From the NCBI RefSeq assembly GCF_004010195.1, contig NC_057744.1, forward strand, positions 35,782,710 to 35,846,709: a stretch of 64,000 nt of DNA. The letters are read 5' to 3'. Shown here piece by piece: positions 1-64,000 of the stretch (positions within the stretch are counted from its first letter, which is position 1; the number at the start of each line of letters is the position of its first letter). This stretch comes from Chiloscyllium plagiosum (taxonomy: Eukaryota). Position numbers and translations under genes: made by a program. The notes beneath the pieces were generated by a model that saw only the letters and a program-made list of their open reading frames with translations, was not told the origin of the DNA and made no database searches.

Positions 1-9
1 ATAAGTCAT

Positions 10-122
10 GGGTAAGTGTAGAGTGATAGGGTAGGGGAATGGGTCTAGGTGGGTTACTCTTTGAAAGGTCAGTGTGGACTTGTTGGGCTGAAGGGCTTGT
101 TTCCACACTGTAGGGATTCTAG
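10..122 (+). mobile_element. HE1/V-SINE-type SINE, 3' portion (older subfamily)
   Basis: gtgtggacttgttgggctgaagggcttgtttccacactgtagggattcta matches the 3' end of the full copies elsewhere in the window. Confidence 0.75.
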
Positions 123-214
123 AACTGATCCATGGCCTGTTTGGTTCAAGTCAATGAAATAAAAAATTGCCTGTCATAGAATGGGCTGAGGATTTGTTTA
201 GATATTATTTTTAC

Positions 215-523
215 AGATTAGATTAGATTACTTACAATGTGGAAACAGGCCCTTCGGCCCAACAAGTCCACACCGCCCCGCCGAAGCGCAACCCACCCAT
301 ACCCCTACATTTACCCCTTACCTAATACTACGGGCAATTTAGCATGGCCAATTCACCTGACCTGCACATCTTTGGACTGTGGGAGGAAACCGGAGCACCC
401 GGAGGAAACCCATGCAGACACAGGGAGAACTCCACACACAGTCAGATGCCTGAGGCGGGAATTGAACCCGGGTCTCTGGCGCTGTGAGGCAGCAGTGCTA
501 ACCACTGTGCCACCGTGTCGCCC
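215..523 (-). mobile_element. HE1/V-SINE-type tRNA-derived SINE, near full length
   Basis: tRNA-like head with A/B boxes (TGGCACAGTGG...GGTTCAATTCC), V-domain and (TAATC)n tail. Nearly identical to the copies at 10603, 44292, 51602 and 63202. Confidence 0.9.
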
Positions 524-920
524 ACGGTGAGTTTGAACTGATGAGTTCAGAGAGGTTATGACACACATCTTAGAAACTAGTGAGGCTTAACCCTAGGTTT
601 CCATGCTCAAAGGTTTTGTATATTACCACTGCACCAGAAAAACCCTGATTATATGAACTGTGCTGAGGATCTAATATCCAACCAAGTAATTGCCACTGAC
701 AAGAATCAATTTCAACCTCTTCCTACCCATTGCTCTTACTGATATGGGATAAGGGTGCCTTGTAAATGGAGCCATTAGAAAAACTCTATGATTTGCTCCA
801 TGTAGTGGTATGGAACCTTTTACAGACATGTGAGCAAAGAGGCAGAGTTTCGCATTTAATTTGCAAAGCAACATTTCCAACAATGTAGCACTTTCTTGCA
901 TTGATCTGTCAATCTATAAA

Positions 921-1955
921 ACCATAAGCCATAAGATAAAGGAGCAGAATTAGGCCATTTGGTCCATCAAGTCTGCTTCAATATTTGATTATAGCTCCTC
1001 AACCCCATTCTCCTGCCTTCTCCCCACAACCCTTGATTTTCTCCTCATCTCAGTTCTCAAGGGTCATCACTTCAGTCTGAGGCTGGGCCCCTGGGTCTTA
1101 GTGTCTCCTACAAGTGGACACATCTTCTTCACATCCAGTCTATTCAGGCCTCTCAGTGTTCTGTAAGTTTCAATGAGACTGGTCTCACCCTGTTCCCAAT
1201 CTTTCTGAAGGTCTCAACCACTCTTTCTTTGACAAGCCCTTTGTCCCCAGGATCTTGTAAACCCCCTCTGCACTCTCTCCAATGCCAGCACATCCTTCCT
1301 TAGATACCCAAGCAGCTCACAATATTCAAAATATGGTCTGGCCAGTCTTAAACAGCCTCAGCAGTACAGCTCTTTATTATAGCCCTCTTGAAATGAATGC
1401 TATCATTGCATTTGGTTTCTTAACTGCCGACTGAACCTGCATGTTAACCTTAAGGGAATCCTGAACCAGGTCTTCCAAGTCATTTTATTCTTCAAATTTC
1501 GAAGCCTTTCCCTATTTAGAAAATAGTCTACACATCTATTCTTCCTACCAATGTGAATAACCTCACACTTTCCCATATTGTGTTCTATCTGCCACTTTCT
1601 TGCTCACTCTTCTCGCCAGACACTGTAGGTCCTTCTGCAGACTCTCCACTTCCTCAACACTACCTGTCTCTCTACCTATCTTTGCATCATCTGCAAATTG
1701 AGCAACAATGCCTTCAGTTCCCTTATCTAGGTCATTACATATAACGTGAATAGTTATGCTTCCAACACCAATTACAGCAGAACTCCATTAGTTACCTGCT
1801 GCCATCCTGAAAAAGATCCCTTTATCCGCACTGTCTGCCTTCTGCTGGTCAGCCAATCCTCTATCCATGCCAGTCACTTGTCCCTAACACCATGACTCAT
1901 CTTATTTAACTGTCTCTTACATGCCCCCCACCCTGTCAAAGGCCTTTTGGAAATC
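921..1955 (-). mobile_element. CR1-clade LINE, decayed 3' fragment
   Basis: 3' end ataagataaaggagcagaattaggccatt plus RT remnants (ttgcatcatctgcaaat = FADDA on the minus strand; DFQKAFD at about 1935-1955). Confidence 0.8.
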
Positions 1956-2053
1956 TGTCAGCATAGATTCTGTTCTAGATTATCGCATGAACCTACTAAT
2001 CCTCCAATTCTGAATTGAGAGGACTACCAAAGAAATGAATGAGTCTAAACATA

Positions 2054-2166
2054 AGGCTTGTGCAGTGCAGTAGTAGTACCTCTACCTTTGAGCCAGGAGG
2101 CCTAGGTTCAAGTCCTACTTGTTCCAGAGTTGGGTCCCAACATCTCTAAACAAGTTGATTAGCAAA
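2054..2166 (+). mobile_element. Short tRNA-derived SINE-like repeat (about 110 bp); relatives at 28244-28348 (-), 34335-34435 (-) and about 580-646 (-)
   Basis: A-box-like tgtgcagtgcagtagtag, B-box ggttcaagtcc and a shared 3' end aacaagttgattag. Confidence 0.6.
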
Positions 2167-2544
2167 CAGATTTTTATATAGCTAGAGACTTCTCTTCAAT
2201 TTCTTTGTATTGTTGTTCAGTCTTCATTCAAATCGCTTTCAGTTCCATGTTGGCTGGACCTGAATGTCCTTGTTGTATCAGTCCAGCAAAAACATCTGAC
2301 AAATTACCACTCCAAGAAAGAAACCTGTTTACACCAATTTAAACAATCCCTACCTCTCAAATCCCAAACAAGTGTCTTATTTATTTTTTGAACTAAATTG
2401 TTTCTTTGTAAATCAGGCTTACTGAGTATTACAGAGTATGATAAAATTAGGATACTTTTTCTTATACGAGTTAAAATGGGAACACAGCCAATATGAGAGT
2501 TACCACTGGGTCAATTAATTTGCACTGAGCAGGTTAATATTAAA

Positions 2545-3300
2545 TTATTCACTTTGGTAATAAAATCAGAAGCTGGATTATTATTTGAATCATCATAAAT
2601 CTGGAAAAGAGGATACCTGGGTGTCCTTAATCACCAGTTAAGCATTCTGGTGAAGTAGGCAATGAAGAAGGCAAATGGTACATGGTCTTCATAGTGAGAG
2701 GATTCGAATACTGGAGCAAGGATGTCTTGCTGCAATTGTACAGGGCCTTATTGAGATCATACCTGGACTATTATGTGCAGTTTTGGTCTCCTTATCTGAG
2801 AAAGGATATTTTGGCTTTGGAAAGAGTGTAACAAGGTTTACCAGATTGATTTCTGGGATGGCAGGACTGACGTACGAAAAGAGACAGGATCAGTTAAGAT
2901 TATACTCATTCAAGATGAGAAGGATGAGGCATAATCTCACATAAATATATAACATTCTAGCAGGATTAGACAGGGTAAACACAGGAAGAGGGATCACAAT
3001 GACTCAGGAAATCAGAACCAGGTTAAGGATAAGGTGTAGATAATTTAGAACTGAGCTGAGGAGAAATTTCTTCACCCTGAGAGTGATGACCCTGTGAATT
3101 CTCTACCACAGAACATTGGGACCAAAACATTGAATATTTTCAAGAATGAGTTTGATATAATATTTAGGGCAAAAGGGATCAAAGTGTATTGGGAGAAAAG
3201 GCAACCAGGGAACTGAGTTGGATGCTCACCTTTGATGCTAATAATGACAAAACAGGCCCAAAGAGCGACATGATCTACTCCTGCTCTTATTTTGTATGCT
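2545..3300 (+). mobile_element. CR1-clade LINE, decayed 3' fragment
   Basis: LQLYRALxRxxLDYYVQFWSPYLRKDI-like coding remnants and a ctactcctgctcttatttt 3' end. Confidence 0.82.
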
Positions 3301-4966
3301 TTCAATATTTCTATCTTATTTCATAATAATATTTCATCATAAACACATAGGAATGACAGACACACATACCCACCCAAAATGTTTTAACATGTCCTTCCCC
3401 ACAATAAAAGAACGTTAAAATAAATGCATCATTTCATAAACAAAGAAAACTATGTTCTCCTGAACTGAAGTTCTGAAAAGATCACAATAACTGTTACTAT
3501 CACGACACAGAGAACCAAACATCATTTCTGCTATCACCTAACATAGCTGGTCTGCTTGATCCCACCTAATGCAAAATCCAACTGACAAAACTAATCACCA
3601 AACATGGTCAACAGACGCATTTGCTCCTCTATCCACTCTTGAATTTATACTGTAGAGAAATGTTGTTTTGTTCATCATCACCTTGCCCTAGTGGACAGCC
3701 ATAATATATCAAACACTCCTAAGGCTAAAACTGTCAGAAACTCCATGTAAAACTGAGATCCTCACAGTTCCCTGCACATCATTACACCTCCACGATGCAT
3801 CATTTACAGTTAATTCAGTTGCAGGAGGATTAGAATCTATTACAAAAGTCACGAGATTCAACTCTTCTGTTAGTCTATTACAATCACAATGAAGAGTTAT
3901 TTATGCAGTGGAGTTATAGTTCTGGCTGGAATGGGCTTTGTTTCATATGATGTCAATGTTTCAGGGTCTTGGGAATCTAACTGACAATACATTCAGTTAA
4001 AGTGTAATTCTTTGTTCACACACTACAGTTTTTAAAAATATTTTTCTTATGTAGTTCACTGTGACATCCTAATTTTCAACCTAAATCACACAGCAACCAC
4101 GGGTAAGAAACCAGACACTGACCAATGCTACTTTGGACTGATTGTCTGGAAGTGAGCTACATGGAGTAAAGGTGAAACATAGGGAGTCTGCTGGGCTGTA
4201 TCTGGAATACTTACAGAGCATTAAAATCTGTGAATGGAACAATCCAGAGATTAAATGTGCCTCACCCACTGCTTCAGTTCCAAATATGAATACTTGCCTG
4301 CTGCAGATGGAAGATTCAGTTTGTCTAGACTCACTTCCCAGTGGATGGTAAAATGGCTTCAAGACATGAAGTCTGAATTCCCTGTTGTGGATTTTCCAAT
4401 CTAACTCCTACATTTGACCAGAAGGGGGAGTGTGACTCACGTGTTCATAAATCAATACATAAAATCGAAATGTCTGAAAAGAAAATTCTTTCAAGTCCAT
4501 GGTTCATTTATTTATCAATCTGACCTTCTGTTTATTGATTTGGCTTTGTGTTTTTTTTTCATTAGAATGCACTCGGTTCACAGCATTTTGAAAACATCCT
4601 TTGTAAAGTTGCTTCCAAGTGGTCATGCACTAAGTAGAGTGCACTAAGTAGACTATCAGCAGGCTACCAAAAAGGGGGAAAGTTGTTCTGAGCAACTTTG
4701 GGTAAGTCTGCCCCTTCCGTAATAAAAGTAAGAACTGTGGATGTTGGCCATCTGAAACAAACAAAAACAGAAAATGCTAGAGAAACTCAACAGGTCTGAA
4801 AGCATCTGCGGAGAGAAAACACAGTTAGTATTTTCAGTCCAGAGACCCTTTTTGTTTGTTTCAGCCCCTTCCCTGCCCTGTAGCTCATGAGGTGATGTAG
4901 AGACATGTACCATTTAGTTGGCAGAGACCTTGCTAAATTTTAAAAAATACACTTATAAGATATGCC

Positions 4967-5186
4967 GAATAAAAACCAAAAGAATTGTGGATGCTGTAAA
5001 TCAGAAACAAAAACAAAAACTGCTGGAAAAGCTCAGCAGGTCTGGCAGCATCTGTGAAGAGAAATCAGAATTAGGGTTTCCGGTCGAGTGACCGTTCCTC
5101 TGAACTCAACCCGAAACATTAACTCTGATTTCTCTTCACAGATGCTGCCAGACCTGCTGACATTTTCCAGCAATTTCTCTTTTTTT
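4967..5186. mobile_element. Penelope-derived fold-back insertion with a degenerate hammerhead core and 15-bp TSD
   Basis: Inverted arms at about 5021-5089 and 5105-5172. TSD cttataagatatgcc (4952-4966) and ctcataaggtatgcc (5187-5201). Confidence 0.8.
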
Positions 5187-5649
5187 CTCATAAGGTATGC
5201 CTCAGTCCTGATGTAATGCTGGCCCTGAATTCCCTGCCCTCCTGAACATATTAATTTACTTTCCAGTCGATCTAATCTATTATTTTTGCATTAAAAACAC
5301 ACACTTATTGCATTATCTCTGAGAGCATCTCTAACAAAATACTTTATAAATCCCAAGTCTCTTGCTACCTCTGATTTATATTTGTCCCCATTTAGAACAC
5401 ACACTGAATTGGACCATAACCTGCAATGAACCATAAGCAATGTACTAAGAAATTATAAAGGCCATTTTGGCCAAATACTTTAGGCACCAATAAATAAAAA
5501 TCAGGAAGTGTATCTGCCAGTACTACACTCATCAATTCTATACAACAATAGTTGAAAAGAATCTTTATTTGGTTATTTATCTGCTTGTATCAAAAACAAT
5601 GATAATGCTTTACTTACAGCTTGGTTTCTCTATGTTACTACTTGAAACT

Positions 5650-5757
5650 AAGTTTTGCACCTAGCTATCTTCGTACATAATGTGACGACATTGTACACTT
5701 TTCACTGTACCCCGGTACTTCTGGAATGAGTGCACATGACAATAACGCTAAATCAAA
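5650..5757 (+). mobile_element. Rex1/Babar-like LINE 3' tail
   Basis: cttttcactgtaccccggtac...cacatgacaataacgctaaatcaaa; related to 14625-14724. Confidence 0.5.
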
Positions 5758-6165
5758 AAGGAAGAGGTGGCACCTTGGGCTGCAATGAAGGGTTACTCTA
5801 TTTTCAGTGCAAGACCCTTTTGTGCCATCATTGTAAAAGAATTCAAGCCAGCACCAATCCGAGAGATTCATTAAAAGACTGGTAGATAATTGAAATGCTT
5901 ACAGACACTTCTTAAAGAACCAGCTCCCAAAACACTTCATTTAATGACATCTGAAAATAGCAATTAGCTGACCAAGAATAAACACGTCATTGCAAAGAAT
6001 TCAGACGACTGCTTAAAAGGTGTCACATTTTGGTGTTCACTTCTTATTGGATGTTTGAAGAGGACTTTTGAAGCACACCAGGAGACTTTCTAAGAAACTC
6101 TGTTCGAAACAACAATTTAAATAGTATCCATTTATAGAGTATCCTTAATGTAATAAAAGATCCTA

Positions 6166-6376
6166 AGTGTAATTCACTGCCACAGAAGGCTGTAGAGGCC
6201 AGGTCATTGAGTAAACTGAAGACTGAGATAGAGAGGTTCTTGATTATCAAGGGCATTCAGGGTTATGGAGAGAAAGCGGGACAATGGCGTTGAGAAACTT
6301 ATCAGCCATGATTGAACGGCAGCGCAGACTTGATGGGCAGAATGGCCTAATTTCTGCTCCTATGTATTATGATCTT
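6166..6376 (+). mobile_element. CR1-clade LINE 3' end
   Basis: Runs from aattcactgccacagaaggctgtagaggcc to gaatggcctaatttctgctcctatgt. Homologous to 29590-29800. Confidence 0.8.
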
Positions 6377-6429
6377 AAGTGTGTCATAACACTCATTCAC
6401 AGGTGTAGATTTTTTGGCAAATGATTAAA

Positions 6430-7460
6430 AGCTTGGTTGAAAAGAGAAGTAAAGAGTTTTTGGACTGAATTAAAGGAACACAGCTGTCTTGAAGGCCTGT
6501 GAGGCTGGAGGAGATGACCACAACAGAACGTGTTGAAGGCACAAAAGGATTTGGAAACAAAGGAGAGAGTGTTGAGGGATTGGTTAATCTGTGACCACAG
6601 AGGTGATAGGTGAATGAGATTTCATGGAAGTAAGAATATAGACAGCAGAATGTGGAGTGATATCAATTTTAGGAAGGATAGAATGTGGAAGGATTGCACT
6701 GAGATAGTCATGTTCAGAAGTAATAACAATGGTGGAGGGATTCTGACAAGCTGATAAGGTCGGATTGTAAGGATGTTACAAAGGTGAAAATATGCAGTGT
6801 TAGCAATGCTGTGGATATGTGGTCAGAGGCTAATTTATAAATTGAAGGTTTTTAATAGTCTGGTTTAGGCTCAGAAAATTGTCAAGGACAGAAATAAAGT
6901 CAGTGACTAAAGAGCAGCTTGTAGCATGGAGAAAAGACAATAGTTTTGATTTTCTTAGTGTTTTACTGAAGGAAATTTATGTTTATCCAGTTCTGGATGG
7001 TGGCCAAGCAGTCTGATAATTTCAGAAAAAATAGTAACAAGTGTTGGAAAACCTGTTCAACCAAAGTACAACATTTCATCCATTCCCAACAGGTCCTGGA
7101 ATAGAAGGTGAACTCATAGCCTTTAATTCAAAGGCATAGTGCTACCCACAGAATGGCAAAACTTCCTAGCAGTACTGCAGAGGGAATTGAAAACCAGGAG
7201 AAAATGTTAAAATTTAAGTGTTGCTGGACTGGCAACAGTTATAGGTCAGCAAGAACAATAGTGAAGGGCAAAGTGAACTTGACACCAGTTAAGATACAAG
7301 AGGTAGAATTTTGGATAACATACAGTTTATGTAGTATACACAGTGATGATACTAGCCAGAACACTGGAATAGTAAACTCTAAACATAACAAAGGCATGAA
7401 TGAGAATTTCAGATGAGTTGAGGGAAAGGCAAAGGCGGGCGACACATGAAGATGACGTAT
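6430..7460 (-). mobile_element. Old L2-like LINE remnants
   Basis: Purine-rich degenerate sequence with twice-recurring gaatagtcaagtctagaggtaacaaaggcatg-like motifs, typical of antisense L2 ORF2 ends as recalled. Confidence 0.45.
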
Positions 7461-7909
7461 GGAGTGTTTGCAATGGAGGAGGTATCAGATTGAAAGTCTA
7501 ACCCAGGACAAAACATGAAAATACAAACACGAATAATTAAATTTGACCTTTGGTAATATGAAAAATAATTGTAAAATTTGAACCAGAGCTTCAAAATGGT
7601 TTAAAATATTCTGAGTTAGTGGTTTGGTTTCCATATCGATTTGTATTTAGAATTTAGTTTGTAACCCTTAATATCCTTTCTACTTTATAGAAAGGCTCTG
7701 ATCCTGATTCTTCCACTCTTTAAATTGCATAATTTGGAATTGAATCGCTCAAACATTTTAGTCAAGCAACTTGCATGTCTCATCCACACTCCAATGTGTT
7801 TCTTTTCAACAATCTCATGTTGCAGCCATGAACAGCAGAGAGTTAAGACCATTGAATAGCTCAAAGTTCAACCACAAAATGGTCAATAGAAGGGGAATGT
7901 CAGGCCAAG

Positions 7910-8350
7910 AGTACATAGGAAGATATAAAATAAGAGTAGGAATTGATCATTTGATCCCTCAAGCCTGCTCCATTATTTAATATCATCATGGTTGGTCTAT
8001 TTGCTTTACGAATTCCATATTCCAATCTACCTCCAATAACCCCCATTCCCTTGCTTAACAAGAATCTAACTACCTACTCCTCAAAAATATTCAATGACTC
8101 CACTTCCACCATCATCTGAGACAGAGAGTTTCAGAATCACACAGCCTTCTGAGAGAAAAGCTTCTTGCCTTTGTCCAAAAGGACAATCCTTAATTTTAAA
8201 ACTCTTTCTGTACTAACCTAGAAGAAAACAAACATCCTTTCCATATTCACTTTCTTAAGACCATTCAGAATTTTACACACTTCAAACAACTCCCTCCTCA
8301 TTCTTCTAAACTTCAGGAACAAGCCTAAATATGACAAGCCTGTCCACCTT
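7910..8350 (-). mobile_element. CR1-clade LINE, old 3' fragment
   Basis: Begins ataggaagatataaaataagagtaggaatt...cctcaagcctgctc, followed by antisense ORF2 remnants. Confidence 0.7.
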
Positions 8351-9103
8351 ATCCTCAGAAGACAACCGATTCTTTCCTGGAATCAGTGTGATAAACCTCC
8401 TCTGAACCACTGAGTGGACTAAAGTGAATTTTATATGGGGAGGAGAATGGATTCAATAAATGCAAGCTGGTGAGTAGATTTGAGACCAAGTGACAAACTG
8501 ATGAAAGTGATACCAGATAGAATGAAGTATGGAGGTTCATGGCTGGTGACAGGTCAGAGGCCTAGTTTATAATGGCTGTGTTCATGGAGCCATACCTTAG
8601 CTACTTGGAATTGTATAGTAAGATTTTTGGTTAGACAGCATCAGCCTCAAATTGGGAATTAATTGTTTCAATTGAAAAGTGGGATTGAAAAATAGCATTT
8701 TAATTTCATGATCTGTCAACTTTCAACATGTTCATTATCTTTTCTATGTTAGTTTGCAGTCTATAAAATGGAATAGTATTGACACATCTTGGTAATCATT
8801 TGTTGAAAAATTTATTTTAAGAGAATAAGGTTGCCTTTTTTTTCACTTGCAACGTAATGGAGGCAAAATGGAATGTGATGATGAATAACAAAGTGGGGAA
8901 ATAATTATTTAAAAAGACAAAAGGTTTTAACACTTAAGGAACAAAATATTCACTGACCAATAACACAACAATCACAATGTACATGCCAGCATGTGAAAAG
9001 ACCATTCAGACCATCATGCCCTCAGTAGCTCATTGAAACAATGAAATCTACTTTCTTGTTGCCCTCATGACCATGACATTCCTTTATCAATTATATACTT
9101 TTC

Positions 9104-9254
9104 TTCCAAAGATGTGCATGTTAGGTGAATTGGCCATGGAAAAAATGCAGGCTTACAGGGATATGGTAGAGGATGGGTCTGGGTGGGATGCTTATCGGAG
9201 AGTCAATGTGGACACAATGAGCTGAATGGCCTGCCTCCACATTGTAGGAATTCC
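9104..9254 (+). mobile_element. HE1/V-SINE-type SINE fragment
   Basis: ccaaagatgtgcatgttaggtgaattggccatg through ggcctgcctccacattgtaggaattc matches the 3' half of the SINE. Confidence 0.7.
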
Positions 9255-10602
9255 TTTATTCAGTGGCAATTTATAAGGTATTATATACTCTTACAATAAA
9301 TATTTGTCGCCCAATAATGCCTTGTACTAAAAAATCAATGGGTGTGTGAGTATTGATCTACACTTCATTTAATAATTTGAAATATTTCTAATATGGAAGT
9401 ATGATTGAACTATACTGTGTGTTAAACTATATGTGGACTTAGAAGGATAAGTACATGAGAGAGTCAAAGCCAAAGGATTTTGGGATATTTTCTGTCAGAT
9501 TTTGAAAATGGATCTAAAACAGTATGTGAGTCAACAACTACCAGGGAAATTTGGCATGGCTGAAGTGAGGAGGAGTTGTGGAAGAGCTGTAGTGTGCGGG
9601 CGGTAATAAGTTTCATTCCAAAATGGATTTGAGGTTGGGAGCTGCCATCAGTTTAGAGGATAAGAATTTACTGAGAGAAGCAGGTCTTTCTGTGGGAGAG
9701 AAAGGAGCACCCAATAACCATGTTATATTTATCGCAAGAACATCATGTCCAGGTAAACAAAAACATTTCCTGGTGATGGCAAGGAGGAACTAAGGAAATT
9801 CATGAGAGCTAAATGAAATATAAGGATATGATGTCAGGGTGAGGTGAAGTGGAAGAAGCAGCTGTGCAGCAAAACCTTTGGCTCAGATCTGCTTTGCCTC
9901 AATGACATATTTCTGTGGTTCAATATTCCACATACTTCTATGACGCATTTTGAATTGAACAATACCATACCTAACTTTTTGATTAAAATAATTTTATAAA
10001 ATCTCTACCACTTTAAATTAAATCAACCAACCAAACAGTAGCCTCTGTTGTATTACACTTTCAATAAAAACAAGCAGAATAATATTGTTAACAGCACCAG
10101 ATGTGAAAAGTTAAGATCCTGGCCTGCTGAATTAACCTCTTTCTTCTGAGCTTCTTTTTTATGTTTTAAAGGGAATACGCTCTTTCTATTGAGTAGAGCT
10201 CCTACTTGGAACCCTAAGGAATTGGCTGGCCCAGTGTTTTTACCTTAGATCTTCTCATAAGTGTATGATTATACAGTAATGATTTTTACTTAAATATTTC
10301 ATACTACAATGGAGACTATTGATGATAGTATGATATTTGCTGAGCCTTTTTGTGATGTAAGGGTAAAGAGCCTTCAGGTTAGGGAACGCAGTTGAAAAGG
10401 AATTGTCCCAGAAGACCCGTGGAGACTTTTAAGGTTTATCAGGGAAGTAATCTGGGATTAAACAGAGAGGTTCATCCATTTGCAATCATATTAAATACCT
10501 GTAAACTGAAACCTAACACCATATCCCAGCTACTTCTCACAGGAACAACTGTAAATGAAAGCAATAAGTATTGGAGAACCTCAGTAAGTCTTACAACATC
10601 TA

Positions 10603-10905
10603 TTAGATTAGATTACTTACAGTATGGAAACAGGCCCTTCGGCCCAACAAGTCCATACCAACCCGCCGAAGCGCAACCCACCCATTCCCCTACATTTACC
10701 CCTTTACCTAACACTACGGGCAATTTAGCATGGCCAATTCACCTGACCGGCACATCGTTGGACTGTGGGAGGAAACCGGAGCAAACCCACACAGACACGG
10801 GGAGAACATGCAAACTCTACACAGTCAGTCGCCTGAGTCGGGAATTGAACCCGGGTCTCTGGCACTGTGAGGCAGCAGTGCTAACCACTGTGCCACCGTG
10901 CCGCC
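10603..10905 (-). mobile_element. HE1/V-SINE-type SINE, full length, inserted into a Penelope-derived arm
   Basis: Same head, V-domain and tail. The flanks rejoin as one Penelope-type terminal sequence. Confidence 0.9.
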
Positions 10906-11102
10906 AAGAGAAAAACAGAGTTACTGCAGTGACCCTTCTTCAGAACTGATAGCAGCTGTAAATGGTGGTGTTTATGCTAATGACAGGGAGTGGTGTGAGG
11001 GAAGGAGAGAATAGAATACAAAGATTCAGAAAGGGAGAGAAAAGGAAAGGCAAACAAACTGATTGCTGATGATAAGTCAAGAGACTTACCATAAATGGAG
11101 TG

Positions 11103-11557
11103 AAAATCAAAGGAGGTCCATTCCCCAGGGTGGGGGAGTCCAACCTGGACAGCAAATGCTTAATGTGAGAGGGGAAAAGAGACCTAATGAGTAACTTCTT
11201 CCATGCAGAGGGAGGTGTGTGTATGGCATGAGCTGTCAGAGGAAGTGGATGGGTATATGAATAGGACGATTTAGAGGGATATGGGTCAAATTATGCTAAA
11301 TGGGACTAGATTTATTTAGGATACCTGGCTGGCATGGGTGAATTGGACCGAAGGGTCTGTTCTCATGCTGTATATCTCTATGTCTCTATAACTGCAGATG
11401 CTGTAAATCAGAAACAAAAGCAGAAATTGCTGGAAAAGTTCTGTAAGTCTGGTAGCATCTGTGATGTGAGATCAGAATTAAGGAAGGATCATCAGACCTG
11501 AAGTATTAACTCTGATTTCTCTTCACAGATGTTGCCAGACCTATTGAGCTTCTCCAG
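11103..11557. mobile_element. Penelope-derived fold-back insertion (split by a CR1 3' end) with a 12-bp TSD
   Basis: ataaatggagtg is exact at 11091-11102 and 11558-11569. Inverted arms at about 11428-11480 and 11506-11557. Confidence 0.75.
11115..11390 (+). mobile_element. CR1/HER1-type LINE 3' end nested in a Penelope-derived fold-back
   Basis: Runs from ccccagggtgggggagtcc to ttggaccgaagggtctgttctcatgctgtatatctctatgtctctat. Homologous to 29850-30160. Confidence 0.8.
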
Positions 11558-11579
11558 ATAAATGGAGTGCTCCAGCAAA

Positions 11580-12095
11580 GCTCAACATGAGCTGGAGGAA
11601 CAACAGTTAATTTTTCGCTTAGGTATCTTGCAATTTTCAGAACTCAATATTGAATTTAACCATTTCTGAATGTGCACACTCTGCCCTCTATTCATTGCCT
11701 TTCCCTCGTTGCTGTGGGTCCCATGCCAAAAGTGGGGGGGGGGGGGTTCCAGCAGAACTAACCCATTTCCAACCACCCACATTCTCATTGGCACCCATTC
11801 AGTGTTTCCCTCCCTCCCAGTTTATCACCAGCAACCCCTTTGTTTGCCTCTCCTCATTTTCTCCTGTGGGCACCGTCTCCATGTATTCTACTCACCCCCT
11901 TCCCTACCCATCACCATCATCAGTATGAATACCCAACCTCATCCAGCTGCTATCAATTCTGAAGAAGAGTCACTGGACTCCAAATGTTAACTTTTTTCTC
12001 TCTCTCTCCACCAATACTGCTCGAACTGGAAAGGTTTTCCAGCTATTTCTGTTTTGGGATTCAGATCTCCAGTGTGAGCAGTACTTTGTTTTATT
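11580..12095 (+). mobile_element. Old Penelope-like element 3' end; its inverted partner arm is at about 10570-11090
   Basis: ELEEQQLIFRLGILQFSELNIEFNHF* resembles the ORF end at about 35540-35620. CTGAAGA-A-GAGTC-ACTG-GACTC-CAAA at 11959-11984. 10926-11080 is the reverse complement of about 11820-11975. Confidence 0.75.
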
Positions 12096-14624
12096 TATAT
12101 ATTAGGAAATTGCATGGATTAAAGGCCAAATTCTCACCCTCAGATCAAGTATCATTTCAGCAAATATTTAATCCCGAAAAGCACGGGATTTCATTGTAAT
12201 TTATGAATACTCTGCCTCAGGGATCGACGTGAGTCAATGCCTTTAGCCAACGTGGGGCACCAGTAATAACGCCAAACACAGTTACCTTTACAGTGAATAC
12301 AAAGGAGAGGGTAAGCAGCTGGTCTCACTTAAAGTCGCTTATACACTGGGACACCTGAGACACAGTTTGGCAGAAACAGCAGCCTTTCATTTATTAATAG
12401 AACCAAAGACTGGAGTTAAGGAGTGTTAGTGTGGACCTGTAACTGTTTGAGGCACAGGCAGTGCTTAAGAAGAATATGTGGACTGTATATGTGAGATCGT
12501 TTCCGTACAACGCAGGCAGCATCCCCTGTGTGTGCGTGCAGGCTGCAACTCTGTTATGCAACCTTTATCCCCCTCATTCATGTTCAGCTAGAAGGCCGGA
12601 GTAAAAGCCCGAAACAGACCGTGACCCTGAAAGCCTCAGTGAAATCCTGTTATTACTTTATTATTTTCCCTCCCACCCATTCCTCTTGTCTCCTCTGCTT
12701 CCCTGCCGTTCACAGCACATTATCCCAGTCCATATTTTGCAAAGATAGACAGGGCGGCAAAGCTGGGGGGTTCTCAGTATTTCTCAGATTAATAAATTTC
12801 ATATTACACTTAAAATTGCAATGAAATCTGCTACGGGAGCAGGACAGAAGACGCCAAGTTTTGTTTAAGCAGCCAGAATAAGGTTAAAACATCGAGCAGG
12901 GAAACAGGAACTGGGAATTTTACAAATAATCTGATGCATCGATTAAATTATATGCAGTCAGCTAACCGAGAGTCTGTAACGTGGGTTACAATTAGGAACA
13001 AATTTCTGACATTGAATGTTCGTCTGAATATTTGAATCATATTTGTAAAGCGGTTCAAATCGTTGTTTTATGTTGGTTTAACATTTTGCAAGGTTTTGTA
13101 CGGATTTACGATGTCATTCTGTCCTTAACCTCTGCAATAATTTCGAAGATTTCATTGGGATAGATGTTAAATGCCGCTTTAATGGGATTAATCAACGCCA
13201 TGAGAGTGCGCGTTCATGTGCGAATTTGTACAATTATAAATGGTGTTTCCCTGCTTGTGTATGTTTGATAGCTCTGTGTGTTGGAGCGGGGAGGAGGATA
13301 GGGAAAGGAAGTTTTGTAGTTTTATTAACCTTCTTAAACCAAAAAATTGCCTCGTCCGCTGGTTAAACAGTTAATAAAATCCAAACGCATTTCAGTAAAT
13401 CTGGGTTTAGTTTGAAAATGCCTACGATTATTCGGGCGTTAATCTCTGCTCCCTTGTCTCTTGCCCCAGTGTGATATTAAAGGGGGCCATCGTGCAACCG
13501 GAGTTACGTGGCAAGCCATTTTGTCAGAGACATTTCACATCTTAAACATCCCAAAGCTCCAAAAACGTTTTGTTTTCAAACGTTATAGAGACCTTGAGAA
13601 GGACGGGATATTGACTCAGGGACAAACCTCAGTGCGGAGGCCTCGCTGCAGAGCGGTTCAGCTCAGAGTTCTTCTGAACAGGACCGGAAGGTTTACGAAT
13701 CTCCAACCCGGCTGCCCTCAGGTGATGTCGATTCCCAACATCACGGGCTGCGGTTCGATTAGAAAGCCCCAGCCCGCAAAGCTAATCGTTATAAAGTTTC
13801 CACGGTCTGATATGGAGAACAAGCTGACGCTGCACAGTCTTTTACAGGACAATCGGACCCAAGATGCCTTTAAGCAAGCGGCCGACTCGCAACCTCAGTC
13901 AGCAATGCTGGGTCATCTCTCTCCCACACAGGGAGGGTGCCATCCGGCCAGAACCAACAATGGAACCCACTCTTTACAGGAATATTCCACACCTGGAGTT
14001 GAATCGGTTCTCCCTTTGGTGGTGCTCGTTTCAAAACTCAAAAGTCGAGTTTTAAGCTCAGGTGGATTCAGCCCCAGAACATCCCGAACTCAACAAATGG
14101 AGTGAGATCCATTGGGATCGAATTGTACAGGTCAGAATGACGCCCCACTGCGCTCACACACTAACCACATGTCGGCAATAACCTTATACTGTGTGGGCCA
14201 GGGAGTTACAGCACGGAGAGAGTGGGCAGCCAGAGTGACTAGTGAAGGCCCAACTAAAATCAAGCAGGATTTTATGTATATATACATATTATGTATTATA
14301 TATATATAACATACATACGATGGAGCTCGAGAATATCGAAGCTAATCTAACCTGCCCCCTTTTCATTCCATGAATGCCAGTTCCAACTCCACTGAAACCA
14401 ACCTCCGGACAACTGCCCCTTTTGTTCGAGTTCGATTCTTTGCAGAAAGCACCAGCCACACTGAAATCAGCCGCGTTTTCAAAATCCTTGCAGCCAGTTC
14501 GCTCAAAAGATTACGGAACCAATTCATTCGCTAATCGCCCCGAGACTGCTGTCTTGACACAGTTCCGATTTACTGAAACCAACTTGAGGCGTTGAACCGG
14601 GAAATGTTCGCTCTGTTCCGTTAC

Positions 14625-14724
14625 CCTGATGCACTTTGTATGACACGATCTGCCTGTACTGCACCCAAACAACACCTTTTCACTGTTACCTAGGTCCATG
14701 TGACACTAATAAATCAAATCAAAT
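14625..14724 (+). mobile_element. Rex1/Babar-like LINE 3' tail
   Basis: aacaccttttcactgttacctaggtccatgtgacactaataaatcaaatcaaat with an (AAATC)n tail. Confidence 0.55.
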
Positions 14725-15806
14725 GGTACTGCCTGGCAATCTGAGCTTGCACTACTCCCCACCCACATCCTTTACTTCTAGAAACAGTATACAATATTCG
14801 ATATTTCGGCATCTTAAGTAATGGATAAAAAGTCTTTTTACACGGTAGGGGTGGATGGGGAGAGAACGGAAGTGGGGTGTCGAGATAAGGGGTCAGCCGT
14901 CAGCAAGTTGAACCGCAAGGAGAATCGATGGGCAGAACGGTCTCTGTAAGCGGGAAGAGACTGACTTTGAGAGGCGTGTTTATTACAGAAAAAGGGTCTG
15001 CAAAGACTCGGGATAACGAATCAAGTTATTCCCTAATCCAGTCGTCTAATTATAATTGTGATATCGCATTTAACTGAAAGAAATTGCCAGTTTTATAATA
15101 GACATTTATCACTTTATACATCAACTTACTCTGGGTGTAACGCACATGCTAACAGCGGCGACACCTTAGAAATAAACGGCACTTCTGAAATTCTTGCCCG
15201 CGCTGTTTTAGTTTATCTTATTGGAACAGAAATCTAACAGTCCAGCGGTTGTTGTAATCAATTTCTCCCTGTTCCTCATAAATCAGATGGAAATAAAAAG
15301 CTGCGTATTTTAAAAATTGCAACAATGAAACTGGATGTATCTGGAACCCCACACCTGGTCTTGAACAAAAACGCATCCAGGTTTACGGCCAAGAAATAAA
15401 TATATAGTACCCCCTGCCGCCACAGTGTCCAATAATCCCAGGATTCAATTTCTGAATGAGACCGAAACCCATTGGTTTATCCACAGACACGAGCTTCAAT
15501 ACATTTTGCAACGTGTACTGACATTAGCAAAACATCACATTTGAAAGCTACAGACATTTCAGAACGAGCCCACACAAGACGTGTCCGTGAAATGCTTCCT
15601 TCTTTCTAATTCGTTGAATACAATCATTTTGTAAACTATTGGCAACAAAAGACTTGCTCGATTACACTCTGACTGCAACTGATGAGATCCAGGATAAGTT
15701 ACCACCACTTTCAGTGGGATCTTGATACTCATAACACCGACACAAGCAGCACTGACTCACTGACACTTCTAGTTAGGCTGATGGTGAGAGCTGGAACCAC
15801 ACTTAC

Positions 15807-16010
15807 TTTCCCTGAGGTAATTTAGGTGTGAGAGCAGGACTTCAGCATTGTAGAGGGAGGTCAGGCGGAGAAAGTCTTCCTTGTTCATTTTACAGAGCTC
15901 CTTGCCGTCCGTGTTGTGAAAGAGGGCCGTGTCGATCTCCAAAAGCCCGTATTCCTTGATGGCCCACTCCAGCCACTGTCTGACGTGTTCCTGGCTCCAA
16001 AGAGTCGGAT
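15807..16010 (-). CDS. FLI1: FLI1-type ETS factor, coding exon 4 (204 nt; PNT/SAM domain [21 protein letters not shown]...[11 protein letters not shown])
   Basis: Acceptor tgtttcgcag|AT and donor GAAA|GTAAGT. Pointed-domain sequence with FLI1-type residues ([22 protein letters not shown]). Confidence 0.96.
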
Positions 16011-16443
16011 CTGCGAAACACCAGCCATTTAAAGAACTCATCCAGAATCCTGCACAAACCGCACCGACTGCACAACACTAAACTCTCCAATCCACACGTT
16101 GTTCTCGTTAAAGGGACAGTGCCGATTCTGTACGCAGTTAATACTGAAGCTTAGCTCCCACCAGCCGCTTGACTCAATCCAGATGTATGCGAGCCAGTCG
16201 GCTAATTTCTGGTAATGGAAATTGAGTGCATAATTGGATCAAAATCAGTGAGCTATAGAGATGTGGTCGAGTCTTATCACTGATATTTCACCTTGGTGTA
16301 ATTAAAGCAAAACTGAGACGGGGGCACGCGGGGGGAGGAGAGCAAGGTGGGGAGGGGGGCAGGGAGCTTCTGAGAGACCTCCATTGATGGGAAGGCCTCC
16401 ATCTGGCCTGAGAGACTACCTTTGCTACCTTCCCTGTAGTTAC

Positions 16444-16598
16444 CTGCCGGCACGATCACTCTCCGCTCGTTGGTGGTCATGTTAGGCGGCGGTGGCCCGT
16501 TCTTCTCGTCCATGTAGTTGCCGTAACTCATGGGGTTGGTGTCGGTGCCACTGACCAGCTTATTGCACTTGGCCACGCTGCAGTCTACAGGTGAGTCC
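16444..16598 (-). CDS. FLI1: FLI1-type ETS factor, coding exon 3 (155 nt; [11 protein letters not shown]...[16 protein letters not shown])
   Basis: Acceptor ccctgacag|G and donor GCAG|GTAAC. Contains the ERG/FLI1 signature [16 protein letters not shown]. Confidence 0.96.
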
Positions 16599-17129
16599 CT
16601 GTCAGGGATGAAGAAGGAGACAGATGTCAGAGCCAGGAAGGTACAAAGCGACACAGGTGCCGCAGTTCGCTCTCCGTATTCGTTCACATCCTCAGGTCGC
16701 TGTACAACCAAGCGCCCTGAACGAACTTCCTCTGAAAATGTGGGCAGTTGTTCCCAGGGTTTGTGACTCACTTTAATTACATCTGTGTGTGCATACAGCG
16801 GTCAACAGTAGATTATCCCATTGTTTAAATGAATATAATACAACATCGATAAGAGGAAAACGGGTAAGATTTCCTGCATGCGTTAGATGTGAATGAAATT
16901 TCCTAAGGATCGATTTCGTTTAATTTTCATGCCCCCCCCCCCCCATAACCCAAATGAAAAACTGGTTGTATTCGGCTAAAAAAAATCAACTTCACAGGCC
17001 CATGCACGTAACCCAATGTTCAACAGAGACTGATGACAAAGAGAAGGGAGGCAAAGTGAGGAATAAAGAGCAAAAAGAGACAAGATGTGGCAGAGATTTT
17101 AACATGTCTGAGTGCAGCCCTACAGAGGC

Positions 17130-17400
17130 GGGACACAGTAATGTAGGGACTGTTTATATTACTGGGCTAGGAATCTAGAGAACGTGTGTTCAAATTGCCC
17201 ATTGCAATTTGAGGATTTGAATTTCATTTTCTAAAAGATCTGGAATCAATAAAAGCTGACGAAAGTTTTGGACCAGTTTACAGATCGAGACGCACATGGA
17301 GACCCAACGGGCTCACTGCCACCCGGTTCTCCTCACCCGGTTTGGTCTCCGTGTGTCTCTCGATCTGGAAAGTGGCTGAAAAATCCACTCAGTTGTGTGA
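17130..17400 (+). mobile_element. Highly diverged DeuSINE-like SINE in FLI1 intron 2
   Basis: Head actgggctaggaatctagagaacgtgtgttcaaat...gatttgaatttc...tctggaat and cctcacccggtttggtct resemble the 37385-37672 element. Confidence 0.5.
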
Positions 17401-17971
17401 AAGGCCCACCCTAAGCTTTTCAAGAGAGCGAGAGATGGACTAATCCCCGCAATAAATGACGCATTTTACACAGAAGTTAAGATGCGGTGACATCTTAGCC
17501 TTGCTGTTTTGTTTTCTCGCAAGGCCCTCTATGTTTACTGACGGAGAAGCGACCCGTCTCTTTGGGAGCCCAATGAGCAGATCATAATCCAATCCCACAG
17601 CCCTCCCAACAGAACCACGCCATACAGCTGGGGACTGTACGGATCCGGTTGTAAGTCTAGTAGAGTTTGTTCTCTACAATAAATGTGTAATCACATGCAA
17701 ACATATTATGTGCAAGCTTGTTAGAAATACAATGGGAGAATTCATACGCAATTTTCTGTTACAAATTGAAGTAAATTTCATGTGAGTGTATGCTTAGTTG
17801 ACACAAACACTCTTGGGTGGTGTGTACTTAAGAAATGATATTGGGCGAATGAGGCAGTGGGACATTACCACATGTTGAGTGGAGATGAATTCAGGAGATG
17901 GACAGTTTGATGGCCCCGCTCTGCCTGTGGGATCTGCTTTTGTTGGAAAAGGCTGTCTGATCCGATGTTAC

Positions 17972-18177
17972 CTGGACCCGTTAATATGGTCGTATTCCCT
18001 CTTGATATGAACCCTGACGGGCTGGTTGATCCATTCTTGTTGAGGCAAGGGATTGATTTTGTGCGTTTGTCCATAGTCGGCTGCAGCTGAAGCCGTCATA
18101 TCCGCTTTGGGGAGATGTGCAGCCACGTACGAGGTGTCAAACAGGGACTGATCGTCACTCACAACCGACAGGGCTTC
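17972..18177 (-). CDS. FLI1: FLI1-type ETS factor, coding exon 2 (206 nt; [17 protein letters not shown]...[11 protein letters not shown])
   Basis: Acceptor tgttttcag|GAA and donor AG|GTAAC. The translation closely matches FLI1 residues after MDGTIK and is in frame with exons 1 and 3. Confidence 0.95.
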
Positions 18178-20231
18178 CTGAAAACAGCAGAAAGATCAGA
18201 GGGCATACGGTCAGAAAGTTGCAGGTACAGACAGTAATCCCAACTCGAGATAGTGAACCCTCCAACATGAGGCAGAGATTCAGGGGGCAATCCAACCATG
18301 ATAGAGCGCCCCCTCTCCGTTATGTGATTGTGACAACAGATTAATTACTGAAAATGGCCTCAACCTCAACAATGAGAATGCAATCACTTCAGAAAATGTT
18401 CATCAATATCCTGCACATCAGTTTTAAATCCATCTCCACACAATGGACTATCTGATACGTTATAAATGTGTACATCCCGATGAGCCGACGTGAATGTGCG
18501 TTTTTATGGGTGTCGCAGAATCATCATTAAGAACTCAGGCCGTGAACAAAACACCCATAATCGTTTGGAACCCAGGCTTTGCTGAAAAGGATAGCTTATG
18601 GCGAAGCTTGCGCCCATCAGGGCAATTCGTAAGAAATACCAATTGGTATGTTTGAGAATTGCCTTGACCAATAACAGACGTAAAACGTACGAACAATTGC
18701 CTTTTTTCAGCAAATTTTAACGGAACATTTATTAACTGAGCACTTCCAATAACCATATTATCTCAATGAAAACTGAAAGGACAGGAATGTCAAATATATT
18801 CGGACATACTGTCCCCAGTAGCTGGAAACCCTAGTCTGGTACCTCCCGATCCATCTCTGGAAGTGACCGGGATATCTACAGGTTACAGAGAAAATGCTAT
18901 AGCATTGGCGAGTGTCAATCTTGCATTCAAAGGGTGTAGCAAAACTAAGGCAAAGTCTGAAGCAGATCGGGAAGGTTACTAGAGGTTCGCGAGCGGTTTG
19001 ACATAGGAGTGAGCAGTTCCTATCCGCCGCGGCCCGGACTAATCTAGGACATTGGCAAGTATTTTCCCCATACTGTCTGTGTTGCTGCAGGCTTGTCTGC
19101 TCAGTGACTCTGCACTTGCCAATGCTCAGAAACCCAAGCCAAAACCAAACTTCTGTGAGCTCGGCTAAAGGGGTAGAGCCAGAGCGGGGAGGGAGTGGAG
19201 AGAGGCGCCTAACCCTGCTCCAGCTCAGAATTAGCACGGCAGAGAGAGAGAGAGAGAGAAACACGAAATAAACACCGACAAAGTGAACATAAATCAGAGG
19301 GAGTGCGGGAGGAGAGCAGATAGTTTTCCATCTTTATTGTGTTAAGGAAAAAGGAAATCTGTCAGGAAACAGGGGTGTAAAGAACGGAAATGTATGCTGG
19401 GTCGATAAGGGAGGGGGTTTGCTGAGGAACCTACAGTTCAGTTATGAATCAATCAAGCCTTCACTTGAAACTGTTTGTTGCAAGACCCTGAGGAGCGCTC
19501 ACCCTTCTCTCTCTCTCCGCTTGAGCGTTCGCCACTCTGTAACACTGGATTTGAAAGGGGGGTCCTCCTGCCTACTCCTATTTATTGTCTCTCCCTCTGC
19601 CCCGGGGACAGCAAGTCTCCTTTCGGACCGAGCAGCAATGAGCTGCGGGCGGCGCGCACACGCAGCGCGGCCGCTCTCCCTCAGGGGGACACATCGCTGG
19701 TCACACTGGACACTCCAAGGCACAGTCTCCGCGCGTCTGAGGGTAGGGGTTGGCATTGGTCTTCAGAGCCGCTGGGCGCTGTGCCACCCGGCGTTGCGCA
19801 GTTGGTCGTGGTCGGTGGCAGGTCCCCCCCTCTGTAATGAGAGCAGCCCCTCACTCTCCTGGTCTAACCCAGGGTGAATGATAGCCAGCTCTCCGCCCCG
19901 GGCGCAAATCGAGAAGCAAATGTTCACAGCTCCTGCAGGACTGAGCACAGTGACCCCTCCACAATCCTCTGCCTCTGCCATATCCCAGGCCAAGAAAAAG
20001 ACATTTCCAAAGGAGATAGACAATCTGACGGAATGGCGCTGCTGTTGGTGGGCTGGAAACTTGGGGTGGGGGCAGTTGGAGAGGGGAGGCGGGGAGGCGG
20101 GGGTGGTGGTGGGGGGATGAGGTGAAGAAAAAAAAAAGTGGCGTCACCCCGAAGGAAAAGCGAGAAACAAAACATCCCGAGGACAGGAGGCTCTTCAAGC
20201 CAGCCCAGAGCCCCAACCCCCTTCCCTTTAC

Positions 20232-20249
20232 CTTAATAGTGCCGTCCAT
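20232..20249 (-). CDS. FLI1: FLI1-type ETS factor, coding exon 1 (MDGTIK)
   Basis: Minus strand reads ATG GAC GGC ACT ATT AAG|GTAAAG. This is the FLI1 N-terminus MDGTIK with a phase-0 donor. Confidence 0.93.
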
Positions 20250-20299
20250 TTCCCCCGATTTCTTCCCTTTTCCACAAATCGGAACAATATCGCAAACAT
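20232..20299 (-). promoter_or_regulatory. Upstream ORF starting at AUG -50, overlapping the FLI1 start and ending after splicing at UGA +35 (18161-18159)
   Basis: ATG at 20299-20297 is out of frame with the main ATG. The spliced frame is open for 28 codons (MFAILFRFVEKGRNRGKWTALLRKPCRL*). Confidence 0.75.
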
Positions 20300-20350
20300 G
20301 ACACGGTCAGGAGGTAATTACAACCACAATTCTTACTCGGACAGGCGAGG

Positions 20351-20407
20351 TAACCGGATGAAAGATTGGCAATTCTGGGAAGTGAAGTCAGCCGCCCGGG
20401 AGGAAGC
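20351..20407 (-). promoter_or_regulatory. Cluster of three ETS-binding sites in the FLI1 promoter/5' leader
   Basis: Plus strand shows ACCGGATG (20353), GGGAAGTGA (20377) and GGGAGGAAGC (20398). Order and flanks resemble the mammalian Fli-1 exon-1 EBS element as recalled. CCAAT at 20415 and AGATAAG at 20472 lie nearby. Confidence 0.7.
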
Positions 20408-20561
20408 TGCTGAACCAATGGTGGGGGCTCATTACACATTTTTTTTTGAAAGCAGGATATTTTGGCCGTCAAGATAAGGGAGAGAAAAAAAAACACAGAA
20501 ACAATAGTCGTTTCTCTTTTCCGTGGTTCCAATGCGTTTTCCTGTTCGCCCCTCACCCTCA

Positions 20562-20584
20562 GACACACACACACACACACACAT
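20562..20584. repeat. (CA)n microsatellite upstream of the FLI1 start
   Basis: gacacacacacacacacacacat. Confidence 0.9.
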
Positions 20585-23500
20585 TCACAGTTGCTTCAGA
20601 GTAAAATAAAACCACTAACGCTTATGTTTACAACTGGCCACAGAGTCAGTTAGCAATCGTACGCTACCCTTGGATGAGTACCATCGGCAGATTATCTCCA
20701 TCCCCTTACGCCCTATTTAAGGAAGACTTTGACATGTATTTATTTACGAAGGTCAGACGAAACAATCCTGGCCCCCCACAGCATCATCTCGAGCAGCCAA
20801 CAGCCTTTCCCCAAACCCCTTGAAAAGTTACCGGTAACTAGTCACCAAGCTAAGCAATTCTCCCAGCGGATTACTGTTACATCTGCACTTAAAATACACG
20901 CTTAGGAACGTCTTATTGTACTCAGCATAATTCAGAATGAATGGTTTACCTGCTCAGGTGAATTTTTAAAAACTTTATTTAAATGTATTTATTTGGAATC
21001 TGCCCTTCAAGTCCAGACGTCTCGCTCTTGCTTTGTATTAAAACGCGTTACAAGTCTTCAGTTGCCTTATCCGATTGTTCGGTCTTGATTAACTTGGCGA
21101 ATTTAGCTCGCAGTCCTCTCTCTCTCTCTCCCCCACCCCCTCCATTCCCCCCGCCTCTGAAATGATTCTCATCAATCCAGGCAGCATTTCACTGGAACTG
21201 CAGATCCCAACCTGAGCGGATCGCAGTGAGGCACTGACCAATCGGGAGAGGGCTATTTTCAGCGCTAATTGCAGGTCTCGCTCCTGGATGTATGCAGTTT
21301 CACTTTCCCTCTGTCTCTAGCGGAAAACTCTCCGTCTCCTAAAGCCCCGGTTCACAGTAATCAGTTACTTTAAACGTGTCTCCAACCTGGACGTCTAAGT
21401 GTGGGATTTATTCAGAGCGAGTCAATGAGAGAGGGGAAGAGGCTGGCGGTTTGCAATAAGAGTAATAGAATATTTTAAAGAGAGAGAGAGAAAAAAAATA
21501 CACTTCACATTGGTGTGCTGGCCATGCCAAGGCTTGCTTCTGCAGAGTTGCTGCAGCTCACTAATGAATGCGCCTTTCTTTGCAGGTAACGGAGATTCTC
21601 ATCCCTGATCAGCGGCGGAATGTTCTTCAGAAAGTCAGCTGTTGAGTCCCTGTCCTCCTGCTCTCTCCCCCCTCGCCCGTGAGGCCGTACACTGGGCCCC
21701 ATTCGCACCCCCCCCCCCCCCCCTCCCCCGGCATAGCCCTCTCCCTACCCGGCTTCAGCTATAGCCCACTGTCGCTGTATCCCTCAATCCCGAGAATGAC
21801 GAGTCCTGGGCCATGCAGTCACCGGGGCTGGGGAGTGGGGGGGGGGGCAACAGAAGGCCGAGTGAACAGACCCCAACGTTTGTTTACAATGGAGAACAGA
21901 TTCTCAGGTTGTCCCTGGTATTTCACTTTTTTCAAGGATTTAAAAGCAAAACGAAAATTGCCTGGGGAGAACGTGTTCAAACCACCAACAAGATCCCCCC
22001 CCCCCCCCCATAATTTATGAGGCAGCTCTGGCGGTGAGCTTTAATATCTCATTTCACTTTTCTTTGCGGCGGGAGGGGCGAAGATGACGACAATTTCAGA
22101 CATTCAAATAAAACGAACCTATTGACTTAGCCTTGGAATGGTAGGGGCAAATTCCCACAATTACAATGGTGGGTGTATCTGCAACTCTGAACACACAAGC
22201 AAACTGTCTGAGCCGTTGCTCCAGGCCATAATTAATTTGAGATTTATTTTTATTGGAGAATTTCTAGTCTCCGCTGACCTTAGCAAAACAAGTCTGCAAC
22301 CAGGACCTGGATGCGCTTGAATGAAACATAATATAACTGCAAAGTCTTTCTTGTTGGCCTGATTTGGGGTTTGTCTGAGTGTTTAAACATTGATATTGTA
22401 CATGGCTATCTTTCTAAAGTAATAGATGTTGGGGATTGCAATTAGATCGATGTCTCGTTCTGAGCATCGTCATAAAAGGGCCGATCATTACCCCATGTCA
22501 GCCCCGTGGAAAAAGAAGGGGACGGCGTTTTCTCGCGGAGTCTTGCTCACTTGGTGAGCTTTGGTTGAACTCTGGAAGTGAGAGAGCAAGGAACAGAGTG
22601 AGAATTGTTCCACGTTCACAGACCTCTCCGCCTTGGTTGGAGACTGTCTGAAAACCAGCCTTTGTGAAGTAACACAAACGTTATGACTGGGTGAAAAAAT
22701 ATGCTATTTCAAGGGCGTTAGGTACAAGCCCGAGGTCTACATACTGCACTATTTAATAACGCCACAGAATATCAGAGACATCAATGTTTTCGAAAGGTCT
22801 TCTTTAATAAGACCGAGGTGCGTCTTAAGCTTCGGTGTCAAAGCTTCTCCTTTTGATCGTGAGCAGTTAACACTACCTGAAATGAATAGACCCAGGCCCT
22901 TGCACAACTGCAACTGCGTGTTTTTCACCTTAAAAATAATACACAAACTTCTTCAATTACCGCAGATATTTACCTTGTATGAAATTGATATATATATATT
23001 TTTAAAAACTGCAAGGTGTCTGCATTAGATGCAGGTGATCGAATTACATTAACGAATTGGACGCTACAAATATTCTTATTCTCAGTCGAGATGATTTATT
23101 TCACTGCTGTTTTAACCTCTGGTGGATTTTTTTCCCGTCTGGTCGACTCAAGGGGGGCGGTGTGCAGGAGGGGGAAAGTTCCTCGTTTCTAAAAGGTCTG
23201 ACTCTGAAGAAATGGATTGCCCAAAAAGAAGGGAGTAAAGGATGAAGGGAAGAATAGTTCAGTTTGATATTGGCCAGATACGATCTATAGACAAACGCTT
23301 GGGACGTCGGCCATGTGACTGTAGAAACCACAGAGCGGGCCTTACTCTATGGCTGAAACCCCCTTTCTCCTAATCTTTGCAGCAACTACAGCACTTCCGA
23401 AGCGGATTTAAAGTCAGTCCATATCCACGTTAAACACATTCCTGAGTTGAATACTCAATTCAAAACTCATTTATGTAGACTGTCTACTTAATTTGATTTC

Positions 23501-25789
23501 ACACATGCTGTGAGTGGGCCTGAAGTGGGGCTGCCAGGCAATATCAATCTGTGCAAAATAAAGTTATAAGAAATTCGTTTTCCTTTCAAATTCCTATCCG
23601 CCATTGAACTTGAAGTTTGGAATATTACATTTCTGTTAGTCAGAATGTTCAATTCTATCTTTCTTTAAATCAATTCCAGCATTTTCGAAGTTACGCCATA
23701 CCTGGGGATGAGGGTAACTTTCCCAGCAAGTGATATCACAACGGCAAGGATCACATAAGCAAAGATATTGTGAGTGATAAGGACTGAAAGTCGCCCCCCT
23801 ATTTAACTAAATAACAGGCAGGGTCTTGCTTTTCAGATTCAGTCAGTTTCTGAAATTGCAAACCACTCTGAAATTGTACAGGGTTATTGCTGTTAAACAG
23901 GTGGAAATTCAGACACAGCTGAAGGAACAATTTCAACAATATTTTCCTGGGTGCTCCCTTTTTTTCTTCGATTCTTCCTTCCAACAAAACAATGTTAAAT
24001 GGTTTGAAGTTCAGGCCGTTTCAGGAACGCTGCTGTCTCATTCTTACCTTTACGTAAGACGAGGTGTCCGGAACAGTCTGAAACATCTTCCTTCAAGCTG
24101 CCCTCTCTCCCGCTCCGGTTGGATCCACGTCCTAAAAGGAGTCTCACATTTGAGAAGGAATACAGCAGGCGGGTTTTGCTAGTGCCCCTTTCACCCAGGC
24201 CACCACACCTTGACCCCTCTACATTTCCTGTCGACTGCCGGGCCATGTTGAACCGCACACAGCGGACATAAAATGCATTCCAAATCACTCAGATAGGACA
24301 TCACTTTACCCCCAATCCGTCACAGACACACCTACAAGTGATGATTCTCAGGAAATGTTTAAATACTGCTTCTTCAAATGCGTATTACATTAGTGAGTCT
24401 GTCTATCTATCTATCCTCCAGATACTGTCTCTGTCCCCCAGGCTCCCTCCCTTCCCGGTATATCTGTTGCAGGGTTAATTTTGTTCACCACTCTTTCTCT
24501 CTAATTTCCTCCACGCCCATCTGTTCTCTCCTTAACTTCTCATTTGCCCCCCCCCCCCCTCCCTCTTTTTCCTTCTGATTTTTTTCCCCTCTTCACCTTT
24601 GTATTCTGCCAGCATTCATTTGGATGTGTCCGCTAACCGGAGAGAGTCAGTCTCTTCTCATTCTCGAACACGTTTTAAGTTTGCTTCAACTGTTCATGGC
24701 TCCGTGCTGGGTTTTTTTTAAAAAAAACCCAATTCTTCACCAGCAGTTTTTTTTCACGATTTAGGCTCTTTAGAAAGAACACTAGAATAGACATACTCAC
24801 CCTTTACGCCGGTTAAAAGCACTCTGGGTTTCTTTCACTCAGGCGCAGGAGTATTTCAGCGAAACAGACTAGTTAACGGGCCATTGCTAGCCTAATACTG
24901 GCTGTGTACAAGTCTTGACAAGAAAGTCCATACTGTGGTACAGTGGGGGCTGTGTGCCTCCAAAACTCCAGACAGACCGAGTTCAGCAAAGCCTCGGGGA
25001 ATTATTATTAACAGAGCATTTTTTTAAAAAGAAAAGCCATGGTTTAGTTGATCAATTTCTGAGATGAATTCTAATTAACTACTGTGAAATGGAAATCCTC
25101 CTGTGTCAAACTGAATTCGAAACCCGTCCCCATGAATTACTGCCCCCACCCCGTTTTACATTTTCACCATAAACCCGGAGAAGTAGGAAACTCCTAATTT
25201 TACTGTTTTTTTTAAAGGAGTTAAACCAAGAAGCGACGCTGAGTGGAGCTCCAGTTCCGCAGCTTCAACACAAATCTCCAACTTTTAATTTAAAATGAAT
25301 GGGGGGGGGGGGGGGGGAGCAAATGAGAAGTTAAGGGCTTAACTTTAACAGAGCCAGCCCTAACTTTAGTAACAAAACTAAAAACAGAAAATACCAACTT
25401 TTTTTAAACTAAGTTATTCAAGGTACATGTATCCTTTTTCAAAAAAAGACAACCTAAACTTTTAATTCCGTCAGTCTCCCCTCCCCCACTGCGACCCAGG
25501 CTGCAGCATATTGAAACAGTTTTCTCTGAACAGTAACATCTAACGAGTCGGGGTGAAAGGGGCCAGACAGGTCGCTCTGTCTGCGTTCAGCTCTACCGTT
25601 CAATTATATACTAACGGAACTGATGAAGGTATTTACATTTCTGGGCAACGCAAAGTTAACTAGTTCGTGACATTGTAAGGAAGTATTATTGAGGGAGAAA
25701 GAATATACGTCTGACTCTTCCAAAATCACAGCATGTTAACAGTGAATCATTCGAATCCTTTAGATTTTTGGTGGTGTAGTTTACAGCCA

Positions 25790-26425
25790 CGGCACAACGA
25801 CGCGCACACAGAGACAAAGATACACACACAGGCACACAGACACAAACAACCACACAACACATACACACATTCAAACACATACAGTCACACACAAACACAA
25901 CCACATAAGCACAGCCAGACACAGTCAAAGATAGAGACACACATAAACAAAGACAGCTACGCACAAACACGTACAGACGCACAAACACAGCCACAAAACA
26001 CATACAGTCACAGACACGACCATGCAAACACTCATAGACACACAAACACATATGCAACTATACAAATGCAGCTACACATAAACACATACAGACACAAACA
26101 CAGTACACAAGCTTGTACAGTCTCACACAAATACAGCCTCTCAAAGACACATACAGACTCAAAAACACAGCCACGCAAACACAGCCAAATACAAGCAAAT
26201 GTGCAGGCACACGCAAACGCATACAGCCACAAACTCAGCCACTCAAACAATACAGGCGCACAAACACCGATGTACAGATGCAGACAAACACAAACACAAA
26301 TACACACTAACGCATACGGACACACGCAAACTCAAGGGTATATACAGACTCGCGCACACACACACCAACGTACACAGATATACGGACGCAAACGAAGATA
26401 AACGCAAGAACACGCACATTCACGC
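25790..26425. repeat. Degenerate (CA)-rich low-complexity tract
   Basis: About 630 bp of acacacagacacaaacac variants; it produces the spurious H/T-rich and C/V-rich ORFs. Confidence 0.9.
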
Positions 26426-27447
26426 AACTGAATGGAAAGTTGATTGAGAATGAGTGAAGGCCGTGGCATGGAGCAGCGCCGAGTTCTGGGGCTGGTGAAA
26501 ACAAGCAATGAGAACCAAACCAACAAATTGTAAGATGTGACAATCTGACAACAATTGGAATAAATAAAATGCAAAGAATTGGAGACATAAAACTCGCAAA
26601 CACTTTAACTTGAGTGAAGGGAAGCGAGTCCTTCAGTAATGGGATTCCTACTTCATCGCTTTCATAGCCCCAGTGCACAGGATCCATTATTCACCAAACT
26701 GTAAACTCGATGGGAGCTCAGTAAATAGTTGATTTAAGAATGGTTGCATTTGAGAGAAAGCATCTGGTGCACGACTTCTCAGTCACAATTTACCGCACAC
26801 TCGAGTCTTATGTAAACAAAAGAAAATGCACGTGTTAACAAGAAATATGGCCTGGAACTTGCGGAAGAGGAATTTCAGAAATGGCATCGCTATTTTGAAG
26901 GGCGGTGTGGATCATAGAATCACAGAATCTTAAAGCACAGAAAATGGCCATTCGGCATATCTGTGTGTGTGCTAGCGCTTTGAAATCTGTCCAAATTAAT
27001 CCCGTACCCAACTGCTCCCCATAACTCTGCATATCTTTAAATGCAAGGCCCCATTGCCCTTTTTGAAAGTACCTACGATTTTTAATCTCCTGTCAGGGCA
27101 TTCCAGATGATCACAACACTTGTGTGAAATAATTTCCTTTCATTTCCTATCTGGTTACTTTTCTAATCATTTACAATACCTAAGCACTTTTCATTCGCAT
27201 ACCAGTTGGAAAGTTAACCGTTTTTTCCTGCTTGCACTACCAAAACGACAACGCTTTCCCTTAAACATCCCCCCCCCCCCCAGTTGGAAAGAGAACGATT
27301 CAAACTTTTTCCAACTACTGGATATAATTGAAACCCTTTATCCCGGGTTACATCCTGAAAACCGTATCCTGTACCTTTCCGAGATAGTGACATCCTTCCG
27401 GATTTGTGGTACCCAGCTGAACACATATTGCAACCGCAGTCTAAAAT

Positions 27448-27780
27448 ATAGAATATTAGAGCGCAGTGCAGCCATTCGGCCCTCGATTTTGCGCCGACCT
27501 GTGGAACCAAGCTGAAGCCTATGTATCCTACACTTTTCCATTTTCATCCATATGTTAAATCAATGACCACTTAATGCCCTTAAAGTTGGCGAGTCTACTA
27601 GTGTTGCAGGCTGTGCATTCCACAGCCCTACTACTCTGAGTAACGAAACTACCTCTGACATCTGTCCTATATCTATCACCCCTCAATTTAAAGCTATGCC
27701 CCCTCGTGCTAGCCATCACCATTCGAGGAAAAAGGCTCTCACTGTCCACCTTATCTAACCCTCTGATTATCTTATGTGTC
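27448..27780 (-). mobile_element. CR1-clade LINE 3' fragment
   Basis: ORF DSESLFPRMVMASTRGHSFKLRGDRYRTDVRG is a CR1 ORF2 C-terminus; tagaatattagagcgcagt tail. Confidence 0.85.
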
Positions 27781-28467
27781 TAACCAATGACTGGTAAGTA
27801 TTAAGCACGGTTTCCTTGTTTTATTATTTGGCACCCTATTTCTTAAGCCAAACGGCCTATAATCGTTTGTAACTATATTATCAACTCGCTTTGTCAACTC
27901 CAATGGTTTATGATTTTGCGTCACCAGATTTCCATCCAAATAAAATCATTTTGATGATACAGCCTCTTCATATCATTATCCCCACATGCATTAGTTCACA
28001 TTTACTCGTGTTAAATTGAAGTCGAGTTAGGCATGGGGGTCTCTTGGACTCTGCTGCATGCTCCCTTATTTGTGAAGACCATGGCGGATCTGATTACAGC
28101 ATTCCTGCCTGCAATGATTCTTTGATTCTTTGATTCTTCGTCAAGAATCAAACTATTTCTGCCTGAGAAAAACATTCGATGAGCTACACCTTTCACCAAC
28201 TTACACCCTCCTGAAATATGCTGCTGTGTTGATCAATACAGATATTTTCTTAATCAACCTGTTATAAGACGCCTCTGGGACAAGTGGGACTTAAACCGGG
28301 GCCTTCTAGCAAGTAGGTAGGGACACTACCACTGCATTACAAGTGTCCTTTCCTGCTCAATCCATTGCCAACATCTGAATCATTTGCTGGTGTAGGACTT
28401 GGGCTCCTTACATCCAGCTTTTTTCCCTGGAGTGCCAGGGGCTGAGGGGTGACCTTATAGAGGTTTA

Positions 28468-29802
28468 CATCCCAGGGTACTGAAGGAGGTGGCTCGAGAA
28501 ATCGTGGATGCGTTGGTGATTATTTTCCAGAGTTCGATAGATTCGGGATCAGTTCCTGCTGATTGGAGGGTGGCTAATGTTGTACCACTTTTTAAGAAAG
28601 GTGGGAGAGAGAAAGCAGGAAATTATAGACCAGTTAGTCTGATCTCAGTGGTGGGAAAGATGCTGGAGTCTATTATAAAGGATGAAATTANNNNNNNNNN
28701 NNNNNNNNNNNNNNNNNNNNNNNNNNNNNNNNNNNNNNNNNNNNNNNNNNNNNNNNNNNNNNNNNNNNNNNNNNNNNNNNNNNNNNNNNNNNNNNNNNNN
28801 NNNNNNNNNNNNNNNNNNNNNNNNNNNNNNNNNNNNNNNNNNNNNNNNNNNNNNNNNNNNNNNNNNNNNNNNNNNNNNNNNNNNNNNNNNNNNNNNNNNN
28901 NNNNNNNNNNNNNNNNNNNNNNNNNNNNNNNNNNNNNNNNNNNNNNNNNNNNNNNNNNNNNNNNNNNNNNNNNNNNNNNNNNNNNNNNNNNNNNNNNNNN
29001 NNNNNNNNNNNNNNNNNNNNNNNNNNNNNNNNNNNNNNNNNNNNNNNNNNNNNNNNNNNNNNNNNNNNNNNNNNNNNNNNNNNNNNNNNNNNNNNNNNNN
29101 NNNNNNNNNNNNNNNTCAATGAAGGTAAGCATGCAGGTGCAGCAGGTAGTGAAGAAGGCTAATAGCATGCTGGCCTTCATAACAAGAGGAATTGAGTATA
29201 GAAGCAAAGAGGTTCTTCTGCAGCTGTACAGGGCCCTGGTGAGACCACACCTGGAGTACTGTGTGCAGTTCTGGTCTCCAAATTTGAGGAAAGACATTCT
29301 GGCTATTGAGGGAGTGCAGTGTAGGTTCACGAGATCAATTCCTGGAATGGCGGGATTACCTTACACTGAAAGACTGGAGTGACTGGGCTTGTATACCCTT
29401 GAGTTTAGAAGACTGAGAAGGGATCTTATTGAGACATATAAGATTATGAAAGGATTTGACAGTCTGGAGGCAGGAAACATGTTTCCGCTGATGGGTGAAT
29501 GCTGAACCAGAGGACACAGCTTAAAATTACGGGGTAGACCACTTAGGACAGAGATGAGGAGAGACATCTTCACCCAGAGAGTGGTGGCTGTGTGGAATGC
29601 TCTGCCCCAGAGGGCAGTGGAGGCCCAGTCTCTGGATTGATTTAAAAAAGCGTTGGATAGAGCTCTCAAGGATTGTGGAATCAAGGGTTATGGAGATAAG
29701 GCAGGAACAGGATACTGATTAAGGATGATCAGCCATGATCATATTGAATGGTGGTGCAGGCTCGAAGGGCAGAATGGCCTACTCCTGCACCTACTGTCTA
29801 TT
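28468..29802 (+). mobile_element. Young 5'-truncated CR1-clade LINE (RT ORF2) spanning an assembly gap, with a GTTTA target duplication
   Basis: ORF has PADWRVANVVPLFKKG...NYRPVSLISVVGKMLE and LYRALVRPHLEYCVQFWSP. GTTTA occurs at 28463-28467 and 29803-29807. Confidence 0.92.
28691..29115. other. Assembly gap (425 N)
   Basis: Run of N inside the CR1 reverse-transcriptase region. Confidence 0.99.
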
Positions 29803-30165
29803 GTTTATAAAATCATGAGGGGCATGGATAAAGTGAATAGCCAAGGTCTTCTCCCAGGGTAGGGTAATCTAAAACTAGAGGGCATTGGTTTAATGTGAGG
29901 GGGAAAAGATTTAAAAGGAACCCTCGGGGCAACTTCTTCACGCAGATGGTGATGCGTGCATGGAATGAGCTGCCAGAGGAGGTGGTGGAGGCTGGTACAA
30001 CATTTAAAAGGCTTCGGGATGGGTATATGAATAGGAAGGGATTAAAGGAATATGGGGCAAGTGCTGGCAAATGGAACTAGACTAACTTACGTTATCTAAT
30101 CGGCATGGATGAGTTGGACCGAAGGGTCTGTTTCAGTGCTCTTGCATCTTTATGACGCCATGACA
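29803..30165 (+). mobile_element. CR1/HER1-type LINE 3' end (host of the 28468-29802 insertion; its 5' piece is about 28415-28467)
   Basis: gaccttatagaggttta (28451-28467) continues seamlessly as taaaatcatgaggggcatggata after the insert. Confidence 0.85.
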
Positions 30166-31424
30166 TTGTGTTTAATAACACGAATAATACTTTTAACACG
30201 GATCAAAACTCCATACTTTTCCCAGTCAGTAAATCTATTTGCCCCCGCCCCCCCAACTCTTCACCTAACTCTTAAGATAATTTTCAGTCTATATGTAGGT
30301 ACATGTGTAAAGTTGAGTATTGCATTCCCCAGATAAAGGTGACTGAAAGAGCAGATCGAGCAGGTTGTCGGAGTGAAGACTCTCTCAGAGCCTGCTCCTC
30401 CACTGAATCAAAATATATCTAATTTACAAAGTAGAAATCAAACACAGAGAGGTTACTGAAAATATAAAGCAGCAACAGTGCATTGTCGAAATACCACTCA
30501 TCAAGGCCGGAAGAAGTGAGGACTGTAGATGCTGGAGATCGGAATCTAGAGTATGGTGCTGGAAAATTCATCCAGGCAGCCTGTTTGTAAAATATAGGAG
30601 AACGATTCAGGAGAAAATACTTCGTGAAACAGAATTGAGGCCAAATCCACTGTTAGGAACCATTCCCTAAATCATTTGCAACGAATCTTCAAGTAACCGG
30701 GATTAGTGGAGCTGATGCAAAAACTAAATATACAGGACACATCATTGTAACTAAACGAAATTTGTTCGCATTTGTTTTGGAAAATTTCAATTGAGGTATG
30801 TTCGTTTCAAATTTAAATTGTGCTAAAATGATCTTTAAGAGGAGGCCGATTGGGTTAAGCCCACTGCTGCAGCCCATTCGGCCGCCTCTCTTTAACCTGT
30901 ACTAGCTCTTCGCTCTCATTTCGCAGTGAAGACGCACAGGTTGGAATCAAGACTATTTCTGCTGAAAGGTCAGCGGCCTGAGAAATTAATTCTGCTTTAT
31001 TTTCTCGCTACCGATGCTGCCTGCGAGCATTCCCATCATTCTCCGATTATATTGGAGAATTTCTAACGTTTTCGGTCAAATCGTGTTTTTTTGTGTGTAT
31101 GTGTGTATTAAAGAACGGCAGAGGGAGGCCGCTGACTGGATTTAATCAAAACCTCCAGACATTCGTCTGAATACTGTGTCAAAGAAAGTAACCGATTTAT
31201 ACAAAACCGCGCGAAGAGCAAAGTACGTCTGGCTTGCATCTCCATTAATTTCCGGAATACACTTTATTTTTAAAATGCCGGATCCGAACCCAATGAAAGG
31301 CAGTTTTGGTTTGGAGCCGAGGCTAGAGTTCCGGGTTTACAGACTGATGCTCAGAATCCCAGCAGTGCCAACACCAACAACCTGATTAAAATGCCATAAA
31401 AATAACCTTTTTCCTAGCTGCCAT

Positions 31425-31560
31425 CAGTACAGAGGAAGGGTCACTGGAACCAAAAGGTTGACTCTGATTTCTCTCCACAGATGTTGCCAGACCTGCTGAG
31501 TTTTCCCAGCAATTTCTGTTTTTGTTTCTGATTTACAGCATCGGCAGTTCTTTAGGTTTT
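31425..31560 (+). mobile_element. Penelope-derived terminal fragment with a degenerate hammerhead core
   Basis: cagaggaagggtcactggaaccaaaaggttgactctgatttctctccacagatgttgccagacctgctgag; same family as 4967-5186. Confidence 0.75.
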
Positions 31561-31589
31561 TAATAAGATCGGTAGCCATGATGTGATGG

Positions 31590-31779
31590 TGCTGGTGTTG
31601 GTCTGGGGTGGACAAAGTTATAAATCCAAGTTATAGACCAAGAGATTTATTTGGAAGCACTAGCTTTCTGAGCGCTGCTCCTTCATCAGGTTACCTATTA
31701 ATTTGGAAGTACCTAATACCTAGTGCTTCCAAATAAACCTGTTGGGCTATAACCTGGTGTTGTGTGATTTTTTAACTTT
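31590..31779. mobile_element. Second Penelope-derived fold-back family with a hammerhead core on the minus strand
   Basis: Arms tttatttggaagcactag and ctagtgcttccaaataaa. Minus strand reads CTGATGA-A-GGAGC-AGC-GCTCA-GAAA-GC-TA at 31689-31661. Confidence 0.75.
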
Positions 31780-32649
31780 ATTAATATCAAATGAGGGCCT
31801 GCAGCTCTCAGATAAATGCGCGGCCGAAGCAGTGACTGCCAATAACTGGAACTTCGCCAATAAAGCCAGTGTCAGTGTTAGCATCAGAGTCATCAACAAC
31901 TCCGCGCTAGAAAGAAGTCTTTTCAAATTACTCAGTGATGTCCAAAACACCAGATGTAATCTTAACTTCGCAATACTGCTTCGAACAGAGACAGAGTACA
32001 ATAAATCTGACAGTCCCAAGACAGCAGGGTAAAAAAAAATACCTCAAATAAATCAAAGAAATGCAGATGCTGGAGATCTGAAACTAACACACGCGGGTCG
32101 TTCTCGCCGCTGAAACGGAAAGCTCCCATTTCAAGTGCCACCTCACATTGATCACGAAAGAAGCATTGATGCTGCTCAATGTTGGGTATCAATGAGCCTC
32201 CAAAATCACTCTGACAACTTCACACTGTGAAAATGTGTAAGAGAACACAGTGAAAGCAATTGCTGTCAAAATATGCTTTGGAGAGATGGCTTCTCCAATT
32301 TTTTTCATAATTCTCAACTCATATTAATGTACATTTGCCTATGTCACCCGTTCTTTTGAAATAAAAAAATCACTTTTCAGATGTGAATATTGCCGGTAAT
32401 CATTGCATTTGTTAAATGACTCAGAGAAGGTGATGGTGAGCCATCTTCTTGAACCACTGTAGTCTATGTGGTGGAAACACAACCATAGTATTATTAAGAA
32501 GGAATGTGTGCACTTACACACAATGTTTATATGCTTGCTATATACTACACATATCACATGTATATAGCAGATGTACAGCTCTTTATTATCCCCTGATGGA
32601 CATCAAATAAAAGTAAACATTTTTATTCATTGGAACTTAGTTTTCCCAC

Positions 32650-33635
32650 TCCAGGACATCACCGCAGGAATTCTTCAGAGTAGTGTCCCACGAGGAATTA
32701 TTTTCAACTTCAGTATCTGAGGAACTGTGAATGGTACTGAACACTGCAATCTTCAGTATGTTGGAGGAATGGCTCATGATGAAGTGGTTCATGCTCATAT
32801 ATAGCAAGACTTGGACAATTTTCACATTGGATTGATAAATTATAAGCAATATTCGCACCATACAAGTGTTAGCGGTAACTATCAGTAACAACAGTCGTAC
32901 TAAAGGTGGTAACAGTTACAGTGGTAGTAACAGGAGAGAATGTAAGCATTTTCCCTCAATATCCAACAGTGTTACCATCATTGAATCTCCACCATCAGCA
33001 TCCTGGGGATTACCATTGACTGGAACCAGAACTGGACCATCCATAAAAATACTGCAACCACAAGATCAGATTAGAGGCTGGGAATTCTGTAGCTAGTAAT
33101 TCATTTGTTAACTGCCCAAAGCCTGTCCACCATCAATGAACACACACTGTGGAGATTGATGAGATACTGATTGGGTGCAGCTTCAACAATACTCCAGAAG
33201 ATTGACATTATTGAAGACAAACCAGTCTGCTTATTGGCACCCTATACACTCTTTAAAGCACTAACTGCTTCCACCATTGAGACACAGTGACAGTAGTCTT
33301 ACCACCTACATATTGCACTAAATCAATTAGACAAATTTCCTTTGACACCACCTTCCAAACATGCAATGTCTAATATCTAGAAGGAAAAGGGCAGCAGACA
33401 CATGGAAACACCAATTGCATATCAGTTCCTGTCCGAGCCACATTTTATCCTGACTTAGAATGACATTGCTGTTCTTTCAGCGTTGATGGGTCCAAAACAC
33501 AGAACCTCCTTCCCAACAGCACTATGGTTGCACCAACACAAAGTGGTCTGCAGCTCACCACCACTTTCTCAATGACAATCAGGCAACAAATACTGGTCTA
33601 GTCAGTGATGCTCACATCTCAGGAATGAATATGAA
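32650..33635 (+). mobile_element. Old L2/CR1-group LINE 3' part sharing its tail with the DeuSINE-type SINE
   Basis: gtgtcccacgagga (GVPQG-like). 3' end aggcaacaaatactggtctagtcagtgatgctcacatctcaggaatgaat is homologous to the reverse complements of 39610-39670 and 37385-37445. Confidence 0.7.
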
Positions 33636-34771
33636 AACATAGTTATCGTACATTTTCATTTAAAAAACCCAGATCATACAGAGATTCATTTAAATATTAT
33701 TATGACAGGTCAGGTCTCAGTTGTTAGATACAGGTTGTGGTTTGTTCTAGACCAAAGGATCATTGATATGAGATTGAATGTAAAATTTTTACACAGAGAG
33801 CAAGATAATATTCTTTTCAGAGAGTTCTAAAGAAATGGAATTTATTTCTATAGTTAATGGTTAAGACAGAACCTTTATTAATGTATAAGGTTAGATAAAT
33901 AAATGGAGGAAAACGAATGTGGAGAACTCTGAGAAAAGTGCAAATAAATGCGATTCATGCTATTTGTTGTCATATAGCACAAATGGCAATAAGCTCTAGT
34001 TGGGTTCAGCAGCCTACTTCGATTTATATTTTTATGCATGTAAGTATGCAGACATTGGAACCTGCCAATATAGATAATCATGGGTGCGTCTGTTTCATTG
34101 TAATGCTGTGACTCAGTTGAGAAAGTGCAGAGTCTCAAACCCCATTACACTTGGGCTCAACACAAAAGTTAATGATTTAATAAAAGCTTGCACAATTCTC
34201 AACTTACTTGCCTGTTGGAATCAGATCCTCGGATTTCTTGGTGGGCCAAAGTGCCTGTTCATATGTTATATTGTATTTCATTAACAGAAAATACTGATCA
34301 GGTTTATGTGCTTAACAAGGATTACAGTTTAGTTATTTTCTAAACAACCTGTTCGGAGATGGTACCACAAACCTAGGGGAGCAGGATGGGACTTGAACTC
34401 AGTGGAGGTGACACTATACTGTGCTGCAAAGAACCTAAGGATTACTACTTTTTTGATTCTTATGATGTTTATTTTCTTTTGATTCCTTTATTATACTCTC
34501 TGCAGCAGATGAGATCTAAATTCAGGCTTCCTGGCTTGAAATTACTGTTAATAAGTAAATTCTCATCACAAATAACAGCAATGAGTTATCAACACACGGC
34601 TCTACTAGTTAAAGTTACAGATTCCTTTAAATCGCTCTTATACTACTAGACAGACAGAAGCAAATAAGAAAAATGGTTTTATGAAGAAGGGGTAAAGAAA
34701 CCAGAAAGCACAGTTGAAGAGCACTAGTCCACAGAGTTCCTCTTGTATAGCTAGGACTTCCTATTATAGAT

Positions 34772-36255
34772 TCATGGAATCATAGAGTCATAGAGATGTA
34801 CAGCACGGACGCAGACCCTTCGCTCCAACTTGTCCATGCTGACCAGACATCCCAACCCAACCTAGTCCCACCTGCTAGCACTTGGCCCTCTAGTTCTGGA
34901 CTCCCTGAACCCCCGGGAAAAGGCTTTGTCTATTTATCCTATCTATTCCCCTCATGATTTTATTAACCTCTATAAGGTCACCCCTCAGCCTCCGATGCTC
35001 CAGGGAAAACAGCCCTAGCCTATTCAATCTCTCCCTATAGCTCAAATCCTCCAAACCTGGCAACATCCTTGTAAATATTTTCTTAACCTTTTCAAATTTC
35101 ACAACATCTTTCCGATAGGAAGGAGACCAGAATTGTATGCAATATTCCAACAGTGGCCTAACCAAAGTCCTGAGGTAAAAACAATGACTGCAGATGTTGG
35201 AAACCAGATTCTGGATTAGTGGTGTTGGAAGAGCACAGCAGTTCAGGCAGCATCCAAGGAGCTTCGAAATCGACGTTTCAGGCAAAAGCCCTTCATCAGG
35301 AATAAAGGCAGTGAGCCTGAAGCGTGGAGAGATAAGCTAGAGGGTGGGGGTGGGGAAAAAGTAGCATAGAGTACATTGGGTGAGTGGGGGAGGGGATGAA
35401 GGTGATAGGTCAGGGAGGAGAGGGTGGAGTGGATAGGTGGAAAAGGAGATAGGCAGATGGGACAAGTCCGGACAAGTCATGGGATGGTGCTGAGCTGGAA
35501 GTTTGGAACTAGGGTGAGGTGGGGGAAGGGGAAATGAGGAAACTGTTGAAGTCCACATTGATGCCCTGGGGTTGAAGTGTTCCGAGGCGGAAGAGGAGGC
35601 GTCCTTCCTCCAGGCGTCTGGTGGTGAGGGAGCGGAGGTGGATACAATAAATGATATTAGTGGATGCTCAAGTAAAATTTTGATGGATGTGGAAGGCTCC
35701 TTTAGGGCCTTGGATAGAGGTGAGGGAGGAGGTGTGGGCGCAGGTTTTACAGTTCCTGCGGTGGCAGGGGAAAGTGCCAGAATGGGAGGGTGGGTTGTAG
35801 GGGGGCGTGGACCTGACCAGGTAGCCACGGAGGGAACGGTCTTTGCGGAAGGCGGAAAGGGGTGGGGAGGGAAATATATACAGCCACAACATGCCCTCCC
35901 AACTCCTGTACTCAATACTCTGACCAATAAAGGAAAGCATACCAAACACCTTCTTCAATGTCCTACCTACCTGCGACTCCACTTTCAAGGAGCAATGAAC
36001 CTGTACTCCAAGGTCTCTTGGTTCAGCAACACTCCCTAGGACGTTACCATTAAGTGTATAAGTACTGCTAAGATTTGCTTTCCCAAAATGCAGCATCTCA
36101 CATTTATCTAAATTAAACTCCATCTGACACTACTCAGCCCATTGGCCAACGTAATCAAGATCCTGTTGTAATCTGAGGTAACCTTCTTCGCTGTCCACTA
36201 CACCACCAATTTTGCTGTCATCAGCAAACTTACTAACTATACCTCTAACTATACA
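34772..36255 (-). mobile_element. CR1/HER1-type LINE 3' part, interrupted by a Penelope-like element
   Basis: ORFs MEFNLDKCEMLHFGKAN...RDLGVQVHCSLKV and RTLVRPLLEYCIQFWSPSYRKDV; (catagagt)n tail. Confidence 0.9.
35173..35878 (-). mobile_element. Penelope-like element, 3' part: Cys-rich linker, internally deleted GIY-YIG region, ORF end, and 3' region with a hammerhead core
   Basis: Minus translation gives FPSPPLSAFRKDRSLRGYLVRS...FPCHRRNCKTCAH and RLEEGRLLFRLGTLQPQGINVDFNSF. CTGATGA-A-GGGCTTTTGCCT-GAAA-CGTC at 35299-35272. The host CR1 rejoins across the insert (tcctg|tacagcc). Confidence 0.85.
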
Positions 36256-37384
36256 TCCAACAGTGACCTAACCAATGCATGTTCTTCAATCTCTTTTCAT
36301 CAGGTTCTTCACTTCTTTGCAGGGGGCACAGGGCAATTGGTACACAAGTTGACTGGTTAAGGGCAACAGCTTACAGCAACTTCAGAGAAAATAATTGACT
36401 TTCTTCAGTTTTCAGATTTTTCTTTGCAGAGAAGGAGACTCACAACCTGTCCTTTCAGAAGTCTGAAAGCTTCTCATGGCATTGTTCACACCCACAAGGT
36501 ATTTAGCTACTCAGGAAGTAATCAGATAGTTGCTATCAGGCTGATAACCTTTGGCATCCATAACTTGTCATAACTGCAGAAACCAACCAGTTACTTGGTG
36601 CCAGCAAATCACACATCACACACAGCCCCCAGGTACTAGGTCATTTACAAGCAGCTTCCCCCCATTGTTTGAACAATGCACCAGTATAAACATCACATTG
36701 AACGAGTTCCAATTAGTAGTTCCATAGTGTTTCAATTATTGTTTCACTCTAAAAACTAGCTTCCCCTTCAATTTGTTTTTCTGGTTACGGAAATGTTAGT
36801 TAAAGAACAACAGTATTTATAGATCACTGGATACACATCGAGTATAAGGTCACACAACATCAAAAAACAAATACATATTTTGAATATACACTCACACTCC
36901 TCCCCCTCTGGAAAAAGAACACCCAGATACATACAGCCTTAAATGGGAAACATACATGTGAATATTCACTGATGTGATACCCAAACAAACTCACTCCTGA
37001 ACATATATGCACCACTTCTGAACACATATAATCTTGAAAATGCTTTCATACTGTACACATGTTTAGCTTCTATTTGCTTGCTTAGAGTATTTTGGCTTGT
37101 GTGCGCTTGGTGTTGTGGGATTGAAATATTCAGTTTTAATTCTGAGTAAGTATATAATCTGGTTTGTGTTTTCTTGTTGATTTGAGTTTGGACATGTATT
37201 TTGGTACAGTGCAGGTGTACTTCAAGAATACATATGTTTGGGTACTATGAGTATATATATTAATGTACAAATATTTTGCTTCTGCGTCAATGAACTCCAG
37301 TTCAAATTCCATTCTGGATGTCCTTAATGTTGTGAAAATATATATACCTCATTTAAATATATGTGCAAGTCAATTTTTTTTCTA

Positions 37385-37672
37385 ATTCATGCATGGGACG
37401 AGGGCTTAACTGTCTAGGCCAGCATTTATTGCCCATCCTTAATTATGCAGAGGGCATTTAAGAGTCAACCACATTGCTGTGGGTCTGGAGCCACATGTAG
37501 GCCAGACCAAGAAAGGAGGACGGTTTCCTTCCTTAAAGAATGTTAGTGAACCAGATGCATTTTCCATCAATTGACAATGGATTCATGGTCATCATTGGAC
37601 TCTTAATTCCAGACTTTTTCATTGAAAATTCAAATTCTACTATCTGTTGTGTGATTTGATCCCAGGTTCCCA
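37385..37672 (-). mobile_element. SacSINE1/DeuSINE-type SINE
   Basis: Reverse complement reads tRNA-like B-box, then ctggttcactaacattctttaaggaaggaaaccgtcc...ggtctggcctacatgtggctccagacccacagcaatgtggttgactctt (Deu-domain-like, as recalled), then a gggcaataaatgctggcctag tail. Confidence 0.75.
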
Positions 37673-37689
37673 AAACAATTTATGTTTGC

Positions 37690-38420
37690 TGGTGCTCAGG
37701 CAAGTGTGCATGCTTGAGTGTCATATTAATATATTTGAGTGAATTTTAAGGGATAGGTACATGGTTTGGTGTTATGTAATATATGTTTGACTGCATATTT
37801 GGAAGTGTTTGAAGTGTATTTCCCAGTTGTGTCTGAGCATATCTTTGGGTGCTGTGTGAATGTTTATTTGGGTGGTATTTATGTTTGTGTGCTATTTGAC
37901 TGCATATTTGGATATATATATATATATATATGTATCTACTCTGTTAATATATGTTCAAAGTTAATTTTATATGTTTTGTTGCTTTGTGAGTGTATTCAAG
38001 ATATATGTATTTTGTGTAGTGTGAATGCATATGTTCCATAACCATCTATTTTGGAGCTGTGTGAATGTAGGTTTTGGTGTTTATGTTGTTGGATGTGGTG
38101 TGAGTCTTCATAAAACTGTGTAATTGCCCTGTTCTATGTGACTTTTTTCCAGCAGTATCTGTGTTTTACTGTCGTGTGAGTTTATATTTAGGTTTGTATA
38201 TGTGGGTGCTGTATTGGTATATATTTGGGTCTGTATATGTTTACATATTATGTGAATATATGCCATTGTGTACATGTTTGAGTGCTGTATGAGTGTATAT
38301 ATATTCAGATGCTGAGTGAGGGATATTTTAATTTGCATATATTTTGCTGCTGTGTGTTCATTTGTCTGTTTGGGAATTGTGTGAATGCATATTTTCATGA
38401 GCATATGTTTGAATGAATGA
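37690..38420. repeat. Degenerate TG/TA-rich minisatellite-like tract
   Basis: Recurrent atatttgggtgctgtgtgaatgt-like units; related blocks at about 37080-37370, 39500-39600 and 42330-42940. Confidence 0.65.
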
Positions 38421-39609
38421 CATTCACGTTTGTACTGTCACAAACAATTATAATATGATAAATTTTGTAACTTACTATAATCTTCTTTCTGAATTGACAT
38501 AAGAAGCATTAAAATGAATGGCTGCCAAAATTCACCTGACTTCTGTTGTGGATTCAATTGCAATCAGCCAGATGGAGGACAAACTATACTTACTTCAAGA
38601 AAGATTAAAAACAGACATTTGAAATTTAAACTGTATTCCAGAAGGGTAAACAGAAACACATTGGTAATCGTTTCTCTAGAGGTGTGACTATGCCATTTGT
38701 ATCTTATTAAGTTACTGGTTGAGACATTTAAAAAGTCAATTGTTTTGGCTAAAAGGCAATGGATGAGACTGTGCTCCAGACCTGGGTTCCCCCAAATTGG
38801 GATAGCAGCCGTGTTGAGTTGGTCCAGCTGAGAATAAGTATTATGTGCACAAGCCTTAGGAAATCCAGAACAGGTAAAGATAATTCCAAGCCACAATCTT
38901 CACAGAATTAACTGAGAACAGAATGTGCAAATTAGGTTTTTTCTTTTTGTCACCAGGACTTGCAGTGGAAAATATTCAGAAATCACTCCTGTTGTGTTGA
39001 AAATGAAATGAAGCAGTTTTCAAGTATCATACCAGCAGAAGAAGTAAGGAAAATGCACTTCACTTACTCCCCTGAACCATTGTACCTACTGAGCCCATCC
39101 ATAAAGGCAAATTCAGACTATTCAACCACACAAGCCTTCACTCCTGCTGAACACTCCTTAGTCCAGACATCGACATACAAACAATGAGCCTATAGCAATA
39201 CCTTTAAAGGTTTGAATTGAATTGTCTTTAAACAATTTTTAAACCCTTATTTTCATTTCATCCCTGCGTATATTTAGTTTGTTTATGAATTCTTCATTTG
39301 TATGTTTTGCTCAACTATTTTACAGCAGAATTTTGCAATTAATTAAATTTTATATTTACTAAGATTAAAGCTTTGCTGCAAGTTATTTTTAAATCAAATA
39401 ACTTGCAAACTAAAAAAAAACAGATTGGTATACATAAACACAGAAATTCTTAGCTCATAGGCCACTGAGAAAATTCCTTTTTCCGTGATGGTGACATATA
39501 TGGCTGTGTGCTGTGTGAATGTTTATTTCAAAATGTATCTGTTTAAATTCTCTGAGCGCATATATGGGCGTGTAAATGTTTGGATGTTGTATGAGTGATG
39601 TCTTTTTTT

Positions 39610-41335
39610 ATTAATTCATGGGATGTGGGTATTGCTGGCTAGCCAGTATTTATTGTCCATCCTTAGTTGCCCTTGAGAAGGTAATGATGAGTTACCTCTT
39701 GAACTACTGCAGTACATTTGCTATAGATGAATTCACAATGCTGTTAGGGAGGGAATTCCAAGCATTTTTTTTCCCAGTGAGGATGGTGAATGGTTTGGAG
39801 TGAAGCTTGCAATTTTTGGTGTTCTCTTGTACCTACTGCCCTTGTTCTTCCAGATGATAGTGTCTGTGCATTTGGAAGGTGCTGTCTAAGCAATCTTGGT
39901 AAATTTGTGGTACATCTTATAGATAGTACACACTGCTACTACTGAACATTGGTGTTAAAGGGATAGAATATTTGTGGATGTGTGCCAATTAAGTGGGCTG
40001 TTTTGTCCTGGATGGTATCAAGCTCCTTGAATATTGTTGAAGCTGCACTCATCCAGGCAATTAGGAGTATTCCATCACACTCTTCACTTATGTGCTTTGG
40101 ATGGTTGATATGTTTTGGGGAGTGTGGAAGTGAGTTACTTACTGCAGAATTTCTAGTTTCTGATCTGCTCTTCAAGCCACAGTACTTTTACAGCTTTTTG
40201 AGTTCAGTGTTGGTCAATGGTAACCCCTGTGATGTAGAAAGTGGGCAATTCAATGACGGTGATACTATTGAATGTCAAGGGATGATAGATTCTTTCTCAT
40301 TGGAGATAGTCATTGTCTGGCATTTGTGTTCTGTGAATGTTATTGCCACTTATTAGCCCAAGTCTGTATGTTGGCTAAATCTTGTTGCATTTAGGCATGG
40401 ACACTTCAGCATCTGAGGAGTTACAAATTATGCTGCACATTATGCAATCATCAGTAGAATATCCCTACTTCTAATTTTATGATGGAGAGGAGGTCATTGA
40501 TGAAGCAGTTGAAGATGGTGGGGCCAAGAACATTGACCTGAGGAACTCCTGTGGAGATGTCCTGGAGCTGAAATAGCTCACCTCAAACAATAACAGCCAT
40601 CTTGCTGTATGCCAGGTCTGACTCCAATCAGCAGAGAGTTTTTCCTCTGACTCCAGTTTTGCTGAGGCTCATCAGCTAAATGTACAGGGCAATCACTTTT
40701 GTATACTCTTTGGAATTCAATATGTAACACAGCTGCTATCCCAACTTGTCCACTTTTGAACTAGGGCTGTAATAAAGATAGAAGTCACACAACACCATGT
40801 TATAGTCCAACAGGTTTATTCCAAATCACAAGCTTTTGAAACGCTACACCTTCATCAAGTGAAGCCTAGGGCTGAGCTCAGGTTGTAATGACATCAGATG
40901 CTGAGTGGTTTGATGGAACCCAAATTGAGCATAAGCAGTTTATTATTAATCAGGTGTTACATGAAAGCACTGTTCGTAACATCTTTCATCACTTTACTAA
41001 TGATTGATGTGATTGTAATTGACTGGTTTGGATTTCTTTTGCGTTTTGCATTTAGAATATCCTTAGGCATTGTCAAGTAGAGGCCAATGCTGTAGCTATA
41101 CTGGAGCAACTTGTTTAGGGGCATGATGAATTCTGAAACACACGTCATCAGTACTATTGTTGGAATATTGTCAAGGCCCATAGATTTTGCTGTACCCAGT
41201 GCCATTAGCCATTTCTTGAACTCATGTGGAGTGAATTGATGTAGCTGAAGATAGGCATCTGTGATTCTGGGGATCACTGGAGGAGAACAAGATGGAACAT
41301 CCACTCAGCAATTCCAGTTGAAGACTGTTGCCCAT
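39610..41335 (-). mobile_element. Old L2/CR1-group LINE, 1.7 kb decayed RT
   Basis: Minus ORF QFTPHEFKKWLMALGTAKSMGLDNIPTIVLMTCVSE is an RT N-terminus; same 3' tail as the copies at 32650, 45150 and 51325. Confidence 0.78.
40780..40865 (-). mobile_element. Fragment of the second Penelope-derived family
   Basis: tcacacaacaccatgttatagtccaacaggtttatt matches 31733-31767 in reverse complement; the hammerhead core is decayed. Confidence 0.7.
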
Positions 41336-41993
41336 GCATCAGTTTTATTATTTATCATGAATGCTGAACTTTTAAATGATTGAGTTTTAAAACGTTTGAC
41401 TCAAAGTATAACGGAAAATTCAAGGTAAATATCTCAGCACAAAATCATATCCATAGGGCCTGGTTGCCCCAGGGAGAGTAACACAAGCAAAAGATTAGTA
41501 TGAAAGCCTTAATACAGACGCAGTAGTGGTACAGAAAATTTGGAATTACTTCAAAACATTTAGAGAATCTGCATCTTTTAACATTTAGAAAGAACATTAA
41601 TGAATTTTTGTACAATGATGAGTACTGATATGACTTGATGACTCCCAACCTGGAAGCAGCATCAATGAGGAGGGCATTAAAATATGGAGACCATGTGGCA
41701 CACTGGCACAAAAACAGAGGGACCAAGAGAAGAGAGGATCTGGGAGCTGTGATTGCTTTGGAAGCAAGTGTGCAACAAAAAAATTACACGCTAGAACCCT
41801 GTTTACATGAATGCTGCTAAATATGTAAAATTGGCAGCTGAGATCCAGATGAAAAAGTATTAGAATTTGCTTTGAATAACTAAAACTGACCTTACCGTTT
41901 GAGTAAACTGTCTACTTCTTCCCTGAAATGATATTTGTTGTATTCACCATTCCAAGTGCAGTATATAGTTCACACTGATCATAGTTTATGTAA

Positions 41994-42174
41994 GGAGAAA
42001 GTGAGGTCTGCAGATGCTGGAGAGCAGAGCTGAAAATGTGTTGCTGGAAAAGCGCAGCAGGTCAGGCAGCATCCAGGGAACATTCCTGAAGAAGGGCTTA
42101 TGCCCGAAACCTCGATTCTCCTGTTCCCTGGATGCTGCCTGACCTGCTGCGCTTTTCCAGCAACACATTTTCAG
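41994..42174. mobile_element. Young Penelope-derived fold-back: perfect 54-bp inverted repeat, hammerhead core in the loop, exact 14-bp TSD
   Basis: Arms 42029-42082 and 42122-42175 are exact reverse complements. The loop contains CTGAAGA-A-GGGC-TTAT-GCCC-GAAA-CCTC. TSD catagtttatgtaa at 41980-41993 and 42175-42188. Confidence 0.9.
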
Positions 42175-42329
42175 CATAGTTTATGTAACTCAATTTTAAT
42201 TTGAATTGATTCTAATCCACCTTAAACTTACAAAAAGTGGAATCTTGCCCAGAAATTTCTTCAGTTAGTTGTCATTCAGGAAATTTGCTTCTTTTGGTTT
42301 ATGAATCACATAGGGATTATAAACTGTTA

Positions 42330-42940
42330 TTTGTCTGTTTTCATATTTGAATATTGTGGGAGTGCACTATGTCAATGAATATTATGCATAAATGAATATG
42401 CATTTCTGGGTGCTGTTTGAGTGTATAATCAGTTGCGCATGTGTTTGGGGCTACATGTGCATATAACCATGTGAATGTATATTTGGGTGCTGTGTGATGA
42501 TATAATCAGGTGTGTATATGTTCCAGTGCTGTATGTTTCCATATTGAATGCATAGATGTTGAGTACTGTGCCAGTTCATATTCAGGGGTGTATATATTTG
42601 AGAGGTGAATAAGTGATTTTCAAGAGAGTATATATTATAGAGGAATCTTGATCATCCGGCATTTGATTAAGTGAATTTTGGATTATCTGAACAAGATCAC
42701 AAGGTCCTGATGCATGGCTAACTATGTTATTCCGCATTTGATTAACCGAACAAAATACTCATCACCCGTGTCTTTTGGCTAATCAAAGTTACTCTGTACA
42801 TCGGAGTGCTGAATGAATGATTTAGAGTTGTATACATTTCAGTGTGATGTGAGTAATATTTTGAGAATGGATATGTTTAGGTGCTCGCTGAGTGATATCC
42901 AGATATGTATATGTTGGATGCTGATATTTAAGTGCATATC
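42330..42940. repeat. Degenerate tandem array with a unit of about 38-40 bp, interrupted by a MITE
   Basis: Units such as tttgggtgctgtgtgatgatataatcaggtgtgtatatg and ttgagtactgtgccagttcatattcaggggtgtatata. Confidence 0.65.
42638..42796. mobile_element. Tigger/pogo-like MITE (about 159 bp) with TA target duplication
   Basis: Imperfect TIRs TA|tagaggaatcttgatcatccg and, in reverse complement, TA|cagagtaactttgattagcc; internal repeat gcatttgattaa twice. Confidence 0.6.
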
Positions 42941-42989
42941 TTTTGAAGATCTTTGACTGAAAACTAGAACATGAAATTACTTTCCTCAA

Positions 42990-44280
42990 GTTCTGTGAAA
43001 TGTGTAATTATTATTAAGAATATTTGAAAAGGACACTTAATAAAACTTATAGATTTTGTAAAAAGATTAATTCTAATTTTCTTAGAAGATAAGAAATGCT
43101 AGTCCTTGAGACCTGGTAACCCTTGATGTGGAAGCAGTACCCACAAGTAAAGAAGTTAAAATAAACCATGTACTGGCAGATACAGATTAGATGTGAGATA
43201 TAAAGGAGAGCTACAGGCTGAGGAGCTGGACGACGAAGATGAGCAGTAAACATATGCAGACCAGAAAAGAGAGCAGATAGAGACAGAAGGAGGTACACAA
43301 GAAACCTTGTGAGGAGAAACAAATCACTGTGGGAAGAATTCTGTTTTATTGCATTGGCAGAAAAGGAGACAAGCATTCTTAGAGGTGTTCTGTCTTGGCC
43401 AGGGTTTTTAAACTTGGAAAGAGATAGTAAAGAACCAGATGTTTTCCCAGAAATAGTGATCTGTACTTTGACTGGAAGTAGTGTCATATATTCTTCATGG
43501 ATTCCCCAGTAAATCTGTGAGATCCATCCTTGTTGTATCTATTAGCTGCTATTTAAAATATAATAAATACTTTAAACTGACTGAAATTTGTCTGATAACT
43601 TAAGTTGTTCTTTTTTTGATTAGTGAAATAAAAGTAAAATCTTGTCCATTGGCCTTTAATTGAAGTATGATTCTTTCAATCTGTTGGTCTCCAGAGAGAT
43701 CAGAATAAAATTGGGAGCTGATCCAGCATTAATCTGGAATTGGCTACGATATGTGTTCACTGAACCTTTGCAGAGTTCAAACAAATAAGATTTCATATTC
43801 ACTTTTAGTGTGTTCACTGGGGAATCAACATGTGCAGCTTTGATGGTTAGCCTTTGTGATGAGAGATGGCTTGTCTCTGAATGCCTCTAATCAGTCAACA
43901 GAAGATACCTTGAATGCCATTGCAAAACAAATGGGGGCCAGTTTCAGATCAAGAGTTAAGAAGGAAGAAATTGTTGGACAAATGGCTCAGTACATGAAGC
44001 TTGAAGAAGAAAAGGAAGTTTATGCCAATATTCAAGGAAAATCAACACTACTTCCATCTGAAAGTTAGCAAAAAAAGTTGGACAGTATAAGAAAAATCAA
44101 AGTAAACATTCAAAAGAGAATGTGAAAAAGGAAATTTAGAAATGGAGGCATTAGAATTGGAAAGAGGAATAATTCTAAATAAACAAATCTGTGTTGGGAA
44201 CAAAAGGTAAGGAAGACCTGGAACCAATTTCTTCTACTTCAGTTTTGGCAAAGAATATTTGCTTGAAACCAAACTAAAGT
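42990..44280 (+). mobile_element. Possible decayed Gypsy (Gmr1-like) LTR retrotransposon 5' part: LTR, tRNA-Pro-like PBS, gag start
   Basis: ttgggagctgatccagcat at 43711 resembles the PBS TGGGGGCTCGTCCGGGAT. Downstream ORF LNAIAKQMGASFRSRVKKEEIVGQMAQYMKL and a charged coiled-coil resemble Gmr1-type gag N-termini as recalled. Confidence 0.4.
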
Positions 44281-44291
44281 GATAAAGAAGT

Positions 44292-44604
44292 GGCACGGTG
44301 GCACAGTGGTTAGCACTGCTGCCTCACAGCACAAGAGACCTGGGTTCAATTCCCGACTCAGGCGACTGACTGTGTGGAGTTTGCACATTCTCCCTGTGTC
44401 TGCGTGGGTTTCCTCCGGGTGCTCCGGTTTCCTCCCACAGTCCAAAGATGTGCGCGTCAGGTGAAATGGCCATGCTAAATTGCCCGTAGTGTTAGGTAAA
44501 GGGGTAAATGTAGGGGAATGGGTGGGTTACGCTTCGGCGGGTCGGTGTGGACTTGTTGGGCCGAAGGGCCTGTTTCCACACTGTAAGTAATCTAATCTAA
44601 TCTA
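44292..44604 (+). mobile_element. HE1/V-SINE-type SINE, full length
   Basis: Runs from ggcacggtggcacagtggttagcactgctgcctcacagc to ctgtaagtaatctaatctaatcta. Confidence 0.9.
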
Positions 44605-45149
44605 AAGTGGATTTACTAGATTTTTGATCTTTGAGAGAATTGAAGGGCTAATGAAAATGGGAACTGGGTGAGAAAGTAGGAATTGAGGCAGAAGATCAAC
44701 ATTAATGGTGGAGTAGGTTCAATCAGTGGAGATTTTCAGGTGTATTTTTAGATGCCATATGAAGAATATTTGGGTGAAGAGATCACCCTGTTATGTGTGT
44801 ATTGTCCAAAGTACAAAACTAAAGAAAAACCTCTAGGTTTGTTTCAGTTTCTGTGCAATGCTATATTGTGAAAAAAAGGAGAGGTTGCAGGGTTTGGTGT
44901 GTGAATCACCGTGCCAAATGTAAAGCCTCACAAATCTAGACCGTTATCAGGACGATCACAATTCTTGAATATCTAACAGCCCCATAATATTTTGTCATAT
45001 TTAGCGGTTTGGACGTGTGATATCATGTTGCATTTTAGTGTCTCAACTCAGCTAAATTAATCACCTGAATGCGGGTGAATCCTTACTGCAGAAGACAGAA
45101 TTCCTGCTGCAATTCACCACACTAGATGCAAGTAGAATTTTTTTTCTTT

Positions 45150-46180
45150 ATACATGGGATGTGGGTGCTGTTGTCTCAGCCAGCATTCATTGCAAATTTC
45201 TTATTGCCTTGGAGGAGATGGTGGCAAGCTCTCTTCTTGAACTGCAGACAGCCACAGTGTTGCTGGGAAAGGAGCTTGGAATTTTGACCTGGTGTCAGTG
45301 AAGGAAAGACAAGTTAGTTCCAATTCAGGATAGTGTGCGAGTTGGAGACAATTGCATATGGTGGTATTCCCATGCACCTTTGCCCTTGCTGTTGCAGATG
45401 GTAGTACTTGTCGCCTTAGCTTACGTTTTGAGGAGTTGCCAATTTTGCTAAACATTGTACAAGCGTCAGTAAATGATCTCACTTCTGATTTTATGATGGT
45501 CAATGGTCATAGCTGTAAATGGTTGCAACTAGGACAATATTCTGAGAAACTCCTATAATGGTGTCCTGGGGCTGAGGCTTGATGGTCAGAAAAACACAAT
45601 AATCTTTCTTTGTGCTAGGTATGACTTCAATTAGCAGAGCATTTTGTTTTCCTTCTGATTCGATATTGTAGCCAGTTCTGCTAGTATGCCTTGATGCCCG
45701 ACTCAGTCAAATGCTACCTTGATGTCAAGGACAGTCACTCTCACCTCAGCTCTGCAGCTAAGCTTTCCTGTCCAAGTTTGGACTAAGGTTGTACTGAGGT
45801 CAGGAAATGAATGGCTCTGGCAGAGCCAAAATTGAGGATCTGTGAGCAAATTATTGCTGAGAAACTGTAGCTTGATTTCACTGTTGATGACGACACAGCA
45901 ATTGACTTGGTTGGATTTGTTCTGCTTTTTGTGGACATGACACAGGTGGGCGGTTTTCCAAATTGCTGGTTAGATGTCAGTGTTGTAGCTATACAGGAAC
46001 AGCAGGGCATGGCTTCTTCTGGAGCATTGAGACTTCAGTACTATTGGTGGAATGTTGTCAGGGCCCATTACCTTTGCAATATCCAATGTCTTTAGCCATT
46101 TCTTCATTTTAAGAGGAGTGAATCAAACATGACAAGTGGTATCCATGATGCTGAGTAGCTCAGGAGGATACTTATTGGAA
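45150..46180 (-). mobile_element. Old L2/CR1-group LINE, internally deleted
   Basis: Same tail catgggatgtgggtgc...ccagcatt; SEVRSFTDACTMFS is a decayed FADD motif; NPTKSIAV is the NPANYRPI-equivalent region. Confidence 0.72.
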
Positions 46181-47576
46181 TTTACTGTGCTGGGTGTAGG
46201 TAGAATCCTGTTGAATTCAGTATATTCAGACCATATGAATCATAGAGTGGCTTGTTTAATGCAAAGTAACTTTAATACAAGTTACTGAATTCCAGTCTGG
46301 CAGTACAAGCCAAATGCCAAGTCATCCATATAATTATCACAGATTCTAACTACAAAAATAAGTTTTGCTTGATTTTGAAGCTGTGATGCTTTCCAGTAAG
46401 TACATTGCTTTCTTTCATCTCGATTAATATGTGCAAATGGCAGTTATTTTCAAAAATTGCAGCTGACACAAAACTTGGAAATATTGTAAACTGTGAGAAA
46501 GATAATGATAGACTTCAGGACGACAGAGATATATTGTTGAAAGGGAAATCAAATTTAATGCAGTGAAGTGTAAAATTTTGGTCTGTGGACCCAGTAGAGA
46601 CTTGAAATAATAGACACCATTCCAAAACAAGCGTTCAAGCAGATGCAACTGGAGGCTTATATGTACAAATTGTTAAAGATGGCAAGAGAGGTTGCAAAAT
46701 TGAAAAGAATTAAAGATGGCTTTAGAGGAAAGAGCAGATAACATGGCTACGCCCCCACCAATGCCAGCCCCTATTAGTTCTAAAACAGTTTCCTGAGCAT
46801 ACTGCTCCGTCTGTTGGGGTCTGGTTCCTGATACTGTTTCAACTGTGTGTTTTAAATACAATTCGGGGATATCAAAAGCAACCTGTCACTCAAATTCCAT
46901 CTTTCCCCCAGTAGCTCCTATCTTGCTCCATTTTACCTTCTCCTTGGTGTCTATATCTTTCTGTAATTTTGAACATTCTTCTCCTCTGGAACACATGCAA
47001 CAACCTGGGCTATGTGTGATTCCTTTTTCTCAGCTCCCTCTTTGGCTGTTATGTCTGCAAGGATGTTCCCCGTTTGCTACTGGTTTTCCAACTTTGATTC
47101 ACCTGTACTTTGATAATTCCCATCTCTGCAGGTGCCTGAGTTGGTTCCACTAATTCACATGCCTCTGAGTTTCCTCCTGAGGTGATGAACTCTCTCCTAC
47201 TCCATGGACCATGTCATAGCCATGGACTATCCTGAGTACATGCCAGCTATCAGTATATATATTCACTCTCCAGCCCCTAGCTGCCTTGAGGGCATCTGTA
47301 AGGGCTACCTGCACTGATAGGGCTCCTTCTCAACTTTCATTTCAGATATTCTCCTCATTCTGATTGACAACTGCCTAGGTTGTTTGAAATTGCCCATTTA
47401 TATATCTTCTAGATCTACTCTCATAGAAAGTCAAGTCTGAGTTCTCAAGCAGTTTATCTGTGATTCTCCCTTCCACTTCTTGGTCTAGACTCATCTGCCA
47501 CTGGTGCGATTCCCCTTTGGATATCAATCCATCTGCTAGATTGACTTTGGTGTCTCATCATCTGTAACTCTTTCAC

Positions 47577-47850
47577 AAAATCCTTATAGCATAGAAGTAG
47601 CCTATCAAGTCCACACCAACCCTCCATACAGCAACCCATTTCCAGCCCCCATCCCAGTATCTCTGCATTTTGGGTGGCTAATCCACCTGATCCACACATC
47701 TTTGGACTGTTGGAGAAAACTGGAGTGCCTGAAGGAAACCCACTGGGAAAATGTGCAAATTCCACACAGACAATTGCCCAAGCATGGAATCGAACCTGGG
47801 TCCCTGGCACTGTGATGCAGCAGTGTTAACCACTGAACCACTGTGCTGCC
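47577..47850 (-). mobile_element. HE1/V-SINE-type SINE, diverged
   Basis: Head and V-domain recognisable despite many substitutions. Confidence 0.8.
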
Positions 47851-49519
47851 AAAAGACTTTGCCTTTGGATAGTGACACAGAGTGCTATGCTGCCAAGTCT
47901 TGAGTCAGATATTGCGTTCAATTTCCCAGTGGTTAACAATTCCATGAATGTGTAGTATCTCCTGTCTGAATATCTATGCTGTTCAAAGGGAACAAAGAGA
48001 ATTTCCTTGATCTGGCTCTGATTTTGGGCTGTGGGAAACTAAGGGTTTGGTAACTGGGACAAATTCAGTTCCAATGAAGGAGGGTCAGTTCCAATGCCGG
48101 ACTGTTAATTGTGCCAGTAACATTCAAATTGCTCTTCTGCTATACAAAATACCCTGTATCTGGTAACCCTGACCTCCCAGGCTCTATTGTCTGCTAGCCA
48201 CCGAAGACCTCTCTTTGACAGAGGAACCTATTCCTGAGTTGGGTCTCCCTTCTCGTAATTTGCAAGGTGGGAGAGAATTCCAACACAAGGCAACCATGTC
48301 ACGAAACTTAATCAGATCTAGGTTAAAAACAAGTAATCCCCTGAAAAAAATGTTGGAGGAATCGCCCTCTCCATAATCAGAACCGCACGTCATAAATAAA
48401 AATGCACACCTCAGAGGAGGCTCAATGTAAAGATATCACTGCTGGGTGTGAAGGTGGGAGGTTACCATCTGTGTGAAGGTGAAAGGTTGCTATCTGGGAG
48501 TAGAGTGCCTGATCATCCAACCTAAGCATATTTCACCCAGATTTGCATGTTGTTTCAGAAGCCCTCGAAACAAAAAACAAAATTTCTCTCTATGTTTATG
48601 ACAAATTCCAGGGAAAGGACCAAAGTGACCAATTAACACTGCAATCAAGTGGTTTCAGATCAACATCTAATCCTAACACTCAGTTCCTCAGTGAGTGGTC
48701 ACTCTTGTTTCCTTGGCAGGGCAAAGATGAACGACAGATACAGGTGGCGAAAAGCACTCCATATAAGGCACCTAAACACCTCCAGCAGGGAGTCTAGTTG
48801 CCAGAGTCTGACCAGAAGTCAGACACATTTATTCTGGTTCATCCTTGGAAAGAAGGCATAGAGTAGAGCCCTTCGCACTTGCTCATTTCCTGCAGGTCAG
48901 CTGATTTTATAAACATGAGGCATACGGTCATTAGTGTAAGTTGGAAGGACCATTTCCACATCTGGCCCACACAAGTCCTGTCAAACATTTATGCAAGAGG
49001 TACAGGAGTGGCTCCATGTAAATTGAATAAAACTGGCTGAATAGGGAGCAGGCCTGATGGTCTCCAAAAGTGAAGGGGTGCCACCAAGAATACCTTAAAT
49101 TTCACCTGCAACAGTGTCCTGAACCAAAAACCTTGCAAAGTCCTGACTAAAGATTCATGACCCACTGTGACAAATGTCATTTCCTGATCAAGGGAGACAA
49201 GGATGCTCAACTGATCTGTCCTCTGGCAATGATGGACCAGAGTATACAGAGATGATGGGGCATTAAAGGGGCTTTTAGATAAGCACATGAATAAGCAAGG
49301 CATGGAGAAACATGGACCATGAGCAGGCAGAAGGGATTAGTGTAATTTGGCATCATGTTTGGCACAACATTGTGGGTTGCAGGGTCTGTTCCTGTGCTGT
49401 ACTGTTCTATATTCATGTTAATATGCTTTACGTTCTATGTTCTATGATTTATTAATGATATTACCGTGAATAGGCTGGCCTGACAATAGAGAGGACTGAT
49501 CTGAGTGAACCATGTGGTT

Positions 49520-49960
49520 CAGGATAATGACAAAGCAAGCTGGAAATGCTCCAACAAAGATGTTAGAAATCCACATTGAGGAGGTAAACTGGACACCAGT
49601 CTAACAATTGAAGTTCTACTCACCAGGGCAGCAGAGCTATTACAGCTCTGCATCAAGAGAAGGGTATCTCTCTCATCACATTCCTTCAGGACATGTATGC
49701 AGTCATTTCCCAAGAATAGTCCGAGGAATTCCATTGCCAGATTGTCCAGCCCTGAAGACATGCCTTTGAAGAGTAGGTTGAGGGTGCCAGTCAGCTCCTT
49801 GAAGCTCAGAGAATCATCAAGCATCAGGGCTGACCTGCTACAGGTCCTCCAAGGGAATTTTGTGAGTATTCATATTGGATATATCTAGAAAGAAAGGAGT
49901 AGAGTGGAATGGAATGCTCCCACTTGAGTCTTGATGCCTTTTGGATTTGAGACATAGAGT
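49520..49960 (-). mobile_element. Tx1/L1-clade LINE RT N-terminal remnant
   Basis: LDDSLSFKELTGTLNLLFKGMSSGLDNLAMEF resembles LDxPLSLxELxxAL...KxPGxDGLxxEF. Confidence 0.5.
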
Positions 49961-50071
49961 CAGAGAGATCTACAGCACAGAAAAAGGCCCTTCAGCCCAT
50001 CATGTTTGTGCCAGTCAACAATAACCACCTAAGTATTCTCATCCTATTAACCTGCACTTGACTCCTAGCCT

Positions 50072-50335
50072 TAGAATCATAGAGTCCCTACAGTGTGGAA
50101 GCAGGCCCTCCAAATAGCTTCCAAAACAACTCCCCTCCACCCCCCCAACCCTACATTTCCCATGGCTAATACATCTAGCCTGCACACTGTGGGCAATCCA
50201 AGTTATATTTACATTTTTGGAGTGAGGGAGGAAATCCACACAGACTCAGGGAGAATATGTAAACTTCACCCAGTGGCAGAATCGATCCTGAGTCTTTGGT
50301 GCTGTGAGTCAGCAGTGCTAACCACTGAGCCACTG
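50072..50335 (-). mobile_element. HE1/V-SINE-type SINE, diverged
   Basis: Runs from tagagtccctacagtgtggaagcaggcc to gcagtgctaaccactgagccac. Confidence 0.75.
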
Positions 50336-50500
50336 AGACTTCTTTGTCTTGGGATCACAAATGGGCATATAAATACTTCTTAAATGTTCTGTGGCATTCT
50401 ACCTCTACCATCCTCATAGGCAATGAATTCTAGATTCCCACCACCTTCTGTCTAGAAAGTGCAGGTGGACACTTGAAAAAAGAAAGTAGGAGTTTCATTT

Positions 50501-50817
50501 TAGATTAGATTCCCTATAGTATGGAAACAGGCCCTTTGGCCTATCAAGTCCACATCAACCCTCCAAGGACTAACCCACCCAGACCCATTCCCCTCCATTT
50601 ATCCCTGACTAATGCCTCTAACACTGCAGGCAATTTAGCATGGCCAATTCTCCTGAAGAGCATATTTTTGGACTGTGGGAGGAAACCAGAGCAGCCAGAG
50701 GAAACACAGTCACAGTGAGAATGTACAATCGCCACACAGTCAATCACCCAAGGCAGGAATAGAACCCAGGTCCCAGGTGCTGTAGGGCAGCAATGCTATC
50801 ACTGAGCCACCATGCCG
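50501..50817 (-). mobile_element. HE1/V-SINE-type SINE, diverged
   Basis: Runs from tagattagattccctatagtatggaaacaggcc to cactgagccaccatgccg. Confidence 0.8.
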
Positions 50818-51039
50818 ACAGTGTGACAAAACACTGAAAATAAAGAATAATCTAAAGGTACTTTAAAAGTTTATCTGAAGCAAGAGAATAACTGGAAAGA
50901 GTAGGGCCCTTTTGAGATGAAAGTTGCAATCTGTGTATTGAGCCAAAAATATGTAGGTGAGGTTTTAAATCAATACTTTGAAATTCAAAAGCTAGGAATA
51001 ACTTAAGAAAGGGACACACAAGGGAAAAGACATGAACTA

Positions 51040-51300
51040 CAATGTTCTATATCATTAAAACAGATGGTCCTGCTATCCTGGGGTTAGGCCGTTTTGAAGA
51101 GCTACAGATTATCTCAGTAAACCATGAGGTGAAAGATGCATAACTGATGGTTGAAGGTAGTAAATCTATGACAAAGCATTGTCTAATCAGAAACAAGGAA
51201 GGTTTTGTACGATGCACCTAGAGTATTTTGATGAGATGGTTAGATGCTTTGAAAGATTTTGAGTATTGCATTATTACTGATCCAGGAAAGAAACCAATGC
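51040..51300 (+). mobile_element. Gypsy-type pol fragment (end of protease and linker)
   Basis: FYIIKTDGPAILGLGRFEELQIISVN, then a frameshifted FDEMVRCF/DFEYCIITDPGKKP, typical of the retropepsin-to-RT linker. Confidence 0.5.
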
Positions 51301-51324
51301 TTTATCTCTCACGTATTTATTTTT

Positions 51325-52145
51325 CATTTGTTCATGGGATGTGGGCATCACTGACTGGGCCAGCAGTTATTCCCACATTCTAGTTGCCCTGAAGAAGGTG
51401 GTGAGTTGCCTTCTTGAACCACTCCAGTCCTTGGAGTGTAGGAACACCCATAGTACCATTAGGAAAGGAGCTCCAGAAATTTTACCCAACAACAACATAA
51501 AAAGAACAATATATTTTCAAGTCAGATGGTGTGTGGCTTAGAGGGGAACATCCAAGGGTGATGTTCACAGGCATCTCCTGTCCTTATCCTTAAAGATAGT
51601 ACGGCACGGTGGCACGGTGGCACAGTGGTTAGCACTGCTGCCTCACAACGCCAGAGACCCGGGTTCAATTCCCGCCTCAGGCGACTGACTGTGTGGAGTT
51701 TGCACGTTCTCCCCGTGTCTGCGTGGGTTTCCTCCGGGTGCTCCGGTTTCCTCCCACAGTCCAAAGATGTGCAGGTTAGGTGAATTGGCCATGCTAAATT
51801 GCCCGTAGTGTTAGGTATGGGGTAAATGTAGGGGTATGGGTGGGTTGCGCTTCGGCGGGGTGGTGTGGGCTTGTTGGGCCGAAGGGCCTGTTTCCACACT
51901 GTAAGTAATCTAAAAAAAAAGATCAGGGTTTGCTATCAAAAGAACCTTGGTCAGTTGTCACAGTTCATCTTGTAGATGGTGCACACTGCGGCTACTGTGT
52001 GTCAGTGGTGAAGCCACATATTGTTTAAGTGGTGCATAGGATGTCAGTAAGTGGGCTGCTTTGTCCTGGTTGCTGTCAAAGTTCTTCAGTGTTGCTGAAG
52101 CTGCATTTATCCATACAACTATATTGTACTTCTGACTTGTGCCTT
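51325..52145 (-). mobile_element. Old L2/CR1-group LINE 3' end interrupted by an HE1-type SINE
   Basis: catgggatgtgggcatcactgactgggccagcagttattcccacatt... is collinear with 39615-40090. Confidence 0.75.
51602..51912 (+). mobile_element. HE1/V-SINE-type SINE, young full-length copy inside an older LINE fragment
   Basis: Near-consensus copy with CpGs retained and a duplicated ggcacggt at the 5' end. Confidence 0.92.
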
Positions 52146-52313
52146 GAACAACCAACAAGAGTTGATGAAAGATGATGCTGAATATCGGTTCAGAGTCACA
52201 AGCGAGAAGTTTTAACAAACGCAAAGAAGTAGTGTGCAAGGAGACAATTCTGTCATATTGCAGATAGAAACCTTCCACTCTATAAGCAGATGCTTCAACA
52301 AAAGGTCTGAGAT

Positions 52314-52598
52314 CACGGTGGCACAGTGGTTAGCACTGCTGCTTCACAGCACCAGAGACACAGGTTCACATTCCTACTTTAGGCTGACTGTGTGGAATTT
52401 GCACATTCTCCCCGTGTCTGCGTGGGTTTCCTCCGAGTGCTCCGGTTTCCTCCCACAGTCCAAAAATATGCAGGTTAGGTGAATTGGCCATCCTAAATTG
52501 CCCGTAGTGTTAGGTGTAGGGGAATGGGTCTGGATGGGTGGGTGGTGTGGACTTGTTGGGCCGAAGGGCCTGTTTCCACACTGTGAGTAATCTAATCT
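52314..52598 (+). mobile_element. HE1/V-SINE-type SINE
   Basis: Head, V-domain and gtaatctaatct tail present. Confidence 0.88.
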
Positions 52599-52599
52599 C

Positions 52600-53085
52600 C
52601 TCAAAAACTCCTGCCCCCTACATTAAATCTATGTCCCCTGGTCATTGATCTCTCCAACAAGGGGAAATGTCTCTTTCTATTTATGCCTCTTACAAGTTTT
52701 GCATCGCAATTAAGTTCCCAATCAGCCTCCTCTGCTCCAAGGAAAGTATCACCAGTCTATCCAATCTCTCTTCATAGAAAAAACTCTCTAGCCCAAGTAA
52801 CATCCTGGTAAATCTCTGCTGTACCCTCTCCAGTGCTATCACATCTATCCTATAATATGATTTTCAGAACTGCACACAATACTGTAGCTGTGGTGTAACC
52901 AACAACTTATACACTTCAGGCATTACCTCCCTGTTCTTAATCTCTATACCTCAACTAATAAAGCCAAGTATCCCAAGTGGCTTCTTAACTATTTATCCAT
53001 CTGTCCTGCTACCTGAAGGGACCCATGTATGTGCTTCGGATCCTTGTTGCTTCTCAAGGTCCTACTGTTCATCATGTATTCCTTT
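52600..53085 (-). mobile_element. CR1-clade LINE fragment
   Basis: Antisense ORF2 remnants (cagaactgcacacaatac = YCVQF). Confidence 0.75.
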
Positions 53086-54356
53086 GACAAGAAATCTGTT
53101 TTAAGCCAGAAGCTCAAAGAACTGCTGAGCTTGAGGAACCGGATTCTGAACCTCACTTATACATCCTGAATCTAACAAGTCACAGGTCTCAGAGTGCATC
53201 CTTCTGCACTAAAATGCAGGTCTCCCTCAACACTTTCCCTCCACTCTTCTCCCATCTGGAAAAAAAATCCTCTGATTGATAAGCCAGAGATATTCAGCAT
53301 ACAATTCTGGGAGGAAGTCAATGTGGGATATTCCTGTCTGCACCATCACCCAGGGACCCAGTTGATGGGATGTTGTGGATACAGTCCTTTGCCAGGCCAG
53401 GCTAGGCAACACCCATGGACATCAGGATACCCATCAGTGGGTGCTGTTTCAGGAACCACGCCCAGCTTAGGCCCTGTCTCTGCTCTCAATGGTGGCTTCA
53501 CATTCTCCATCTCTAAGGGAGGGGTTAGAAGATAGGTAAGGCAGTGCCACATCCTCAATGGCAAAGGGACAGATTTTAATGTTGTTCCCTCCACCGTTAA
53601 GGAGAGGTGCCTTTTTCGGGAAAGCTGAGGAGTGAAGCAGACCTTCATTTCATTAGGGATTTATTGCACCCCTCCCTCCTCTTAATTTCCTCCCAGTGGG
53701 CTTGGGATCATTTGGGGCACAACAGACACAGAGTCCCATGGTTTTGTGATGGTCCTGTCAGCTTTAGCAATATGCAGCATGGGAGGGAGAGTATGTTGGG
53801 CTCAGGGCCATGTTAGAACTCATTTGACTCAGTACCACACTGGGGAGATGTGTGACTTGGGGCCACGTGGGTACTTGGGTTCAGAGTTTCTCAGGTTTGG
53901 GGCCATGCGGGAGATTGTCACATTTGGAGCTACGTAAAGGCATTCTGAGCTTGGGGCTATTGGGGGACTGCCTTGAGATATTTTGTCTTCTTCCACATGG
54001 TTTTTCTGTGTGGATGTTCTCACCCCTCCACATGACCAGCAGCCATGGTGGTATTAGCTGCTGACATAGACAGCCGCTCTGGCTTGCGGGTTTGGATCTG
54101 CAATGAACTGCTCTACAGGTGGTGGAATCCCATTTAGTTATGACTTCAAAAGAGAATTGGGTAAGCACCTGAAGTAAGCACCTGTGGGATTGGGAAAAAG
54201 AACAAGGAATGGTATAGCATAATGTCAGCATAGACTCTGGATTGAATGGCCTACTTCTGTGCAGTGACTGTTCTAATGCAATCATCATTATGAATTGGGG
54301 AGAATTACAGGTTGCAAGGTGGGTGATACATAAGTACTTTCAATTCACAAGCTTTT

Positions 54357-54886
54357 ATAGAGTCATAGAGTCATAGAGTCATAGAACATGGTTCGGTTCA
54401 ATTCGTCCATACTGACCCTAACTAAACTAGTCTCATTTGCCTGCATTCAGTTCATATCACTTTAAACTTTTCCTATTCATGTACCTGTCCAAATGTTTTA
54501 TAAATATTGTAACTGTATCCATATCTACCACTTCCTCTTGTAGTCAATTCCACATACAAACCACCTTCAGTCTGAAAAAGTTGCCCCTCACATCTTTTTT
54601 AAATCTTTCTCCCACCACTTTAAAACTATTCCCTCTAGTTTTGAACTCCCCCTAATCTAGGGAAAAGACCTTTGCTATTCACCTTATCTATGCCCCTCAT
54701 GGTTTTATAAACCTCCATAAGGTCACACCTTAGTCTCCTATGCTCCAGTGAAAAAGTCCCAACCTATCCAGCTTCACCTTGTAACACAAATCCTCCAGTC
54801 CTGGCAACATCCTGGTAAGATTTTTCTGCACCCTTACTAATATCATTCCTATAGCCGGGTGACCAGAACTGTACGCAATACCCCAA
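54357..54886 (-). mobile_element. CR1/HER1-type LINE 3' fragment
   Basis: (atagagtc)n tail; antisense homology to 29803-30100 and 34900-35150. Confidence 0.85.
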
Positions 54887-55335
54887 AAGGGAAGATTGTT
54901 ATTTATCCAGTGTCTAGATCCTCAAGCATATCCTTTGGTGGAACTAATTTTATATTGCAACACTTACTAAAATCAAAAGTTATTTCAAATAAATTATAAG
55001 CTATTTGATATCTAGTTACACATTCAAATGCCCAGACAAGGAGGATCAGTACACCATTCAACCTATCCAGTTTGCTCCGCCATTCAATAACATCATATCT
55101 AATCAGATTGTAATCTTAAATCAATTTTCCTGCCTACCCTTGATAATCTTTCACCCTTTTACTTAGCAAGATTCTATCTATCTCTGCCTTACAAATGTTC
55201 AAGGACTGTGCTTCCACGATCTTTCAAGCAGTATTCTTATGACTGAGTCCTCCAATCTTGCTGTCTTACAGCAAAAGAGGCTATTAAGCCCATTTTGAGT
55301 AACTTAACAAGGCACTAGTCAGACCTCACCTGGAA

Positions 55336-56946
55336 TAGAACATAAAACATAAAACATCACATTACATGTCCTTCAGCTCTTGATGTTGTGCTGACCTTTT
55401 GTCCTCCTCTAAGATCAGACTAACCTGCCTATCCTACATTTTACTATCATCTATGTGCCTATCCAAGTGTCGCTTAAATATCCCTAATGTATCTGAGTCT
55501 ACTATCACTGCTGGCAGTGCATTCCACACATCCATCACGCTCTGTGTAAGGAACCTACCTCTGACATCTCCCCTAGACCTTTCTCCAATGCCCTTAATAT
55601 TATGTCCCCTCATGATCGACATTTCCACTATGGGAAAAAGCCTTGGCTCTCCACTCTATGCCTCTCATTATCTTGTACAGCTCTATAAAGTCACTTCTCA
55701 ACCTTCGGTCCAACAAGAAAATCCCTAGCTCCCTCAACCTCTCTTCATAAGACAGGCCCCCCAGTCCAGGTAGCATCCTGGCAAAATCTCCTCTGCACCT
55801 TCTCTAAAGCTTCCACATCCTTCCTATAATGAGACGACTAGGACTTTGTAGAGCTGCAGCGTAACCTCGCAATTCTTAAACTCAATCCCCCGGCTAATGA
55901 AAGCAAACCCATATGCCTTCTTAACTACCCTATCAACTTGGGTGGCAACTTTAAGGGATCTATGGATATGGAACCCAAGATCCCTCTGTTCCTCCATATT
56001 GCCAAGAATCCTGTCTTTAACCCTGTAATCTGCATTCAAACTCGACCTTCCAAAATGAATCACTTCACACTTTTCTAGTTTGAACTTCATCTGCCACTTC
56101 TCAGCCCAGTTCTGCATCCTGTCAATGTCCCGTTGCAACCTACAACAGCCCTTCACACTATCCACAACTCGACAAACCTTCATGTTATCGGCAAGCATTC
56201 TAACCCCTCCTTCCACTTCCACATTTCAGTCATTTATAAAAATCACAAAGAGCAGAGGTACCAGAACTAATCCCTTGGTAACCACTGGTTACCAAGCTCC
56301 AGTTTGAATACTTACCATCTACCACCATTATCTGTCTTCTTTGAGCCAGCCAATTCAGTAACTAGACAGCCAGATTTTCTTGCATCCATGCCACTTTACT
56401 TTCTAAATGAGACTACCATGGGGAACCTTATCAAATGTCTTGCTAAAATCCACATACACTACATTCACTGTTCTACTTTCATCAATGTATTTTGTCACAT
56501 CCTCAAAGAATTCATTGAGGCTTGTGAGGCATGACCTGCACCTCACAAAGCCATGCTGACTATCTCTAATCAAGCTATGCTTTTCCAAATAATCAGAAAT
56601 CGTGTATCTCAGAATCCTCTCCAACAATTTGCGCACCACAACTGACTGGTCTGTAATTCCCAAGGTTATCGCTATTCCCTTTCTTGAACAAGGGAATAAC
56701 ATTTGCAACCTTCCAATCATCTGGCACTATTCCAGTGGACAGTGAGAACATAAAGACCATTGCCAAAGGTGCAGCAATCTCCTCCCTCTCTTCCTGTAGA
56801 AACCTTGGGTATATCCCATCTGGCCCAGGGAATTTATCTATCCTCACGTTTTTCAAAATTTTCAGCTCAGCCTCCACCTTAACATCAATCTGTTTGAGCA
56901 TACCAGACTGTTACACCCTGTCCTCACAACAACAAGGTTCCTCTCA
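55336..56946 (-). mobile_element. CR1-clade LINE, 1.6 kb 3' part with frameshifted RT
   Basis: ORFs KFPGPDGIYPR...DWKVANVIPLFKKG...NYRPVS, SQHGFVRCRSCLT...VDFSKTFDKVPH and LADNMKV...WAEKWQMKF. Confidence 0.92.
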
Positions 56947-57660
56947 TTGTGAAGAGTTTTGGCTCCCTATCTAAGGAAACATATACAGGCATTGGAGACA
57001 GTCCAGAAGAGGTTCATTGGCCTAACCCAGGTCTGGAGGATCTTATGATGAGAAGTTGAGTAGGTTTGGTTTGTGCTTATTGGAGTTTAGATGAAGGTGA
57101 CCTTTTGAAACAACAAGGTTCTTAGGAAAGAAAGCAAAAATGCTGGAGATTACAGCAGGTCAGGCAGCTTCCATGGAGAGAAAGCAAGCTAAGGTTTCAA
57201 GTTTAGATGACTCTTCACATCTAGACTCAGAACATTAGCCTGTTTTCTCTCCATCAATGCTGCCCGACCTGCTGTGATCTCCAGCACTTTTTGTGTTCTG
57301 TTCAGATTTCAGCAGTAATTTGCTCCTGCATATGGTTCTTAGGAGAGTTGACAGGGTAAATACTGAAAGGTTGCTTCCCCTTGTGGGAGAGTCTGGAACT
57401 TGGGGACATAATCTCAGATTAAAGTGTCACACATTTAAGACAGAAATGAAGACGAATTTCTGCTTTCGGAGGGTTGTGAACCTGTGAAATTCTTTACCAG
57501 GGAGAGCTGTCGAGGCTGTTTATTAAGTATACTGAAGGCTGAGATAGATTACTAATCATTGTTGGAATCTAAGGTTATGGGGAAAAGGCAGGAAAGTGAA
57601 TTTGAAGAACATCAAATCAGCCATAATCTCACTGAATGGCAGAACAGGCTTCTGTTTTAT
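56947..57660 (+). mobile_element. Older CR1-clade LINE 3' fragment (host of two later insertions; its 5' stub is about 55308-55337)
   Basis: aaggcactagtcagacctcacctggaata continues as ttgtgaagagttttggctccctatctaagg after the minus-strand CR1. Confidence 0.75.
57128..57333. mobile_element. Penelope-derived fold-back inserted into a CR1 with an exact 11-bp TSD
   Basis: ggttcttagga at 57117-57127 and 57334-57344. Inverted arms tgctggagattacagcaggtcaggcagc and gctgcccgacctgctgtgatctccagca. Confidence 0.82.
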
Positions 57661-60600
57661 ATGTTGTATTGTCTCGTCTGCATTAGTTATCAAGCACCTT
57701 TCTACGTTAGTCCCAGCTCCCAGCACTTGGTCTGTACTCTTGTCTGTTATGGTGTTTGAAGTGATTATCTGGATACTTCTTAAAACTCTAGAGAAAATGT
57801 ACAAAGAGGACAGGTGGTTGATGCCTAATATTCCCCATTCTTTCATTTCCTGCTCCAATCCCTTATCTTGAAATTCCATCTCAGACAGTGGTTTAATGGC
57901 TTGTGGCAGGATAAGGAGCACAAGGAGAGGATAAGGAGAATATGGGGTAAGGGGTGTATGGGAGGGGGTGAGGAGAGTCTGGAAAGGGATGAGGAGTATG
58001 CAGGAAGGATTAAGGAACATGCAGAAAAGGGATAAAGATTGTGGGAAGGGGTTGGGAATAGGCAGAAGGGCTATAGGGAATGCATGGGGGGGGTTGGTTA
58101 AGAGTGTTTGGGAGGGGCAAAGGAGCACGGGAGAGGAGTAAGGAGCATGGTAAACTCAAACCCAATGGTAAAAGTGTGAGCTGGTGTGGAGTGGCAGCAG
58201 GTTTGGGATTAGAGGGCTCAGAGTACATGCATGGTGTGGGTAGTTCTGAAATGCATAGTGATGTGAGAGCAAAGGGGAGAGGTAGCCTGTGGAGGAATGA
58301 GGAGAATGTGTCAGAGGCTTGTGTGATCCGCAGCATTGCTCTCAGAAGCCGATAGTGAAATTATCTCTGAGGCGCATGGTTGGGTCCAGTCTGTGGACTT
58401 TTTACACCCTGGGTTGTTGAGCTGAACACGATGTCACTTAGAGACTGGGGAGACAGTGGGGTTGGTAAATGGGTCGCTCCACTGTGCTGTGCTTTGAGAG
58501 TGATTTAGTGTTGTGAAAAGAACAGCCACAATCACTGAATTTGTGGACAGAAGGAGCAGCAGTCCTTCCTTATGAGTCTTTATTTCTCTCCACAGATGTT
58601 GCCTGAAATGCCAAATTTCTCCAGCACTTTCTCGTTTTGTTTCAGATTGCAAATATTTTTAATTCTTAGTTTTATTTCCTTATGTGTTATTCATTTTAAA
58701 TCTAACCCTAACATGACAGACAAGGCTGAAATATATGCAAGGTTCAGATGTCATGTGTTACAGAGTCATAGAGGACTACAGCACAGAAAATGGATTGTTG
58801 GCCTGTTGAGTCTGCCCAGTCTAAAACAAACACCTAACTCCTCTAACCCCATTTCCAGCGCTTGGTGGATATCTTTCATAGCCTTGGAATCTCATGTCAT
58901 ATCTGAATACTTATTAATAATCGCGGGAGTTTCTGTCTCTGCCATCATGGCAGGCAATGACTTCAAGACAATATACACTCCAGATGTTTCTGTGAGCACA
59001 AATTAATAAAGAATGTTAAAATTATTAATTCTTTTATCTTTTAAAAATGCTAAAAACAGAACTTACTTGCGTTTTAATGTTTTAGCATGAAAACAACAAA
59101 AATCCTGGGATATTCAATTCATTTTCTTTCCCAACTCATTGGTAATCCATAATGTTCAGATTTATTGATGGATGTTTTGCAACAGATGTTATGAAGATTT
59201 CCAAAAGCAGAAGTCAAAATAAAACTGTAAATCTGAACTTCGCACAGAAGGTGTGGAAATCACACAGTAGGCCAGCAGCATCTGGAAAAAGATGGATTAG
59301 CAAAAGGTATAGTCTGGCAAAACCTCATGCAAATTCCAAATTCTGTCCAAAGATACATTCATAAAGTGGAACTTATACTTTCTCTGCCAAGAGGTTGCTA
59401 TTCTCTGATTTATTGTTTCAGACAAAAAAAATACTGCATTCATGATACGTGAATATTGCATCGGTCTGAGGCATTTTTGGATTGAAATTTTCGGTTTTTT
59501 CCAGGGTTGGGGGATTAGGTTATCATTTGGATGAACACTATTCTGGATTTGGAGTTTTGATTTAGATTGTCCTTGAATTTAGCAGATAATTTGATTGACA
59601 CAGTCTGTAAATTGGGGTTATGTTTAATTCAGATTACCTATGAATTTGGGGTATAGAGATTGAGGTAAACTATGACTGGCTTTTTACTCGGATTGAATTG
59701 TGCTGAGTAATGTTTTTATAGATAGCACCAGTTGGGTGTTACACTGATTTTCTGTCTGAATTCGGAGTGGCTCTGTGTTTACCTGTTCTGGTATGTTGCT
59801 TTCCTACAATCCACGTGTTTAAGGGTATCAGTTAGCAGATTTTGATGCCTCTGGCCAGCCCCTGGTGCCTTATTTCCTGTTTCTATTTCCAGCTGCAAGA
59901 CCCTAGCCCATGTAATTTGACCACATCAAGCTGACCATCCGTGACATTTTTTTGCCTTTAGCCTTAGCCACCAGCCAGTGCACAGGAAATGGAACCGGAT
60001 ACATACAGAGGGTGCTCGGGCAAGAGGCACACATCACTTTTACTTCTGACCTGAAGCCAATTCCAGCAGAAATATCAGTCCAGGAATCAATCCCTCTTTG
60101 TCTGTTGTGATCCAGTAGACAGCCTTTCACCCACTTCATAAGTGTTAAAGTAGTTGGACTGAAAGAAAAGGGCAAATGGAGAAAGAGACAGGGCAGGATG
60201 AAATGAAGACAACATAGCTACAAAATAAGAAAGGGACACTGGACATCAAACAGAGAAAGACAGAAATAAGCGGGAAGAAAAATCTGAAATTGGCGAATGA
60301 CAAAAGGAGAGCTTGAGACACCCAAAGAGAATAGGAGTCAATGAACTAAAAAATAGAAAAATATTGAGATTGAAATAGAAGAAATAATGCATAAAGCACA
60401 AGAGAGAGAAAGTAAAATGCAAAGATAGGGAGAGAAAAAACAGAGTAAGACTTCATAATTGTACTTCTTTTCTGAAATATTTTGTCTAATTTAGCCAATC
60501 AGAGGAATAATCCTGATATTCATTTCTTTTATGATATTCACCTTTTACTAGGCATTTCAAATTGTACACTTAATCCTCTTCCCAGGAAATTTAGATTCAA

Positions 60601-61419
60601 TTATATTGCACTACCTATCTTCAGGCGTTGCTGAAAATGCCCAGTTATGCTGTTGAATGTAAATTACACTGCATCTGTCAGGAGAGGCTGATGTGTGGAT
60701 GTAATACTGCTCTCGATCAGCTGTGATTTGTTAAGGGAAGGACAGAAACGAATATACATTTTGTCATAGAATCTAGTATCAACAAGATTCTGCAGGTGCA
60801 CTCAGAGCAATTTACAATCCCACTTCACTCATGATTTAAATTATAAACCATATGCCATCACCTTATGGTGGTGTAAGACTGTCTCCTGAAGAATTCTTAT
60901 GCAATTTGCCATTGTTTAATTCTAAAGCCACATAAGGAACTGATTCCAGAATTTTCAATAATTCTGATATTTTGTGAATCTATTTCAGATTATTGTTAGG
61001 GTAGCAAACATTGGTGCTGTGCTTTATTCCAACGGAGCTCAGAATAAATTGGAGAACTTTTTGCTTGAAATACAATGGAGTTCACTGAAGGCTTTTAAAC
61101 TAATTGCATCCAACTGGATTTTGTAGAACAGTTAAAAATCATTGCTTTCCTACTGAGTGAATCTCTGATTATTCGATTGTGTATTAAAGAGGCCAATAAA
61201 AGTTATTTTCCTAAAGGGTCACCACCTGGAAGAAAGTGTTTGATGTAGGAAAGGGGCCAAATAAAAGTTGGATCCTTTTGTGTTTGAGATTGAAAGTGGC
61301 AGCAGATGTGTGTAACAGCATAACGTAAACCACAAACAGAACCTGCTAAAGATCAGCCTGCAGCTGTAGGGTAAGGTACACTAGGGGTTATGGTCCTGGT
61401 TTAGCAACACAGTCAATGG

Positions 61420-61600
61420 AAAAGTGAATTCAATAAATCTGATAATTTGGGGATTAGTACTGACTACAAAAGCTTCCAAATTTTTGATAAACCCAACTCA
61501 GTTATTAATGATCTTCAGGAAGGATAGAGGCATCTATTTGATCTGGCCTACAGATAACACCAATACCACATTAGATACCACATAAAATGACAAAAGATAT
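61420..61600 (+). mobile_element. Highly diverged DeuSINE-like fragment
   Basis: tgaattcaataaatctg...aacccaactcagttattaatgatcttcaggaagga...tctggcctaca. Confidence 0.5.
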
Positions 61601-61743
61601 TGCTCTAACAATGCCGTCTAATCCCAGAGTCATTATTTAAAATAAAGTTGTAACCTTTGGTCAGAAGTGTAAATCATGATAAACACCAGCAGTGTTTTAC
61701 ATAATTTGGCTTTGCAGTAGATTGCCACAAGAATTAAGTCCCT

Positions 61744-61778
61744 GTGTGTGTGTGTTTATGTTTGTGTGTGTGTGTGTT
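61744..61778. repeat. Interrupted (TG)n microsatellite
   Basis: gtgtgtgtgtgtttatgtttgtgtgtgtgtgtgtt. Confidence 0.85.
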
Positions 61779-63201
61779 AGTTAGTAGGACTTAATCCCTG
61801 CTAGAAACTGTTAAGGCCTTCTAGTTAATTGGGACATTGTTTCCTCACCCAGCTAGTGTATGTCTTGTGGTTGCAACTGAAAGAACTTCTAAAAAAGCTC
61901 ATTAACAGAAATGAGTGCAGTGAGTAGGAACCCATCAATGACCTCAGGCTCCCTGATAAATAGTTTCTGCGGCAATGAATCGCTCCATTTATTCTCACCC
62001 AGCGTGTCCCCTCCCTGCAGCCAACTTTCCACCTGAAAATATTCTTCTTATTTTGTTAAGTAGTCGTCAAGTTGCAAAGCTCCTGAGAATGTTACAGTAA
62101 GATCAGTTTTTATCCACAACAAACTACTCATTCATTGGAGTGAGGAGAAGTAGGTTTCAGTTTTAGGGCAGCCCTGTCATGGTTAAATTGCAAATTGCCT
62201 TGTCATGTTGAAGGAGAAAAAGAAGGTGAATGGGGACAGACCATGACAAAGAGGAAATTTCAAGCACTTCTTTTCCATTCTCGACCAGAAGGCAAAGATG
62301 GCATTTTACCATGTTGGGAATAGTTTTATAAATACCTTAATCCCTCATAGTATTTTCTTAAAAGACCATAATAAATAGAAACATGATAAAGTCCCACAAA
62401 TAACATTTCACATTTCATATGGTACCAGTTTGTGCTAATACCATCCATGACATTAGCAATTTCCTTTGGTCACTGTGTGTTTCCATCTATTTCCTGTATG
62501 TTAGCACCATCGGTAACTTTTTTGAATCACACCTAATCCTTGCATATCAATAAAATTGAAAGATTACACAATTCCTTTGTAAATGCTGTTGTAGAATTAC
62601 AACATTGCAATAGGACCGTCAGTAACATTGTAGAATTGCACTTAATTCAGCAATGTGGCAAGATCCTTCCCATCTAGGTCCTATAATATTTCAGTAATTT
62701 CACAGTATTTCTTTTAATTCTTGTGAATTAATGCCATTGGCAATTTTTCAAGATATCCGTTGGTCCCTGTGTGTCAGTGCCAACTGTAACAGCACTTTTT
62801 CTCCACTATGTTGGAGGTATGGGTAACATTGTAAGTTTCCCTCAGATCCTTGTATATTGGAGCTTGTTCCTCTGTTTGTGTGTGCCTGAGTTACTGGATT
62901 GTCTGTAATCCTGATGTTTTACTGTCATTCGAAACAATGCAGATTCTCTTTACTGCTCCTCCTCTGTGTATAACTGCCTGTTTATGTATGCTAGATTCCC
63001 CTGATTCTTATGTGACTGGAAAGCAAGCAAGGCACAGAACATTCCTGAGGCAGTGATTGGTAGATTCTTGTTAAGTAAGAGATTGAAAGATGATCAGGGG
63101 TTGGTGGGAATGTGCATGAATTCGCAGTCAAATCAGCCATGATCTCATTGATTGGTGGAGCAGGCTCAAAGTGTTTAACTGCATACTGCTCCCAATTCAT
63201 A

Positions 63202-63513
63202 TTAGATTAGATTACTTACAGTGTGGAAACAGGCCATTTGGCCCAACAAGTCCACACCGCCCCGCCGAAGCGCAACCTACCCATACCCCTACATTTACCC
63301 CTTACCTAACACTACGGGCAATTTAGCATGGCCAATTTACCTGACCTGCACATCTTTGGACTGTGGAAGGAAACCAGAGCACCCGGAGGAAACCCACGCT
63401 GACACGGGGAGAACGTGCAAACTCCACACAGTCAGTCGCCTGAGGTGGGAATTGAACCCGGGTCTCAGGCGCTGTGAGGCAGCAGTGCTAACCACTGTGC
63501 CACCATGCCGCCC
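63202..63513 (-). mobile_element. HE1/V-SINE-type SINE, full length
   Basis: Near-identical to 215-523. Confidence 0.92.
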
Positions 63514-63789
63514 ACAATGTTCCATTATATAATAACATTCTGCTCTAATTACAAACTGGAGCAGCATACTAATGTTTTGTGATTCATTCAAGAGAACACC
63601 AGATCTTTCTGTGTATCAGAGCTCTGCAAACTCTCCCTTTGAGATAACATGATTCAATTTTAATCTTCCTGCCAAAAAGCACAATTTTACATTTTCCCAT
63701 GCTATGTTCAATTTATCACGTCTTTGTCCACTCACTTAACCTACCTACATATTTTTGGAGCCTCTTCACAATTTATTTTCCTACCTACA

Positions 63790-63899
63790 ACAAAAACGGA
63801 AAGTGCTGGAGAAACTCAGCAGGTCTGGCCGCATCTGTGGAGAGAGGATCAGAGTTAATGATTAGAGTCCAGTGACCCTTCTTCAGAACTGTTCTGAAG
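63790..63899 (-). mobile_element. Penelope-derived terminal fragment with a mutated hammerhead core
   Basis: Minus strand reads cagtt-CTGAAGA-A-GGGTC-ACTG-GACTC-TAAT-ca-TT-aact. Short palindromic junction cttcagaac-t-gttctgaag. Confidence 0.75.
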
Positions 63900-64000
63900 T
63901 TCTTCAGTTTAAGTGATTGTGATTTTCCTCACCTTCCTGCCATTTCCTGATTTATTGCTGCCATTGGGATCTTACTGCACCTCCTGTGCAATAACACTCA

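What the first reader, a model, noticed from the sequence alone, without database searches (positions are those of the whole stretch)
4967..63899. At least three divergent repeat families share one minimal hammerhead fold with co-varying stems
Seen: the layout CTGANGA-A-[stem II]-GAAA-NN-TH recurs with different but paired stem II sequences: GGGC/GCCC (42094), GGGC/GCCT (35291, minus), GAGTC/GACTC (11967), CGGTC/GACCG (5095, minus), GGGTC/GACTC (63878, minus) and GGAGC/GCTCA (31681, minus). Stem I flanks also co-vary: AGTT/AACT at 63889, TCAC/GTGA at about 40862, and TC/GA at 35301 and 42084. Loop III carries a palindromic tetramer, ACGT (35273-35276) or AGCT (31662-31665), the feature proposed to let minimal hammerheads act as dimers. 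All have an extra A after CUGANGA. Inference: compensatory change across families points to selection on RNA structure. About ten such relics in 64 kb implies a very large genome-wide population of ribozyme-derived sequences in this shark.
Basis: partly seen in the sequence, partly recalled or inferred. Interest (0 to 1): 0.7.

Follow-up and report, generated by a model that had tools for sequence, protein, structure and literature searches.

The report
Shark Penelope-element hammerheads, massively copied
These small ribozyme-shaped motifs are the known hammerheads at the ends of Penelope-type jumping genes, present in an estimated few hundred thousand mostly decaying copies in this genome, likely because the element's copying enzyme starts just behind them, so they are an ordinary kind of sequence but a large natural record of how these elements insert.

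Summary
The motifs are real minimal type I hammerheads in pseudo-LTRs of Penelope-like retrotransposons (PLEs). Three families occur in the window and four in a genome sample. The fold, the extra base after CUGANGA, the palindromic helix III and covarying families were described in 2014 (PMC4209133).

Covariation between families holds: 15 of 16 stem I/helix III cells pair. Copies decay neutrally at G12.

In a 1.14 Mb sample there are 84 intact-core motifs per Mb, about 3x10^5 genome-wide. Many copies are head-to-head stubs with 12-16 bp target duplications. In 79 of 84 such pairs one arm carries the tail and the other lacks it. Arm 5' ends pile up within 12 nt upstream of the hammerhead, not at its cleavage site; families B and D have a TATA box 40-48 nt upstream of the core.

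Likely mechanism: both cut DNA strands prime on one uncleaved RNA and run off its 5' end. This scan found such stubs before on other shark DNA. Cleavage was not tested.

The parts
4719..4850 (-). Family C pLTR end with tail, 5'-truncated inside the hammerhead
4970..5184 (.). Family C head-to-head stub: tail arm 4970-5106(-) with degenerate hammerhead (core at 5102), tail-less arm 5109-5184(+); 12-bp target duplication with 1 mismatch at 4955 and 5190
10927..11075 (-). Family C pLTR with 5' half of the hammerhead (3' half lost) and an A/T-rich box about 33 nt upstream of the core
11390..11557 (.). Old family C head-to-head stub with partial hammerhead
11574..12092 (+). Family C 3' end: endonuclease C-terminal remnant (11574-11666), pLTR, hammerhead at 11959 with G12 lost, tail
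30514..30579 (-). Family A tail fragment without hammerhead
31424..31566 (+). Family C pLTR end with tail, degenerate hammerhead
31579..31783 (.). Family B head-to-head stub: tail arm(-) with hammerhead core at 31689 and AGCT at 31662-31665; tail-less arm from 31708(+)
35174..35880 (-). Family A 3' end: CxxC linker and GIY-YIG remnant (35877 to about 35560), pLTR, best-preserved hammerhead (core 35299; predicted cleavage between 35272 and 35271), tail to 35174
40756..40862 (-). Family B pLTR end, hammerhead at 40858 with C3 and G12 lost; stem I TCAC/GTGA
41994..42174 (.). Young family A head-to-head stub: tail arm 41994-42082(-), tail-less arm 42083-42174(+) with hammerhead core at 42086; perfect 14-bp target duplication at 41980-41993 and 42175-42188
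57126..57314 (.). Old C-like head-to-head stub with two partial hammerheads
58582..58648 (+). Family C fragment downstream of the hammerhead
63789..63899 (-). Family C arm with hammerhead at 63886 (GAAA box lost) ending in an inverted junction remnant

Best explanation
The motifs are minimal type I hammerheads in the pseudo-LTRs of several Penelope-like retrotransposon families, and they are so numerous likely because they lie in the first 100-140 nt that the element's reverse transcriptase copies. SHOWN: position between the GIY-YIG end and the next ORF start (families A, C and D tied to coding remnants; B only by shared architecture); two 3' ends about 35 nt apart (about 30 in D); head-to-head stubs with target duplications; one tail-bearing plus one tail-less arm; arms sharing source variants; 5' ends piling up just upstream of the core, not at the cleavage site; neutral CpG decay of G12. 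INFERRED: a pLTR promoter starts RNA about 5-18 nt before the hammerhead. The protein nicks both DNA strands about 12-16 bp apart. Both 3' ends prime on the same uncleaved RNA, one at each adjacent start site. The two cDNAs run to the RNA 5' end, or further when the 3' pLTR is the template, and are joined head to head. The ribozyme fold is kept by selection in source elements, probably for slow protein-assisted or dimer cleavage of transcripts, and is not needed for copying. Confidence: about 0.95 for identity, 0.6 for the one-RNA double-priming mechanism, 0.6 that family sequences cleave under some condition.
For: PLE link: EN remnants upstream of window hammerheads. 21 of 30 EN-fragment loci have the motif downstream. 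9 of 30 ORF-start loci have hammerhead plus tail running into the ORF. GIY-YIG above cutoff plus weak RT in one frame of L197. 164 long RT-family homologues. Census: 96 hits in 1.142 Mb versus 0-5 in 10 shuffles. Head-to-head arms within 50 nt: 77 versus 1, 0, 1 in the other orientations; 79 of 84 classifiable pairs are long+short. Young pairs agree at 57 of 60 polymorphic sites, against 57% expected for random arms. End rate 3.7%/nt at -20..-49, 0.5 at +10..-9 and 0.4 at -50..-199. Of 88 A/B/C arms reaching C3, 60 end within 12 nt upstream, 2 in the next 18 nt and 26 beyond. TATA-like box 33-40 nt before C3 in 17 of 18 B upstream regions and 47-48 nt before C3 in 6 of 10 D regions. In vitro a PLE cuts and extends both strands, starts at two sites and uses uncleaved RNA (PMC11167929).
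Against: No transcription start, cleavage or insertion intermediate was observed. Families A and C have no regex-matching TATA box, only an A/T-rich patch. Family D shows no clear wall (2 of 10 arms). The nine ORF-start loci begin between about -200 and +26, not at the wall. Over all pairs, concordance at polymorphic sites is 82%, lower than at other sites. Arm-to-arm divergence is lower in core A/T positions (9/277) than in other A/T positions (91/1397, p=0.04), which is not what strict neutrality predicts; G/C positions show no difference. PMC11167929 saw no strand difference in start-site use. No family B ORF was recovered.
Confidence: 0.7

Rival explanations
1. Fold-back self-priming: one cDNA folds on itself at a short palindrome near the hammerhead and copies itself, giving the second arm (related to the self-priming proposal in PMC3846280).
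For: 16 of 101 junctions have loops of 0-2 nt. It explains identical arms. PMC3846280 passages report palindromes at inverted junctions.
Against: The unique middle should always belong to the tail-bearing arm. It belongs to the other arm in 33 of 45 assignable pairs (the 33 include 9 where that arm's end was unclassified). In L190 the ORF lies on the tail-less arm.
Confidence: 0.12
2. Two RNA molecules held together by the palindromic helix III (hammerhead dimer) template the two arms.
For: A palindromic tetramer is kept in all four families, with one compensatory switch. The PLE protein is predicted to be dimeric (PMC11167929).
Against: Arms share source variants, so both RNAs would have to come from one locus. 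It does not by itself give the long+short rule. Hammerhead catalytic mutants still insert in vitro (PMC11167929), though helix III was not the mutated part in the text I read.
Confidence: 0.1
3. The stubs are a self-standing MITE-like or retrozyme-like unit that is mobilised whole, with the ribozyme under selection in each copy.
For: Many of 30 top hits share the window copy's junction at 94-98% identity. Core A/T positions are slightly conserved between arms.
Against: Those 30 were ranked by likeness out of 3,218 candidates. In the unbiased sample junctions vary widely. G12 decays at the CpG rate. No excess of tandem orientation: 14 and 19 versus 13 within 1 kb.
Confidence: 0.06
4. Chance motif matches.
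For: Relaxed scans have background: 22 versus 6-15 at two mismatches. No Rfam hit.
Against: 96 versus 0-5 hits; 91 of 96 have U16.1, which the descriptor did not ask for.
Confidence: 0.01

Closest known systems
Minimal hammerheads of metazoan PLEs (Cervera and de la Pena 2014, PMC4209133; abstract, results, discussion and part of methods read; supplements not read)
   Same: Type I fold with no loop 3, palindromic 15.2-16.2, extra base between 9 and 10.1, G10.1-C11.1, covarying families, mostly dispersed single motifs.
   Different: Scale: about 4,000 (coelacanth) and 9,000 (Xenopus) there, versus about 3x10^5 intact-core here (about 1x10^5 on my strictest definition); the descriptors differ. 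Helix II is 4-6 bp here. Sharks are not named in the parts read.
EN+ PLE insertions with inverted pLTR, one-sided 30-40 bp tail and TSD (PMC3846280, PMC8557442; passages)
   Same: Head-to-head inverted pLTR, tail on one end, TSD, heavy 5' truncation; CxxC linker of Neptune/Nematis type in family A.
   Different: Those passages call the tail optional and ascribe it to self-priming or EN resolution. Here it follows a near-strict long+short rule, and junctions cluster at the hammerhead 5' edge.
PAc, Poseidon of Anolis (PMC11167929; main text read)
   Same: Hammerhead at the pLTR-ORF junction, two start sites bounding the tail, uncleaved template.
   Different: In vitro, one element; no link to inverted insertions in the text searched.
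Non-LTR retrozymes (10.64898/2026.07.22.740005, first part and passages; PMC7229834, search listing only)
   Same: Non-coding, type I hammerhead, PLE-related; reported in one chondrichthyan.
   Different: Retrozymes are tandem repeats. These copies are dispersed solo or inverted ends with TSDs.

Membership tests
Minimal type I hammerhead (PLE type) | CUGANGA and GAAA boxes, U16.1 and H17 in family majority | tested here: met
   All four families; N17 is C, A, U, C
Minimal type I hammerhead (PLE type) | Helix I and II pairing with compensatory change | tested here: met
   15 of 16 cells outside the descriptor pair, permutation P=6e-4; four related lineages only, not corrected for phylogeny
Minimal type I hammerhead (PLE type) | Palindromic helix III tetramer; unpaired base after A9; G10.1-C11.1 | tested here: met
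   ACGT in A and D, AGCT in B; in C inferred from CA/TG decay (only 2 of 23 arms keep CG)
Minimal type I hammerhead (PLE type) | Self-cleavage as dimer or with protein | not testable with these tools
   No assay possible
Rfam hammerhead families | Covariance-model match | tested here: not met
   No hit at E<=5
EN+ Penelope-like element | One ORF with RT and C-terminal GIY-YIG | tested here: met
   Family A: (RT below Pfam cutoff). C and D: EN remnants only; B: none found
EN+ Penelope-like element | pLTR repeated before and after the ORF, carrying the hammerhead | tested here: met
   Family A, in separate loci: 3' side; 5' side. No single complete copy was read
EN+ Penelope-like element | Inverted pLTR, one-sided tail, TSD | tested here: met
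Neptune clade (family A) | Cys linker between RT and EN | tested here: met
   C-x4-C-x2-C motif in window and loci
Neptune clade (family A) | RT phylogeny with named clade members | not tested
   No named reference set held
Non-LTR retrozyme | Tandem units each with a hammerhead | tested here: not met
   No such array in the window; no tandem excess in the sample; arrays elsewhere in the genome not excluded

The most novel reading that the evidence does not exclude
This genome holds about a million PLE end copies that record an insertion mechanism not yet shown in vivo: both nicked strands prime on one RNA at two adjacent sites and run off a TATA-driven 5' end about 10 nt before the hammerhead. 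That would explain the inverted pLTR and the one-sided tail of Penelope elements together, and would make this one of the most hammerhead-rich genomes described.
Probability: 0.5. Interest if true: 0.6.

Novelty: new member of a known kind. Interest (0 to 1): 0.38.

Why it matters
The ribozyme class is known. What the genome adds is numbers. Roughly 3% of sampled bases are PLE end stubs, the hammerhead count is at least ten times the published vertebrate counts I read, and the stubs constrain an open question: how PLEs make inverted ends and tails. The long+short rule and the 5' wall are directly testable with the existing in vitro system and with cap mapping.

Tried and rejected
Rfam scan: only weak hairpin-type matches below gathering scores, no hammerhead. 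GIY-YIG profile search of the genome: one weak match, uninformative. The RVT_1 hit on L209 was dropped because that frame is a LINE/PLE chimera.

RNA: no RNA holder listed on record. One polyA single-cell run (about 2% read) shows family reads on both strands and no place where many molecules begin or end; a second run laid nothing. These libraries cannot see cleavage ends or caps, so this is no evidence either way. Monomer folding gave a hammerhead-like fold as the minimum-energy structure in 1 of 6 copies, near it in 2-3 more, and far from it for the window's 35299 copy; not decisive.

The idea that 5' ends mark the cleavage site was rejected (294 of 365 arms span it). A reverse-transcriptase stall at the folded ribozyme was rejected by inference, because it should stop at the 3' edge. 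I did not test whether local microhomology density contributes to the junction peak.

Lunse et al. (dimer cleavage) was not held; I know it only through a review passage (PMC6765202). Literature searches. None of the listings showed a shark hammerhead census or the long+short rule, and one search returned 0 papers. Subscription papers, Repbase/Dfam and supplements (including those of PMC4209133 and the bioRxiv preprint) were not seen and may hold shark entries.
Full report
Observation. All seven cited motifs are present. The strict scan exceeds shuffles (3 versus 0-1). Only three keep both core boxes, and only 35299 also keeps the palindrome and a paired helix II. Rfam finds no hammerhead. The window's repeats fall into three families by stem II: A (GGGC), B (GGAGC) and C (GGGTC).

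Identity. Upstream of the 35299 motif the window encodes a Cys linker and GIY-YIG remnant; upstream of 11959 lies an endonuclease C-terminal remnant. Walking family A through the genome gave RT and GIY-YIG in one frame and 164 homologues of 721-2055 aa at E<=1e-30. The motif lies downstream in 21 of 30 EN-fragment loci. In 9 of 30 ORF-start loci the hammerhead and tail run straight into the ORF. This is the pLTR arrangement of endonuclease-bearing PLEs. Families C and D have EN remnants; no family B ORF was found.

Census. I took 120 stretches of 10 kb at round coordinates on contigs C1-C34 (1.142 Mb without N). A descriptor needing both core boxes and 4 stem II pairs hit 96 times, in 64 of 120 stretches; shuffles gave 0-5. 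That is 84 per Mb, bootstrap 66-104, or about 3x10^5 for 3.56 Gb, assuming unsampled contigs are alike. Homology found 365 pLTR-end arms, 320 per Mb and 2.9% of bases. Of 198 arms spanning the motif, 104 have an intact core and 41 pass all criteria, about 1x10^5 genome-wide. A fourth family D (GTTACC, extra U) appeared. The assembly has gaps inside young copies, so counts are rough.

Covariation. Family majorities give stem I pairs C-G/C-G/U-A/A-U, U-A/A-U/U-A/C-G and U.U/C-G/G-C/U-A, and helix III C-G/G-C/C-G/C-G (C inferred from decay products). 15 of 16 cells outside the descriptor pair against 8.2 expected. This rests on four related lineages and is not an R-scape test. A G-C to A-U change at II.2 recurs within A (7 of 108) and C (6 of 23). 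At the C11.1-G12 CpG, loss of G12 (51) is as common as the tolerated C-to-T (62); that G12 is catalytic is established knowledge, recalled. Against pure neutrality, core A/T sites differ less between arms than other A/T sites (p=0.04).

Anatomy. Each family has two 3' ends about 35 nt apart, about 30 in D. Arms pair head to head (77 within 50 nt versus 1, 0, 1). Of 109 pairs (5 from the window), 84 were classifiable and 79 are long+short; 25 had an unclassified end. Target duplications of 12-16 bp are common but were not found for every pair. For junctions I dropped the 5 long-long or short-short pairs and 3 without an anchor, leaving 101. Ends occur at 3.7%/nt between -20 and -49 from the cleavage site, against 0.4-0.6 at the site and upstream. 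Against natural upstream copies, 60 of 88 A/B/C arms that reach C3 stop within 12 nt; unrepresented subfamilies could inflate this, but the distance-based measure agrees. B has TATAAA about 40 nt before C3, D about 48; A and C have only A/T-rich patches. The 30-nt TATA-to-start spacing is textbook recall. Young arms share variants (57 of 60 sites; in the selected loci L001-L030, 24 shared versus 20 differing).

Mechanism. PMC11167929 shows in vitro that a PLE cuts and extends both strands, starts at two internal sites and prefers uncleaved RNA. The simplest reading of my counts is that both nicks prime on one RNA, one at each site. This forces long+short and identical arms, and lets the upstream-started, tail-less arm lead (33 of 45). 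Stubs would be run-offs from the transcript's 5' leader, long copies from the 3' pLTR. The hammerhead multiplies as a passenger. Its own role stays inferred: likely slow, assisted cleavage of transcripts.

Comparison and verdict. Earlier notes of this scan reached similar readings on other shark DNA. I saw them after and before the TATA and wall tests; a search for those terms found nothing. Verdict: new members of a known kind, notable for scale and for two testable regularities. Interest 0.38.

Noticed in passing
L077, L182-L211: A family A subfamily with a 10-residue in-frame deletion downstream of the RT YIDD motif, seen in L077 and L190; the top 30 matches are 98-100% identical over 337 nt, suggesting recent spread.
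   Followed up: partly
family C, e.g. window 31460-31482(+): A pyrimidine tract plus CAG directly precedes an ATG about 20 nt after the cleavage site. It looks like a 3' splice site that would place the hammerhead in an intron. A short frame from this ATG recurs in A and C.
   Followed up: no
family C: N17 is U in 23 of 23 arms, a triplet recalled to cleave slowly.
   Followed up: no
window 30940-31050(+): Very old hammerhead-bearing relic (core at 30959) inside a CpG-rich, promoter-like stretch at about 30800-31400.
   Followed up: no
window 214-522, 10599-10905, 44290-44610, 51608-51923, 63192-63512: Abundant tRNA-like SINE copies resembling shark HE1 (name recalled, not tested).
   Followed up: no
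L190, left end of the insertion: The left flank holds a short inverted copy of target sequence between two tail pieces, a more complex end than a plain duplication.
   Followed up: no
window 25788-26403 and 37067-42620; 28691-29115: Degenerate CA-rich and GT-rich repeat tracts; a 425-base assembly gap.
   Followed up: no

Follow-up and report, generated by a model that had tools for sequence, protein, structure and literature searches.

A hairpin of 181 bp, with a hammerhead ribozyme motif in its loop and an exact duplication at its borders, lies within the 64,000-nt stretch of Chiloscyllium plagiosum DNA analyzed here (the window). It raises the question of whether so short a unit moves by itself or was left behind by another mobile element and, in the latter case, how two inverted copies of one sequence end came to lie head to head. 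The evidence set out below points, with high confidence, to a one-off Penelope stub; the answer to how such stubs arise is given far more tentatively.

The hairpin and its insertion site

The insert occupies 41994-42174, between two exact copies of the 14-bp sequence CATAGTTTATGTAA at 41980-41993 and 42175-42188. Its arms, 42029-42082 and 42122-42175, are 54 nt each, 100% complementary and 39 nt apart, with base 42175 belonging at once to the right arm and to the duplication on that side. The loop contains CUGAAGA (42086-42092), an A, the helix GGGC-UUAU-GCCC (42094-42105) and GAAA (42106-42109), followed by CCUC. The hairpin strand is predicted to fold at -127.7 kcal/mol, with a z of -14.8, and stem II is present in this fold. 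The initial annotation had already claimed the reverse-complementary arms, the 39-nt loop with its hammerhead boxes and the 14-bp duplication, all of which were confirmed; absent from it was an unpaired stretch of 35 nt at 41994-42028, which is a Penelope tail. The parts of the locus are as follows.

41980-41993, no strand: left target-site duplication, 14 bp; direct repeat, single copy at the empty site of relatives
41994-42028, minus strand: Penelope tail, 35 nt, on this arm only; long copies continue from here into the leader and the ORF start
42029-42082, minus strand: remainder of the long (tailed) arm, ending 36 nt downstream of the C of CUGAAGA (q36-125), without the hammerhead
42081-42082, no strand: head-to-head junction overlap of 2 nt, CA (gap -2)
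42081-42175, plus strand: short arm, without a tail; nothing is missing between the inferred transcript start (ATTCC) and the boundary of the tail (q-5 to 89)
42086-42113, plus strand: minimal type I hammerhead motif, composed of CUGAAGA, an additional A, a stem II of 4 bp, GAAA and CCUC
42175-42188, no strand: right target-site duplication; direct repeat, single copy at the empty site

The position of the hammerhead in the loop reflects no design, because the loop is simply the stretch of the short arm for which the truncated long arm has no counterpart. The perfect stem is likewise ordinary for the family: identical arms were found in 7 of 29 sampled hairpins, and the chance of a perfect 54 bp, calculated from the background divergence, is 0.36-0.48.

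In two related organisms the site is empty. Contigs that join 41979 directly to 42175 were obtained from three runs, one contig per run (X5 and X18 from organism B, X10 from organism C), the record positions being consecutive across the joint, from which it follows that the 14-bp repeat is a true target-site duplication. The hairpin is a real, recent insertion that is missing from two related species, which bears out the recent origin proposed in the initial annotation. Beside the insertion, at 42398-42915, degenerate repeats with a spacing of 76-77 bp were seen that Tandem Repeats Finder did not report; the part at 42398-42600 is present in the relatives.

The parent element and its hammerhead

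A search of the genome with the unit yielded 3,259 candidates; the best 40 scored match it over nearly the full length at 90-100%, and exact flanking repeats of 14-17 bp accompany 22 of the 30 best matches. The 38-nt core pattern with the ACGU of the family has 27,158 exact copies, versus 0 for a control pattern. Long copies carry the same end before an ORF and again about 3.8 kb downstream, with 93.5-98.9% identity to the arms of the window copy (95.7-98.9% for the short arm), and beyond the tail some copies continue into a reading frame that starts MPSLKKLSSSLYKDF. In loci L222, L227 and L229 the hammerhead/tail end is found, whole or partial, on both sides of the coding region, as pseudo-LTRs are. 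The readable parts of separate long copies contain RT motifs in a stretch resembling an RT and, at the terminus, a region resembling GIY-YIG. Pfam returned one weak match among nine long translations; GIY-YIG scored 20.8 bits, below the cut-off of 22.6 (E 4.7e-4), and RVT_1 15.9 bits, below the cut-off of 29.6 (E 0.011). A comparison of the RT piece with solved structures gave no match. Homologues of the readable protein parts comprised 444 matches, several with PF00078 or PF01541, and the closest named ones are uncharacterised carpet-shark proteins with 61-74% identity. Judged from these parts, which come from separate copies and not from an intact ORF, the parent is very likely an endonuclease-bearing Penelope-like element. 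The 35-nt tail of the window copy falls within the 30-40 nt seen on one end of such elements, and their target-site duplication and empty site are likewise found. The Penelope origin claimed at the outset is thereby upheld, since the two arms resemble the ends of long copies in which an ORF is flanked by two such ends. Among the papers listed in full-text searches, which did not extend to subscription papers, Repbase and supplements, none describes this shark family as judged by titles and the beginnings of abstracts.

The window contains further traces of Penelope elements. On the minus strand at 35171-35881 lies a 5'-truncated copy of another family with a tail, the 3' region and the remnant of the nuclease-coding end; its hammerhead motif, at 35299, has a changed stem II. 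A degenerate hammerhead of a third family (CUGAUGA, a GGAGC stem and GCUA after GAAA) is located at about 31630-31697, also on the minus strand. Elsewhere, in loci L164, L169, L171, L173 and L178, a piece of the 5' coding region directly precedes a copy that begins at the hammerhead start, and these loci look as if the copy had run off the front of the RNA and jumped into the ORF.

A hammerhead pattern matched twice within the window and not once in 100 shuffles. With a descriptor, 204 motifs were detected in 0.97 Mb of overlapping loci, many of them selected for the motif, versus none in one shuffle. Among the descriptor matches, stem II differs but remains paired (GGGC/GCCC, GGAGC/GCTCC, GGGTC/GATCC, GGGT/ACCC) and loop II is variable. 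Rfam, searched up to an E value of 10, gave 12 matches, all below the gathering score and all miRNA-type hairpins; none was a hammerhead, a result that was not taken as evidence against a minimal motif. The ribozyme assignment is therefore based on the motif and its variation across families. The minimal type I motif recognized in the initial annotation is supported; its boxes recur in several families with a varied yet paired stem II.

That annotation had also doubted the cleavage of this copy because it reads ACCU instead of ACGU and has a weak stem I, and the family gives substance to the doubt. GAAA is followed by CGTC in 156 of the 204 descriptor matches and by CCTC in 2, so that the palindrome at positions 15.2-16.2 is kept by the family and lost in the window copy. 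The loss is due to a private G-to-C change at 42111, where most reads show G. Stem I of the window copy has a U-U mismatch, and the predicted cut would fall after 42113. On these features self-cleavage of the window copy is unlikely; the part of PMC4209133 available reports no self-cleavage of a minimal hammerhead monomer and low activity for dimers.

A sister family contains an internally deleted unit in which hammerheads lie 320 bp apart in direct orientation, as seen at both ends in loci L175, L177 and L182 and also in L158. Its stem I is a perfect 4-bp helix (AUUC/GAAU). The deleted unit was seen at about 1300-1650 in loci L157, L175, L177, L179 and L182, and one deletion junction is exact in 68 dispersed genome copies. 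This 320-bp unit looks like a true non-autonomous, retrozyme-sized Penelope derivative.

Junctions, arms and the formation of the hairpins

The question of independent movement was approached through the head-to-head junction. A 40-nt pattern across the junction of the window copy has 6 exact copies in the genome. Ranking by likeness to the whole 181 bp gave the false look of a fixed unit and was replaced by position order, in a sample of 90 loci along contig C1 that includes most of the 100 listed core matches; an intact 38-nt core was required of the loci, so that 5' ends falling within the core are hidden. All loci together provided 125 head-to-head candidate pairs, of which 88 with a clear duplication were kept and 37 dropped. 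Among the 37 position-ordered hairpins bounded by duplications there are 30 junction types, none identical to that of the window copy. The variation of the junctions indicates that the hairpin is made at each insertion.

Two readings that grant the hairpin a life of its own have to be weighed against these data. According to one, it propagates itself as a non-autonomous unit of a MITE-like or retrozyme-like kind, with transcription and reinsertion of the entire hairpin. Indeed, 12 of the 30 best matches have the junction of the window copy and resemble one 181-bp element with duplications. These 30 matches, however, were ranked by likeness to the query, the 12 differ in subfamily letters and flanks, and none of them carries both private changes of the window copy (42024, 42111); some recurrence is expected because the junctions typically overlap by a few bases. 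The 6 exact junctions stand against 27,158 cores, and the position-ordered hairpins do not display the one fixed internal structure in most copies that would mark a MITE-like family. Nor are there direct tandem units, each with a hammerhead, as in a retrozyme: the locus has one motif in an inverted unit, and Tandem Repeats Finder detected no tandem array between 38000 and 47000. The self-propagating unit is largely refuted, and we regard it as very improbable. The other reading makes the hairpin a host regulatory RNA, either a microRNA-type precursor or a domesticated ribozyme, for which the very stable fold and the sub-threshold miRNA matches in Rfam could be cited. Since the Rfam scores lie far below the gathering thresholds and are driven by the stem alone, the ribozyme palindrome is mutated and the hairpin is absent from two related species, this reading has next to nothing left of its probability. 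Of the two options in the initial annotation, the truncation/inversion product is thus retained and the non-autonomous retrozyme-like unit is not; on copy number and on shared versus unique breakpoints, matters it had raised, the core is abundant, the exact junction rare and the junctions mostly vary. The window hairpin was likely assembled during its single insertion by the enzyme of the Penelope element and is probably unable to move again. As a locus it is ordinary, one dead stub among thousands.

The hairpins obey common rules. A long arm, which ends at the far end of the tail, is paired with a short arm, which ends at or before the inner boundary of the tail, in 37/37 position-ordered hairpins and in 87/88 of all those bounded by duplications; 15 of the 37 candidate pairs lacking a clear duplication are short plus short or long plus long. 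The duplication measures 13-16 bp in 78 of the 88 hairpins. Unpaired copies, the ends of which are rough, number 26 short and 22 long. The two arms of a hairpin share subfamily letters: arms mixed at position 42 were observed twice versus 33 expected, and within one subfamily the values are 2 versus 20 at position 85 and 0 versus 9 at position 68. Homogenisation after insertion was considered as the cause of this identity and was ruled out, as one private change is common to both arms (in L108) versus 44 that are unshared. In the older subfamily, 5/24 hairpins are mixed T/C at position 38, where the background is 2.7%, which implies either two templates or a later conversion in some of the events; among younger hairpins, 2/46 are mixed at position 85.

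The 5' ends are also regular. The upstream sequence of the element is followed for at most 5 nt by 65 of 95 core matches, and 24 extend for 36-298 nt. Of 15 core matches ending at ATTC, 11 are preceded by G, where the element has C. Genome-wide, G precedes ATTCC 3,444 times versus 2,280 for A or T, 60% versus the expected 27-29% or so, with some of the G counts deriving from palindromic centres. The extra G could result from a terminal-transferase bias. The window copy has C before ATTCC and thus does not show the cap signal.

A mechanism with one RNA and two primers can be proposed, to which we give an even chance. The GIY-YIG nuclease would nick the two target strands at positions separated by about 14 bp, and reverse transcription of the same RNA would be primed at either nick. 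The first primer would start at the inner tail boundary and run off the capped 5' end just before CUGAAGA, yielding the short arm. The second would start about 35 nt further 3', trail behind and displace the first copy until it stops, yielding the long arm, and the two cDNA ends would be joined through an overlap of 2-4 nt (microhomology). Its place at the front of the transcript would bring the hammerhead along, and cleavage would be unneeded. The window copy fits this mechanism in that its short arm is complete, its long arm stopped at +36 and the two overlap by CA. In a more specific form, to which we assign somewhat less than an even chance, the reaction is coupled: on one capped transcript, a protein dimer would prime from both nicks at two fixed sites that are separated by about 35 nt, and the copy in front would run off the cap while being displaced by the one behind. 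From a single RNA molecule, each event may then leave one arm with the tail and one without, and the A immediately before the hammerhead may be where the copies place the transcript start. Among the papers listed in full-text searches, judged by titles and abstract beginnings outside subscription papers, Repbase and supplements, none presents a model of Penelope with cap run-off or twin priming.

The same origin is compatible with other ways of making the second arm. In a fold-back, the cDNA would be copied on itself and resolution by the nuclease would leave the tail, perhaps followed by a later deletion of the centre. The shared subfamily letters agree with this, self-priming has been proposed for Penelope inverted repeats in the available part of PMC3846280, and the private change on both arms of L108 and the nearly symmetric centres of 4/11 long-centre hairpins (loops of 1-15 nt) are explained equally well. 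Arguing against it is the window copy, the tail-less arm of which is complete and the tailed arm cut at +36, so that neither is a plain copy of the other and the geometry requires a later deletion. A fold-back from the long arm also runs counter to the truncation bias, as only the long arm is cut short in 16 hairpins and only the short arm in 5 (p 0.027), and in 6/61 hairpins the arms barely or never overlap, as in twin priming; we consider a fold-back unlikely. Alternatively, the two nicks might prime on two RNAs, usually from one source locus and perhaps held together by the protein dimer or by a dimer of ACGU hammerheads. The mixed arms at positions 38 and 85 would follow directly, PMC11167929 presents a dimeric model of the protein, and a single source locus dominant at a time would also yield agreeing arms. 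Priming on two RNAs leaves unexplained both why the long arm is the truncated one and why arms abut at the tail boundary, and it appears doubtful. The best explanation overall, which we hold with good confidence, is a Penelope stub of one insertion, made by the enzyme of the element, the mechanism proposed above being its more tentative part.

Comparison with known systems

In LINE-1 twin priming, both target nicks prime on one RNA and the inversion is joined by microhomology; there is no overlap between the pieces, and the position of the second start varies. In the shark family, by contrast, each start has a fixed position and the pieces overlap in most cases, which gives the hairpin.

Non-LTR retrozymes, in the parts available of PMC7229834 and bioRxiv 10.64898/2026.07.22.740005, consist of direct tandem units, each with a hammerhead. 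Like them, the window hairpin is short, non-coding and PLE-related and has a type I hammerhead; unlike them, it has only one unit, which is inverted, a minimal motif that occurs once and is damaged, and a junction that is not shared. Cervera and De la Pena (2014, PMC4209133) described minimal hammerheads in the pLTRs of metazoan PLEs, with thousands of dispersed single motifs and opposite-strand pairs 100-700 bp apart that were read as truncated PLEs; the word shark does not occur in its main text. The motif of the shark family agrees with theirs in the core boxes, the additional base ahead of stem II, the closing G-C pair and the palindromic positions 15.2-16.2, whereas the window copy departs from it with a stem II of 4 bp, the U-U mismatch in stem I and the lost palindrome.

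The architecture of the hairpin is already published, as can be seen from the available parts of PMC3846280, PMC8557442, PMC4209133 and PMC11167929. Pen2a_Av (PMC3846280) and the scheme in PMC8557442 depict a Penelope unit with an inverted 5'-truncated end, a one-sided tail of 30-40 nt, which is also described in PMC11167929, and a duplication. The window hairpin resembles the Pen2a_Av unit in its adjacent, inverted and truncated end, head-to-head arrangement, one-sided tail and target-site duplication; it differs in having no ORF between the ends and in measuring only 181 bp. The duplications are mostly 13-16 bp in the shark family versus 8-10 bp in the rotifer examples of PMC3846280.

The Poseidon protein of Anolis carolinensis has been shown in vitro to cleave the two strands and to extend each of them (Frangieh et al. 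2024, PMC11167929). Its two start sites are internal and delimit the tail, and insertion needs no hammerhead activity. The hammerhead of Poseidon is located at the front of the coding region and is dispensable, to which the shark family has been likened here; the likely start codon of the shark family lies beyond the tail and not in stem II, unlike in Poseidon. The portion of that paper available addresses neither the formation of inverted pairs nor a run-off at the cap. The population of hairpins is of modest mechanistic value in this respect, as it bears on the formation of Penelope inverted ends with a one-sided tail: the pairing, the arms from the same source, the truncation bias and the extra G at a fixed 5' end give rise to predictions that can be tested directly in the in vitro system of PMC11167929. 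The almost strict pairing of a long with a short arm sets the shark family apart from the Penelope insertion unit as described, and the coupled two-primer reaction, if true, would explain the inverted-repeat-plus-tail signature that the available part of PMC8557442 calls undefined and unresolved.
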